Shown here: piece after piece, positions 1 to 64,000 of the stretch | Position numbering within the stretch: position 1 is the stretch's first letter | How the letters are laid out: each line of letters begins with the position of its first letter | Assembly (NCBI GenBank): GCA_010093605.1 | Contig: MU004183.1 | Span: 2,294,001-2,358,000, forward strand | Source of the DNA: Lophium mytilinum | Lineage: Eukaryota | Direction: 5' to 3' | Length of the DNA: 64,000 nucleotides | Program-made: the position numbers and the translations under genes | The notes under the pieces: generated by a model | Database searches by the model: none | What the model saw: the letters and a program-made list of their open reading frames with translations, nothing else | Told to the model about the DNA's origin: nothing

Positions 1-470
1 ACAACATCTTTTGTGATTTTGTGAAGACCGCCGAAATGTCAATGCCAAATATCTCAGAACGAGTGTACATCTGTTGGGTAATCCCTCCCACGTCAATTCC
101 ACCATAGCACCATCCTACCAACATATCTTACTCCCTTCTCAAATAGCAAGGCGACACGCCCTCAGAACCAACCACCACCCTCGTCACGACCTCCAAAGAG
201 AACTATTTTGTCGATATCCGCATCTACAGACGCTTCGACCCCTCGGGACCCGACCTCCCCCTCCCAACCACGGGCGGCCCCATCCAACGTCTCGAATGGG
301 CCTTTGCCGGCATCAGCGAAAGCTGGGACTTTGACACCGACTCCACCAGCTCGGCCCCACCTCTCAGCGACCACGATGTCCAGCAGCAGCAGCAGCCTAA
401 GAACGCCCGCTGGTGGCACTGGGTCGACTCCACCTTCCCCCTCTTCCCTGCCCACTGGCTACCCGCCACC

Positions 471-1100
471 ATGGCCTACGAGCAGGCCTTCGCCCGCCCG
501 CCACACGTCATGAGCAGCATCTCGGAGGACCCCTTTGTCGACATCGCCTCGCCAACCTTCTCGAACGCGTCGACGCTGCTCGCCGGCGACGCTGCGGCCA
601 CGACGACGCTCCCGCCGACGACTCTCCCACCGCTGACGCGCTTCGCGCCCGTCCTGGACGCCGGCGTACTGCACCCCGTGCCGCACGATGCGGCGCTGAC
701 GCTGGAGACGGGAGTTATGCCGCACCCAGCTACGGGGCTGCAGACGCCGTACGAGGAGATGTGGCGGGATGTCGTAATTGAGGCCGCGGAGGAGGAGAAG
801 GGGCGGTGTAGTGTTGTGCTGACGCTGGAGATGGCGGAAATCTGCGCGAGGGGGGTGCTGGTCAGGGTGGGCCAGTGGTGTCAGGGGGTGTTGATGATTG
901 GGACGCAGATTACGTGTGAGCGGTGGGAGTTTGTCAGCGGAGAGGGGGCCAAGGGGGAGTGGGTGAGGAGGGTGAGGATAGGGGATGGGTTCTTGCCTAC
1001 GGGCGTGGTGTTTAGCATGGCGGAGGTGAAGGTGGGGGATGTTTGTAGGAAGGAGGCCATGGTGTGGGTTGTGAGGGAGAAGTTTGAGTGGAGTGAGTGA
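471..1100 (+). CDS. hypothetical protein (209 aa)
   Basis: ATG-initiated ORF with strongly GC3-biased codons; no recognisable motif; true start may be upstream. Confidence 0.5.
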   Translation: MAYEQAFARPPHVMSSISEDPFVDIASPTFSNASTLLAGDAAATTTLPPTTLPPLTRFAPVLDAGVLHPVPHDAALTLETGVMPHPATGLQTPYEEMWRDVVIEAAEEEKGRCSVVLTLEMAEICARGVLVRVGQWCQGVLMIGTQITCERWEFVSGEGAKGEWVRRVRIGDGFLPTGVVFSMAEVKVGDVCRKEAMVWVVREKFEWSE

Positions 1101-1510
1101 GGGGGCTTTGGGTATTGGGCCGAGGTCTGAAAGGGGTTTTGGTGTCTTGAATTCAGGTTTGGAGGTTGTATAATGAGTTTGGTTTCTAAAGAGCTACCTA
1201 CTAGAACTCCCGAAGACTTAATAGCTCCTTCACAGTAGTAGCAAATGCTCATTCTACACATGCATAACGAAATTTCCGAATTGTCCAAACTTATTATAAT
1301 ACGGAAGCCTATAGCTTCTCCCCGGAAAGACGTTGGTCAGTCTGATATAGGCTACAGGCAGCTTTGCTTCATATTCTCTGTGCCATCCGATATTGTACGA
1401 GAGCTTGATTCCTACCGAATTCTCATAATCTAGTATGTATGTACATCTTATACAACCCCAAGGGTGCAAGGATCAGACCACCTCAACATTCCGCCCAACA
1501 GCCTTCCCGC

Positions 1511-3139
1511 CTAAGTTCCCACATCCCCCCCAAACCCAACCGGCCGCCTACCCTCTTTCCCAGGCACATGCGGCACAATCGCCATGGCCTTATATATCCG
1601 CCCCATCCCCGTCGGGCCCCGATCCACCAACCGCTTCCACCCTTCCTCAATCCTATCCACCCCCTCTTCCCCTTTCTTCCCCCTCGCCTTCCGCACCAGC
1701 ACCTCCGCTCGCTCCCGAATCCCCATCGCGCCCAGCCACACCCCCTGCTCGACCGGCCCATGCACCTCCACCCCCGGCGACGCCTTGATCGCCGCCTCGG
1801 CCAGCGCCACAAAGTCCACATCCGCCGAGATGTCGACTCTGCCCGGCGCCGCGAGCGGGGAGACGGGCGTGTGGGCGCGGATGCCGCGGAGCGAGTTGGT
1901 GGGGATCGTGGCCGAGGGGCCGTAGTCCAGGATCAAGGCCGCGCCAGATGGAGGCGAGGCGGCGGCGTCGGTGGAGCCGCCGATGCGGGTCGCGAAGTCG
2001 GCGGCGTAGGAGAGGGACTCCGGGGAGATTTCGATGATGGAGCCGGGGGTTTTGGCGAGGGCGGTGTAGCGCGGGGAGGTGAGGGGGAGGTATTGGCTGT
2101 GCGGGGTCGGGGCGGTGGAGAGGGTGAGTTGGAAGTCGAGGGGGGAAGGGGTGGTGGAGGAGGGGGAGTGTTCGGGGGTTGGGGAGATGAGGAGTTCGCG
2201 CCATTGGGAGCTTGGGGGGGCTTTTGGGCGGGGGATTGGGCCGGTGGGGGTGAGGATGGGGGAGGTGTCGGGGGTGGGTTCTATGCTTTGGAAGACGTGG
2301 ATTGGGAGGGCGTCGAAGAATTCGTGGGCGATAATGAAGGGTGATTTCGTGGCGTCTTATGGTTGTTAGCATCAAGTAAAGTGTCATATTAAACAGAAAA
2401 CCAACCCTTGGGTATAAATCTGATATCCTCACACCAGATGATGTTGAGATTTTCGAAGTATTTGCACTTGCTCTGAAAGCCGATATCAATCTCTTCCATG
2501 ACTGCATCACCGCAGAGCAACTTCTTCTGAGCATCCCGTAGGGACGGACTGGCTTCGATCATGTAGATGGCCTCGACACTGTCAGCCATGGGCTTGAAGT
2601 TTCGAATTGTCTGTGCTCTGTCAGTCTATAATCCATGATTCTCAACGAATCGAGGACGCATACGCGCAACATATCATCCATCAAAGTACCTCGGCCAGGT
2701 CCAACCTCCATTATGTGCACTCCCGAGCTCTTTTTGCCCTGGGCAATCCATTCTGCAACGACCCAGACGCCAACTAACTCTCCAAAGACCTGAGATATCT
2801 CAGGAGAAGTTATAAAGTCCCCCTTCCTCCCGAATTGATCCCCTTCATCATTACGGCTGGTGTAGTATCCTCCGTCGGGCGATGTGAGGCATTGGCGCAT
2901 GTAAGCTGCTACGGAGACTGGGCCGGTTGTCTTTATTTGAATCAGATATTGTTATACTAGACAAGAAGGGAAGAAAATACCGTTATAGCCTCAGCTAGCG
3001 ATTTGGCAAGCGGCGTCGACCACTGTCGACTCTCTGACGACGACCATCTCGCGCCGCTGGCAAATGAGGGGCGCGCGACAGGGCGCTGGCGGAGGCATCG
3101 AGATACGGCGGTCGCGATGCTGCGGGGATTGGCTTTCAT
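1511..3139 (-). CDS. NDUFAF7: mitochondrial protein arginine methyltransferase, NDUFAF7/MidA family (spliced)
   Basis: Arg-rich presequence (MKANPRSIATAVSRCLRQR); YMRQCLTSPDGGYY, GDFITSPEISQVFGE, EVGPGRGTLMDD, IAHEFFDALP, ILDYGP and PGRVDISADVDF motifs across GT-AG exons. Confidence 0.9.
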
Positions 3140-3299
3140 ACCGGGGCTATATAATGCGCGCAGTCCATGATGAGGGAAACAAGTTAGAATGAATCGCGTA
3201 CTTGAAATTTGGTGTTTCACCGAGGCTGCAGGTGGAGCTATGACATCTTTCCTCACCACCAACCTCAATATCTCGCGACCACGACAAGCTGTAGCGAAC

Positions 3300-4840
3300 A
3301 TGGCTGGTGGCGCATCTAGGTGGGCGAACGACAAGGAGGACGAAGTGCTTGAAGCTCAGCGCAAGAAGGAGAAGGAAGAAAAGAAGCGCGCGAAGCTTGA
3401 AAAGCAGCGCAAGCTTGAAGAAGCAGAAGCTAGGCGCAAGCAGGCTGCTGAACCTGAGTCCACCCAGGGACTGCAAAATGAAGTAGAGAGGCCGGTAAAA
3501 AGAAGGAGGCTATCGAATGAGCGAGACGATGGGGATGTGCCAGATCAGCCACGGCGATTGATGCGTTTTGTGGCACCTGAATGGGGACCCTGCAGGCACG
3601 TAGACAATTTCGAGCGCCTCAACCATATTGAGGAAGGGTCCTATGGCTGGGTCTCAAGAGCCCGGGAGACAGCTACTGGAGAGGTGGTAGCGCTTAAGAA
3701 ATTGAAGATGGACAACCTGAATGATGGGTTTCCTGTCACGGCATTGCGCGAAATTCAAACACTGAAAGAGTCGAGGCACCGACATGTTGTCGATCTGAGG
3801 GAGGTGGTCGTTGGCGATACCCTAGATGAGTTCGTAACATCTATGCATCTATCTCCTAAGACGGTATGGCTGATTGAGAGCAGTGTCTTTTTGGTCATGG
3901 AATTCTTAGAACATGATCTTAAGACTTTACAGGAAGACATGGCGGAACCCTTCCTGCCCTCAGAGATCAAAACACTACTCATACAGCTTTCCTCTGCTGT
4001 AGAATTCCTACACGATCACTGGATTCTCCATGTACGTACAATCACTCAATCTGGTAGACTAGCTAGCTAATCCGTGAACAGAGAGACCTGAAAACCTCAA
4101 ATGTACGCCAACAGCACTATGTCACTTTCCCAACCCCTTCTAACATCTCTTAGATCCTAATGAACAACCGCGGCGAACTCAAACTCGCCGACTTCGGCAT
4201 GGCCCGCTACTTCGGCGACCCATCCCCGCCAAAAATGACCCAACTCGTCGTCACCCTCTGGTATCGCGCCCCCGAACTCCTCCTCGGCACCACAACCTAC
4301 GGCAAGCCCGTCGACATGTGGAGCGTCGGCTGCATCTTCGGCGAGCTGCTGACCAAAGCGCCCCTCCTCCAAGGCAAGAACGAAGTCGACGAGCTGGCGA
4401 AGATCTTCGAGCTCTGCGGCATCCCCACCGAAGATTCGTGGCCCGGCTTCAAACGCCTGCCGAACGCGAAGAGCCTGAGGCTCCCGCGAACCCCTCAGAC
4501 ACAGGGCTCGATTATCCGGTCGAAGTTTCCGTTTCTAACGGGTGCAGGGGCGGCGTTGTTGACGAGTCTGTTGTCGCTGAACCCCGAGCGGAGGCCGTCG
4601 GCTGCGGAAATGCTGGCGCATCCCTATTTCAAAGAAGACCCCAGGCCGAAAGCGACGGCGATGTTTCCAACGTTCCCTAGCAAGGCGGGACAGGAGAAGC
4701 GGAGGAGAGTGGCGAGTCCGAGTGCGCCGCAGAGGGGGCAGGCGCCGAAGATTGATGCCGGGGAGGTGGACTTCAGTGGCATCTTTGCAGGGAGGGACTT
4801 GGAGGAGAGCGGTGCTGGATTCCAACTAAAGTTGGTGTAG
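3300..4840 (+). CDS. CDK11/PITSLRE-like cyclin-dependent Ser/Thr kinase (spliced)
   Basis: IEEGSYGWV, ALKKLKM, GFPVTALREI, H|RDLKTSN|IL, ADFGMAR, VVTLWYRAPE, FPTFPSKAGQEKRRR; introns 3830-3883, 4032-4081, 4103-4153. Confidence 0.92.
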
Positions 4841-5659
4841 GTAGCAGCTACGAGTCGGGTCAGGGGCCGTGATGGGTTACAGCGAAACTTGAATTTCTCA
4901 GTGACCACCTCAGACGGTGGCGAAATGTGTGCACAGACTGGACCTAAGACCTGTCACCCTACATGATATGATGTCTATAAGTTTATTGAGGCACCAAAAG
5001 CAATAGTAGGATGATGGCCCAAGACCTTCGGCGAGGCCGGTCCAGGTCTCGTGCGTTCACGCCCGTGATATGAAGAGAATGGTATGTCACGAGACTCTCC
5101 CCTGATAGCGAGCGCTAGTACCAAGTAACGAGCGTGGCATGTGAGGTGGCACGTTGTGTCTCTTCCTATGACAGCCTCACTACTTATTAGACGTTACCCA
5201 TCTCCGTAGTATGTTTAGCTGGTCTAGGCCTACTATCTTACCCTCATTGACACCATAGCCCTTCACTATTCTGCCTCGCCTTCGTAAGAGGTACCGAGAT
5301 CGCACGAGAGACCGGCACATCAGGTGCCTCGTTCGTATCTGCCTCGCCATCACCTATATGTTGTTAATCCCCGTTATACGAGCATCTAGCCATGCGTCCA
5401 TTTCGTTTCCTGCGCTGTTACTGGAAGCCTTCACTGATCACGGACTGGACCAGAACATTCTCCAAGATTCCTCGAACCACTGCTCCCGTGGCAAAATGCA
5501 CCTGTTAAGAGCAGGTCCAGCAGCTCAAGCGGCATCCTTTATTTCGTTTAACCTTGACGTTGGCCTCCCTACCGGCGGCCCTGCCCAACCGGCTCTCCGG
5601 CGAGCACGGATCGGCGATCAAGTTCCTTTTGACCTGCCAGGAGCCAACCATAGACCGCT

Positions 5660-6203
5660 GCCACCTCCCGTCTAACGGCTTACGTACGTGTCCACTCGCA
5701 AGACCCTCCGCGCGGTGAAGGCGACATGCAAGAGCTTCCAAGGTTGTACTGGTGTGGTGGAGACTGGGGCAAAGCAGGTTTGAATCTTGAAGGCTATTTG
5801 AACTACAATCGTGCCAACGCCGCAGACGTGAGAGAGTGAAAGGATGGTATGGAGGACTTTGTAAGTACATAGAAGAGATCGAGAGCTGATGTTTTTATTG
5901 CAGGCATTGTCTGAGCTGGCAAAGATACGAGGTTTTGACGGAGACGGACAAACCTCCGAGGAGAACAACATTCGCTACTGTTTCGACCACAATACGGAAG
6001 GGGATGTTACAAACAACGAGACGTGGAATGGAAAGATACTGCGAGAAGGACGTGGACGGCTCGAAGGAAGAGTTGGAAAGGTGTCGTCGAGTGTCACGAT
6101 CCCCCGTTGCCCAGAACCTTCGGGAGGGCCGAGCCACACTGGAGCACGAGAGTATCATCTGACGGCGTGGACTACAGTGGCACACCAGTCAAGGCTAGGC
6201 TAA
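5660..6203 (+). pseudogene. possible decayed gene fragment
   Basis: Frame MQELPRLYWCGGDWGKAGLNLEGYLNYNRANAADVRE*KDGMEDF joins in frame through a GTAAGT..GCTGAT..GCAG intron to ALSELAKIRGFDGDG...; one internal TGA; family unknown. Confidence 0.3.
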
Positions 6204-6485
6204 ACCCCCTTGGATATTGTATCCTACGCAGCAGCGCTTCTGACTTCGTTCTTGCAGATTCGAAAGTGTTCCCGGGGTCCTCCCAACCGACGACCACACC
6301 TCACCCTCCCTCCGTCCCTCCCTCCTTACCGCCGAATACTCCGAACACCGCTACATCTTGCTATTCAAACAAGAGTCATCGCGCATCACCGTGGATACTC
6401 CCTCGACGCGCTGTATAACTTCATCTCCTCTCGCTTTCGTTTTCGTCAAATTCGTAACGTCGGCCTCGGAGTGCATCATACCTCT

Positions 6486-7675
6486 TCAGCGACTAGACGC
6501 GCCCGCCTCGACGACTTCCTCTCGGCCTGCAACATCTACATCCTCATACTCCCTCGCTTCTTCTCTACATGTTCCTAGCAGCGTTGTCAAGTGCCGCCGC
6601 ACTTCTGGATGAAAATTGCTCGCCGACGCCCCCTCTGCTAGCTCCAACGCCTCCTCCCCCTTCGACATCGCCTCGAACAAATCCGCCGACTCCTTGGCGC
6701 GTGTGTACCGCACGTATAGCGCATGTGCCAGCCGAGACAGGATATGCGGGAGAAACGAGCTGCCGTCGCCCCTGCCCGCCTGCTCCGCCTTCTGCAGCGT
6801 GATGACGGTCTCCTCGATATGCAGGAACTGCTCGTTCTGGTCGTAGAGGGCGCGCAGACAGCTCGCGAGGTTCAGCAGCCGGGTGGGCAGCCGAGCATCG
6901 CTGGCATCCGTCTTGTCGACGGCTTCCTTCGCAAACGAGACGGCTTGCTCGAGATGCTCCACCTCGCCCTCCTTCTCGTACATGGACAGGTACATGGTCG
7001 AGAGGTCGTTGTGCACGGTGGCGGCATTGCTGCCACTGGCTGCCAGCGAGTCCTTTGCTTTCCGGATCGCGGCCTCGATGTCTTCGGTGGCGCCGTCGGC
7101 TTCGTACCGCGTGCACAGCGCGTTCGCCTGGTTCATGAGGATGACGGCCTGCAGGCCCGACTCCTCGGTCAAGCTGCGCAGTGCCTCGCCGTAGACATTG
7201 ATTGCGTCGTCCAGGTCTTTGCGGTCGCCGAATCTCTCATACCGGAGCGTCAGGCGGCTGCCCTGCAGCGCATGCCACTGTGCCGCCCTCGAGTGCCCTG
7301 GTGGTTGCTGGAAGCTAGCGCGGGCCCCAGACACGCAAGCGTCTCTGCTGCGCGAGTTTGCGCGCTGCAGGTCGTCGTCATTCCCTGTTATTTCGTACTT
7401 TGAGAAGTATAGATCGGCTAGTCGGTCGAGGTGCACCGCCTGGAATGCCGGCTGGGTAGTTGTAGCCGTCCGGGACGCCTCGACGGTAGCTGCTTCGAGC
7501 TGCTGGATGGCAGCCTCAATCGTTTCTAACGTCTGCGGCGGCTCATCCTCAGAAATACCTGGAACCCGTGTTAAAGGCCTTCTCGAACGTCGTGGACAGT
7601 TGTGGAACGCTGCTGAAGATCTTTCTGGCACTTACGATCACCTGACGAGCCTGGACGAGGTGGCGACATCGACAT
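6486..7675 (-). CDS. TPR-repeat protein resembling the N-terminal part of fungal TPR-CHAT proteins, without a CHAT domain
   Basis: ATG at 7675, intron 7635-7559; repeated helices KYEITGNDDDLQRA, RYERFGDRKDLDDAI, RYEADGATEDIEAAI, MYEKEGEVEHLEQAV, RYTRAKESADLFEAM. Confidence 0.75.
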
Positions 7676-9731
7676 GGTGGGGGCAGAAGACTATGATCAA
7701 AAAAGTCCCGACGACGCCTACATCTGCCTGACTTGTCGCATGTCTTTTAAAAATTAGCTCTGCTCTCGCCAGACAGAATGGTGGTCGTCTCCCGGGAAAG
7801 GTTCAAGGCACCTTCGAAGGGCACGTCAGACTCGCTGCCCGAACCTTGGCAATCGGCGGAGCTGCTGAGCCAATCTGCACAAGATCTCCACGCTCTGCTC
7901 GCTATGATGTGACTATCATGGCACTATACAGAGAGGGGTCCAGAAATGGTCGTAGTTGAGTGATGCGCGCCCGCCTAGACATGCGGCATGCAGTGCCGGA
8001 CGAGCAAGCGATCTCTACCGAAGCGCCCCCTTCCTGGAGAATGATGGGCTTCTGGCCAAATCCCACCCTGTTTGTCGTGCACCGTCACTGAACGTCTTGG
8101 GATTCCTAGCCCTACCGCGTCGAACCTCTGCCACGCCCCATGTGCCTCACATACCCGAGGGCGCGGTGGTCTGACTTATCGCCCCATCGGTATGCAGCTG
8201 CGTCATTGTTTGGCTAGGCTGCGGCTTTGCAGCATGTCGGCTTGTTGCTGGGAGAGGCTGGGTGGGCTGGGCTGTTCGATGCAACGCGCGCATCCTGCCC
8301 GAAATCGTGGTGCAGTCGTGATCTGGCGCTAGGGAGGTAGTGTCGAATCGTACCTTGAGGGTTGTGCTATGTTAAGAGGTAAAGACTACAGTAGACTTCG
8401 CAGCGCCTCAAGGGCTCGGCAATCGCTCCGAGTTGGAATGGAATGTCGGAAGCCTTTTTCGACAAGTCCAACATAGGTAAGTCATCACGCCCTAATAATC
8501 TGGGTCAGAGGACCATCGAAAAACCCTGTGCTGCAAATTTCTTCCAAAAAGCAGCTTCAATCCATCTTTGAACAGCCATTGAGACCACACGACGTGTTTC
8601 GATCAGTAAAAAAAACGACCACGCGACACAAGCTCTCTGAGCAATGGTTCGAGTCGCGAGGGGCTAGCAACGGCTCTGACCAAACAGCAGATGTGATGGC
8701 CAGACATTTCTCGCCTAGAACCGTTTGCAGTCCATTGCGCGAACGCTGGTGATGTCTGACAGGCCGTCTGGCTCGGTGGTCCTATCAGATGATCCTAAAA
8801 GGATCGAGAGATGCGAAAACAGCGGAGACTACCATCGCGAGACGATTCGGTACGGTCGACGGAGCGGAGGACGGAGCATGGCTTTGAAAGCGGCGCTACT
8901 GGGGCCGAAGGCTAGATGGGTCCGTCATGCAGGTACAGATGCGGGCGCGATATCAGGTGAGGTTTAATCCGTGCTGCGTTTTGCGTGGTGAGAGGTGAAG
9001 GAATGCCATTTGTAAAGGAGCGTAACATGTCGGTAGGTAATTTGGATGGCAAAGCTTGCAATTGCGACACAGCGACTGTAAATTGGATGATGGAGTTATC
9101 ACTGTGCAGCTCGAAGACGTTGGAATTGGGTTCCAGGGTCCATCGGGCCATTTGATGCGCATGCCCAGCGAACGGTCTAGACGCTACTCGACTAGGGATC
9201 CAGTCACGTAGTATTGATAGGCATGCCGAGCTATCTCCGTGTTCAAAGACATCGGTTTGATTGATTCAAGTATCTTGCAGATCACGTGCTTGATTACTCG
9301 TAGCGAACGCCCCTCATACCCTCGACTCGACGGCTCAAAAATACTCGACACTGCTGGCGCGGACCAGCAAGAGGGATGGATCACATATCTCTAGTCGATG
9401 CTTTGGCATACAAGTTACACAGATACGTAGTCCCAAAAGTGGAGCAGACTTATGACGAGGCATTGCATAGTTATAATTCCCTGCCCCCCAGTTAGAATCA
9501 TGTCAAGTATCTTCATCCCATTATTCTGTCGTGGCGAATGTACCTCGTGATCATCGTATAGTACAGTACATCATACCCTTCAAGAGCTGAGCAACTCTAC
9601 GCCAAAGTGCAACCACGCGTCGATCAATATGGCGTACGCTCAACCCGACTGGTCCAAAGCTAACGCCTGCTTGGAAACATCACACCGAACGCCAGCGCTG
9701 TGAAAAAAATAAGACCCACCCAAATCAAAGT

Positions 9732-11527
9732 CTACCGCGAGCCATCTCCGCTACGTCTATGGCCCTCGCCATTATCCTGCGACTCGGGTCCTCTACCAGG
9801 ATTTGATCTCGAAGCACCGCCAGGGGTACCAGAACTGTTCGATGCCTCCCCTTCAGGAACAGTGTCAGTACCTCTCCTCGTACGGACACTGAAAACTTCT
9901 TGGAGGCGGGCGCTCATCCTCTTTCTCCGAGATGCATCCAGCGGCTCATCGGGATTCCCTCCAGCTCCACCTGTATTAGCTGCAGTGCTGGAGTCTGCCG
10001 GGACGTCTTCGGCCTGTCTACGCTCCTCTCTCAAACGTCGTAATGCAGCAAGACGTTCCTCGGTGGTCGCATTTGGCCTCGATCGAAGACTGAGCATATC
10101 ACGAAGAGCAGAACGGCGACGGTGAGAAGGCTCCGCTTCAGGTTCAAGAGGCGGGGCTAGAAGCTCTGGCGAGTCTGCGTCTTGACTGTTGCGATTTGAT
10201 GTGGAGTCTGACGTAGTAGGACGTAGGTCGATACGGCTGTTGATATATCAGTACGAGTTAAGTTCGAGGAGGGGAACCACGCGATCTTACCAGAGAGGGC
10301 ACGTGCCAGATACGTTCAAAAGCCAAGGATCGACACAAGCGGGGTGGAACTTGTGATTGCATGGGAGCACCCGAATATCCTGGCCTTTCTCGAAGTCATC
10401 TGTGCAGATTGAACAGCCAAGCGCTTCGTCTGACGATGAGCCTGGAGTGCCGGTGGCTATTACTGGTAGAGGCTCGGCAGCTGAGATGCCATTTTCCTCT
10501 CCGGATTCTCCGTGAAGATGACTATGTTCAGGAGCAGAAGGCGTATCGGTGATTTCCTGGCTGCTGCTCTGGGTGCCTGTTTCGTGAGTGTTGTCCGCGG
10601 CGCCCACATCGCGGGTTTCAGAAGTGGACGCCAATTCCACGTCCGTAGGCTTGGGCGCCTCCCGCTCCCCAAACTTGACGATTGGTAGCGTATCCAACAT
10701 AGCCCGTGCAAGACCTCTAGCTCTGCTCTGTCGAGGTCGGCCCATCATATCCCGGGGTCCATATCGTTCCGGATTGCGATGCGCTCTAATTGCACCAGTG
10801 ACAATGATGATTAGGAAAAGCGCAGTGATTATTCCTGTAATGCTGTACAAAATAATCATGGCGACTGCCGTTGACGGAGAGGGCCCCAATGGATTGCCAT
10901 TGGAGTTGTTCGAGTTGGTGCCATTACCGTCACTTGTGCCGTTGTGCACGATAGTTATGAAGAAGTGCTGAGAAGGCGGGAGCGGTGGTTTTGTCAAGTC
11001 GTTGACTATTGTAGAGGATTCGGAGGAGTTGGTCATGGAGTATATAACAGACTGTGTTATCGAAGCAAAAGGTTTGTCGAGCTGACAGAAATTGAAGGTA
11101 GTGCTATAAAGAATGGCGGCTGTCGCGTTCTGGCCATCCGCTCGCTGCAGGAGACCAGCGGCATCGATGTTCCCTGGGTAGTCTGACGCATCGCAGCTGA
11201 TATAGGCTATGTTGCCCTCGGTCAAATTGGCCACGGTATCGGTGGTTGTAAGGAAGAGGGTTCCTGTCAGGCCGGGTGGGGGCTATCGATAGTCAGTTCC
11301 GTGTGGGCCTGATCGACATGAGAAGATGGTTACAGTACCATATTTTTATTCGCGGCTGAGTCGGTCAAAGCGACAAGTTCCGCGATAGTCGACATCTGCG
11401 AGGTAGCCATCAATTGAAAGGTGCCCGAGGGCTGTGCGCTGGACGTGTTCGAGGACACGACCTGCTGAGCTGCCGCCATGGACCAGAGCAGCGCCAGTGC
11501 CAGCCAGATGGCCGGGAAAGAAGCCAT
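9732..11527 (-). CDS. membrane PA-domain RING-H2 E3 ubiquitin ligase (spliced)
   Basis: Signal peptide MASFPAIWLALALLWSMAAAQ; lumenal domain (AYISCD); TM helix AMIILYSITGIITALFLIIIVTGAI; RING-H2 CSICTDDF..LPCNHKFHPACVDPWL..TCPLC with the last Cys split by an intron. Confidence 0.88.
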
Positions 11528-12319
11528 GGTAGACGAAGCTGCCGTATACCGTCGAGGGACCGAGAAAAGCGGCACGTCGAGAGCGAAGTAAGGGCAGTAA
11601 CGCAGTGGATGATTACGAGTGAAGTATAATAGCGGGGTTTCCGGGAACGGCGAGCATATCTCAAAGTCGCCTGGAAACAGTTCTTGTTAAAAAGCAAAGT
11701 AGATGCGGGCGAGTGGGTGGCAGCATAGCCCTATACACGCGGAGGCGGCGGCATGGCAGTGTGAGAAGTTGGCCGGTGAAGCCGCTTGGGAGTGGTGAAT
11801 GCAAGGACGGAACCGTGTTAGAGGTGCGAAACTCGGCGTTCAATCTGACTGGCGCGCCCTCTCATCCACTAACGTCCGTCGCAAAACCGCCTATAGGCTG
11901 AAACTGGACATGTCTCGCTCCTTTGTCAGATCTTGCACTGCCCCAACATTGTCATCCACCGCCCAGTGATAAATCGCATCTGCTGCTTCTATCGTGACTG
12001 TCTTCCGAGATTTGGAATCCATTCAGCCCTCGACTGTCTTCTGAGATTTGAAATTTGTTTAGCCGTCGTCATCATCTATGAGCCGTCCACTTCCGCGCGA
12101 AGAATCAATAGTCAGGTATGCTGTCTTGCGCCACCTTGGCCGTCATAAACCACCCAAATGAGCAAGCGCCCGCATCTGGCCTCGGATACGTACGATGCCG
12201 TGGGGAAGAGCTAGCTAGGTACTATGTAGAACTACGGGGTAATCTTCATAGCTTCCCCAGTCCACGACCTCCGAGAAAATAAAACATTCGCTACATTGAC
12301 AGTTCGATATATCTTTCCA

Positions 12320-13060
12320 TGGCTTTCGCTTCCTTTTGGTCAGTTAGCTACCTCCTAGCTAGGCCACTCCTGACGGTGGTGTCCAGCAAGCAAAAGTCAG
12401 ACCTGAGTAGGGATGGATATATGTATGTTCTCATCCACTTCTTCATGTCGTGGAAATTGGACTACCACTTGACTTATCAGCTAATTCTTAGCTAGGGATC
12501 TCCTGACGGTACTATTCAGCAAGCGGTAGTGGGGTCTGAGCAGTGGTATATCTATATGCCCGTCCTTCTATCGATACATTGAAAACCAGACTGTCTTTCG
12601 AGCCCTCAGCTGTTTGCCAGCTGGGCTGCTCCTGATGGTTATATCGAGTGAGAAAGACTAGATTGGGAGCGGTAGTATATCTATTTACTCATCCTTTCTT
12701 CATGCAATGGAGATTGAATTACTTTCTGCCTGGCTAGCTAATACTCAACTGGGCACCCCTGACGGTGGTGTTGAGCGAGCCAAATTAGACTGGGAGCTGT
12801 TCTACATATACGTGCTCGTTCTTGTGGAAACCAGACTTCCTTTTGGCCAGTCAGCTATCTCCTAGCTGGGCTACTCCTAACGATGGCGTCGAGCGAGCAA
12901 GATTGGAGTGGGAGTAGTGCTAAATCTACGTGCTCATGCTTTTCTTCGTACCGTGGAAGTCAGACTACATTTTAATTAGCCAGCTGAGTATTAGCCGGGG
13001 TTCTCCTGGCGGTGGTGTCGAGCGAGCAAGACCGGAGTAGAAGCAGTGTTATATTCGCGT
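12320..13060. repeat. degenerate tandem array of six ~128-bp units
   Basis: Core (c/t)cct(g/a)(a/g)(c/t)g..tc(c/g)agc(a/g)agc recurs at 12367, 12500, 12629, 12756, 12874, 13003 (spacings 133, 129, 127, 118, 129). Confidence 0.85.
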
Positions 13061-14018
13061 ACGCAATCTCCGGCTGCGAATATAGAAGCACTCTGGACAG
13101 GTTACAATCACAATTGCTAGGTCTTCACCTCTTGTCCGAGAATATTCAGGCCATTCAGAGCGCTCCAGGCAGTACCTTACAGGCTCATGCTGAGCGCTTT
13201 ATCATTAGTGCAACTCACAACATCAAGATCTTTGCATCTCGTTTTATACCATCGTAAACCACCGGAGAACTTCATGCGGCGTCACCCAAGGGTAGGTCAT
13301 GCTCTTACGTTAGCTCCAACGTAGGACGTCAAAGGTTTTGTATCTCGTTGGCATCTACTTGAAATTGATAGAGAACTTCATGCATCGACATGCCTAACCC
13401 ACCTCATCGTCTTACCAGCGAGTCAATTTACAAAGTCAGCATAGGTAGTTCTCGTTCCAATATTCTCAGTCTATAAAAGGACCTCAAACGGTGGCCTCTG
13501 TAGCCCGTCTCATCATCTTACTGCCGCTTCAATTTACAGCCTCAAGACCTTTACATTGCGTTCAGAACCTTCCAAGGCTACTAGAGGGCCTCAGGCAGCG
13601 CCATACTGCGGCCACGTCTCAATTCTTAGACCGATGCGAAAACCCTCATATTCCGGTCCGAACCAGGAACTTTTGCGGCTACCGGAGGCTCTTCACCAGT
13701 GCTCTCTCCAGCCTAATTCAACAGCCTCTCAATTCACAGCCTCAGTCCCTTTACATGCCGCTCCGAATATCGTCGAGGCGACGCACGGGCACCTCGCGGG
13801 GGTTTTTAGTAGCGAGAAGGAGCAGATGAGATGTTGTCTGAGGGTTCCGCGCCCAATTTCGGTAAGAGACGACATGAAGAGGCTCTTGTGAACGTCAGTA
13901 GAGTATATAATCTTTGTGACACTGGAAAAGGAACACATACAAAACACTCTCTACACCTTTATAAGGCTTTAAGTGTCTTGAGAACTTTCTATAGAGCCAT
14001 AGGTATTTTTCTCTAATC

Positions 14019-15579
14019 TCATTCCATCCCAAGCCTATTCCTCGCCTCCGCAATCTCCTGGTCCGATGGCAAATCAACAATAAGCAAATAAAGCACATCC
14101 TGCCTCATAACCCTCTTGACTGCACCCAACGGCCCAGCACCCACAACCTCCTTGCCAACACCAGTCCCAAGCAGCCCTCCCTGGTCGCGTCTCCCGCCTC
14201 GACCTCCCCCAACCCCCAAAACCCCACCTTGACTGACAACATGATTTGGCGACTCATGCTGCTCCTCACCACTACGGCCCTTCCCACTCACAGCTCCCAC
14301 GACTTCTCCAACCAACGCCCCTAATCCTCCACCCCTCCCTCCAAGACCACCACTTCCAAACCCACCCCCTCCTCCCCTACTCGGCATCTTCATCTTCCCC
14401 TTACTAACCAACGCCAACAAATCCCCCGAACTCGCCGGATTCCCCGGATCACTATACACACTCGCAAACTTCGGCCGCTCCTGCACCGCCAACCTCGACT
14501 CCGGATTCGCATCGCCATACATCGCCTGCGCGCGCCTATCCTTATACTCATTAACAAACTCACTCCCCCGCTTCAGCTTATCCCTCTTCCTCTCCCCCAG
14601 CGACCCCGATGCCGCCAACGCGTGATCCAGCGCCGGGTACACCAACGGCGCGGCCTCGGGCATCTCGATCTCGCCATGCGTCTTCCCGCTCGCCATGCGC
14701 AGCTTACTCGCGATGCCGCTGCCGGCCGCGGAGGTGTAGCGTGCGATGGAGTCGTTGATGTTGACCTCGGCGGCCTCGACGGCGCGCGTGCTGTCCGGGG
14801 CGAAGCGCATGACCATACAGTAGAGGCCGCGCGGCATGAAGAGGGTCGTGTTGGCGGCGTCGAGGAAGGAGTTGCGGCGCGCGCGCGACTGGACGTCTTT
14901 GGCGATGCCGACGGCGACTTGGATCGCGGCTGTGGTGATCATGACGGTCAGGGAGGGGGCGAAGCCGGCGATGCCGGCGCCGAGTTGGATGATGTCGAGG
15001 ATGGGGGAGGCCTGAGTGTGTTAAGATACGTTCTAATATCGAGGAAGATGGATTGGGGGTACGAACTTTGCTGCCCTTTTCCCAGGCGTCGAGGAAGGAT
15101 AGGAAGGCGGCTTGGTCGATTCCTGTTTCTTGCAGGACGGGCGCGTAGGCTTTTACGAAGCCCCTCGCCTTGGCTCTCGGGCGTCGCTGTGGCAGAATGA
15201 CGGCGCAGGGTAATCTTTTCGTTAGATCAGGTGGCGGGAGTCGTGCTAAGGCTAATGCAAAGGCGTCGTTGGTCTCTTTCTGTGTTCGTTGCTCGCTTTC
15301 CGGATCTCCTTCTTCAGCGGCATCGTCAAGATCCCAGTCTTTCTCATCGTCGTCCTCGTGACGTTCGACGGGAATAGCGCCACCGCTAGCAATGAGGGTT
15401 TTGGCTTCGTCGGGAGGGAGTTCGGCATACACAGGTGGGTCGTCGCTCGGGGATTCAAAGGGAGAAGCGGCAGGAAAGTCAGAGGAGCCGGCTTCGCGGG
15501 CCTTCTTGTCTATGCGATATTGTTTGGCTTCAGCCGTCAGACCTATGCCGCGGCCAACGAGTTTAACGAGGATGGACAT
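14019..15579 (-). CDS. conserved fungal hypothetical protein with Gly-rich C-terminus (one intron ~15062-15012)
   Basis: MSILVKLVGRGIGLTAEA start; LPCAVILPQRRPRAKARGFVKAYAPVL, NSFLDAANTTLFMPRGLYCMVM and RVMRQDVLYLLIVDLPS motifs typical of a widespread Pezizomycotina family. Confidence 0.8.
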
Positions 15580-16617
15580 GGTGAGGATGAAGATAGAGAA
15601 GGGTTTGCGGGGTAATAGACGAAGCTGAGAATCAGGAAGCGAAGAAGATAGAGCGATAAACATAAGAAAAGGGAATAGGCTGCTCTTATATACCCACCCT
15701 TGACATGTATCTTCAGCCCCAGCATGCAGGTAGTCGCACTAATCTTCGCACGTATGGGGCTGTACACGCCAGCTCGTCGCAAGCATTGCCAACACCAGGC
15801 ATCACTATCTCCGATAGGTGGACACAACCAGGACAAACAGCAGTCCTCACCGAATCGAAATACTCGGGAGTTGAAGAACACTGGATCGGGGGCTTGAACA
15901 AAGCTTGTTGTGGCTTATACAGTTCAAGCTTACACGCGCTAAGCCGCATTCGGTAACCACGAAGTTGACGCTTGCGCGCGTTGGTTGATCCTTCGCAGGG
16001 GTCCACAGCTCCACAAAGTTAGGGCCGAAGAGCTCCCGACGTGGTGCATGAATACTGTTATGGTATCATCCTCCTATGAAAGGCGGGATGATGCGGAGAA
16101 GAGAACAAGGCATGATTGCCGTGACAGAGAACGCCAAACGATGCACATAAAAGGTTTTACGCGTCGGCTGGATCAGTCTCTCAAGTCTTTCGAGCATGGG
16201 ATTCTTTCTTCATTGAGTTCAAAATCGAGAAGAGCGAACTCTGCGCCAAGATTGTCTCAAACGGTTCTTTCAGCAAAATTTGCTGGGTGTCGTGCTAGCT
16301 CCATTGGGTAGCAAACTGGTATCTGAAATATCTCAGCGAGCTTTGTTGATGCGAGATGCAAATCTGGATTGTTTGTCGTTGAGTATCTTGTTGAAAGGCG
16401 AGAGTATACAAACACGCGGCAGTTGTTGTTTCTTAATATCAAAGAACTTGAGACAGTATGCATCGTGCGGTTTCCAGCAAGCCGACTGTCATATGACGCA
16501 GGCCTTCATTCGGAGCTCTGCGTTGTGCAGATCACTCATTCTCGTTTACCACAATAATTTCCCAAGTCTGATTGAACATTTCATCGCTTCCAAGGCTTCA
16601 TACCCGCCTCGTCTAAG

Positions 16618-18080
16618 ATGACACCTACAAAGGCCCCCCTCCCAAAGAAGCAAGATGCCCCAAGCGGAAAGGTGCCCGGTGTCGATGCGCTCTTGCCGGA
16701 GAAACTAGGTCACAAAGTTAGCACAGTCCCCTCAAAGGACGAGCAAGTGGAGTCTAACCAAGGTGACGCGCTGCAGAAGACATCCGAGCCAAAGAGCGAC
16801 GAAGTCATGGAAGAAGATCTCTTTGAAAATGGAAGTGAAAAAAGCTCGGACGACAATGAGGACTCTCGCACCGAGTGCTCTGCTTGGGTAGAAACCGAAA
16901 ATGAAGCGAAGAGGACCCCGAACGAAGGACGCCAAACGAGAATTAGGAGCCGCCCTATCCGGGCGCCTCGTAGTCGCTCCCGGAGAGGCGAAACAAATGA
17001 CATACGGGAACGACGCGAGAAAGAAAAGAAATTACGAGCGATTGATGCCAAAGTATTACGCGATTGGGCAAAAAGAGATGCCAACAAGACTGATGTTTTG
17101 AGGGAAACTACACTCACGCCTGGAAATAACCTCTCTAAGATTGGAGAGCGGCCCCCAGGTCGAGCTCAGAAGTCAGCAGATGATGAAGCAGGTCTAGGGC
17201 ACGTATCTATCCGCGTCATAACGTGAAGCCCCTTTGCTGACAGCTTCCCAGATTCCTTGACACCTATGAACCTGAAGAAGTCCGACCACGACCAGTGAAG
17301 ACAACCAAGACTGCAAAGCCATCCGGAACTCAACCAAATGAGGACAAGAAAGATTCAGCACGCGAAGGAAATCGGAAAGGAAGTGCTACTACCGATAGGT
17401 AATGAGAGCTTCTGGCACGGTGCGATTGGCATATCAGCTGACAAGCTAGTAGACCTCAAGAGCACTGCAACGAAAAGGAAGCACCTCCAAACGCAACGAA
17501 GGTTCCCAGCGAGCAAAAGAGAGATCCAGACCCTCTATCTTATCTCGACCTCATCGAGCCAAGCATGGAGTGGCTAGGTGCTCTGTTCAACAGAGATCCC
17601 AGTGCGGCTAAGGGCATGCGCCTGGTGGTACTAGATATGGTGGAGAGGCTGAAGACACAAGAGAAGGGAAAAGCTGATGCGGACTCCGCGAGGATACGTG
17701 CGGAGCAGCAGGCGACAGCAGATTCAACGAAACGTGATCGAGGTGAACAACGCAGCCAGGATCAGCCTGAGTTTTCGACGGCAAGACCTCCAGAGACAGC
17801 ACCAGGTAGACGCGGAGCTGCATTCTCAAATACTGTGGCATTAAAGACCCTTGTACAGCCTGAAGGCATTATGAAGGGAAAAGGCAGAAAGCGCCAAAGC
17901 GATGGTGAAGAGTCGGGCAACGAAAGTCCAACGAAGAAGACTAAATGCCAGCCAAAGGCACCTGCGAAGGTATCAGAGAACAAAAAGAGCAACAAATGCA
18001 CTCCAGTCGCACAGCAGATCCAGCCTTCGGTGTTTGAAGTCAGCTCTGGGGAGAGTCTTAGCTCTGAAGAGTCCCCCTGA
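16618..18080 (+). CDS. low-complexity charged hypothetical protein (three exons)
   Basis: ORF 16618-17226, a middle exon and ORF 17565-18080 join in frame through two GT-AG introns; K/E/S-rich. Confidence 0.6.
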
Positions 18081-18451
18081 GAGCGACCAAAGTATCTCTT
18101 GGATCATCGGGCGAGCTATTGAGCGGGAGAGAGTACGAATGTGGTATTTGTGCATGTATGAGTGGAACAATTAGAATCTTTTATGGATTCACGATGTAGT
18201 GGTACTAGTTGAAAGAGGAATGCAAAAACTAAAGTCCGTCATCGGCCTTGGTGTTGGGCTGACTATGCCTGTTCCAGCGAATGGCGGGGTTTTCGGGGAA
18301 AACTTCTGAGTGAGAAATTCCACGGACAAGCCAAGTCTCGGAGTCCACGCCTATATCAACCACCAACCTTCCCTCCTCTCTCCATCTTCTTCGCCAATTG
18401 ACCTCCACCCTCACGCCCACTCCTATACGCTCCTCTGCCTCCACCGCCATC

Positions 18452-20025
18452 ATGACCTATGCTCTGCCCAAGTCCCACCAGGACGTGAGTCGCCTACTGC
18501 CCCGCCACCGAGAATACTTTGACTGACTCACTTTTGCAGCTCATGGAGAAGTCCTTGGTTGAGACTGACTCTGAAGTCGCTGAGATCATGGTATGGCTCC
18601 GCTTTAATCCTCAATTCAGGATGCATGAAGCTAACAGGCGCAGAAAAAAGAGATCCAGCGCCAACGCGAGTCCATCCTCCTCATCGCCTCCGAAAATGTC
18701 ACCTCCCGCGCCGTTTTCGATGCCCTCGGATCGCCCATGTCTAACAAATACTCGGAGGGATACCCCGGTGCCCGGTACTATGGCGGAAACGAGAACATCG
18801 ATGCCATTGAGCTGCTGTGCCAGGCGCGTGCTCTCAAGACATTCGGACTAGACTCTGAGAAATGGGGCGTCAACGTGCAGACACTGAGCGGCAGCCCGGC
18901 CAACCTGCAGGTGTACCAAGCTATTATGAGGCCTCATGAGAGACTCATGGGCTTGGACTTGCCCCATGGTGGCCATTTGAGCCACGGCTACCAGACTCCC
19001 GCCAGAAAGTACGTCTAGTCAAGTTTTGCGGCGTAAATTTCTGCTAACAAGCTTCACTCAGGATCTCCGCCGTCTCCACTTACTTCGAGAGCTTCCCCTA
19101 CCGCTGCGACATCAAGACCGGTCTCATTGACTATGACCGTCTAGAAGAGAACGCGCTGATGTACCGCCCCAAGGTCCTTGTTGCCGGGACCTCCGCCTAC
19201 TGCCGCGAAATCGACTACAAGCGCATGCGGGAAATCGCTGACAAGGTCGGCTGCTACCTGATGATGGATATGGCTCATATCTCCGGCCTCGTCGCCGCCG
19301 GTGTGAATACCTCGCCCTTCCCATACTGCGATATCGTGACCACTACGACTCATAAGTCGCTCCGTGGGCCCCGCGGCGCCATGATCTTCTTCCGCAAGGG
19401 GGTGCGCAAGACGGACGCGAAGACCGGAAAGGAGACCCTCTACGATCTCGAGGGCCCGATCAACTTCTCCGTCTTCCCCGGCCACCAGGGCGGACCCCAC
19501 AACCACACCATCACCGCGCTCGCCGTGGCGCTAAAGCAGGCGCAGACAAACGAGTTCAAGCTGTACCAGGAGCAGGTCATTAAGAACGCGAAGCAGCTTG
19601 AGGTATCGCTCAAGGAGCTCGGGTATAAGCTCGTGACCGATGGCACAGACAACCACATGGTGCTGCTAGACCTGAAGCCGCAGTCGCTCGACGGTGCGCG
19701 CGTTGAGGCTGTGCTTGAGCAAGTCAACATCGCCTGCAACAAGAACACGACCCCTGGCGACAAGTCTGCGCTGACCCCCATGGGCATCCGCATCGGCGCA
19801 CCCGCCATGACCAGCCGTGGGCTCGGCGAGGAGGACTTCAAGAAGATCAGCCAGTACATTGATACGTGCATCAAGATGTGCATCGATATCCAGAGCAAGC
19901 TGCCCAAGGAGGCGAACAAGCTTAAGGACTTCAAGGCCAAGGTAGCCAGCGGCGGAGTTGATGAAATCAACAGCCTAAAGAAGGAGATCGCGGCGTGGGC
20001 TGTCACGTTCCCGCTCCCCGTATAA
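18452..20025 (+). CDS. SHM2: serine hydroxymethyltransferase, cytosolic type (spliced)
   Basis: [44 protein letters not shown] motif [26 protein letters not shown]; no presequence. Confidence 0.96.
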
Positions 20026-21126
20026 ATGTTTTCTTCTTGTCTATAATATCTTCTCAACATTAGTCTAGGGTGTTCTTTTTTCTGCAACTCGGTCCGCGAC
20101 GGCGTTTTCAACGGGTGGGGTGGGGTGGGAGGTGTGGATGGTTCAACAAAAGTTGGCATTTTCAACATGCTCGCGGTTCTCGTTTCTCCTTCGGTGTCCA
20201 TTGAACATAGGTGGTACAGTCTGCGGAGAAGACGGCGTTGACAGCTATGGTGGTAGCCCTTTCTCCTCTCAACTAGAATCTCGGTACAGGATTCGGGTAT
20301 CGTTGCTGTTTAACCAGCGAGACAATTACTTAACTTAACATCAATGTTAAATGAGACGCGCGAGCAGGCGTCTGATAGCGCGAAATTTGGTATGACTTAC
20401 TAGTCAATTGGCAGGGTACTCTATAGAATGGTGTCTCGAGACTGAAACAATCCGAATTAATTTTGAGTCACGATCTTAGTTCGGCCATCGGGCGCGATCT
20501 ATGTCTAGATGGGCGCATCCATCTGTCAATCTTCCAGGACGTTTTGAAGCTATTTGTAATGCTCTCGAGCCTCAATTTAGCATCGCCGCTAGTCCCCTTT
20601 CAGTTACAGAGAAACATGACTAAATAAATGTCTCGCGTCGCGCAGCAAAACCACTCGCGCCGCTCTTTCTTCTCCCACTACTCTCTATCCTGCTAGCTGT
20701 TCCGTCGTATCATCGCCCTTACGCTGCTCGCCGTACGTTAGACTGACCTGGCACCACCATGCCAGTGCGGGGACCTGACGCGCCAAAAATTATACGCCGT
20801 TTTGTACTGCAGAAGAGCTAGCCAGCGATGGAGGATGCTCAAGATCATCCGATTCCACGCAGAACCGCGCGCCACAGCTTCCGCGAAGCATCCTGCTAAA
20901 ACTTTGGCCGAGCTTCCGTTTTACCTGCATCACGTCTCGAACACCTAGCGTAATCATTGCTGCGGAGAGACTTTGTACTATGCGGCAGCTCCGCGCGTGA
21001 AATTCGTAGATGCTGAAGTTAGTCCGGCGATAGATGCACAGCAAAGGCATGGACTCGTAAATGTCGCAACTAACATTCGTCAAATACTAGAGGACGCAGC
21101 AAGACGAATCTGCAGCACATTGCAAT

Positions 21127-23088
21127 ATGGCTTCAATAATCTACCTATTCGTTGCGCTTTCTATTGTCTATGTCGTCTATAGACTACTTCAGGTCGGCAA
21201 GCGTGACCCCCGGATGCCCAAAGGTCCCCCTACGCTGCCGATTATAGGCAACTTTCATCAAATTCCGTCTACGGGGATGTATCGACAGTGCGTGGGCCTT
21301 TCGCCTTTTGAGGACATGCCAAATTGACGACACGTAGATTTCGAGAATGGGCCAAAGAATACGGTACAGTCTTCTCGCTCAAGTTCGGTCCTTCGAATAT
21401 TGTCGTGCTGTGCGACCGAGAAGCAATTCACGAGCTTCTCGACAAGAAGGGAAGCATCTACTCAGACAGGCCAAAGACGTATGTAGGCGATTTGTTGACA
21501 AGAGGGGATCATATTGCGATTTCTCAGGCGGACGGGTTGTGGAGAGAGAAGCGCAAAGTCATTGCACACAATTTCTCTCCAAAGATGCTTGACGAAAAGC
21601 ACTACAGGGTCCAGGAAGCCGAGTAAGTTACCTAGATTAGTCTAGTACGAATGCTCGGTTTGCATCTTAACAGGTCGCTAGAGGAATCGTCCTAATGAAT
21701 GACTTACTACGAGATCCTGATGGTTTCTTCAACCACATTCGCCGCTATACTGCTTCAGTTGCCGCGACGCTGGTGTTTGGCCAACGAGGCGCGACGTTCA
21801 AATCATTCTGGGCTCACGCAAGTTCACAAAATCTTTGCTGAGAACTAGCTGACCAGAAACTTAGGGTGTCTTCGACGTTATGGAAAGGGTAAGCCCAATC
21901 TATACACAAAACTAGCACCGCTAAACCGTGATATAGTGGACTGAAACTATGGAACCTGGCGCCACGCCTCCCGTTGATGAATTCACATTTCTTAAGTTTG
22001 TCCCAAAGCGATTTGCGCTTTGGAAGCGGCGTGCACTCAGAGCTGGAGACACCATGGACGCCGTCTGGACCAAGGCCAGACAGATTATCGACACTCGGAG
22101 AGAACAAGGCGAGAAGCGGGATTGTATCGCTGATCGTCTCATAGATGAGTACACCGAGAAAGGCTTTCCAATGTCTCAACATGCATTCAACAACCTGATT
22201 GGTGAACTGGTCGAAGGCGGAGCGGATACAACAGCTGCCCAGCTACTTACAATGGTCTTGGCTCTGGCAAAAAATCCGTGGGTCCAGAAGAAGGCGAGAG
22301 CTGAAATCGACCCTATCTGTGGCACTTCAAGATCTCCACGGTGGGGCGAAGACTTCCAGGAGCTGCCCTACATCAACGCAGTCATCAAAGAGGGCATGAG
22401 ATGGAGGCCAGTGTACGTGCTCGAACTCTTTCCAGTCGAATTCAACCATGCTAAATGATAGATAAAGGGCTGTGACAGCACTGCCGCACCGAGTCAGACA
22501 AGGTAAACATGCTCTGGGAGGCAGAACTGGTCGCAGACGAAGTTAACCATCTTGACCAGACGACTTTTACAAGGGAATGCTAATTCCCAAGGACACAACG
22601 ATTTTTATCCCCACCTGGGCGATTCATCACAATCCCGAGTTCTACGAAGACGACGAAGCGTTCAACCCAGACCGGTTCCTGGGCTACCCAAAACTAGCCA
22701 GCGAATACGCAGGCAGCGCGAACTGGAAAGGCCGAGATAGGTTCACCGCACCTCACGCTTAGGACTAACGCTAACTCATGTCAGCGACATACATCACTAC
22801 GGCTACGGAGCTGGTCGCAGAGTCTGTCCTGGAATGCATCTTGCCGAGCGCAACATGTGGCGCATCACTTCCAAGCTGCTTTGGGCGTTTGACATCTCCG
22901 AGCCGATTGATCCCGTCACCGGCAAGACTGTGACGTTGGATCCAGACGCTTACAATTCGGGCATTACTCAGGCCCCTTTGCCATTCAAAGTGCGGATAGT
23001 GCCACGCAGCAAGGAGCATGCCGCCGCTTTGCAGCAGGAACTGAAGTCGGCGTTGGACTTCTTGGCACCGTTTTCTTCGAAGGAGTGA
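21127..23088 (+). CDS. cytochrome P450 A, CYP619 (PatH/PatI)-like (multi-exon)
   Basis: TM anchor, PKGPPTLPIIGNFHQIP, MEPGATPPVD, I-helix EGGADTT, KEGMRWRP, FNPDRF, heme motif HYGYGAGRRVCPGMHLAERN. Confidence 0.92.
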
Positions 23089-23836
23089 GCGGCCATTCTC
23101 CGATTAGCGGTTCAAGGGTGCTTGCACAAGAATGAGCTTTCAATTTTCTCTCTGGTATAGTCTATCTCAACCTGTGACCAAGTGAGGCAGTTTGTCCCTG
23201 AAAGATTTCTTGATGGTTGAAATAGTGGGTTCATCTTACCTGAAGCCACGATTTCTTGTCGCTCCTGTGAATACATTTCAGTTCGAATAAGCTATCATCT
23301 CTTGGCAATGATTTGATAAGCCTCGGTGGTCCAGCAATTCAATGAACCGATGTCGGCTGCCTGCAGCACGTGAAGGTATTGTATTTGTAGGTTGCGTAGG
23401 ATCGACACGTCTAACCGCTGAGTTACGGTATGACAGCCCGACACTGGAGAGCCTGCTCGCTAGGCAATGTGATTGTGAGAGTGGATCATACCCAGTTACG
23501 CCAGGCCAAGAGGTTTCGAATTCAGCGCACGATGTCTTGCGGAGTAAAGACTTGATAGGGGAGACAATCCTGGGACATTATGCTGGCAGGCAAGCCTACG
23601 TTCGTCCATAGACCATGAGAGTCGCTGCTCTTGCTGCCAGTCACACAGTGCACCCACGAAATGTTTCATCTTTCAATGTGGTACTTAAATATTATTGTGC
23701 TCTCAGGATTAAGCTGTCAATACGCACAAAGCATGTTTTGCCGCTATGAATAGGCCTCCCAGCTTGTTCTCATAATCAGGGGGACATATCGGAGAGATTT
23801 CTCTCAGTCGCAAGGTATACGATCCAAGACAAAGGA

Positions 23837-25555
23837 TTACTCCCTGACCTCCTCGATGTGGGCCGTGTTCTCTCCATCCGAATGCTTCTCCTTCTCCAAG
23901 ACGCCGTCGCCCTCGTTCTCGTCCACGATGCCGCGCTGGTCGGCGGTCATGTGGACCAGCACCTCATCGCCGAAGAGTTCGCCGACCTCCTCAAGCGCGA
24001 TGCCCGTCGTCTCTGGGATGTAAAAGTAGATGATGACGGTGGAAACGATGTTGCACGAGAACCAGACCATGTACATGCGCCAGCCGATGTTCTTGAAGGC
24101 CAGCGCGGCAGGCGCAGTGTAGGTGATGGCGCCGGCGAAGTAGGCGAAGAAAGCGAGCCCGATGCCCTTGGCGCGGATGTTGGTCGGGAAGATCTCGGAG
24201 ACGTAGACGAACTGCGCTGGGTCGAGGAAGAAGCTGTAGCAGCTGATGTAGATGAAGATGAAGGCGATTGAGGCGCCGTTGCCGCCGCGGTTGGTCGTAC
24301 CGACGTAGGACTTTTGCAGGAGCGCTTCGATTAAGAGTATGACTGCGATGATTGGATATCCGAGCACTATGATAGAGAGTTGTTAGACATGGTGGTTGCA
24401 GCGGACCACGGGAGGGGCCGGAGATCACGCAAAACTTACAAAACATTCTTCTTCTCCCGATCTTATCGACCATCAGAGCGCCTGAGTAGTTGAAGAACGC
24501 GGCAACGGTGACGTACACTCCGTACATGAGGAGGGGCATTGACTTGTCGAGACCGAGAGATTGGTAGATAATGACCTGGAACGTCGTGATACCCAAGCAT
24601 CCGGTCGATTGGGTTGCGAACATCAGAAACAGAGCAATGAGAGACCGCTTCCTCCATGATGGTTTCTTGAACATTTGAAGGTAGCTGCTGTTTTGTTGCT
24701 TGTCGAAATCGACCTGTTTCATGATCTGGACGTATTCTGCATGCGCAGCCGAGTCATGTGGATCGTGGGGATCGTGGTGGATCTTCTTGATGATTTCCAA
24801 AGCCTCTTCGTTTCGACCCACCAAGCTGAGATATCTGGGTGACTCAGGAAGCCAATAGATACCGATAAGAATGCCTAGAGGCGCGACGCAGGATATAGCG
24901 AGAGGGAGACGCCATTGGATGGTTTCGTCTTTGGCGAAGTAAGCCCCGTATCCCACCCAAGCGGAACTATAACGCCGTCAGTGGCTGGGGACTTTATAGG
25001 TATTTCAAAAGTGTACTCACGTAACGTAGCCCGTAACAATGCTGGCACCCGTAAGGCCTGCCAGTGCGCCTCGTCTGTGCGGAGGAGCCACCTCGGTGAT
25101 ATACAGCGGTACCATGGCAAAGCACTGCCCAAGTCCCACTCCTTGGACAAATCGGAAAACGATGAGCATGGGAACGTTGACCGCTCCCGACGTCAGAGCT
25201 CCACCCACAGCGGCGACTGCGGATGCAACTGCAAAGGCCTTCTTTCGGCCGAGCCAGTCGCCTGTCCATCCTTGGATAAGGGCACCGATTCCAGCTCCGG
25301 CTGCGAATAGAGCACTGACGGCTCCAATGATACTTGCGGCATGGTCGCTGGTGGCTGGAGTGAAAGAGTTCAGTGGGTGAACTGCTAAGATCATTGATTG
25401 GAGGGCTTCTGGAACTTACGATCTAGATTGAAATATGCATAAAAGCCAGGCTGTCCTATTACGGTCGCAAAGACAGCATATGCATAGGCGTAGGTGTAGC
25501 CACCAAGAGCGGCAAACGCTGCGATGGCAACGTTGTAGCCTGTGAGATTGACCAT
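23837..25555 (-). CDS. MFS transporter, sugar-porter family (spliced)
   Basis: GDWLGRKK, FRFVQGVGLG, PLYITEVAPPHRRG, QWRLPL, LPESPRYL, DKIGRR, YVSEIFPTNIRAKG, IPETTG motifs. Confidence 0.92.
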
Positions 25556-26510
25556 GGTGTCTGTGGGTCCGAAATAAAGGTGGGGACGACTATACTTGGA
25601 TGAAGAAATCCGGGGAATGCAGAGCAGGGAAAGGACAAGGGGTCCAATATTATAGCAAGGCGTCTGCGAACTCATCTCGAACAAAAAGGCCCCACCTAAA
25701 TTAGCGCGGAGACGCCGCAGCCAGTGGGTAATTCCAGGATGGATTTCCTGTGGAAGAGACGAGGTTCTTTGGAACAGAAATACGGCGTAACTTCGACTCC
25801 AGTGGTGACGCCGCTAGGGGGGGCCGGCCTTTTTTCATCTATCCAGAATTCGGCGGAGCAACCTCGTTGATCTCCAAGATGTAAAATAGTATAATTTTTC
25901 GCAACATCGTTGGCCTGCCATGGCCAAGACGTCTTCGCCAGCGCTTAACTCAACCAAACATGCTCATGCCTGTAGAATTCGGCAAGAAGATAGGGCTCTT
26001 TCTAGGGGCACATTCGAAGTTGCGACGGGATGTGCAAGCCACCCTGGGTAACGGTCAGGATCATCAGGGAGATTCCGGGGTATATTGTACTTCGGTGCGG
26101 ATCACAAGGCTTCCTAGGAGCGGAGGGGAGCCTTGGTGGATATAGAAATGGGTGCTTTCAACACTTGAAATGCTGTTCGCTATGTGTGGTGCTGAAAACA
26201 GGTAGAGTTCAGGGGCTCGGAATAGGGCACGCGGGGATGCGTATTTCGCTTAGAATAGAGTATTTTCGTGTCACTTTTTTTCCTGCTCCGCGGAACGGTA
26301 AACGGGAGGGCACATAAAGGTCTGTGTTCGGAGATTCCGGTCGAATATTTGTCACAGATGTCGCAGTCGTCCGACCTAGAAGTCGACGAGATCGATTCTA
26401 TTTCCGTCCATTGCCCCGAATGGAGGTGTTTAAGAGTGACATTCTGACGTTTGTTGGTCCACAACACCACAATCTGGCCCCGGTAGGAGACATCATCAAC
26501 TCTGTCTAAC

Positions 26511-27622
26511 ATGGCTTCGCTTGCAGGCAAAGTCATATCCCTTACTGGCGCCGCTTCCGGAATTGGCCTTGCTACAGCCAAGGTGCTTTACGCCCGGGGA
26601 GCGAGCCTCTCTCTGTGCGACCTCCGCGAGGATGCTCTGGCGAAAGCAAGCTCCGCCATTTCCAGTTCTGCATCCGAGCGGCTGATCACCACAGCTGTTG
26701 ATATACGCTCTAGCGACCAAGTCGATGCATGGGTTGCAAAGACAGTCAAGCATTTCGGTCACCTCGACGGCGCCGCTAACGTGGCTGGTGTCATCGGCAA
26801 GCATTATGGAGTTCATGACATTACCGAGCTCTCCAATGAGGAATGGGACTTCATCCATGGCACCAACTTGACTGGTCTCTTCTACTGCGTGCGCGCCCAA
26901 TTGAAGGCTATGCGAGATGGGGGAAGCGTTGTTAACACATCGAGTGTGACCGGTCTCGAGGGCCATGCAAAGAATGGAGCATATTCAGCTAGCAAGTACG
27001 TAGATCCCCGATACAGATCAAAGTTTCCCAGCAATTCGTTGATCTGAAAAACTACTCAGGGGGTATCCCGGGACCACCACAGTGGTGTCTTGGAGTCCCC
27101 CAAAGAAGTGTCTCAAGCAATAGTACCTTTTACAAGAAATCAAATTGGGTTTCTTATTTCTGAAAGATTTGCTGACTTTGCCACCTTTAGACACGGCGTC
27201 ATTGGACTGACTAAAAGTGCGGCAAAAGAGGTTGGTAGCAGACGCATCCGGGTCAACGCCATCGCACCGTAAGCTCAACCCTTCCTTCAATCTTGCAAAC
27301 TATTTTGGCCATCCGGCACGCCTGATCCCGACTGCTGGGGCTGTATGTGATCCATCCAGCGTTGTCATGACCGCTTGTAGTTGCGTAAACGTTGTTCTGC
27401 ACCTAAAGCTAATGTACTCGTTATAGCGGAATCATTAATACTCCCATGATTCATTCATTTGGCGCTGTCGAATCTGGCAAGCTAGATGTATTTGCTCGAG
27501 TACCCATTCCAAGGGTATGCGAGCCTGAGGAAGTAGGAAATCTATTCGCCTTCCTGTTGAGCGATGACTCTAAATACATAACCGCATCGACTTACCGAGT
27601 CGACGGTGGTATGTGCGGTTGA
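26511..27622 (+). CDS. short-chain dehydrogenase/reductase 1
   Basis: TGAASGIG, DGAANVAG, YSASKHGVIGLTKSAAKE, IRVNAIAPG, YRVDGGM; two introns (~26995-27190, ~27269-27426). Confidence 0.92.
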
Positions 27623-27850
27623 AGATATATCAATAAAACTCGAAACTTGCGGTCACGTTAGGATTTGTAACACGTCATAGCATAACAGAGCTTTTCAAAC
27701 ATCACTGTCAGATGTGACTTCTGAGTTGACAGTGACCGTCAAGCAGTGATACTGTGGTTTCAGTATGTTTACTGAACTAACTCAGCCCCAATAGCTATTC
27801 TGAAGGCTAGTGCCATTGTACAGTTGTCTGGCTAGCGGAATCGCATCCCG

Positions 27851-29295
27851 TCAATCCAGAAATGCTTGGGGCACTTCTGGGCCCCAGACCGCCAAACCCT
27901 CATGGCCGGCTGGACCATACGCGAGGGGGGTTTCCTCATTCACCAAATCTCCATCCGCATAGTGCTCAACCATGAAACCGTTGGTATCCCACCAGTAATC
28001 GAAGATCTGTGATCCGAGGATATGTCTACCAACCCCCCAGACGGATTTGTAGCCTTTCTGTGCGAGCCATTGGTGTCCCAGAGCCTGAGTGTCAAAATCG
28101 TGGATCTCAAAGCTGCAATGATGGACATGTGGATCTGCGTCTGGACCCAGCGACGTGAGGAACATCGTGTGGTGATCTACCAGATCCTGACCACGATCGA
28201 TATGTGCAAACATGGCTACTAATCTGCGTTCCGGCTTGCCGTCTACCGTAGATTCGACAGGCACGTACAAAAGATCGGATGGTATGATATTGAAATTCTT
28301 CGTATAGAATGACATTTGTGCTTCGAAGTCTTTTACACAGAGTCCAAAATGACCCAACTGTTAAGAAGAAAGGTTAGAAAACTGCTCAGACGCCGGGGAA
28401 GAGGATGTTGCCATGCGAGAGTCGATTGCCGTACCTTGTATACCTCAGCTGGTCCGGGCTCAAACCTTTGGAATTGCTTCATTCGGTCTTTGGTAGACTC
28501 GTCATTAATCTTCAGCTTCCCAGGCATCTTTCCAGTTTCGGACTTCGATTGACCAAAGATAAAATTGACAGGAAATCCCTCAGGATCTTCCACGGAAACG
28601 ATATGGCCGCCTCCTGGAGCATCCGTCATTTCTTCCACGCCATTGGTGAGACACACAGTTCCGGGGAGTCTTGCGATTCTGAGATGAGGAGCAGCAGATT
28701 AGCACTCGATTTTGATTGTGCCGGCATTGTTCAAGGCATACTTCTCCAGCTCTCCATAGCTCTCCACCTCGAATGTCCCTCCAAGATATTTCTTAGGCCC
28801 CTGTTGCGCGTAATACACATACTGATCAGGTCCGTACCCTCGATACCACCGCTGGGTCTCAGTCTTCTTTACTACGTGCATGCCGAAGTCTATTAAGTAT
28901 ACAAAGCCTCAGCAATCTTGGAAGTACAAGCAGCGAATTCCGCCGGTCCTCTTATAAAGTGGAGTATTTGCTTACCCCTGAGAAAAGTCGTTATTTGCTG
29001 CAGATCAGGATGCTGATATCGCATGTGCGCGAGCTTTACCAGCCGGATTTGCTTCGAAGCCTCAACACCATTCGCTTTGCGCCAGGATTCCTTACTACAG
29101 CTCTCTGGGCCAACAGCGATATGATCGGGCATCGAGGTGCCTCGATTTGGCGACGGATCACGGCTCATAGTATGTCCCTAGTACCCATAAGCCAATAGGG
29201 TTCGATCGTTGAAACTCGCGACGTACATTCTCTCGTAGAGGCTTTACCTTCTCCTCGGTAAGGTCGTGCTTGAACTCGTTCAATGCATTAACCAT
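27851..29295 (-). CDS. two-domain VOC-fold extradiol dioxygenase, trihydroxytoluene-oxygenase-like
   Basis: LAHMRYQHPDL, DFG, YRGYGPD, DPEGFPVN; C-domain LGHFG, DHH, HVHHCSFE, WGVGRHILGSQIFDYWWD, VEHYADGD giving a 2-His-1-Glu metal site. The start at 29295 needs a 49-nt intron 29226-29178; alternative ATGs at 29168 and 29132. Confidence 0.88.
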
Positions 29296-29906
29296 TTTGA
29301 ACCACTGTGTACCGTGGCTATGGGGAGTGGTGGAAAGTTTTTTGGACAAGTCAGGCACTCAGCCTTGACGAGAGCTGTGTCAGATCCATACTTTACCTAG
29401 CTACCTGAAAGCTTTTATCAATAGATTAGAAGTATCTCGGTACTATCAGCAGGCATCTTGGCAAGAACTTCATGTCTTCCGGCCGAAGTAGTGCAGAGTT
29501 AGGCCTTCTCAGAAGATCATTGGTCCCTGTATTGATGCAGAGAGAATCCCGGCGTAGTTCGACCGGCGCAAGCTACTGGAGTAACAGCCGATCAAACCTT
29601 TCGACTCTGATTTTCATTGGCGAGCATGGCCTGAATGCGGACAGGCGGAGTGCGGTGTGGGGACCGGAGCATCTGCAACTTTTTGGAATTAGGCCGGTAG
29701 TCTGGAAAATTGCCATTTTGGGACCTTTAGCCGCTAGTCCTATACACACAACCATTCTGTAGAGGCTACGCCGTCTTGAGTGCTGCACCTGAAAGCCTCA
29801 AGTAGAGTTACTATTCTAGCATTTTGGCTCACTGGAAGGACAACAAGGGGATCATGTCTGGTCTTTTCCTCCAACGGCTGATTTAGGACTTGCTAGGCCC
29901 ACAGAA

Positions 29907-30396
29907 ATGACGAGCTTGAAACTGGACAGCAAGGTTGCCCTTGTGGCGGGCGCTTCCTCCGGCACGGGCCGAGCTACTTCTTTGAGCCCTCGCAAAAGCC
30001 GTTTCGGTTGTCCAATACCAAATTCGAGCAATCTTAATTTGACCGCACTAACCTATTGCTAGGAATATGGACGCATTGGTACTGTTATCAATTGCACTGG
30101 GTACTGGGCGTGTTCTGTCTATCCAGTGAAGAAGAAGATGCTCCCTGGAATGAGATTCGCGCCAGGGTTCTGGACCATGCCTAAGACTGGATGAATATAA
30201 ACTGTATTGCTCTGGGTACTGTCGATACCAGTATGGCCCGCGAGAAACTTCGAAGATGAAGAAAATGACGAAGGAGGCGACTTATTGGCCAAGAATCGGC
30301 ACCTCGGAATATGTTTCTCTGCTCTGAGGCGTCTTCGTGGATCACTGGCCAGGTCTATCCGTTGATGGTGGCATGACACTAGGTATTCCGCCCTGA
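29907..30396 (+). pseudogene. SDR pseudogene (internally deleted and frameshifted)
   Basis: MTSLKLDSKVALVAGASSGTGRATSL N-terminus, YGRIGTVINCTG remnant and MFLCSEASSWITGQ/SVDGGMTLG C-terminus within only ~490 bp; no YxxxK seen. Confidence 0.75.
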
Positions 30397-31039
30397 TCGA
30401 GTAACCAGCGTTAGCTAACGGGAAGATCCTACAGAGCACCAGAGGCTTAAGATCTTCAAAGGCCTTATTAGGCATAGGCTGGATCATTACATGCCGATGA
30501 CGTTGTCATTTCCTCCTCTACTATGTACGTGGATGTACATATGGAAAGTTTCATTGAAGATCCACGATCGATAGCTTCTACGTTTGCAAACTATCCTATA
30601 GAAGCCACTGCTCTCTTTTGAGTAGTAAGTGTGAATGGCTTCACTAAGATTTATCTTAGTATATCACGGGCTGTTGCTCAATGAAGTTAGTATATGCATA
30701 TGGAATCCTTGAGCATCCCGTATCAGATCCGCACAACTCGCTTCCCAAATCGGATAGCTTCTTAAATGGGGAGAAGATACTGCGTACCTAGGTATTATTG
30801 AACTCAAACTGAGGCCGCAAGCGGGTATGAAATTAGTCCATCCGCTCCATTCAAGTTCCATTACTCTGTCCGAGTCAGATTTGACGTGTCATAAATAATG
30901 CCTTAGCAATGGCTGTATAAATAGCTCATCAGTGTCAGCCGGAACTGATAAAGGGTTGAAGCACATTTCAGAAACGATTCCAACGTTCGAAAATCTTCTA
31001 AGCTGGAAACGAGTGAGGAGCTCTAGAAAAACCAACAAA

Positions 31040-31724
31040 ATGGCGCACGGGCTTAGCAAAGGCTGGATCCAAGATGAGGTATGTATACCCCTCCTAACGA
31101 GTCATGAACTATGGATGTTAATTGATCGTAGACCACGTATACCGATATAGACAAGGAGCTTAGTCTGTTGAGTGGTCCAAAGAGCTCGGTAGGTTCTTCA
31201 CCACGCCCACAAACGAAGACTTTAGACTAACGACTGCCTTGAAGGATCACAAGCCAGAGTTTGCAAAAGAAGAACAAGAGATTCTCGAGCAGCTGTACAA
31301 GGGTTGGCTGGGTTATTGGAACAAAGAGTCCATGCACGACCCGGGTGCCAACCAGTCGCGCCGGTTCTACGACTTCGAAGAAATGCTGAGCTTCGACATG
31401 TTTGGCACATCAGGGCGAGGCAAGTTCAAGGAACACTTTGAGAGCGTCTTCCCATACTATGTGGACGGGCAAATGGAGTACAAGGACTTGGAGATTGTCG
31501 TGCTCTCGCCGACCCACGCATTTTCCACCGGTTCTCAGCACACATGGGGCAAAGCGGGAGGCGACCCATTCAGCATCACCTTCCGCAGAACCGGTATTGC
31601 CAGGAAGAAGGACGGACAGTGGAAGTGGATTCATGAGCATCTTTCATTCCCTGTCAACATGGCCACAAGGCTGGCGGACTTCAATGAAGAGACGGCGGCG
31701 TTGGACTCGTTCAAGGTCCAGTGA
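31040..31724 (+). CDS. SnoaL/NTF2-like fold protein (three exons)
   Basis: MAHGLSKGWIQDE|TTYTDIDKELSLLSGPKSS|DHKPEF...; C-terminal FRRTGIARKKDGQWKWIHEHLSFPVNM typical of SnoaL_3/DUF4440 proteins. Confidence 0.8.
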
Positions 31725-33025
31725 TTGGCTCCCGGCTAGCACGTTATAGAGCCTAGCTCTGTAGGTCTATACAAACTCACGAGTTCCGTATAGAACTTCA
31801 AAACCTCAACTCCGAGAGCTGCCTCACTGGGCCTAGGAGCTCGCAGTTCGAAGCTAAGAGCCGCTTATCAACTAGCAGCTCTTACGCTTGTATCACGGTG
31901 TCATAAGAGCTGAACACCTATGTAAACACCTTCATTCACTTTGGTATAAACACATGTTCAATTCAATCTATCCTCTGACGTCTTGGTGATTCCGCCCGCA
32001 TTCAAGGATTAAAGTCGTACGTGTATGCAACGAGCATGGGGGAGAATAAATATTCCAGGGTAATAAGACATGTACCTATCGTCAAGACTAATATGATCGA
32101 CGTAAACACTGGACGAAAAGAGCTGTCTCTTTTGGCAGGGATTATGTGCTTGCGAAAGCCACAGAAAGTGCCATGCACCGAGGACTAAAAACAGGATTGT
32201 TTTAGGAAAATCTCCCAAATCGGCACAACTTTGCCATTTGCCAAGGCATATCCAATTGTAGATATCCTCTTTTCCCCGGACACGCAGCCAATGGAAGCCA
32301 CTTCAAAACCAATCCAGGTCAGAGGATGCGCCTGGGCTCGGGCCAGGCCGATTCGGCCGGCCAATATGTCATGTTCTTCTCGTAGCCGAAGATTATGGAC
32401 ATCACAGAGTTGGCCTAAATCCGGAGCGTATAGATAGACTAGAAGAGGTTGGGAGAAAGTTTCCCGTCTCTTTACATTTCTGGAACGTTGGAAGACAGGA
32501 GTTTCTATGGGTGTCGCTAGCAAGGGCCACCCCTGTTGCTGTACCGCCCCGGGCACCTTTAACGCTCTATTTCCAGATCTATACTAGATATATTTACGGG
32601 ACATGGATTTCTTAACGGGATATAGATATCTTAAAGGGCTATATGCACCTTATAGGGTTGTAGAAGTTTACATAGACAGCGAAGTATACTTAGAGCCTTC
32701 ATTAACTAATAATAGGTTTCTACGCTAAGCGAGTGACGTGATAATTTTATGAAGTCATAATTTTCGGCTCCGAAAACGCGTGATATATCGGCCGGTCGAA
32801 TCGCCTACCCCATGTACCCTGTGTTGTAGATTGGCCGACGATGAATCTGTCCGGGAAGGGGTCTCAGAGTCTCTTTCGGATTTGCAACGGTTCGAACGGT
32901 AATATGCAAGAAGAGTCGTGCACATACAGATATATGCAAAGTTATTGTTCCAACTAAGACATGGCCTTCTTTGACCAGTATTCTTCGTCCTTGCATTAAC
33001 AGAGTCAACTTCTCACATCCCTTCA

Positions 33026-33551
33026 ATGGCCTCGCCCATGAAAAAGTTCAAAGCCAGCGAGGTCGTGACGCACAAGCAAAAGGAGAATTTGTATCTTCTT
33101 ATTCATGATAAGGTCTACGACGTCTCGAAATTCATCGACCAACATCCGTGAGCGCACCCGGCACCATTCTAGCCATTGATTTGCTAAAATGTTCTCATGA
33201 TATAGAGGCGGGCAGTCAGTGCAACTCGACCAAGGTGGGTTCGATGCCACTGAAGCTTTCGAGGAAGTTGGCCATAGCGATGCCGCAATCGAATTCATGA
33301 AGACCTTGCAGATTGGAGTCTTGGATCGCCAGGTAAGGCGCACTCTACATGCAAAAAGCTGGTTTGAATTCCACTTAACAAATCGGATTCCCTAGCCTGG
33401 AGACGAGAAGATCTTGGTTTCGTCAGGAAGCGCGTACAAGAATTATACAAAGGCCCCCAGCAACCCCAGCCTGTGGGGATCGTTGCGTTTTCTCCTTACT
33501 TTTGTGGTTGCATTGGCAGTCTTCGCAGCATGGACAGGGGTTCGGAGATAA
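33026..33551 (+). CDS. microsomal cytochrome b5 with C-terminal membrane anchor (three exons, missed by the ORF track)
   Basis: LYLLIHDKVYDVSKFIDQHP|GG, DATEAFEEVGHSDAA (both axial His), tail LRFLLTFVVALAVFAAWTGVRR*. Confidence 0.92.
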
Positions 33552-34254
33552 GCTCGCTTCAGACAGCTGTGCTATTCACACGCTCGACAAACTCCAATGT
33601 AATCTGTGTGGTGGCATCCTGTTTCACGGCGGGACAAAGCCAGTAAAGATGCATACCCTCTGTGTGAGCAGTAACCGGGCAGAGCAGGTTACGGACAAAA
33701 GAACAGCATAACGAAGAAGTCACATTGCAGCAGGAATGTTAGGAGCTGGGAAGTGTCGGCAATGTACGGAATTAGTGGGGATTAAGCTAAGGGTGCCTGC
33801 AACAACCAATCTTGAGTGCGTGACTGGTCAGGTAGCCTGTCCAATGATGTACAGGGAGAATCTGAAATTACCCCGAAGCTGATGATGAGTAAGCTAATAC
33901 TTGTAAACACTTCTCGGGTGAACATTCACACCATTAGCAGCAGGGCCATGAAATAGAGTACGCATAATTTTCCGCACTCAGTCCGCATTAGCTGTCACCG
34001 GATTCTCAGGTGTAATTACGACTGAAGGGAAGAAAGGTTCCAGCAACTGCGTCACCTCCACTGGACTCCTGCCAAATATGTCTTTCGTCCGGCAGAGCAC
34101 CCATTCATGCTTTTGGACCCTTTACAGATTATCTTCACTATAGCAGTATCTCATCAGGCTGTGCAAACTGTCTGCAATATCTGAAGTATCTGTCGCAAGG
34201 TTCTGTCTTGTATTGCCACAAATCTTTCATCTTCCGCAGAGGTTCAACGTCAAA

Positions 34255-35231
34255 ATGTTCAAAAGAAAGGTTCTCACAGTAACAGGCGCTGCATCTGGCA
34301 TTGGCAGGTCCACCGCCGTGCGGCTAGCAAAACTAGGTGCCCACGGCCTAGCGCTCAGCGACGTCAACGAGAAGGGTATTCTGGAGACCGCGAAACTCTG
34401 TCAGCTTCCCTGTGTGCTTCCTAGGGACCATTGACTAACACTGACAGGCGAGGAGCACGGCTCCTCCGTTACGACTCGAGTAGTCAACGTCTCAAAGGTG
34501 GATGATGTCAACTCATGGATTGGAAAAGTCTACAAGCATTTCGGAAGACTTGATGGAGCCGCGAACGTGGCCGGCGTCGCAGGCGGGGATGGTACTACGA
34601 CAATAGCCACAATTGTACGTCGCGTCCTATGTTTGCATTTGGATTATCGGAGCTCACAAAGGTTTAAAGGACGACAGAGATTGGAATCGCACGTTGAACA
34701 TCAACCTCAACGGAGTCATGTATTGCATGAGGGCACAACTCCCTATCATCACTAAACCAGGCGGATCCATTGTGAATGTTTCGAGCACTTCCGGACTGAG
34801 AGGGCTCCCACACAGCGCAGCATATGCTACCTCCAAATTTGGAGTCATAGGCTTGACCGAGTCTGCTGCCGGCGAGTTCGGGCGCGAGGGAGTGCGCGTC
34901 AATGCCATTTTACCGTGCGTGTCCTTTCGGTCTGTCCCCGTTATGATGTTGCCTGGCTGACGACTTTGCAGAGGGCCGGTTGACACGGCAATCTTCAGAG
35001 ATGGTGAGGCCAAGGGGCTGTTTGACTCTAAGGTAATGGGTGGTACAACACTCCTTGGCCGGATGGGTCATCCTGATGAGGTCGCAAAAGTTCTTTGCTT
35101 CATGTTAAGTGATGAGGCGTCGTTCGTAACAGGAGGTATGTTGACGGTCTCTCTTAAATGGGCGAGTAAAGCAGTACTGACAGTAATGTGCAGCTCATTG
35201 GACGGTAGATGGTGGATATTCTTCGTGTTGA
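34255..35231 (+). CDS. short-chain dehydrogenase/reductase 2
   Basis: TGAASGIG, DGAANVAG, YATSKFGVIGLT, VRVNAILPG, LGRMGHPDEVA, WTVDGG; four GT-AG introns. Confidence 0.92.
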
Positions 35232-35659
35232 TATGATGGCGAATTCAGAGGACGCGCAAGATTTGCTACGGGATGGTGCTTGACGTGTTCTGTAGCGGAT
35301 CTCAACTTTGACAGTGCTCCCCTTTGACAATTATCATTCCAAGCAAGCACTTGCCTTACACCCAGTCCTCAACGATGATTGTGACAATTTTGCGGGAATA
35401 AGGTATTGCGTGGTCAACTTTCTAGGGATTCCCAAGTCAATCGCTTATGTATGGCTTCTTCTCACGTAACAATTGCTTATCATCGCAGCCAATTGTCTCA
35501 ACGCTTTCCTGCCGCGCCGAATAAGCTCACGATTTTTGGTCACATGAATTTTACGTACTAGACTACCCACATTCACAGTCAGGACTTCAAAAAGAACCCA
35601 GCAATAACGGCCTCCGCTTCTTTGATTGCTCTAACGAGTCAACAGCGTGAAAGCTTGAA

Positions 35660-36876
35660 CTAGTAGGCGACGATAGACCGGGATTGATATGGCTCCTCCA
35701 AGTATTGAACCTCCTCTTCTGTAAGTTGAACTTGCAATGCCAGCAGGGATTCATCTAGTCTCTCTTTCGAACTCAAGCCCAATATTGGATTCCCCCCTTT
35801 CCGCAAAACCCAAGCAGTCGAGATCGCAGCCATAGGGACCCCTTTTTTCACTGCCAGCTCTTCCACCCGATTCACAATCGTTTTTTCTACCTCCTCCGCG
35901 CCTGTTGGAAGCCTGAATTTGGCCGTCTGGCCTCGTTTAGTCACCAAACCCCAAGGGCGCGCAAGAACGCCCTGGGCGACCGGAGACCAAGGAAGAATCC
36001 CGATTCCCGCATAGGCACAGTACGGGAGCATTTCGCGCTCTTCTTCGCGGTACAGCAAGTTCATGTAGTTCTGCATACTGATAAACTTGTGCCAGCCATT
36101 CTTCTCTGCGACCGACTGCAATCTCTGCAACTCCCATGCTGCCATCTGTCAAGTCACATGTCAGCGCGCAGGTAATATCGCTCACCCAACTGGAAAGCGA
36201 ACAGACATACCGAACTTGCCCCTATATACCGGACCTTGCCACTCTCCACCACGTCGTTTAGAGCGCGCATGATCTCTTCGTAAGGAACGTCTCTATCTAA
36301 CCGATGGATCTGGAAGACATCGATGTATGTTCCCAGTCTTTCTACGCACGCATCCACTGCGTCAAGAATCTTTTTCCGGCTGAGGCCAACTCTATTCACC
36401 AAGGGCCCATCATTGGCCATGCACTCCGCTAGAGGAATCTGACTGCCATCTTGACTCACACCGAAGTACGACTTGGTGAGAATGACGACGTTCTCACGGG
36501 GAATCTTGTATTTCTTCAGGGCTTTGCCGACGATGCGTTCGCTTTCGCCGTGGGAGTATATGTCGGCCTGTGTTCCGATTAGTCTCAGTGAGTGGCTGCA
36601 AGGTAGGAGCTGCCGACTGACTGTGTCCCAGGTATTGATTCCAAGTTTGTAGGCGTGCTCTATAAGGGGCAGTGCTGCTTCCTCATCTTGTATCCATTCT
36701 TCCCACTGACTGCTGCCGAAAGAGAGAGTTCCGAGAACGATCTTGGAGATTTTCAAGCCTGAATTGCCTAGACTGGACGCGCAGACTACGGATCAGCGCC
36801 ATGTTCCGGGGAGCGTGATTGCTGGATCGTACCGAGTGTACTCCATCTGTTGCTTTGTGGAGGCTACAGTGGACAT
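35660..36876 (-). CDS. aldo-keto reductase, aryl-alcohol dehydrogenase-like
   Basis: MEYTR|LGNSGLKISKIVLG, WDT|ADIYSHGESE, GLSRKKI, YIDVFQIHRLD, GKVRYIGASS, MQNYMNLLYREEEREM, PWSPVAQG. Confidence 0.93.
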
Positions 36877-37672
36877 CTTGGCTCCTAATGCTTTGGGAAG
36901 ACATAGTTAGTCAATGATATGAGCCTAGATTCTATCACGGTCATGACAGACACCGAGTTGACGAAACTTACTCGACGGGCCCGGAAATGATCTTGATGCC
37001 CTAGGCGATCGGTGATCTAGGGGCTATTTTCTTTCTGCGAGGTAGCGGATGCACTCGATAGCAATGAGCTCCTGCTCCCGATTATACGCTTCGATCTGCG
37101 CGCGCTGGTAGAATTGCTAATTTATAGCTTGCAATAGCGGACCTGGGCGTTTGTCGAATAAACGAGTATTAGGCTAGCGATATCCTCCTTCTCTTTTAAC
37201 AAAAAGGGAAGATGATCATTGACTGATCGTCGAAAATAAATCCATAAACCGCCTTCGCGGGTAGGTTAGCAGTAATATTGCTGATAGACCTGGGAGAAAT
37301 TCGTCCGCTCCTTCCTAGCCTATCTCTCTCAAAGTATTTCGTGTAACCTGATTGCTCCCCGCCTACAAGGTACAGAGCACTTGTCACACAGACGACTTAA
37401 CGTTCCGGGTCATTTGTGGGGTAGTGCGGAGGTGAAAGAGAAAGGGATTTGTTGCCCATCTGTCCGCCTTGCCATGGGCTAAATCACGCCGGGGTCGCCA
37501 CTAGACAATAGATGAAATTAATAATAATAAGAACCTGGTGAACATTCAAAGACAGTCCGGCCTGCCATATCATAATTATAAGCTTATAGCACAGTACTTC
37601 ACCGAGGCTTAACTCTCAAAACCCCAGTGTTCATTGTTTCCATCTCTCTTGCAGCTGTTTCTCGTCACCAAC

Positions 37673-39782
37673 ATGGCTCTCAAAAATGCGATGGCCAGTT
37701 TCCACCACACTATGGGCGAAACTCCCTGGGTTAAAGCTGGTTTGGTGGTTTTGGTGCTTTATAGCATCTACCGGATTCTTCAAATTGGTAAACGAGACAA
37801 GCGCATGCCTCCGGGGCCCCCAACAATCCCATTGCTTGGTAATCTCCATCAAATTCCTATCACAGGGTTGTATAAGAAGTATGCAGTACCATTCGTCAAG
37901 TGCGCAATGGTAGAGTAGCCGGCTAATTCATGGTAGGATGAGGGACTGGGGTGAGAAGTACGGGGGCATATACTCGCTGAAGTTCGCGTCTTCCAATGTC
38001 ATTGTCCTATACGACCGCAAGGCCATCCATGAGCTTGTTGACAAAAGGGGATTGCTCTACGCCGAACGACCACACAGTTATGTCACCAACTTGGTGACAC
38101 ATGGTGACAGTCTAATCTGGCAAGACCATCATGAGAAGCAGAAAGTAAAACGCAAGATTACTACACACAACTTCTCGGTTCGTTGGCGATTTCCAATGTT
38201 AGGAAGCGGGCTACCACTGACGTAAATGATCAGCCATTAATTCTTGATGAAAAGGTTGCGCCAGTGCAGGATGCCGAGTAAGCTGACTTTCTTCAGCCCT
38301 GAGTCTATGCTGTTGCGGCGGGTTTTGGTTATTTAACCCCCTTAGCTCGTCACCTGCTGACACTATTATTCGACAGAGTCACGGTTTTGCTGAACGACCT
38401 GCTGGAGAGACCACGAGATATCTACTACCACATGAGGCGATTGACTTCGTCTATCGCGACTATTCTTGTGTTTGGCCAACGCGCAACGACGTATGAGGAC
38501 TTCTGGGGTCACGTAGGCTCGCATCTTCCCCTGTGTGCCTATTAATATCTAACGGGAAATAGTGTGTGTACGACGCCTTGGACCGGGTACGTTAATGCGC
38601 TTGCCAACCTGAAAGCTGATGCTAACAAGGTCACTCGCTTAGTTTGGTGAAGCACTCGAGCCTGGTGCCAACCCACCAGTGGATGAGTTTCCTTTTTTGA
38701 AGTACATTCCCCTCTTTCTGGCACCGTGGAAAAGACGCGCCATCTATGCCGGAGATGTCATGAACAAAATCTGGGCTGAGGCGCGCAAGCGTGTTGATGA
38801 TCGACGGGCGCGGGGCGACATTCGTACCTCTCTTGGTTCGCTGGCTGACAAGCTTCTGGACGAGTATGCGGAGAAGGGAACGAACCTTGGAAAAGATGAG
38901 TTGGATCATTTCTTCGGATTGCTGGTTGAAGGCGGTGCCGAAACTACTTCCTCGACCATGCTGACGCTCGTGCTGTGTCTCGCCTTGAACCCTCGAGTCC
39001 AGATCAAAGCCAGGAAAGAGCTGGATGCTGTGTGCGGATCGGAACGGTAAGTGTCTGCCCGACGTCGAATTCGGCCGCAGAAGTCTTTTAACACGCTGTT
39101 AGAATGCCAGAGTGGTCTGACTTTGCTCGGCTCCCATACATCAACTCCATCATTAAGGAAGGCATGCGGTGGCGCCCAGCGTGAGTTTGACACAGCAGAG
39201 ACTGCTAATGAATGCTAAAGAGATGTAGCGTCCCTCTTGGCATCCCGCACCGCGTCGCTGCGGATGACTACTACGAGGGCATGTTGATCCCCAAGGACTC
39301 GACCATCTTCATGCCCACCTGGGCTCTTCAACACGCCGAGCATCTTGGCTACGACGAGCCGTATGCCTTCAAACCCGAGAGGTACGCAAAACACACGAAA
39401 CTGGCGAACGACTACGCGGGAGGCGCAGATTACAACAATCGAGATAAGTATTGACTGGCCTGGATACTCTGGACGTTTAGCTGACGGTTTCGCACATCAC
39501 TATGGATACGGAACTGGGCGCCGCATGTGTCCTGGGATCCACCTCGCGGAACGGACTCAATGGCGCATTGCAGCCAAGCTGCTGTGGGCATTCGAGATCC
39601 TTCCCGGAGTGGACAAGACGACTGGAAAACCGGTGAACTTGGACCCGAACGCGTACGTCGAAGGTCTTCTCCACGGGCCAGCGCCTTTCGAGGTCATATT
39701 CAAACCGCGGAGTCAGGCGCATGTAGACGTAATAACACGCGAGCTGGCCAGCGCCAGGAAGTTCCTCGAGCCATATGAGTAA
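37673..39782 (+). CDS. cytochrome P450 B, CYP619-like, paralogue of P450 A (multi-exon)
   Basis: PPGPPTIPLLGNLHQIP, LEPGANPPVDEF, EGGAETT, KEGMRWRP, FKPERY, HYGYGTGRRMCPGIHLAERT; shares intron positions with P450 A. Confidence 0.92.
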
Positions 39783-41127
39783 GGAAGGGGAACATTCCCA
39801 CTAGCGAGGCCAGCAAGTTCCTCGTAGAGAGATCCAGCTCTCTAGGCCTGAGCCAGTCATGGTCATCTCTTGGCCTATTGAACTTAGTTTGGCGCAGATC
39901 GGCGAGATGATACATCCAAGAGTAGCTAGAATACTCTGGAACAGTCGATACTCGACTTCACCAAGACTATCGAATTTGGGGTTAAACACTGACTGTCTGA
40001 TGCTGACTCCCGTGGTGATTCCATGCGGTGCCCCGCAGCAATCAGGCATGCAACCTTCTCCCTAGCTTGTTCATGATGGATGCTGGTGCGTGTGAGGTGT
40101 ACGGTGTGAAGTGTGCGTGAAGATGACCCGTAATCCACCCGGAGTCATTGGCTTCGAAGTTGACGCTTGCAGGCCCCACGGATGAATTGCGCTTGCTACC
40201 TAGTGTTAGCTCGTTTTGCATTACGGTCGACATTGATTTCTTTCCTGCCCAGCACGCTTACTCGGCACGGGTATCTTTCTAATCTGCTACGGTCAGCTGG
40301 TTCCCTTGGGATACTTAGACATCAAACAATACAATCCTCTGCCACCCATAGTTCCACCGAACCTCATCACCGCCATTGCGGTTTTTGCCGCAGGGAATTA
40401 GAGTTGTTCCAGCAGACAGGGGAGCTGAGCATCCCCACGGGGAAACGTCAGGGTTCCCCGCAGAGCTTCAGGCTGAGACGATTTTGGTTGGTCCGCTAAA
40501 ACGCCCGGTAGAGTGAAAGAGGGTCGGTCCCTACGAAGATCCCGCGTTCCTCAATCAGCTAGGCTATATTCGACTAGCTGGGTACTCGGACCTCACACGA
40601 CACGTGTCAGGCACGTTGCATCGTGGTGGATGTCTTCTAGCTTTCTCCTTATCTTGACTACTAACCAGCCAGCCTTCAACTCCGCTGCATCAACGCGACC
40701 TAGGAATCGCACATGCGGCTCCATTCGGTGCTCGGCTGGACCGTCGACGTGGCTGTCATGGAGACGTTGAAAAACCTAGTCTGTCTCTAGGTAAGAGGAG
40801 CCGTCGGTCGGTTTGGGGCTTGCTAATGGGTAGTTCCCCCGTAGAGCTGCTGCAACCTATCGGCCAGATGATCGCTGGCCGCCAAGGGCCGCATGACCTG
40901 GGAAAGGCGCAAGTTCTGGGTAAGCCTCGAGCTTTTCCAATTAAGCATACATGCTTTCTGCCGCGGAGCCTTCCATCTGCGGGGACTTCAAATTCGACCA
41001 CTCCCCCGTCTGCACCGTCCCGAGACTCTCTCGTCTGCTCGCAGTCGCGCACCAGGCCCGCCGCAACGGACACGACCAGCCAGATTGAGCACCTTTGCAG
41101 CGCCATTCTCCGTGGCCCCGATCCAAG

Positions 41128-43859
41128 ATGCAGACAGGTACCCAGGATGCGATCGCGGTGATGACTGCCAGTGTGTCGGATCTGTCTTGTGGGCCGTGCC
41201 GGAGGTGAGTTGACGACCGCGCAACCTTCGCCCTTCAAATCCTCGCGGCCATGTCGCTAACATGCGACATGACAGACGAAAAGCGAAATGGTGAGCACTG
41301 GCCTTCAAGAAGTCTCGGTATGTGTCTAGAGAACGACAGTAACACCCGTATGACAGTGATCGCACACTCCCATCATGTCGGCTCTGTCTCAAGGCCACGG
41401 AGCCATGCATCTACCCACTCAAACGTGGCCGGCCTGGGCCCAAGACCGGTAACTCTCCGTCAGGTATTGGTGGTACGAACCGATTGCTTACATCTTCGCG
41501 ACAGGCTCGACGCAGAAGAGGCCACGGCGGGCAAGGAAGACCAGAACCCCAGATCCACGCGCACCATCACGGGTCGAAGGGCAAGCAGGTTCGTCCACCG
41601 AGGCTCCAAGTGACCGCCGGTCTGTTGGCGTGGAGAGCTCGGTGTTTTCTGATGCTCAGACCGCGGGAACCGACCTCTCGTCGCAGTCATTTCGACCCGA
41701 ACCGTCAACAGCTACGACTTTCAGCACCTACGCTGACACGTCAAATGCTTCCAAGCGTGCGGCTGCAACCCAACCAGTACATGAAGGCGCTCGGCGAGTG
41801 AGTCCGACGGGCGGAGGCGATGCACCTGTCTTCTGGGACCCCCTCGTGCCGGATCCCTTCAATGGTCCTACGACCCATTCAGACGCGATGCTGCATACGT
41901 ACCACTCCCTCAACATCTCCCCGAACACGCTACAGCAACTGTGAGTATAGTTTTAAGTTGAAATTCTGGGTCTAATCTTAGACCCGCTCGCACAGTTCCT
42001 GGATGCAAGCTAATGACTGTCTAATCAGTCTCGACTCCTATTTTGCAAATATGACGACGTTTTCCCTCTTTCACCAGCCCACCTTCAATGAGAAGATCCG
42101 GACCATCGGGCCTTCACTCTTACTCAACGCACTCCTGGCATCCATGTTCTCCTTTTCCGGCCGGTTCGAGATGCAAGACACAAGCTCCACGCAAATGGAT
42201 CCGGCCAACGAACTCCCGAGTGACATCCCGTGCGGCGACCACTTCCACCAGCTCGCACTGCGTTTTGAGGAGGAGATGCTAACCATTCTCTCGGACGAGA
42301 CGCCACCCCTGGCCTTTCTCCAAGCCGTCGTCCTGACGACCTTCTTCCAGCTGACCAAAGGCGTGCACGGTCGCGCCTGGCGATGGCTCGGAACCTGTAT
42401 CCGGGTCGCGTACGAGCTGAACTTACATCTCATCGACTCGAACTCGCCTGAGGAGCACGTGCCGTCAACGGCCGAGGAACTGCGGGCGTGGACTGTGGCC
42501 GAAGAGGGTCGCCGCTGCTGGTGGGCCATCTGGGAAATGGATGCTTTTGCCAGCACCATCCGGCGTGTGCCCACCGGCATTAGCTGGCCGCGGAACCAGA
42601 CATATCTGCCTGTCGAGGATCGGCTGTGGTTCGAGTCGAAGTACCACGCGAGCTGCCGCCTCCCAGTCAAACCATCTGATCGCTGGAAACGGCTCCAAGA
42701 GCGTGGCAACGAGTCCCACGCAGCCTGGTACATCGTGGTGACTTCGCTGATGCAAGAGGCACAAGTGCTGGCAAATATGGAGGGATGCCTGGAGCGGGTG
42801 CATCCCTCGACGTCGCCGTTTGCGCGTCGCGGCAGCCACGAGAGCAGTGTGGCCGACGACCTGAAGGTGATTGCACACGCGTTGCAGTGCACGTTATTGG
42901 CACTGCCCCAGGTGTTGCAGTATCACAACGAGCCGTTGAGCTTTGTGTCGCTGGACTCGTCCGAGATCGGTGGTACTCGAAGACTGCACAGTGCCAAGTA
43001 CAGCATCTATCTCATGGCCCAGATGACGCGCTTCATGATCTGCCACCACTACACGTTTGGTGGGCCGTCTTGCGCCTCGGATAGGATCGCTGGGCCGCCT
43101 GAAGACCACCCCGGCTTGGGCTTGCTATGCACGACGCGGCCGCCCAACGCAAACGGCCTTGAGCACTACGCCGAAGCGGTCGACAACATTGTGCTGCTGC
43201 TTCATCGCAGCTCCGCCGTACACATCCGCTACGTCAACCCCTTTCTCGCCACTATCATCTGGCTCGCGGCCGCGGTGCAGCTCATGCACAAGAAATTCGG
43301 CCCTTCAACCGCCAACCGCGACTTGGTTGACGTTAAGCTGGACGTCTTACGCCTTACCTACAAGCAGTTTGTCAAGTTTTGGAGCGCGCCCATCGGTCTC
43401 CTCCATGCCCTCGACTCGTTGGAAACGCACTTCGACCGCCTTATTGATCCCGAGTCTGTAAGCCGTTTACCCGTCCAGCATCGCCGTCGAGCTTCGGCAC
43501 TCGACAGTCTCGATGCTAGCCTCCCTGACGCGTCGACATCCCACGGCCCCGGATATAAGAGCAGCCGGACCCAGCCCAACCTGACCGGCTCCGGGGTTAA
43601 TCCCATGATGGTGTCTGACAAAGGTGGTTCACGTCCCATGGATGGTAACGAGAGCAGCAACAACGCCTTAGGCGATCATGCAAACCCTCATTTACCTACG
43701 AACCATCCGATGCGCATACCACCGAGCGCGGACCCGATGTTGGACGACATGAACTTTGCAGCAGTAGACTTTGATTTCGGCGACGATTCCGACCTTCCCC
43801 TGTGTCTGGACGGCTTGCTTTTCGGGTCCTATGCTGAGGGCACCGGCCCGGTTGGGTGA
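41128..43859 (+). CDS. Zn(II)2Cys6 transcription factor with fungal-specific middle domain
   Basis: Spliced zinc cluster CGPCRR|RKAKC|DRTLPSCRLCLKATEPC; middle region AWRWLGTCIRVAYELNLH..EEGRRCWWAIWEMDAF. Confidence 0.9.
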
Positions 43860-44794
43860 TGAGTAGTGCGGCGGGAAAATGTAATTTTTGACGTGCACGT
43901 GAAACATGCTGTCACGGCGTTGTGAAGAATGAGAATGAGAAAGTTGTGGTGGGCCCCCTTTTCACAACGATCTCGACTGGGAAAAGTAAGAGGCTTATGC
44001 ATGAGATGGAGGATGGATGAGCCATTAGCAGTGGTATGTCTCCTGCATTTGTTAAACCGTGGGGAGTTCGCTGACGTCGCCCTAGGCGTACGGCACGACG
44101 GTGTAAGCTGGACACTCGGTCTTTCCGAGACAGTTTCTAGCGCGCATTTAATTGAAAGCTTCCATAGCCCGGCAGCGGTCGAAGGCGCCGGAAGTCCTGA
44201 CGAATGGGACTGGGAAAATTACACTCGGACTGCGATAGGTCAGGGACCGACTTATTTGAGTAGACTGTTGGCATTCTGTCTTTCATCTCGCTATTGCGCT
44301 AAGAGGAGACTAAGTGAAAAAGTCTTGAGACCTGAGTATTCGACATGGCGTGGAAGGACTCGATGAGTCGCAAGCCACGAAGGTGGTATGGGGGTGCGTT
44401 TCTGACAAGATTGAGATCGGAGTATAGGTAGGAGCTTAAGCAGTCCCTTCTATGAATGGGCTGGGATCGTAATCTCATATAGTAAAGCTAGTACTCGGCG
44501 TCGCCGCTCACCGAAGGCCCCCTCAAGGCTGAGTCTCGAGGCTGCGGCGAGCAGGCTTGGCCTAATGCATGATCTTGGCATCTAAAAGACTTAGGGACGC
44601 CTAAGGCAATCTTGATAGGAGCACTTTAGCTTGCTGCACTGCGAATGTGCGTAACCCAAGATTTGGGAAACAGGAGTGTAGAAATTCGTGAAATGATTTT
44701 GGGTAGTGAAGAGAGCGAGGAGAGCCTTGCGAGAAATTCCCGAGCACGAAGAAAAAGCGTTCCTACATCAATTCCGTCAATGGGAAGTACCTAA

Positions 44795-46967
44795 TCAGCG
44801 TACAGTGAAGTCGTCCAGCTCATCGGAAGTGTCTGAGAAATCATCGTCTGGGAAACGACAACATATCCCGCAGAAAATTGGGTTGGTGCTAGCAGTGATG
44901 GATACCACCAATGCGGACGCAGTTGGACGTGACTGCTGATCTACCGATAGCATTTGCTGGACCCACGCTATAGGCCGATTGTCGCATAGATCTGGCTTTT
45001 CTTCGAGCTCTGCAAGAAGTTCTTGCAAGGCAGTGGGGTTCGTGCGGACGAAATGTCCTTGAGATCCGTGCTCTTTCAAAAACTCGTACATATACTCGAC
45101 TTTTAGCCCTTTAAGAACCACAACCATCTCGAGGAAGACAACTCCAAGGCTCCAGATATCGGACGACGTGTTTCGAGGCTCGTGCAACATAACCTCCGGC
45201 GCGCAGTACTTCGGAGTCATCCCGTTCGCCATGCTAACCGTTGTGCTTCCATCAGCATCTGTGAAGTCCAACGAAAGCCCGAAATCGGTGAACAGGACTT
45301 TTCCCTGCTTCACCAGGATGTTTTGCGGTTTGATGTCCTTGTGGCGAATGTTTTGCGAATGCAGATACTCGAGTGCCGTGACTAGACAGCCAAGAAACGT
45401 GCGCAGGTCCGGAGTCTTGACTGCCTCGATCCGCGCAAGGTAGGTGGATAGGTCCATATCTGCCACGGGTGACATGATCAAGCCCATATATCGTGGATCA
45501 GTGTAGCTTCCAACAAAATCGACGATGTGGATGTGCTCCAAGCGTTTCAGGATTTGAATTTCAGCAATGAACTGGTTCATGGCTTCTGTTCTTCGCCCGC
45601 CAAACATAGCGGCCCGAGGCACTTGTTTCCTGGCGTACTCACGGAAGCTGATTGAGCTGAGAACCTTATCTACTTGGCCAAAACCACCGGAGCCTAGGGT
45701 CCCCTTGGTCTCAAAAGGCAAAGGCTCGCCGCGTCGGAAGTGGCAGTGTTGGCCCATTTGACCTTTCTCAAGATCTATGGACTTCGTCAGAACCAGATCC
45801 TGGGCATCCACGAACTTCGAGCGATAACTTGGACGGAGACAGTGTGGAAGACTTCTCTCGGTCACGGGAAACCAGTAATCGGAGAACCCAAGGTCAACGA
45901 AGCTATCAAGAATATCGAGGCAGTTGATAGTTCGGAGCACGATATACGTTCGCGGAATAGTGCTCCAGCGCGGATTCACCATCTTCAAAATCGATGAGAT
46001 CTCGTATATTTCTGAATCGGTGTATGGGGCTCGACGTCCGGTGCCCTGCTGAAACAATGCACCTAGGCGACCTTGAGCTACCTCCGTAGTGCTTTGTATG
46101 ATACTTAGCGGGAAAACGATATCTGGAATCGATGAGATCTCGTTGGCGTTTGAAGCGGTGTATGGGGCTCGAAATCCAGTGCCTTGCGGGGATAACGCGC
46201 TTAAGCGACCCTGAGCTATCTCTGCCGTTTCTACGAAGTCTGGCGAAGAATCGAAATCCATCAACTTCTGTAGCAGGATCTTGGAACGAACTGTATCCTT
46301 GTGTTCTTTCCCTAGGGTCTTCTCGCGTCCTTGTATTACCTGATGATATAGCTCTTCTGCCTCGNNNNNNNNNNNNNNNNNNNNNNNNNNNNNNNNNNNN
46401 NNNNNNNNNNNNNNNNNNNNNNNNNNNNNNNNNNNNNNNNNNNNNNNNNNNNNNNNNNNNNNNNNNNNNNNNNNNNNNNNNNNNNNNNNNNNNNNNNNNN
46501 NNNNNNNNNNNNNNNNNNNNNNNNNNNNNNNNNNNNNNNNNNNNNNNNNNNNNNNNNNNNNNNNNNNNNNNNNNNNNNNTCTTCTCGCGTCCTTGCATTG
46601 CCTGATAATATAGCTCCTGTGCCTCGACGTCCTTCTTTTGGTCATAGAGGCAGTGTGCTAGCCAGTGCTTACTACTAAAAGTGTCTCTATGCTCTTTCCC
46701 TAGAACCTTCTCGCGTCCTCGTTCTACCTGTTGACATAGCGCTTCTGCCTCAGGGTACTTCTGCTGCAAAGAGAGTGTCCTTGCTAACCAGTCCTTGCTT
46801 TCCAACGTGTCTACATGCCTTTCGCCCAGGGCCTGTTCGCGTTCTTCTACCGACCGTCGGAACAGCTCCTCCGCCTCGGGCAATCTCTGCCGGAAGTACC
46901 TTTTCTTTCCTAAATTATACTTCTTTGCTCCTGGTCTATTGTCCAGAAGTGCTACTAGGCGTTCCAT
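44795..46967 (-). CDS. N-terminal TPR (42-aa, kinesin-light-chain type) repeats fused to a Ser/Thr kinase; spans the assembly gap
   Basis: AEELFRRSVEEREQALGERHVDTL, AEALCQQVERGREKVLGKEHRDTF and AEELYHQVIQGREKTLGKEHKDTV repeats; kinase GSGGFGQV, YARK, HKDIKPQN, DFG, YCAPE, DIWSLG. Confidence 0.85.
46365..46580. other. assembly gap (216 N) inside the 126-nt TPR array
   Basis: Run of N flanked by near-identical repeat units. Confidence 1.
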
Positions 46968-48033
46968 AGCAGCTCTTCATAGAGTCAACCAAGTTGCATA
47001 GAATGATCGAAATGGTTGTGTAGGAGTTTCCAAACAAGCCCTCGAGTCCTCTCGGGCTGGAAGCCCGGCCCTTCAAGCTCGATCGGAAGAGAGGTTGTGG
47101 TCCGTATCGTCGCCTTCAATATAATCAGTCAGTGTTGGTCAAGAGTCGCGGATGAGGCTTAAACATGGGAGGTAACTTACAATGGAACGAGCCGAGCGGT
47201 AGCGTCTCAAACCGCAATAGCGTCGGGCAAGGTCTCGTTGCGTCTAGGCGTAAGATGATCTAAACGATGCAAAGTTCCGCAAACCGCACTTGAGATAGAT
47301 TTGCGGATCGCTGGTAGATGTCTCGAGGTTGTATTTTGTGGAGCCTTACGCTCTGACGGAACGGCCCAGGTTGTGATGTTCAGCTGAACGAGTGCACAGC
47401 CCCGCGCCTGCAGCCAGCAAAGCTTCCCCGCCTATCAAGCGATATCACACGTGATCTCTTCAACTGATTTCGTGGAGCATAGCGACCCCGCATGCTTTTG
47501 ACCGCAGAAGCGACTGCGCTATGTGCACTTCCTAATTAGATAACCACGTTGCAGAGGTCAAGAAAGGGTTGGAGAATAACGAGGAGTGATTTTAAATAAT
47601 GAAAGGGGACTATGCTCGGATTTCCGAATTGGGACTGGTAATTAGCCAAGACAGCAGAGTATAGAAAGAGACGCCGCATGGCTGTACGCGTACTGTATAT
47701 ACAAGCAACGACGTGCGTAGATCTCTCGATAGGGACGCGAAGAATGTGTGAAATAGAGAGGAAGAGAGGCGGGATGGGAATATCGTAGGTTATGTGAAGC
47801 TTCTCCTAGATGTTTAACGACGTTATGAAAAGCGAAGAGAAAAGAAGAAGTGGCAAGGACATATGGTAAATAAGTCGTAACGATTTTGTTACATATACCG
47901 ACGAAGCGGAGGTATCAATCTTACAAGTACAGGCATAACAGCGTAAGAAGCGTGGACCCGTCTCCAATCCCACCCACAGCAACCTAGAGTTTCAAGCGAA
48001 CTAGAATTGCAGCCTCCATCTCAAGCCCCCCTT

Positions 48034-49812
48034 TTATACGCCCGAGTAGACAGCTGTGCAACCCCTTCCGCACTCAACTCTTTGCTCCAATTGCACTGTC
48101 CGCCCACCCACATTGACCTTGTTCTTTGGTGTAATCTGGAACCGATGCTGCTCCCCCTTCAGCTTCTTTTCGGCCCCAGCATCAAGGGGCTGTATATACA
48201 CCGGTTGTGCGACATTGTTTCTCTTTCCCGTGCCCAGCTGATAGTACTCGTTATTCCCGAAAAACAGAATATCCGCGCCCCAATTCGTATCATTCTCACT
48301 CGACCACTTGCTCGCAGCAAGATGCGTCACATTATCCATAACAGCTGCAGCATGATTCGCGCCAACACTGAAACGCGACAGTCGGATCGGAACGACACTG
48401 TTGGTCTTCTCGTCGTACTCGAAGAGGCCAGATAGAGAGGGTATTTTGGTAGGGGAGGTCTGAACATGCGTCCACCGACCTGTGCCCAATTGGCCCCAGA
48501 TGCCGTGGCCACAGGCGAGAGTGTCAGCTGTGACTTTGCCGACGGTCTTCAGATCCAGTTCGGAGGAGTCCGGGGATGCCATCTTTGTAGCATCGACGGT
48601 GAAAAAGGAAGATGAGCCGCCGGCGAACACGCCCTTGACGCTAGGTACCTGGCTTGTGCCAGCGTACAGCTTCTGGATGGGAAGGAGGGACGGCGCATCA
48701 ACAAATGTGCTATCAGCTGAGAAGTCGAAGCCTAGTTGGCCGTACGAGTTGTCGCCGAATGCAAAGACTCGACCTTCACGGTCGGCGGCGAGAGAGTGAT
48801 AGTCGCCTGCTGCGATTTGGGCAATGGAGAACCCACGGAGGGTGATTACTTCGTGGCATTGATCGTAAGCCCCTGGTGGGCGGGTTTGCCATGTCAGCCC
48901 GGGAATTCCCAGTTGGCCGCGGGCGGGGAAGTCTACCGAAGCAGAGGCGGCTGTGAAGAGACGGCCCGCGGAGCTCAGGAGGAGGGTATGTTCGAGGCCG
49001 GTTGCAACAGAGGTGATGCGCTCGCCGCGGGAGAGAGTGGGTGGAGTTAATGTGCGGTATGAGATGTCATTTGAAGAGGTCCAGAAAGCCCATGAGGAGG
49101 AAGAGGGTTTGGGTCCGGTCTCTTGCTCCTCCTGGGACGCGGGAATGGAGTAGACTGTGCCATTGGAGGACAGGGCCAGGATACGGTCGCGGGAGAGGTT
49201 TATAGACGTTAGACTTTTTCCACGTAGGGTCTTCGTAGGTTGAGCTGTGTCTTTCGAGAAACCGGTTCCCCACTGGAGTAGATCTCCCTTCTCGTCAATT
49301 GCCGCGGCGAAGGTCTTGTCCAGCTTGATGTCCCGGAGGAGCTTGCCGTCGAAGAAGGGTATCCTTCGTGGAGTCTTTATGAATGCCTCATCTGAATCCG
49401 GTGCCACAACCTTGCCCGCATTGGATCCCCATGCGTATACCCCGGGATTTTCCCAACTCTTCTTGACTTGTAGGTGCTGTGAGCTGATCAAAGCTCGATT
49501 GTCCTCCTTCGACGTGGCCTTCCTCCTGGCTTTCTCAAACTCGATCTCGGGTTCTTCTGGAGCTTCGGCGTGCGCATCTCGATATAGATTGCCCCCGCTG
49601 GCCCATTGAAGGACTGTGGCGAGAGCTCCGAGAGTGGTTACAGCTACGATGGAGCGGACAAAGTGGCGTTGACGGCGATGGGCGTAGGGGTGAATTGCGA
49701 TTCGAGTGTTGCTATTATTTCGGGTTCGAGTCGTAAATGTTCTCATACTGCTTGTTCGAGGGTTCTTGTAGATGCGAGGTCTAGCTCGGGGGAGACATCT
49801 TGTGGTGAGCAT
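48034..49812 (-). CDS. FMP25: mitochondrial RCC1/BLIP-II repeat protein, FMP25-like
   Basis: Presequence plus TM; HLQVKKSWENPGVYAWGSN; RCC1 repeats (ATGLEHTL, AAGDYHSL, FGDNSYGQLG, FFGNNEYYQLGTG). Confidence 0.85.
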   Translation of the reverse strand: MLTTRCLPRARPRIYKNPRTSSMRTFTTRTRNNSNTRIAIHPYAHRRQRHFVRSIVAVTTLGALATVLQWASGGNLYRDAHAEAPEEPEIEFEKARRKATSKEDNRALISSQHLQVKKSWENPGVYAWGSNAGKVVAPDSDEAFIKTPRRIPFFDGKLLRDIKLDKTFAAAIDEKGDLLQWGTGFSKDTAQPTKTLRGKSLTSINLSRDRILALSSNGTVYSIPASQEEQETGPKPSSSSWAFWTSSNDISYRTLTPPTLSRGERITSVATGLEHTLLLSSAGRLFTAASASVDFPARGQLGIPGLTWQTRPPGAYDQCHEVITLRGFSIAQIAAGDYHSLAADREGRVFAFGDNSYGQLGFDFSADSTFVDAPSLLPIQKLYAGTSQVPSVKGVFAGGSSSFFTVDATKMASPDSSELDLKTVGKVTADTLACGHGIWGQLGTGRWTHVQTSPTKIPSLSGLFEYDEKTNSVVPIRLSRFSVGANHAAAVMDNVTHLAASKWSSENDTNWGADILFFGNNEYYQLGTGKRNNVAQPVYIQPLDAGAEKKLKGEQHRFQITPKNKVNVGGRTVQLEQRVECGRGCTAVYSGV

Positions 49813-50121
49813 GGTGGTCTGGAGGGGATAGTAGTCGAGCCTGGGTAAGAGGGTGCAGCTGGGTATCAGTGAAGGGACAGTATCATTCTGAAGTCAATAG
49901 AGAAGATTACCTCCTCTCCATTATCTAGAGCATCGGATGACTTATCAACGTGGTGCGGTCGAGTCTAGACGTCATGACACATTATGGATCTCGTCTGCGG
50001 TAGTGACTGCTGTAGACCAAAGAGACTACACACGAAACTCAACCACCCCACATATATCTCTGGTGTTTTGACCACGCAAAGGTTTAATACACTCCGCCTC
50101 CTCCCACGCCGCCAGGACACC

Positions 50122-52977
50122 ATGTACGAAGACTCGTCGTGGTACAATGCCTTCGTGCCGCGCTCCTCGCACCCCGCGCCGGACCGGTCAAAGCATCGCC
50201 GGCGCGAGTCGCTGCTCAAGCAGCCCAACGTAAGCCTCCACCACTTACTACTCTCCCAAGGGTATGTTCTTGCGCATATTGATGACATTTCCGTGTGCTT
50301 GTAGGAGGGCAGTCAGGCTGACGTCGCACGCGTAGAAGGCATCCAGGAGATCATCGAGGACGTGGAAAAGACGACCGGTCCGCCAAAGGCCACAGTTGCG
50401 CGGAGGGCCAAGAGCTACAGCGATTTCTACGATGCTGTGAGAGCACATATTAAAAAGGAGAAGGGACTGGAGAGGGAGAAGAGGAGGGAAAGAGAGGAGC
50501 TGAAGACCGAATTGGACTTTGGAGAGTGGTATGGCGGGGTGGGCGAGGAGTTGCTGGATGCTAGCCACGAGGAATACCAGTACGTGCCAGGCATAGAGGA
50601 CTGATGTTGCATTTGTTAGAAGACGAAGCTGACTGTGGATCTCTAGCTTGTACCGCGACCAGCTCTACCTGACACGAACCCACCTCGACTCTCTTGTCTC
50701 CGAGACTACTTCCACATTAGACATACTCTCCTCACTCTCCGAATCCTTCCAGGCTGTAGAAGCGCAGACCACGGCATTCAGGACACAATGCGAGGGCTTG
50801 ATAGAGGACCAGAAGCGCATCACTCAGCTTGCAGACGATATGGGCGAGAATCTCCGATATTACATGTACTTGGAACCAACAACCAAGAGGCTAAATGCTC
50901 CAGGTGCTGGAAACTTTGTGCGAGGAAAAGAGTTCACAGAAATGCTCTACAACCTGGACAACTGCTTGGACTATATGCAGGGCCACGTATGTGTACCTCC
51001 TATTATACTCTGGGCTCTTTGCTGATATATTGCAGCCTTCTCATCGCGAGTCCGCGACATACCGATCCCGCTACCGCCTCCTCCTGACCCGCGCCCTTAC
51101 TCTCATTCGCGTACATTTCACCAATGCCCTACGTGAGATCGCCGCAGACGTTGCTAAGCGTATTGCCGACCGCCAACTGAACGATACGACCATGTCTGCT
51201 CTACTCTACGCCAAGTTCCGAGTGGGTGCGCCGGAGCTCAAGCGAATTGGCCTAGAGATCCAAAAGCGTGCTGTCGTACCTACCAATTCAGAGCCCGGAG
51301 CAGAAGCGGAATATCAGAGTCTCATGAATGAGCTATACCAGAGCTACTCGACTACTCGAGGTCGTCTAGTTCTACCAATCGTGACAAAAAAGATAGGAGA
51401 CATTGCGCAAGCTCCGAGTTCTTCGAAGGACCTTGTTTCTTTTGCGCGGAGCAGCATCAGCTACATTCGTGGGATATGTTTCGATGAATACGACCTCTGG
51501 GCGGAGTGGTTCGACGGAGAAGATGGACTCTACGACTTTCTCGAAGCAATATGCGAGCCCCTATATGACCACCTACGGCCACGAACTATTCACGAGACCC
51601 AAATATTAAAACTCTGCGAACTTTGCTCGCTCATTCAAACGCGGTATATGGAAGAAGACGAAGATGATGAGGAGGAAGAACCAGACGACACGCGTCGCCT
51701 CGACTTCACAGCCCTAGTACATCCAGCGCTCGAGGATGCGCAAACTCGACTCGTGTTCCTAGCACTTGCCGTCCTGAAGAACGACATCGAGGATTTCAAA
51801 CCCAAGCCCGAAGACCTGGATTATCCCGCCAAGAACAAGACTGCAGCTGCATCCGGCGCAAAGAGCAAGCAACCAGCGCTCTCTGGCAAGAAGGCACCCG
51901 CCGCCGACGCAACCCCAATACCCAAGACGCCCATGGTAGTCGAAGAAGAAGACGGGGCAGATTCGCGCTGGAACTTCAACGCCGAAGCCGCCTTCAAAGA
52001 CTGGTACCCAACTTTACGGAAAGCAATCTGGTTGCTCAGTAAAATATACCATCTCGTTCACGTATGCTCATCCCCCCATCCCTACTCTCATCCATGTACT
52101 AACATAGCCCGAATAGTCCACCGTCTTCGACGACCTTGCCCACCGCATCGTCCACAGCACCACCACCTCCCTCCTTTCCGCCGCCTCCCAAATCTCCGCC
52201 CGTGCCTCCCCAACCGACGCCTCCCTCTTCCTCATCAAGCACCTCCTCCTCCTGAAACAGCAAATCGTCGCCTTCGACATCGAGTTCGTCACCCCGGAAA
52301 CCGACCTCTCCTTCGACTTCGCCTCCATCAGCAACACCTTCTGGGAACTCCGCGCGCGCGGTGGCCTCTTCAACCCCCGAAACCTCGTGCGGATGGTGGG
52401 AGGTGGGCTGATGCCGCGCGTCGTCGAGAACATGCTCGACGCAAAGGCGGAGCTGGATGCACGGTTGAGGGGCGCGATTGCAGACTTCACTGGCGCGTTC
52501 GCTGGGAGGATGACGGCGGCCATCAGCCAAGAGAGCAAAGGTAAGAGTAACGGCAAAGGGGCCGGCGCGGATCCCGGGGAGCAAGTCGCGCAAGTCCGCG
52601 AGGCAGTGGACAAGGAGGTGCCGTTTCTGCGGCAAAAGCTGGATGCGTATATTGAGGATAGCCGAACCCGCGAGACGCTGGTGGCGGCGGTGTTGGAGAG
52701 GGTGGTGGAGGTGTATGAGGGGTGGGCGGCTGTTGTGGCTGGTGATGCGGGTGGTGGGACGAATGGGTCGGGGGTGAGGGGGGCAGGGAAGGCGAAGGGG
52801 AAAGGGAGGGAGTCGGATGTCTGGGACCCGGATGCGTTTGCTGAGTGGGGCGCCAGCGTGTTCAAGGTTGGGAGATTGGGGCTGGGGATTATGGAGGAGG
52901 GGGAGGATATGGTGGAGAGTCCGGAGAGTCGGAGTGAGGGGACTGGGACAGGGTATGGGAGGAGTGGGAGTACCTGA
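50122..52977 (+). CDS. COG3: conserved oligomeric Golgi complex subunit 3 (Sec34) (spliced)
   Basis: RRAKSYSDF, RLNAPGAG, YRLLLTRALTLI, LLYAKF, LEDAQTRLVF, WYPTLRKAIWLLSKIY, VFDDLAHRIVH, LFLIKHLLLLKQQIVAFDIE. Confidence 0.9.
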
Positions 52978-53208
52978 TCAGAAGAGGGTTCAGTCAAAAC
53001 TACAAAATGGGCTTGAGGACATAGGTAGCCCGGCAGGTTCACCAAGCGTTCAATGGATTGCGATAACCTCCGTCTTGATATCCAGAATCTATCGCAGGAC
53101 TTGAGCCATCGGCAGGCAGACTGGCCACAGCACGGTAAGTCTCAAGCATAAACCTACCAGTACAGCAATAGCCTTGACATATCCAACCCGCTCTTTGAGA
53201 CCTACGCT

Positions 53209-55882
53209 CTAGACATAATGCGCAAAAGCGCCCTTCCCATCCCCTTCCTTCTCATCAAAATCATCAACTCTCAACCCTTCCCTCGCAGCCCGCTTCGACT
53301 CGTCCCCATGCAGCGTATTGAGATACTTCTTGAAAGCCGCCGACATACGCACGATAGAGCGAATATGCTCATCCTTAACGATAATCCGGCCCTGCTCGTC
53401 CTTGTCGCTCTCGACTTCAGCGAGGGCGACGGCCGTTTGGAAAGCTGGTGTTAGATATGTTAGCGATATCCCACACTTTGTACTTGCTAAACGGCATAAG
53501 GGGGCGTAGGCGAGTACTCACCATTCCTAATCTCCCTCCCATTCCACTTAACCCCTCTAACCTCCCCACTATCCCTCACATACCCCCTCGCGCTCTCCCC
53601 AACCACCAACTCCGCCCCCCTCTCCCTCTCCAACTTCCTAAAAAACGCATCCCACACCTCCCCCCTCTCCCCATCCCCAAAATCCGGATAATGCACACTC
53701 ACATGAATCCGACTCATAAACGCCTCATCAAACGTGCCAATGCGATTCGTCGTCAAGAACAGAATCCCCTGATAATACTCCATCGCGCGCAGGAACCCCG
53801 CGACGAGGTTATTCCGCTCGAGGTCCTGCGACACGCGCTGCTCCATGTAGATATCCGCCTCGTCGATCAGCAGGATGGCGCCCCAGTGCTTCGCGAGCTT
53901 GAACCAGTAGGTGAGTTTGCTCTCGATGGTCATGGGGTTGGTGCCGATGTCGGTGCAGGTGAGGGAGAGGAGGGGCCGTTTGGTGTACTCGGCGATGCAT
54001 TCGGCCGTGTAGGTTTTGCCGACGCCGGGTTTGCCGTGGAGGAGGAAGATGAGGCCTTCGCCTTTGCCTTGGACGAAGTCGGCGGCCCATTGGTCTTGCA
54101 TTTGGAGGGTTGAGGGGGTGCTGGCGGGGTCTGGGGTGGGTTTGGGGTCGCTGCGGGTGTATTTTGAGGAGAGGGATTTGATCAGGTTGCGGGTTGTTGG
54201 GGCGAGGACGAGCTCGTCGACGAGGCAGACGTTGTATTTGGGTTCGGAGAAGCAGGAGGCGTCGAGGCGATCTGGGGAGCTGTTAGTTGGGGCATTGTGA
54301 AAATCGCAAGGGGGATTTGAGGCTCGAGGAAGCTTGGAATTATACTGGAAACAGGGAATGTTTACTTACGCCAGTTCCTGACTTTCAAGATGAATCCATG
54401 CACACTCCTATCACACAGAAATAGCTGATGAGGTGTCGACTCGGCACCTGTCATTGGGTTTATCCTGGCATAGTCCGCGAACCGGTTCTTGCGATTCCTA
54501 CTGTTCAGCTTAACGCATCGCTTGCAAAAGCAATTTGGAATTCCACCAATTGAACGTTCCCCGACGTCGTCAGACAGCAGAGGCGGTGGCGAAGGTGGCG
54601 GCATCTTAGGACTGGAAGAAGGCTTGTCTGCTTGTAAACTCGTCCAAAAGGACTCTGTGTCAACGTAGACTAGTCCAGTAAAGCGATGCCTTGGGAACGT
54701 AGTCGTGAGCCCATCATACCACATACACTGCTTGCTCGTCAAGCGGTAGAACATCTTCCCTCTTTCTTCCAGCCGCTTCCGCATCTCTTCTGCAGTCTCT
54801 TTGTGCTTCTCCTTGTTCACGTATTCGCATGGGAAAAGGTCTAGGCTTGCGATCTCTTTCTCTCCATCGAATGGTAAGATGACCGCAAGGTGATTTCGCG
54901 GGCCGATGTATATAGAGTCGTAGTAGAGATTCCACAGACAGAGCGTATACCGAATCGGACTTCCGTTGTTAATCTCCCAATTGACAGACTTGACGACGTA
55001 GCTGTCGAGGATGCCACAGCTTTGCGTGTCATAGTAGACGTCGACTCCGGGTTTGAAAAGTGTCCAAAGCATCTCGTAGGTTGTGACCGGAACATCGCGA
55101 GCATGCCTCTCCGTTTCTTTCTCTAGGGAATCCTTCAACGTCTCCTGCAGGAAGTCAAGCACAATGCCAAGATGCTCGTAAGAATCGGCTTCGCCCTCAC
55201 ATTTCTCGTCGTCGTCCATGTTAGCTCCTGGTGCGAAGTTCTCACGGTAAGCTACAAGCTCCTTCTCATGGTGCACGAGGATTGTGTACGGCTCCGAGAT
55301 CGTGATTGTGTCGCCAATGAGATTCTGACCAGGATAGTATTCCACGACCGCCCTCAACGCGTTTATAACAGCCGCAGAGTTGATTTGAACGTACTTGTGG
55401 CCCATGGAGTGGATTGGCGGCGCCTTTGCAGCTTCGCGGCGGTAGGCATAAGGAGACCGCTCATGTGCGGTGAATGCGATGGTGATGACCTCGAGCACAG
55501 GCTGCTCCGGAGGGGTCTTACTCGCCGCAAAGCGGTCCGATTCCTCCTCGAAGACAAGATTATTGGTGTTTACATGGCGATACTCAATCTTGTGGACGAC
55601 CTTCTGGACTGGCTGCGGGGACTGTGGCCTCGAGTCGACTGAGGAGGAGTAGGTAGAATATCTCCGAGACATTCTGGCTGGCTTGTTTGTTTTCTCCTTG
55701 GGCTCGGGTTCCTTCGCATCATTGGTGTCGTCTGGCGCAGGTGCACCTTCCTCGCATTTGGCCGCTTCAACGGGGTCAAGAACGGTGGGCGGAGCTGGAG
55801 CTGAAGGCGAGGCAGCTGGGACGTCGCCATTACAAACGGGAGATGCTGGCACCGCTGGAGGTGGTTCCGTGTCGTCCACCAT
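53209..55882 (-). CDS. fungal AAA+ ATPase with long N-terminal domain (spliced)
   Basis: DFVQGKGEGLIFLLHGKPGVGKT (Walker A), ILLIDEAD (Walker B), FLTTNRIGTFDEAFMSRIH, NGREIRN|AFQTA. Confidence 0.9.
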
Positions 55883-56519
55883 AGTTCAAAGAGAATGAAT
55901 TCAACACCCAATTTGAAAGTAGATAAAATCCAAACCCGAGTCCGCGCTGATTTGCGGGTGGTTGCAGTTCAGTAAATTCAGCGCTATTTCACCTTCACAC
56001 TCGTCCGATATCTTAGTGCATCCAAAACTTCCGAATCCTAAAGGAAAGGCCACCCTTTATATTGTCCTATTTTAGGCGTGCGCTGGCGGAAAGCTGAGAA
56101 GCCAGGCAGCCGTTATAGCAGAAACTTCGTTGGACGTCCAACGGTACCTTGGAAGTGGGAAGAAGGAACGTCGAGCTAACGGCAATCAGTCTAAGTGTGC
56201 TGCTGCTAGCCTGTGGTTTTCTGAGGCTGAGACGCGCAGCTGAACCTGCCGTTCCTTGCTGGACTTGCATAATGCACCGCGAGCAGGCCGCCTAACCAAT
56301 CGTCAGCCGCCTGGCGCCTGCAGCTGTAGCGAACTTGCTGGCCGCCTGTAATTGGGTATATCTGAAGAGAACGTCGTATCCTTAGGATCGACGGGGCTAA
56401 GGAAGAGATAGAAGGGAAAATCGTGATTTTGGGCCGGGGGCTGAGTCGTGGTGGAGCGGCAGGCACTACTTGTCTAATTCTAAATAGGAGTAAACTGAAC
56501 TCACCCGTACGAAGCTTGC

Positions 56520-57002
56520 ATTTGTCGAATTCAAAATAGCACAGAACGCTTGGCAGAAATTTTCGAGCTCCGCATCACATTTTCATAGAGCCCCGACACA
56601 CATTAAAAGCTACAGTCTTAAAACGTCTATAGTAGACTCTTATTCTATAGTTTATCTAGGCTCTTTTATTCCAGCCTCTAATATACATAAGGAGAGGAGT
56701 TATTCTAGTGCAAAGTCAGTCTTAAAAACTGCCAAAATGCGCTAGACTACCGCGGTCTAGCGCTTTTGCAACTCTGGTGCGTCCATATCTCTCCTGCAGG
56801 CTTATACCCTAAATAAAATAACTAATACTAAATATTATAATCTAAAACCTCTATAAAAGGCTTCTTATACCTAGATAAACTATATACAGGTACAATATAC
56901 GGCGCTAAAGAATGTGTTGTGGAGCGAGTTTACAGAATATTGTGGTGCGGAAAGCTCGAAAAAATCCGCCAAGCGTTCTGTGCTATTTTGAATTCGACAA
57001 AT
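56520..57002. mobile_element. MITE/fold-back-like non-autonomous element
   Basis: Perfect 35-bp terminal inverted repeat atttgtcgaattcaaaatagcacagaacgcttggc (56520-56554 / 56968-57002), further imperfect arms, AT/TA-rich non-coding interior. Confidence 0.8.
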
Positions 57003-57588
57003 TACAAGGGACTTGGGCAAGCTGTGTCGCTAGACGAAACGGGAATAGGAAAACTATATATGCTTAGCATTCGAAAATCTATTCAGCAATGTGCAGTGTA
57101 AGGAGACGCTTCACATAGCTGTAGACGAGTATACACCCGTTTATGGTTACGTAGGCATTGAGCAAAGAACGTACAAGTGGAGCTCCTCTCAGGCGATGCG
57201 GAGGCTAAATAAACCCAGATACCTACACAAGTCAGTTAAAATCTTATCAGTGATCAAGTACAACATCACGTCCCACGAACGGTCAAGTGTTTGATAATTC
57301 ATACTCTTTTTGCAAGAGAAGATTCATTCTTGTTCGAATGACTACAGGCCCCTGTGGTCCAAGAGTACCAAACTACAAAGCTGCAATGAAGCAGGAAGGG
57401 ATGCCACACGTCCTCCCAGTAACGTGACGCAGAAAAGCACGCCGATATCCCGGACGTGCCAATGAAGCAACAAGAAAACACCATCCATGAGTGCAGAGTG
57501 GAAGGAAACGCAGAGTCGCCATGCAAAGAGGCGTTATACCGGCATCTGCCCGCTAGGACTGGTATAACATGCATGTCGTTGAAAATGC

Positions 57589-60500
57589 TCAATAGTACTG
57601 AGGAAATCCAGCGCCGAGTGATTGGAGCGGCCTCGTGCCGAAAGCAGACCCAACGGGCATGCTGTGACCGGGGACTGGGCTGCCTATCTCACCCAAGGAT
57701 GGGGTCGTCATCCCAGTATCCTCGAACTTGATTAAGCGTTCCATGTTGTCCACCGGACTGCCCTTCATTTCGAGCGTGCCTCCACCATTAGACGCGTCGC
57801 CAAATATGTCGCAGACCTCGACAATGTCGCCCATTGTAGGCTGGGGCTCGCTGGGTGATCGCAAAGCCTCAAGTTGCTGATATACGTCGTGAATGGCGTA
57901 ATATCCATCCGCTGAGGTTTGTCGGCTGGCTAGGCCTTTACAGGCGTTGCACACCATACGACGGATTGCATTGATTCGCGCTTTGGTAGAGAACCCTTGG
58001 TTTCCCATCATAGAAAAGCCGCCGTTGAACATGCCAGACGTGGGCGAATTGCCCCATCCAGGTGCTCCAGGCATTGAAAATCCCATTCCACCCATTGAAG
58101 GTGTACTCCAAGCACTACCAGCTCCGTTAGACGTACCAAATGGCGCAAAGGGCTCCTGTCGGGCCTGGCCTTGTCCCTGTGGAAAGTTGAAGGGCATGCT
58201 TGGAGTTCTTGACATGCCTCCAGCTTGCATGCTCGAGCGACGGCCGTTGACATCCAAGGAGGAAATATTCGGAACAAGGTCATCTGCATCGTCAAGCAGC
58301 GCCTTGCTCCCTAGATGGTTGGCGAGCTCGTCAATGTCGGGTCCGTGCATTCGCTTGTTCTCAGGTGTGCCCTCGTGAGGTTTGACGCTTGAAGGTCGTT
58401 GAATGGGCGTAGGTCGCGCTATCGGTTGGGCTTGAGGAGCCACAATGGGAGAATCAACGTTGGGTTTCTCGAAGGATGCCGATTGTTGTCTAGAATGCGC
58501 TGGTATTCCAATACCAAAGCCAGACATTTGGCCACTAGCACCTATGCCAGACATACTCGGAGGAAAGCCTGGCGGTCCATCCATTGGGAATCCACGGCCC
58601 ATTGGCATACCAGGAGGCCCATGCATACCAGGAGGAAACTGTTGTCGAAACTGGTTGCCTCCTGGTGGATAGATCCCTGGCATGTTGTGGCCGATGGGCG
58701 GACGAGGTCCCATCATATTTGGATTTAGAGGCGGCTGACCGTGTTGGAAGCCATTCAACCCGGGCGGCATGCCACCTATTCCAAAGCCCGGTGGCTGCAT
58801 CCCTGGCGGTGGTCCTATTGGAGGCATCGGCGAAGACGGCTGTGGGTGGTGGAGAGGAGCTTGGGCCTGTGTTATTGGTTTCGTGAGGATTGATTTTGGC
58901 TGTAGCAAGTGCTGAGAGAGGGGGCCGGCGTTGTTTGGTGACATCGATTTGCTTGTCCCCGGGGCGACCTGTGGTGTCTTGGGAGAAGAGCCGTGAGAAC
59001 CCTGCTGAGAGCTCTGTCGTGGTCGCACTGGAGTTGGTGCCTTTGGGATGGCCGGAGTTGCGACTTGAACATGAGGTGATGGAAATCCCGCGGATGATTG
59101 TTTTGAAAGTAGTCCTGGAGGAAGCGCAACAGCCACTGGCTGATTTGGCCTCTTCGCTATAGTCGGCTGGAGGGTTGCCATCTGATCATCTTTCCGGGAC
59201 CGCTCCTTTTCAGCCCGGCCCTTGAGATCGCGCTCCCGCTTATCCTTATCATCCTGGGTCTTCTTCTCACGAGCGTCCTTCTCACGGGCCTCTCGCTCTT
59301 CGCGCTCCTTCTTTTTCGCTTCATCACGAGCTTTCTTCTCCTGAGCCTTCTGCTCACGAGCCTTCCGCTCGGTCTCTTGCTGGCGATCACGTTCTTCCCG
59401 GAGCCTCTGCAGCCGCTCGGCCTCTTTGCGCTGCTTCTCTTCCTCCTGGGCTTTACGCTCGGCCTCCTTTTTCTTTCGCTGCTCTTCTTTCTTCCGCCGC
59501 TGCTCCTCTTGCTTCTTCTCTTCTGCAGCCTTGGCCGCCGCCTCCGCGTCTGCCTTCTCTGCATCCTTCCGGGCCTTTTCTTCTGCCTTGATCTGCTTCT
59601 GCTTCTCCTTTTTCTCCTTTCGCTTTTGGGCCTCCTTGGACTTCTTCAGATCTCGTTGGGCCTCCCGAGCAGCATCCTCCTCCAGCTCTTCTAGAAGTTT
59701 GGCTTGGCGCTCGGCGGCGACCTTTTCTCGATATGCAGTCAGCACGCGCTGTTCGAACATCCGAGCGGCAAATATCTGGAACATGCGCCGGCCCTCCTCC
59801 ATTCGCTGTTCTTCGGTCATGGTATCCTGCTGCAATACTTAGCTGAGAGAATCCATAACAGGCATGGCATACGAACCACCTCATCCTCTTCTTCGTCGTC
59901 ATATTCCTCGTCGTCATACTCCTCATCGTCCTCCTCCTCGTAGTCATCTTCCTCTGGGGGTGGGGGGTGGTTGTGAGGATGAGTCTTGGCATATGAATGT
60001 GGCCCGGGATGTCCGCCGGCGGCGGCGTACTGGGCCTCTTCCTCTCGCTGCATTCGTCGTTCAGCCAGCTGTTCCATCATTTCGATAAACTTCTTGCCGT
60101 CGTTCTTGAGCAGATCGTCCGCAACCGTGAGAATACCTCCTAGAATGATGATTAGCGGAAATTCTCCCGTACAAGCCCCTGGATTTGAGGGGCAACCTTT
60201 GACTGTCAGACTGTTTCCAAAATTGAAAAACTCTGATGCGGCTCCCCCACTACGAGGTATGTCCTCCTCGTCGTCGCTTAGGTAGTCGTCGTCGTCTTCC
60301 TCGTCGCTATACTCGTCGTCGTCGAGTTCGTCGTCGTCCTCTTCTTCCGAGTCGTCTAGCTCGCGTATCCGAGGCGGTTCGCGTCCGCCCGTCATGTGAG
60401 GTATGCGCTCGGGCGGCTCTCGCGTGCCGATGGGATATCTGTTATATCGGTTTAGAGGAGGTAATATAGGCCCGCCGTCTTGCTGGTGGTTTGCGTACTG

Positions 60501-61253
60501 CTCTAGCTCCTCATAGTAGGCATCATAAAGAACCTCTAGCTCCTCCTCTATAGCCGTACGCTTCCGTCCGCACACAGTGCAGCTACAGGAGTGCTTCTGC
60601 TGCTCCTTCATCTTTCGCAACACCGCTTCCTTTTCGATTTTAACCAGAGACTTCCGGTCGTCCTCGCCGAGAGAGAGCCAGAACTCCTTGATCCGTTCCC
60701 GCTCCTCGGAGGTCGAAGTATTCCAGATTCGATCTTTCGAGTGTGCGCCTCGTTGGACGGTTCGGGGGGTGAAGGTGTCTGTGGACAGCTGCGGGGGCGG
60801 AGGCGGAGGCGGAGGGGGCGCGGAGCCATCGCGGACGCTGTAGGGCGGTTGTTGAGTCGCAGGCCTGGCTTTCTTCTTCTTTTTCGACTTCTTCTCAGCG
60901 CCGTGCAGATCGTAGTCGGCCGGGTATTGGCCGTTCTGGGTGGCGCCACGGTACATCTGCTCCTCGTCTTCGCTGTAGTACTCGTCGCCGTCATATTGGC
61001 CGTGGTCGTCAAACTCCGGGCCGCTGTAGTCTGGTACGGGAGCGGCCGAGTGGGTGTGGTTGTGGGGCATGTGGCCATTCCGCGAGTTTGTGTCCAAGGG
61101 CGGCGGTTGTTCTGCGGCCTGGCGGGCGGCCTGCTTCTCGCGGCGCTTCTGCTTCTTGCGATTGACAGTTGCCGGGGCTGGGGGATGTGTTCCTGTGACG
61201 CCATTGGTAGGTGCGGCCGCTGCGGCTGTTTGGCCCTTGGTGCCTTGAGCCAT
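57589..61253 (-). CDS. NST1: stress response protein NST1 (spliced)
   Basis: [82 protein letters not shown], long coiled coil, Pro/Gly-rich tail. Confidence 0.92.
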
Positions 61254-62347
61254 GGGAGCGTGGGTTTGGTCGTCGTCTGCGAGAACCGCGGGTTGTTAGC
61301 AACAATGATCCAGTAGTTTGTGCTTGCGCGGAGTCGGCAGGGGGCGGCGGGCGAGGTTTTCTATGTGAGGTGGTCTGCCGCAGGTTTGGTCTGGTCGCCC
61401 CTCCTCCAGACGGGTCACGTACTTTCTGGGACGAGGGATTGGCAGACTCCACGGCCTGACGACCGGGCCGGGGCGTGAGAGGCTGCTCGGGGGGACGGTG
61501 AGCGGGTGCGAGGGGGTGGTAGGCGGAGGCTTGAGCCGGTTCGTGATGTTGAGCAGTCAGTGAGAGTAGCAACCTTACGTAGTGGTATTATTGCTAGTAA
61601 TCTACGGCCGGCAGCAAATATTACGGCTTCGGGATCACGTGCAGAAGAGGCGCGGCGGCGGAGGCTTGGAAAGAGGCTGAGGCCCGGGGCTAAAACACGC
61701 GGCAAGTTGCACTGGCAGCTCGCAGGTGTGAGCGACAGGCGAGTCCCAAGCCAGAGTGCCCAGGTGTTAGAGGCTAGAAAGTCATCGCTCCCCCCGTCTG
61801 CTTGCTCACGCTCAGTCACCTCGACTGCTCTCCTATACCAATCCTCTTCGCCGCCCTTCGCTGCCATTCTTCCAAGCTGCGGCTCTGCTGTCTTCAAAAC
61901 ACCCGCCTCCCCCAGACCTTCCCAGATCGAACCCTCACCCGCTCCGCTGCGCCCCCACCCGTTTCGAATACGCCCAACGCATTGCCGCCCGCCGTGTTAC
62001 TCCCTCCCTCCGACAAACACCTCGAGACCGCCGCCTACAGCCTGAGCGACCGGCCCCGTCACAGCCTTAACTCGCCCTATCCCACTGCCTACTGCTGCGC
62101 ACCGACCGCCTCCAAACACCGCATCCCAACACCGACCTAGGTGGCTGCTGTCAGCCGCCGGATCGCCTGTCGCGCGGGTGACTACGACTGCTCTTCAGGG
62201 GCATCGTTTGGATCGGAAAGCGCATACTCGGCCGCAGGACCAGCACGGCATTGCTCTGCTGTGTAGCTGCGAGTTTGATACTCCCAGGACATCTGTCGCG
62301 CATCCGCAAAACCCTCACCGGAGCCACAGCCCGACACATTATCTACA

Positions 62348-63513
62348 ATGGCACAGAACGCGGAGAGCGTGATGCGGAGGTACGATAATTCTTTCCCTTT
62401 ACTGTTCACCATGGTGCTTTGACCATGACATGACCTGCTCGGGGCATGATACGACAGTTCCTATTTGGTCAATCCCTACACGCACTTCGTATTCGCACTC
62501 AACCCTCAACTCTTATCCCCTATCCCTTCAATTGCGCGCAATTCGAACCGGGGAACTTTTTTCTCTCCAGCAGTCCTCCCCCAGGCGAAAGAGTACGCGA
62601 GCTGCGATAGTCTGCATTGGCGTTCCCGATCCGCTTCTCCACGACTAAAAATAACTTTGGGTTGCATGGCACCCATGTCCCATTTTATCGTCTCGGAACC
62701 GCCGTTCGCCCTCTCTGGCTATCCCTGTGCCACTGAACTCCAAACTTTCTCGTTATCGTTCCCGTCGCTTGCCTCTTCTGCCCACATGTTCACTTAGCGC
62801 CTGAAGTAGCAACAGCTGACCACCCCTTACAGGAAGCTAGTAATTATCGGAGACGGTGCTTGCGGCAAAACCAGTCTTCTAAGCGTGTTTACATTAGGAT
62901 ACTTCCCCACTGTAAGTCTCCGCCAGCTAGACAATGGACGTCGCATTTTGAATCCCGCTAACTAGTTCTCTAGCGTTACGTGAGTACACCATTGTCCCAA
63001 GAGACGAATTGGGCACTAACCCTCTGACAGGTTCCCACCGTCTTTGAAAATTACGTCACGGATTGCCGCGTAGATGGCAAATCGGTTCAGCTGGCTCTGT
63101 GGGATACGGCAGGTCAAGAAGACTACGAACGACTCCGCCCGCTCGCCTACTCCAAAGCCCACGTGATCCTCATCGGCTTCTCCGTCGACTCACCCGACTC
63201 CCTAGAGAACGTAAAGCACAAGTGGGCAGAAGAGGCCCGCGAGCGCTGCCCCAACGTACCTATCATCCTCGTCGGCCTCAAGAAGGATCTCCGGGATGAC
63301 CCCCTTGCTATCGAGGAGATGCGCAAGAAGTCCCTCAAATTCACATCAACGAAAGTGGGCAACGACATGAAGGAAGAGATTGGCGCGCGAAAATACCTCG
63401 AGTGCTCTTCCCTAACAGGCGATGGCGTCGACGACGTCTTCGAAGCCGCTACCCGCGCCGCGCTGCTATCCGTGGACAAGAGCGAGGGCGGCGGCTGCTG
63501 CATAGTTCTCTGA
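62348..63513 (+). CDS. RHO2: Rho-family GTPase Rho2 (four exons)
   Basis: [58 protein letters not shown]-terminal CCIVL prenylation motif. Confidence 0.93.
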
Positions 63514-63790
63514 GTGCCTTTACTCGCCACCCACATACCTATCTACTTACTCACAGCCATCCCGGATTGAACTGCATTGGGCGGAGTCTCGGGTTCTCCA
63601 CGAACCCCTACGGCGTTTTATCTGAGCGGTTTTTTGCTAACTTGTTCGTTTCAAACCTTGCGTTTTCCGGTTCTTGATTTACACAGTACAATCAGAAGCC
63701 TACGCACGATGGGTTTCTCATAATCTTTTTATGATGGTATGTGCGACGACCGCCTATCATCTCACGCTCTTTTGATCAGGATCTGGGGAC

Positions 63791-63809
63791 TGGATGGATG
63801 GATGGATGG
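63791..63809. repeat. (TGGA)n microsatellite downstream of RHO2
   Basis: tggatggatggatggatgg. Confidence 0.7.
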
Positions 63810-64000
63810 GATAAAGGGGGCTGGGTCGTTGGAAGAGGGGATTTATCTTTTCTGGCTGAGTGGCGAGTGCTGCGCTTTTTATCTTCTAGCGAAGCGGCAT
63901 GGGTTGCGCTGGGACTGCGTACCATGTCGTGCGGTGCTTGCTGTGACTTTATTCATCATAGTCGAAGGAACTGTTGACTTGAAAATATGTTACACTCCAC

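Follow-up and report, generated by a model that had tools for sequence, protein, structure and literature searches.

Gene content of the locus

The window, i.e. the whole 64-kb stretch of DNA that was analysed, contains a 22.7-kb cluster (21127–43859) in which ten intact genes, among them one for a transcription factor of its own, are enclosed by housekeeping genes on either side. Position 21127 is the ATG of P450 A and position 43859 the stop of the Zn2Cys6 factor, limits that coincide with those of the initial annotation, and its list of ten intact genes plus a relic of a short-chain dehydrogenase (SDR) is borne out; the Pfam scan recovered all families named, with the same order and strands. 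The features are as follows:

21127–23088, plus strand: P450 A, 8 exons, 533 aa; Pfam p450 in four ORF pieces
25555–23837, minus strand: MFS transporter of the sugar-porter type, 4 exons, 508 aa
26511–27622, plus strand: SDR1, classical short-chain dehydrogenase, 3 exons, 252 aa; adh_short, E 7e-36
29295–27851, minus strand: VOC dioxygenase, two domains, 5 exons, 389 aa; Glyoxalase Pfam match
about 29906–30393 (approximate limits), plus strand: decayed SDR relic, fragments in three frames, with stops
31040–31724, plus strand: NTF2/SnoaL_3-like protein, 3 exons, 191 aa; SnoaL_3, E 2e-9, and DUF4440
33026–33551, plus strand: cytochrome b5, 3 exons, 134 aa; Cyt-b5 in two ORF pieces
34255–35231, plus strand: SDR2, 5 exons, 252 aa; adh_short in four pieces
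36876–35660, minus strand: AKR, aryl-alcohol-dehydrogenase-like, 4 exons, 345 aa; Aldo_ket_red, E 2e-32 and 3e-23
37673–39782, plus strand: P450 B, 9 exons, 539 aa; spliced model
41128–43859, plus strand: Zn2Cys6 factor, 5 exons, 816 aa; Fungal_trans, E 7e-18
44798–46657, minus strand: protein kinase gene, right-hand neighbour of the factor; contains an N run (46365–46579)
48037–49893: RCC1-repeat gene, beyond the kinase gene

The Pfam scan was carried out on stop-to-stop ORFs, of which the region 20600–44400 contains 316 with a length of 45 aa or more. It included 300 of these; the remaining 16 lie in 42897–44487, and three of them, of at least 97 aa, were Pfam-scanned as well. Beyond the cluster limits the scan concerned ORFs of at least 97 aa, and with this coverage the 64 kb gave no match to a PKS, NRPS, terpene synthase or prenyltransferase family, in agreement with the earlier description of the cluster as synthase-free. 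FMP25 had been given as the right-hand flank; it probably corresponds to the RCC1-repeat gene, which is indeed present but follows after the protein kinase gene, the direct neighbour of the factor. The divergent pairs MFS/SDR1 and AKR/P450 B, both already recognised, share the intergenic stretches 25556–26510 and 36877–37672, respectively. A CGG-type or other motif common to the eight promoter regions was looked for and not found.

Gene models were derived from RNA contigs of two runs (X3, RNA from the same organism, and X4, RNA from a relative), from spliced alignment to homologues and from splice-site reading; all ten models contain introns and have open frames. The X3 contigs cover P450 A (contig at 22793–23406), MFS, SDR1, b5 and P450 B with zero mismatches, and the X4 contigs cover SDR1, VOC, SnoaL and b5 with the same splicing as in the models, so that seven of the ten genes are transcribed and spliced in the same organism or in a relative. 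A 2324-nt X3 contig contains all three coding introns of the MFS gene and a 5' leader intron (26043–26089), both introns of SDR1 and both of b5 are present in X3 as well as X4 contigs, and the four VOC introns and the two of the SnoaL-like gene are confirmed in X4. For SDR2, joints were seen in X4 RNA near 34615/34673 and 34911/34972. The P450 A model requires one GC-AG intron (21818–21864), an additional AKR intron (36568–36621) was located by frame and motif, and the six-cysteine motif of the factor, C-X2-C-X6-C-X6-C-X2-C-X6-C, was read from the DNA across two interrupting introns.

The P450 pair, the transporter and their black-yeast relatives

P450 A is a class II microsomal P450 that aligns over its full length with Exophiala viscosa P0255 at 83% identity. 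P450 B, its paralogue (51% identical), agrees at every residue with P0214, an annotated Lophium mytilinum protein, and its splice pattern was reproduced by spliced alignment with black-yeast orthologues. The MFS protein matches Sugar_tr in three exons (E 1e-18 to 7e-29), and a Fonsecaea relative scores above the NCBIfam sugar-porter cut-off (249.1 vs. 237.8 bits). Transporters of the sugar-porter class are mainly importers, and the predicted membership of this class, rather than of a drug-efflux type, is consistent with the import step of the initial annotation.

The closest named relatives of P450 A, P450 B and MFS are found in black yeasts (Herpotrichiellaceae). In a tree of 72 rows, P450 A groups with a metagenome sequence, and the sister group of the two consists of six Chaetothyriales sequences (SH-aLRT 98); that of P450 B consists of three (SH-aLRT 100). 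The two P450 types are clustered in six black-yeast species (Capronia epimyces, Exophiala viscosa, E. xenobiotica, E. sideris, Fonsecaea pedrosoi and F. nubica), the A- and B-type orthologues being 1–6 locus tags or accession numbers apart, and in three Fonsecaea species an MFS gene adjoins the B-type P450 or is fused with it; this clustering is read through locus tags or accession numbers only. Orthologue identity with the window amounts to 80–83% for A, 74–77% for B and 58–60% for the Fonsecaea MFS over its full length. A Capronia epimyces orthologue of the dioxygenase is absent from the best 120 of 937 matches, and the nearest black-yeast relatives of the SnoaL-like protein reach just 41–42% identity.

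Some P450 A homologues carry automatic names derived from PatI and YanC, and by these names alone a CYP619-like P450 A would fit. The same names argue for a tailoring set acting on a secondary metabolite, the scaffold of which would come from a synthase encoded elsewhere or from another organism, for example a quinol or epoxyquinone derived from 6-methylsalicylate, along the lines of patulin, terreic acid or yanuthone. In the excerpts available, a pair of related P450s working on small methylated phenols is described for the early patulin steps (PatH and PatI, CYP619) and the AtE/AtG step of terreic acid synthesis (PMC12720273; PMC5794859). The patulin route further resembles the cluster in its inventory, with two P450s, dehydrogenases of the SDR and alcohol dehydrogenase types, a Zn2Cys6 factor and an MFS transporter (PMC12720273), and AtE output is raised by a small helper protein to which the b5 is loosely similar (PMC5794859). 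On the other hand, the window is without 6-methylsalicylate synthase and cupin epoxidase, the scan of the 64 kb revealed neither a PKS or decarboxylase nor any other core enzyme, the helper is a true cytochrome b5 and the transporter a sugar porter. Moreover, the PatJ and AtD oxygenases of those pathways are, as excerpted, cupins and not VOC proteins (PMC12720273), and the conserved neighbours of the dioxygenase family, described below, are catabolic. We consider a tailoring role improbable.

The extradiol dioxygenase and the accessory enzymes

The VOC model matches, with 100% identity, the Lophium mytilinum protein P0279, which is publicly annotated as 'trihydroxytoluene oxygenase', a name taken from DntD. 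Alignment to BphC, with HPCD also aligned, reveals that the metal site (two His and a Glu) and the catalytic His and Tyr are all kept, and these columns are unchanged across 12 homologues; a fold search yielded BphC, HPCD and HsaC at E 1e-15 to 1e-17. Residues, predicted fold and annotation support the extradiol assignment made earlier, and the protein is a real two-domain enzyme of the extradiol type. Because its scores are far under the NCBIfam cut-offs for HpaD, BphC, catechol 2,3-dioxygenase and HsaC, we regard it as a subfamily of its own. The counterpart in Mytilinidion is 96% identical.

A dioxygenase homologue is present on 46 metagenome loci with a length of 6 kb or more, and in 35 of them an FAD monooxygenase and/or an FAA-family hydrolase lies within 4 kb of it. 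None of the 46 has a close P450 A/B, SnoaL, b5 or AKR relative beside it, P450 matches being limited to three loci, at 30–37% identity. The conserved neighbours of the family point to catabolism of small hydroxylated benzenes. Both usual partners, the FAD monooxygenase and the FAA-family hydrolase, are missing from the present cluster. The bacterial 2,4-dinitrotoluene pathway uses an FAD monooxygenase (DntB), a trihydroxytoluene oxygenase (DntD) and an isomerase/hydrolase (DntG). The VOC protein resembles this system as a two-domain extradiol enzyme linked to DntD by its annotation name, the homologues of which, in fungi and bacteria, mostly adjoin one or both of the partners mentioned; the locus differs in that neither is present and two P450s occur where a flavin hydroxylase would be expected.

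Fungal aromatic catabolic clusters, in the available part of PMC10832562, serve 3-oxoadipate, gallate/tetrahydroxybenzene, nicotinate and quinate pathways. As in the present one, oxygenases and dehydrogenases are accompanied there by a dedicated Zn2Cys6 factor and an MFS permease, and a core synthase is lacking. In contrast, the characterised fungal pathways, as excerpted, rely on intradiol, cupin, homogentisate-type or DUF3500 ring cleavage and on flavin hydroxylases, and fungal VOC-type extradiol enzymes are termed uncharacterised in the same excerpts (PMC12420386, PMC10512348, PMC8896014).

As for the remaining proteins, the SDR2 model has the glycine-rich loop, the YxxxK motif and the VDGG end, and is 35–42% identical to SDR1. 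The fragments of the SDR relic faintly resemble a glycine-rich N-terminus, a mid-part and a VDGG end. The Pfam scan gave nothing for the relic at E 0.01; tblastn with SDR2 gave E 0.003 against a 1-kb subject and 0.025 against all intergenic stretches, and the SDR part of P0075, an Aspergillus SDR-VOC fused model, gave colinear matches at E 0.001–0.003. The best solved relatives of AKR are DepB and an aryl-alcohol-dehydrogenase-like protein (E 1e-16 each); its nearest representatives do not exceed 65% identity, and the ten that were looked up include no black-yeast sequence. The b5 translation has an HPGG motif and a hydrophobic C-terminus predicted to act as a membrane anchor (tail-anchored). 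The SnoaL-like protein, of which 24 homologues were found in total, is sparsely distributed with a third phyletic pattern; its structure model (pLDDT 84) predicts a generic NTF2-like fold.

Several of these resemblances would suit a cluster that degrades a terpenoid, alicyclic or in part aromatic, from the bark or resin of conifers, e.g. an abietane resin acid or a monoterpene. In that case hydroxylation would fall to the P450s with b5 and the ketone/alcohol steps to SDR and AKR, isomerase or hydratase activity would come from the NTF2-like protein, and an aromatic or aromatised ring would be opened by the dioxygenase. Indeed, the nearest solved relatives of SDR1 (levodione reductase as the best, E 5e-24, besides cyclohexanol and carveol dehydrogenases) take cyclic ketones or alcohols, the predicted NTF2-like fold is similar to putative ketosteroid isomerases and LinA, CYP17, ferruginol synthase and sugiol synthase are the solved structures nearest to both P450s, and the steroid ring-cleaving HsaC is among the dioxygenase fold matches; presumably, the fungus whose proteins match also lives on conifers, in line with an abstract that places mytilinidioid fungi on bark. 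All of these, however, are broad-family resemblances that lack specificity, the dioxygenase context elsewhere points to small hydroxylated benzenes, and the P450 module is shared with black yeasts, which are not known as resin-acid degraders. A terpenoid substrate appears improbable.

Organization and possible function of the cluster

Tentatively, and at somewhat less than an even chance, we favour a lineage-specific mosaic cluster that would serve catabolism or detoxification of a hydroxylated aromatic compound, phenolic or other, and in which at least two components of differing history have come together. The first would be an 'uptake and double hydroxylation' module as in Herpotrichiellaceae, with the two paralogous microsomal P450s and the sugar-porter-type MFS; the second would consist of a resident dioxygenase, an extradiol ring-cleaving enzyme of the trihydroxytoluene-oxygenase kind, whose ancestral SDR neighbour may have decayed and whose usual FAD hydroxylase and FAA-family hydrolase partners are not at this locus. 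Between them would stand b5, the two SDRs, AKR, the NTF2-like protein and the Zn2Cys6 factor.

The main rival explanation, in our view a rather doubtful one, is that two or three unrelated units simply lie side by side: a P450/P450/MFS module for xenobiotic hydroxylation, perhaps with b5, AKR and an SDR, and the stump of an older hydroxylase/dioxygenase/hydrolase cluster of which the dioxygenase and a dead SDR are left. The P450s would then not feed the dioxygenase, which would serve unlinked genes or be in the course of being lost. The differing phyletic patterns of the parts, the missing partners, the decayed SDR beside the dioxygenase and the promoters without a common motif speak for such an arrangement. 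Against it, the dioxygenase is intact, conserved in Mytilinidion, and in a relative its transcript is present with correct splicing; it lies in the middle of the set, not at an edge, and a single factor and a single transporter are available for the whole stretch. Fungal catabolic clusters are, besides, frequently mosaic.

In the mosaic cluster that we favour, the compound would be imported by the MFS transporter and P450 A and P450 B would add two oxygens, with electrons from the general P450 reductase and aid from the clustered b5, to give a hydroquinone or benzenetriol and/or an oxidised benzylic methyl. AKR and the SDRs may then adjust alcohol, aldehyde and ketone states, the dioxygenase would open the ring beside a hydroxyl group, and later breakdown would proceed via genes elsewhere in the genome. 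We infer the order of these steps, the class of substrate and the participation of all ten genes in a single pathway, and the cluster is to be taken as a testable candidate rather than a demonstrated pathway.

The pathway proposed in the initial annotation is partly supported. Its gene set was expected to be conserved as one unit, which does not hold, the P450s and MFS, the dioxygenase and the SnoaL-like protein differing in phyletic pattern. The cluster is without a meta-pathway hydrolase, semialdehyde dehydrogenase, hydratase and aldolase, and therefore does not encode the complete meta-cleavage pathway. Hydration or cyclisation by the SnoaL-like protein is pure conjecture, given the generic fold, and cresol, orcinol or toluquinol as substrate is a guess. 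There is a precedent for a P450 supplying the class of substrate on which such a dioxygenase acts: the P450 AtE, according to the available excerpt, converts 3-methylcatechol to a methyl-benzenetriol in terreic acid synthesis (PMC5794859).

Gene content and gene models

The gene content was read from a Pfam scan of stop-to-stop open reading frames, which covered 300 of the 316 frames of at least 45 residues in the region 20600–44400 and a further 134 frames outside 20600–43081, all but one of at least 97 residues, making 434 over the whole window. Within the cluster the scan gives, in this order, the families P450 (P450 A), Sugar_tr (a major facilitator transporter, MFS), adh_short (the short-chain dehydrogenase SDR1), Glyoxalase/VOC, SnoaL_3, Cyt-b5, adh_short (SDR2), Aldo_ket_red (the aldo-keto reductase AKR), P450 (P450 B) and Fungal_trans. 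The features needed for what follows are listed here.

Features of the locus (window positions, strand where assigned)
21127–43859: the cluster, from P450 A to the Zn2Cys6 factor
27851–29295, minus strand: VOC extradiol dioxygenase, annotated as a trihydroxytoluene oxygenase
about 29906–30393: SDR relic, head to head with the dioxygenase, of weak but colinear similarity
41128–43859: Zn2Cys6 transcription factor, called the factor below
44798–46657, minus strand: protein kinase gene with an assembly gap of 215 N at 46365–46579

The DNA of the window is fungal, its introns are short, and the Pfam scan places the cluster between ordinary genes, namely HRI1, a methyltransferase, a kinase, a RING protein and SHMT on the left, and a kinase, an RCC1-repeat protein, COG3, an AAA ATPase, NST1 and a Ras GTPase on the right. 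The initial annotation was correct on every main point; its FMP25-like gene, taken there as the right-hand flank, is not the neighbour of the cluster, since the kinase gene stands between the factor and the RCC1-repeat gene. Left of SHMT, and outside the cluster, long open reading frames that match no Pfam family lie within 5259–9265 and 11333–16600 (for example 6489–7631 and 14707–15738, both on the minus strand). The G+C content is 47–50% across the middle of the cluster (28001–38000) as against 53–60% in most of the flanks.

None of the 434 frames matches a known family of polyketide synthases, non-ribosomal peptide synthetases, terpene synthases or cyclases, or prenyltransferases; that is, the scan finds in the window no core scaffold enzyme of the kind by which a secondary-metabolite cluster is recognized. 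In the region 20600–44400 it gives no match to the families of alpha/beta-hydrolases, FAA hydrolases, aldehyde dehydrogenases, hydratases or aldolases, and the locus lacks the ring-fission-product hydrolase or dehydrogenase, the hydratase and the aldolase which stand beside the dioxygenase in a complete meta-cleavage pathway.

Gene models were built from RNA joints, homologue alignments and splice-site reading. None of the listed sequencing runs that carry these sequences is on record as RNA; two public runs, X3 from the same organism and X4 from a relative, were taken as RNA because their contigs are spliced, those of X3 with zero mismatches to the window and those of X4 at 85–99% identity. 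The displayed joints define three coding introns and one leader intron in the MFS gene, two introns in SDR1, four in the dioxygenase, two in the SnoaL-like gene and two in b5, and the proteins derived from these RNA-based models are complete, with open frames. P450 A, SDR2, AKR, P450 B and the factor are without intron support among the joints listed (17 joints, 79 pieces beyond those listed); the models of SDR2, AKR and the factor, for which RNA support is partial or none, were finished by splice-site reading. Contigs leave uncovered 27720–31054 in X3 (dioxygenase, relic and the 5' part of the SnoaL-like gene) and most of the MFS gene in X4, gaps which carry no information on expression. One X3 contig at 40009–40625 falls in the 1.3-kb interval that separates P450 B from the factor. 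The open reading frames of this interval match no Pfam family, and the contig may represent a non-coding transcript or an extended untranslated region, either 3' or 5'.

The two P450s and the sugar-porter transporter

P450 A and P450 B are paralogues that are 51% identical and have most intron positions in common. P450 B threads exactly onto the L. mytilinum database protein P0214, and orthologues from black yeasts (Herpotrichiellaceae, Chaetothyriales) give the same exon pattern. The frame of P450 A is open only if the intron at 21818–21864 is of the GC-AG type, beginning with GC in place of GT, and the 533-residue protein obtained in this way aligns end to end with black-yeast proteins at 80–83% identity. 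Because none of 109 database matches is identical to it, the public annotation of the fungus may lack the P450 A gene.

Both proteins have the characteristics of class II microsomal P450s. Indeed, the Pfam p450 profile is matched over positions 1–441 of 462 by P0214 and over positions 1–436 by an orthologue of P450 A, the two translations contain a hydrophobic N-terminus, a proline-rich hinge, the ExxR motif and the cysteine heme-binding loop, and the closest solved structures are those of microsomal CYP17 and CYP2. Membership of the CYP619 family is defined by more than about 40% identity to named members (PatH, PatI); its sole hint here consists of the automatic names 'patI' and 'yanC' on 6 of the 109 listed homologues. 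PMC5794859 provides a precedent for a P450 yielding a methyl-benzenetriol, and PMC12720273 describes the patulin and terreic acid epoxidases as cupins.

A tree of 72 sequences was calculated from 68 of the 109 matches (named, and of at least 400 residues), the P450 part of a fused model, an outgroup and the two window proteins. Six Chaetothyriales sequences form the sister group of P450 A plus one metagenome sequence (SH-aLRT 98), and three form that of P450 B (SH-aLRT 100); the remaining P450s from L. mytilinum and Mytilinidion resinicola that the tree includes are placed elsewhere. According to accession numbers and locus tags, the orthologues of P450 A (A type) and of P450 B (B type) lie at a distance of 1–6 genes in six species, namely Capronia epimyces, Exophiala viscosa and E. 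xenobiotica (two assemblies each), E. sideris, Fonsecaea pedrosoi and F. nubica. The stretches concerned run from A1O3_04735 to 04741 in C. epimyces, from Z517_10073 to 10079 in F. pedrosoi, from KAI1617874 to 878 in E. viscosa and from LTR93_000682 to 687 in E. xenobiotica, and comprise PV11_08594/95 in E. sideris. Moreover, the B type adjoins, or is fused with, an MFS in three Fonsecaea species, and this transporter is 58–60% identical to the window MFS over the whole length. Three exon pieces of the window MFS, scored separately, each exceed the Sugar_tr cut-off of 22.3 bits (67.9–101.5 bits), and the Fonsecaea relative scores 249.1 with the sugar-porter profile TIGR00879 (cut-off 237.8). 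A 47-base intron at 26043–26089, seen in an X3 contig, is situated in the 5' leader of the MFS gene, within the promoter region that it has in common with SDR1.

The proximity of the A and B types in six species, together with the Fonsecaea MFS next to the B type, indicates that two P450s and a sugar-porter MFS constitute a unit recurring in black yeasts. The pattern common to the bark fungus and the black yeasts would be due either to gene transfer or to loss elsewhere. High identity alone is no proof of transfer, as the dioxygenase, which is clearly old, is likewise 71–76% identical to Exophiala proteins (among the best 120 of its 937 matches).

Several fused database models were set aside. 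The Fusarium P450–transcription factor models P0203 and P0212 were rejected as orthologues of the window factor, and the Aspergillus SDR–VOC models P0075 and P0076 as orthologues of SDR1, in both cases for want of a match or because of only 28% identity. In the Cladophialophora immunda model P0127, also discarded, the C-terminal 508 residues match nothing here and the MFS part is only 29% identical; the genes CLAIMM_03042 to 03046 are absent from two text supplements to the paper on C. immunda and toluene.

The extradiol dioxygenase and its genomic company

Over 389 residues, the dioxygenase model shows 100% identity with the annotated L. mytilinum protein P0279. The two tandem VOC domains typical of type I extradiol enzymes, built of paired beta-alpha-beta-beta-beta modules, are found in the structural model of the Mytilinidion orthologue (96% identical; moderate confidence, pLDDT 65.5), which matches BphC, HPCD, 1,2-dihydroxynaphthalene dioxygenase and HsaC over 308–350 columns and through both domains (E 9e-17 to 1e-14), the sequence relation to BphC and homoprotocatechuate dioxygenase being distant. 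In the alignment with the structure 1dhy, the GHF, HHT, HH and E elements pair with the same residues of BphC, giving the 2-His-1-carboxylate site with the catalytic histidine and tyrosine; in BphC these residues serve as metal ligands and as the catalytic His and Tyr. H224, H283/H284, H300/H301, Y342 and E352 are invariant in 12 fungal homologues. These observations point to a type I two-domain VOC extradiol enzyme, for which Fe(II)- or Mn(II)-dependent cleavage of the ring beside a hydroxyl group is predicted. Assignment to a characterized equivalog was rejected: the NCBIfam profiles gave 54.5 bits for HpaD (cut-off 321.4) and 43.6 bits for BphC (cut-off 366.5), and those for catechol 2,3-dioxygenase and HsaC gave no match for the fungal protein. 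The family is large in Ascomycota, with 937 matches, the best 120 of which are 63–96% identical. The dioxygenase of Mytilinidion resinicola has the accession XP_033575769.

Of 80 metagenome loci fetched, the 46 that hold a dioxygenase homologue and reach 6 kb in length were analyzed for the neighbourhood of the homologue (L001:1–11095, L006:1572–15373 and 44 more). Within 4 kb of the homologue, a gene of the FAA-hydrolase family is present in 24 of the 46 loci and an FAD_binding_3 monooxygenase in 22; at least one of the two occurs in 35 and both occur in 11, from fungi and bacteria. In the two loci with the most similar homologues (75% and 77% identity) the hydrolase is within about 1 kb and the monooxygenase 2.3–7 kb off in the same locus, and one of these, which is fungal, also carries an Amidohydro_2 decarboxylase-like gene, a carboxylesterase and an MFS. 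Some public gene models are mis-fusions, of monooxygenase and dioxygenase in Fusarium, in agreement with the pattern of the loci, and of dioxygenase with SDR or MFS in Aspergillus. Given these hydroxylase and hydrolase neighbours, the family is best read, from gene order, as the ring-opening enzyme of a hydroxylase / dioxygenase / C–C hydrolase module, a reading with which the DntD-derived annotation name agrees. DntD acts between a flavin monooxygenase and an isomerase/hydrolase. The arrangement looks like a widely conserved, uncharacterized hydroxylase / extradiol dioxygenase / C–C hydrolase pathway, possibly for resorcinol- or orcinol-type compounds; we found no paper on fungal members of the module. 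The Pfam scan detected neither the FAD monooxygenase nor the FAA-family hydrolase partner in the window, and none of the 46 loci joins the dioxygenase to the P450 module a second time.

PMC12420386 describes fungal VOC-type extradiol dioxygenases as uncharacterized. The same paper, PMC10512348 and PMC8896014 present fungal extradiol cleavage as barely characterized, its VOC type as in need of study, and the complete meta pathway of a fungus as still to be resolved.

Accompanying genes and the proposed route

The RNA-supported b5 model has the HPGG motif, the second histidine and the hydrophobic C-terminal tail of a tail-anchored cytochrome b5, its Pfam match being split between two exons; b5 genes are seldom part of fungal gene clusters. 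SDR1 and SDR2 are classical SDRs that are 35–42% identical to one another, and the closest solved relatives of SDR1 are enzymes for cyclic ketones and alcohols. AKR is aryl-alcohol-dehydrogenase-like; an exhaustive search returned no representative more than 65% identical, and the ten relatives looked up are metagenomic or from Hypocreales, basidiomycetes or Candida, none being from black yeasts. The SnoaL-like family is small (24 matches), with named members from Kockiozyma, Ilyonectria, Colletotrichum, Neofusicoccum, Verticillium, Fusarium, Bionectria, Diplodia and Zopfia at 56–67% identity and black-yeast relatives at only 41–42%. The structural model of this protein is confident (pLDDT 84) and matches generic NTF2-like folds only, and a protein-atlas search with it led to generic SnoaL_3/DUF4440 clusters only. 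The Zn2Cys6 signature of the factor, C-X2-C-X6-C-X6-C-X2-C-X6-C, was read from the DNA, without RNA support, across two introns, and because of this split it had escaped a plain motif search; the Fungal_trans domain of the factor scores 65.2 bits (cut-off 23). A low-power search of eight promoter regions (5991 bases) for CGG/CCG pairs with spacers of 0–13 and for 7- and 8-mers found no shared motif, the best enrichment being a ratio of 3.1 on 2 sites.

Catabolism or detoxification is preferred over biosynthesis because of the missing core enzyme, the importer-type transporter, the catabolic company of the dioxygenase elsewhere and the dedicated factor. The most economical scheme, inferred throughout, has five steps: the substrate would be taken up, oxygenated by the two P450s with b5 assisting, trimmed in redox state through AKR and the SDRs, and opened at the ring by the extradiol dioxygenase, and the product would then be metabolized via unlinked genes. 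Several results count against a single pathway: the parts follow three different phyletic patterns, the hydrolase is missing, none of the 46 loci is a joint one, and the promoters yielded no common motif. These counter-results leave a unified mosaic cluster for catabolism or detoxification as the reading we lean towards, tentatively and at somewhat less than an even chance. They also bring in adjacent modules lying side by side rather than one pathway, a reading we hold to be less probable and on the whole unlikely. A tailoring cluster, against which the arguments for catabolism also count, is improbable, and a variant with a terpenoid-type substrate is slightly more so. The central claim, a single pathway from the P450s to meta-cleavage, is unproven. 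We place the locus among the fungal catabolic gene clusters and regard it as a good experimental handle, comprising a compact, testable set of two P450s, a b5, an intact extradiol dioxygenase and one factor; a literature search that excluded most subscription journals found no published cluster of this kind.

Returning to the unified cluster, it is conceivable, if rather doubtful, that conifer-bark fungi and black yeasts share a P450 route, perhaps by gene transfer, from alkylphenol-type compounds to benzenetriols, and that this lineage wired it to a VOC extradiol dioxygenase. If true, P450s assisted by a dedicated cytochrome b5 from the cluster would here take the place of the flavin hydroxylase before a meta-type ring fission, a first among eukaryotic pathways. 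The wider reach of the locus concerns, on the one hand, the hydroxylase / dioxygenase / FAA-hydrolase module kept from bacteria to fungi and, on the other, the module of two P450s and a transporter common to black yeasts and a bark fungus. Black yeasts are noted for life on aromatic pollutants, and either module could account for the way in which such fungi cope with these pollutants or with the phenolics of plants. Seven accession numbers separate the SnoaL-like gene of Zopfia rhizophila (KAF2179300) from a related P450 (KAF2179307) on the same contig, which hints at a second, different association of a SnoaL-like protein with a P450.

Follow-up and report, generated by a model that had tools for sequence, protein, structure and literature searches.

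U2-type AT-AC introns (type II) carry AT-AC ends on U2-type signals. In SCN4A/SCN5A and TAF2 these ends were conserved in orthologs and multiplied by gene-family expansion, according to the accessible text of PMC1557818. The same text counts 24 U2-type AT-AC introns among 608,562 U2 introns of five species, and describes a first-base G-to-A change (G1A) that was rescued, less efficiently, by a last-base G-to-C change. The U12 consensus has an ATATCC donor and a CCTTAAC branch site (PMC3033335, available part). AT-AC introns are described as rarer in fungi (available part of PMC7072748), and the accessible portion of PMC10639083 reports no convincing minor introns in Ascomycota. Nevertheless, AT-AC II introns have been proposed in xylanase genes of filamentous fungi (PMC1557818), and six RNA-seq-supported non-canonical introns with an ATANGT 5' border were described in Botrytis fabae, where the genes named in the text are those of CTP synthase and V-ATPase subunit E (available part of PMC10971195). 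In Ganoderma lingzhi there were 13 AT-AC introns, 0.014% of all introns, and the one in chr6g0094801 was missed by gene prediction and confirmed by Sanger sequencing (text passages of PMC11590231).

We analysed a window of 64 kb, meaning the whole stretch of Lophium mytilinum DNA, in which an AT-AC intron had been predicted in a cytochrome P450 gene (P450 B, Table 1). The 52-nt segment is very probably a genuine AT-AC intron of U2 type ('type II') that is spliced as a matter of routine and has been inherited at a fixed codon of an ascomycete P450 family. No paper on this P450 intron was found in the literature searched, most subscription papers being beyond reach. In the characterised relative atE four introns were mapped by cDNA and the last is at 1191-1243 of 1850 bases (available text of PMC5794859), which by our estimate is upstream of the AT-AC site.

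P450 B and its competing splice models

The upstream frame of P450 B reads ..YNNRDKY and stops, and the heme-binding motif HYGYGTGRRMCPG is in another frame, just as the original prediction described. When the seven GT-AG introns and the AT-AC intron were removed, the gene encoded 544 aa with no internal stops and read R-D-H-Y-G-Y-G, so that the predicted restoration of the motif yielded an intact P450. The protein belongs to the cytochromes P450, with a PF00067 match, the PER arginine and the heme cysteine motif. The CYP619 label is a lead. Automatic names found among the homologs were 'patI' (P0065, P0079) and 'yanC' (P0084, P0101).

All three predicted elements, ATAAGT, GCTGAC and CAC, are present in the 52 nt. 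By inspection, without a weight matrix, ATAAGT differs from the GTAAGT of P450 B intron 6 at +1 only. GCTGAC ends 10 nt upstream of the intron 3' end. In all five AT-AC copies described below a CTRAC motif stands 10-17 nt before the 3' end, and in six of the seven GT-AG introns of P450 B the distance is 9-19 nt. The predicted spliced junction is AATCGAG joined to ATCACTAT. Because AT stands on either side, this joint (39443 to 39496) can slide by 2 bases, but the ends of the slid forms do not resemble splice sites. A loose AT-AC-like pattern had five start sites on both strands of the 64 kb, two of which are the same codon of P450 B and its paralog P450 A. The AT and AC termini were read identically in the public sequencing run X1, whose coverage of the segment is at 99%+ identity and free of differences, and therefore the A and the C are not evident assembly errors, although X1 may be the source sample and not independent.

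Table 1. Features of P450 B and the introns compared at the same codon
Feature	Position	Strand	Remarks
P450 B gene, 9 exons, 544 aa	37673..39782	+	gene model; Pfam PF00067 match on P0009
P450 B GT-AG introns 1-4	37879-37936, 38178-38233, 38278-38376, 38513-38562	+	
P450 B GT-AG introns 5-7	38587-38642, 39047-39102, 39181-39228	+	
False GT-AG intron (GTACGC...TAAG, 67 nt) of public model P0009	39382..39448	+	rejected; 39382-39443 is exon
AT-AC intron, 52 nt, phase 1, splits Asp codon of R-D-H (G/AT)	39444..39495	+	sequence, gene model, contig joints
5' splice site ATAAGT	39444..39449	+	U2-type GTAAGT with A at +1, not U12 ATATCC
In-frame TGA reached on retention of the AT-AC intron	39452..39454	+	452-aa product without heme cysteine
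Branch-point motif GCTGAC	39480..39485	+	type as in the GT-AG introns of P450 B; branch A inferred at 39484
3' splice site CAC	39493..39495	+	first AC downstream of branch point
Heme-binding motif HYGYGTGRRMCPG	39498..39536	+	Cys codon 39528-39530
P450 A AT-AC intron, 56 nt, ATAGGT...GCTAAC...TAC	22737..22792	+	paralog; codon as in P450 B
L084 AT-AC intron, 55 nt, ATAAGT..AAC	strand position 2284 on	-	
L090 AT-AC intron, 56 nt, ATACGT..TAC	L090:2283-2338	+	
L002 AT-AC intron, 51 nt, ATAAGT..AAC			metagenome
L082 GT-AG intron, 60 nt, identical site	strand position 2429 on	-	long tree branch; natural control

Splice routes were listed from all GT/GC donors from 39230 on and all AG acceptors from 39380 on. 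AGs near the site end at 39381, 39422, 39428, 39443, 39448 and 39480, so the earlier statement that 39480 is the only nearby AG was wrong. The best canonical in-frame route listed joins GT 39382 to AG 39448, which restores the frame. The public protein P0009, whose source label is Lophium mytilinum, equals this model letter for letter. Since such a route exists, the frame alone does not force the AT-AC intron; homology does. The word 'obligatory' in the original prediction is therefore not supported as an argument from frame; the canonical route exists on paper, and what excludes it is homology and RNA.

If the public model were correct, the canonical intron would be spliced and the 'AT-AC intron' would be mostly coding. 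This is very improbable, even though that intron is in frame, has canonical ends and matches a deposited protein. It changes PERY to PESI and deletes the PER arginine, which is present in all 96 homologs that are contiguous at the junction and which completes the E-R-R triad of P450s as its third residue. With the AT-AC intron removed, the PER arginine is 32 residues from the cysteine, as in 95 of the 96. Against a profile built from 95 of the 96 contiguous homologs (P0007 left out), the AT-AC model scored 815.9 bits, a GC-AG model 793.3, the public GT-AG model 752.0 (64 bits below AT-AC) and the retained form 649.0. Moreover, no CTRAC branch point was seen within the false intron, its joint was in none of four sequencing runs, and two contigs (X4 record 20 and X3 record 18) cross the region as exon. 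P0009 is thus a wrong model, and the expectation that gene predictors would mis-model the AT-AC intron was borne out.

Other arrangements were also rejected. The GC-AG model (39423-39480) keeps the frame, but its donor is GCGCAG, its Arg-Cys distance is 30 and not 32, and it scores 23 bits less. A nested, stwintron-like arrangement does not fit, as 52 nt is too short to hold two introns. By reasoning, A-to-I editing of position +1 cannot account for the paired C.

The junction in public sequencing runs

Contigs of four runs (X1-X4), none on record as RNA, were aligned to the window at likeness 85. The joint 39443 to 39496, the junction that had been predicted, was found with exactly 52 bases skipped in one contig each of X2 and X3 (two of the four runs, two studies). 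The short side of the joint was 20 letters in X2 and 59 in X3, with depths of 3.9 and 2.5. GT-AG introns of P450 B are missing from contigs of X2, X3 and X4 as well, four of the seven being seen as joints, and therefore these runs behave as spliced RNA, so that their RNA status is a guess from this behaviour. X4 record 20 is spliced at two upstream introns and then reads 39229-39443 as exon up to the end of the contig, while X3 record 18 is exon across 39282-39443. The spliced contigs come from close relatives, 89-96% identical to the window, and not from the Lophium mytilinum sample itself; removal of the AT-AC intron from transcripts was thus observed in close relatives' contigs only. X3 has two differing contigs over the junction exon and may therefore be a mixture of taxa.

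The genomic intron ends of these relatives are unseen, and a relative without the intron might give the same joint. This is unlikely on sequence grounds, because the AT-AC footprint is found in every one of the six unspliced or genome-derived rows of the gene B clade (P0001-P0005, P0009).

It is also highly improbable that P450 B is a pseudogene or that the AT and AC arose by damage to GT-AG ends or by sequencing error. X1 gave unspliced sequence only, but it was identical to the window and unspliced at every intron covered, the canonical ones included, and says nothing on expression. Both intron ends have changed jointly in five genomic copies, and the frame of P450 B is otherwise intact. The relatives' differences are mostly synonymous: among the 40 listed (33 more exist), 39 were coding, 32 synonymous and 35 at third positions. 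A coverage hole of X1 near 38460-38700 and the X4 share carried no weight in this assessment.

The same codon in paralogs and homologs

The genome search gave 94 matches, and the heme-motif region was read in the 30 loci returned. At the CGAG/ATCAC site, an AT-AC intron was found in P450 B, P450 A, L084 and L090 among these loci, and also in the metagenome gene L002. L082 has a GT-AG intron there, and L080 and L081 have no intron; six more distant paralogs also have none and read straight through as RDH/RDN. AT-AC, GT-AG and intronless states thus occur at one codon. The metagenome scan returned 77 loci, with the junction examined in L002 alone; the remainder were 29-42% matches without obvious introns and were taken as distant P450s.

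The five AT-AC copies are 51-56 nt long, and their interiors are dissimilar by eye, with a CTRAC motif in each. Positions +3 to +6 vary as in U2 donors (ATAAGT, ATAGGT, ATACGT), and the 3' ends CAC, TAC and AAC mirror CAG, TAG and AAG; both ends change together. In P450 A (AG at 22783-22784) and L090 a CAG follows the branch point and precedes the AC end. Joining AT to the internal CAG would shift the frame, and therefore this CAG must be passed over. A 44-nt GT-AG model of P450 A (22741-22784) is in frame, but was rejected as the ortholog P0057 (1819-base contig, 94-99% identical to P450 A over single-exon matches) reads RDHYGYG.

Several other features of these loci were seen. On contig C13 some 8 kb separate L082 from L090, and the public protein P0061 is garbled at the L084 AT-AC site. 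The P450 A intron at 21820-21864, at the place of P450 B intron 4, seems by eye to begin with GCAAGT (GC-AG). P450 A and P450 B are in a gene cluster (21127-43856) that also contains a sugar/MFS transporter, two short-chain dehydrogenases, a glyoxalase/dioxygenase-fold protein, a SnoaL-like protein, an aldo-keto reductase and a fungal transcription factor. No PKS or NRPS frame was seen in the window's ORF list, and the cluster is perhaps one for aromatic-compound breakdown or tailoring. Elsewhere in the window, a repeat-rich frame on the minus strand (44798-46976) resembles TPR proteins and is broken by a 215-base N run at 46365-46579, and a 381-aa minus-strand frame (6489-7631) has helical repeats of a kind typical of TPR/CHAT-associated fungal proteins.

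The protein set comprised 125 homologs from the matches listed (120 of 315 in the second search). At the junction site 96 were contiguous, including four rows with other substitutions that were missed by the pattern and counted by eye, and 29 were garbled exactly there. Nineteen of the garbled proteins continue from RD into K, N, E or D, which is what an intron starting with AT would give, and 22 resume as HHY, which is what an intron ending in C would give. At the protein level, the DNA being unseen, all 29 carry at least one AT or AC mark, and none (0/29) has marks of a misread GT-AG intron. Their source labels include Aspergillus, Penicillium, Exophiala, Glonium, Zopfia, Clonostachys, Coniochaeta, Fusarium and Lachnellula, genera that we take to span four classes.

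A FastTree tree of 127 rows was built without the junction columns and without three proteins shorter than 250 aa. The AT-AC mark was clustered on this tree: it took 16 changes, whereas shuffling gave 27.2 on average and a count as low in 0 of 500 shuffles. It was nevertheless present on both sides of the midpoint. This pattern would fit an old origin followed by many losses, but the tree cannot date or prove such an origin, because genes without the intron, genes with GT-AG and correctly spliced genes all stand among the contiguous rows.

Splicing of the intron and comparison with known AT-AC introns

Because the splice signals are U2-type, the major spliceosome is the likely machine for the AT-AC intron. 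From established splicing biochemistry, U1 and U6 would read ATAAGT like GTAAGT except at +1, and U2 would bind GCTGAC. The first and last intron bases would pair non-canonically, A with C instead of G with G. With each end dependent on the other, going back to GT-AG would take two changes via a poorly spliced intermediate. The end pair might thus be locked in, because two changes are required and splicing failure removes the heme cysteine; this is an argument by mutual dependence. The AT-AC form would leave the family chiefly by intron loss and rarely by a switch of both ends, which could go in either direction.

Splicing by the minor (U12) spliceosome or with a variant U1 snRNA can be given hardly any credence. 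AT-AC ends are typical of minor introns (PMC7072748, available part), but the ATATCC donor and the CCTTAAC branch site are absent from all five AT-AC copies, in agreement with the original prediction of a U2-type intron lacking the U12 donor. Searches of the genome for U12 and U6atac gave 0 matches each; they were limited to part of the candidates (42/925 and 45/1743 scored), had no positive control genome and gave no signal with their controls, which leaves this alternative some room. The U1 search gave 16 matches, none of which has a 5' end altered to pair with A at +1, and nine have the standard CTTACC. These U1 snRNA-like copies (L113-L128) are dispersed, and the seven with degenerate 5' ends look like pseudogenes or variants.

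A regulatory role of the intron is possible. Selection might maintain the AT and AC because they make splicing slow or tunable and so limit the active enzyme, which we consider doubtful. Retention removes the heme cysteine, the ends are widely conserved, and in yeast and human tests the splicing of rescued A...C introns was less efficient (cited in the accessible text of PMC1557818). However, family members manage without the intron (L080, L081) or with GT-AG (L082), no retained form was among the relatives' contigs, though contigs cannot measure retention, and the mutual dependence of the ends accounts for their conservation without regulation. A broader proposal is unlikely to a similar degree: an old AT-AC intron across several filamentous ascomycete classes would serve as a splicing gate, in which A at +1 would make the major spliceosome skip a well-placed CAG, as in P450 A and L090, in favour of AC, and slow or conditional splicing would set the amount of heme-binding enzyme in the clusters. 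If it were true, the natural AT-AC, GT-AG and intronless alleles would make the terminal-base pairing rule and its cost testable in vivo.

The AT-AC intron has consequences for annotation. Of the 125 listed database homologs, 29 are wrong at this site, some without the heme motif or the PER arginine. Genes synthesised from the garbled models would probably give a dead enzyme, and intact genes with the AT-AC intron could be filed as pseudogenes. The AT-AC, GT-AG and intronless states at one codon in one genome also form a natural series for studying end matching and the persistence of such introns.

Like the type II introns of SCN4A/SCN5A and TAF2, the P450 intron has AT-AC ends on U2-type signals, and the ends are conserved in orthologs and multiplied within a gene family (PMC1557818, accessible text). 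Unlike them, it is fungal, is 51-56 nt long and belongs to a lineage reported to be without minor introns; GT-AG and intronless states occur at its site in one genome, and its use of U2 is inferred from sequence. The proposed xylanase introns of filamentous fungi are of the same class and broad group, in another gene family (PMC1557818). The ATANGT introns of Botrytis fabae share the donor consensus (PMC10971195, available part). The Ganoderma lingzhi intron is likewise fungal and was likewise missed by gene prediction, but it is from a basidiomycete and another gene, and the text passages of PMC11590231 carry no family-wide conservation. U12-type AT-AC introns share with the P450 intron the terminal dinucleotides alone. 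The rarity claimed in the original prediction holds for the class, while the P450 intron is not a one-off. To the known but rare class of U2-type AT-AC introns, the P450 intron adds a member kept across a gene family.
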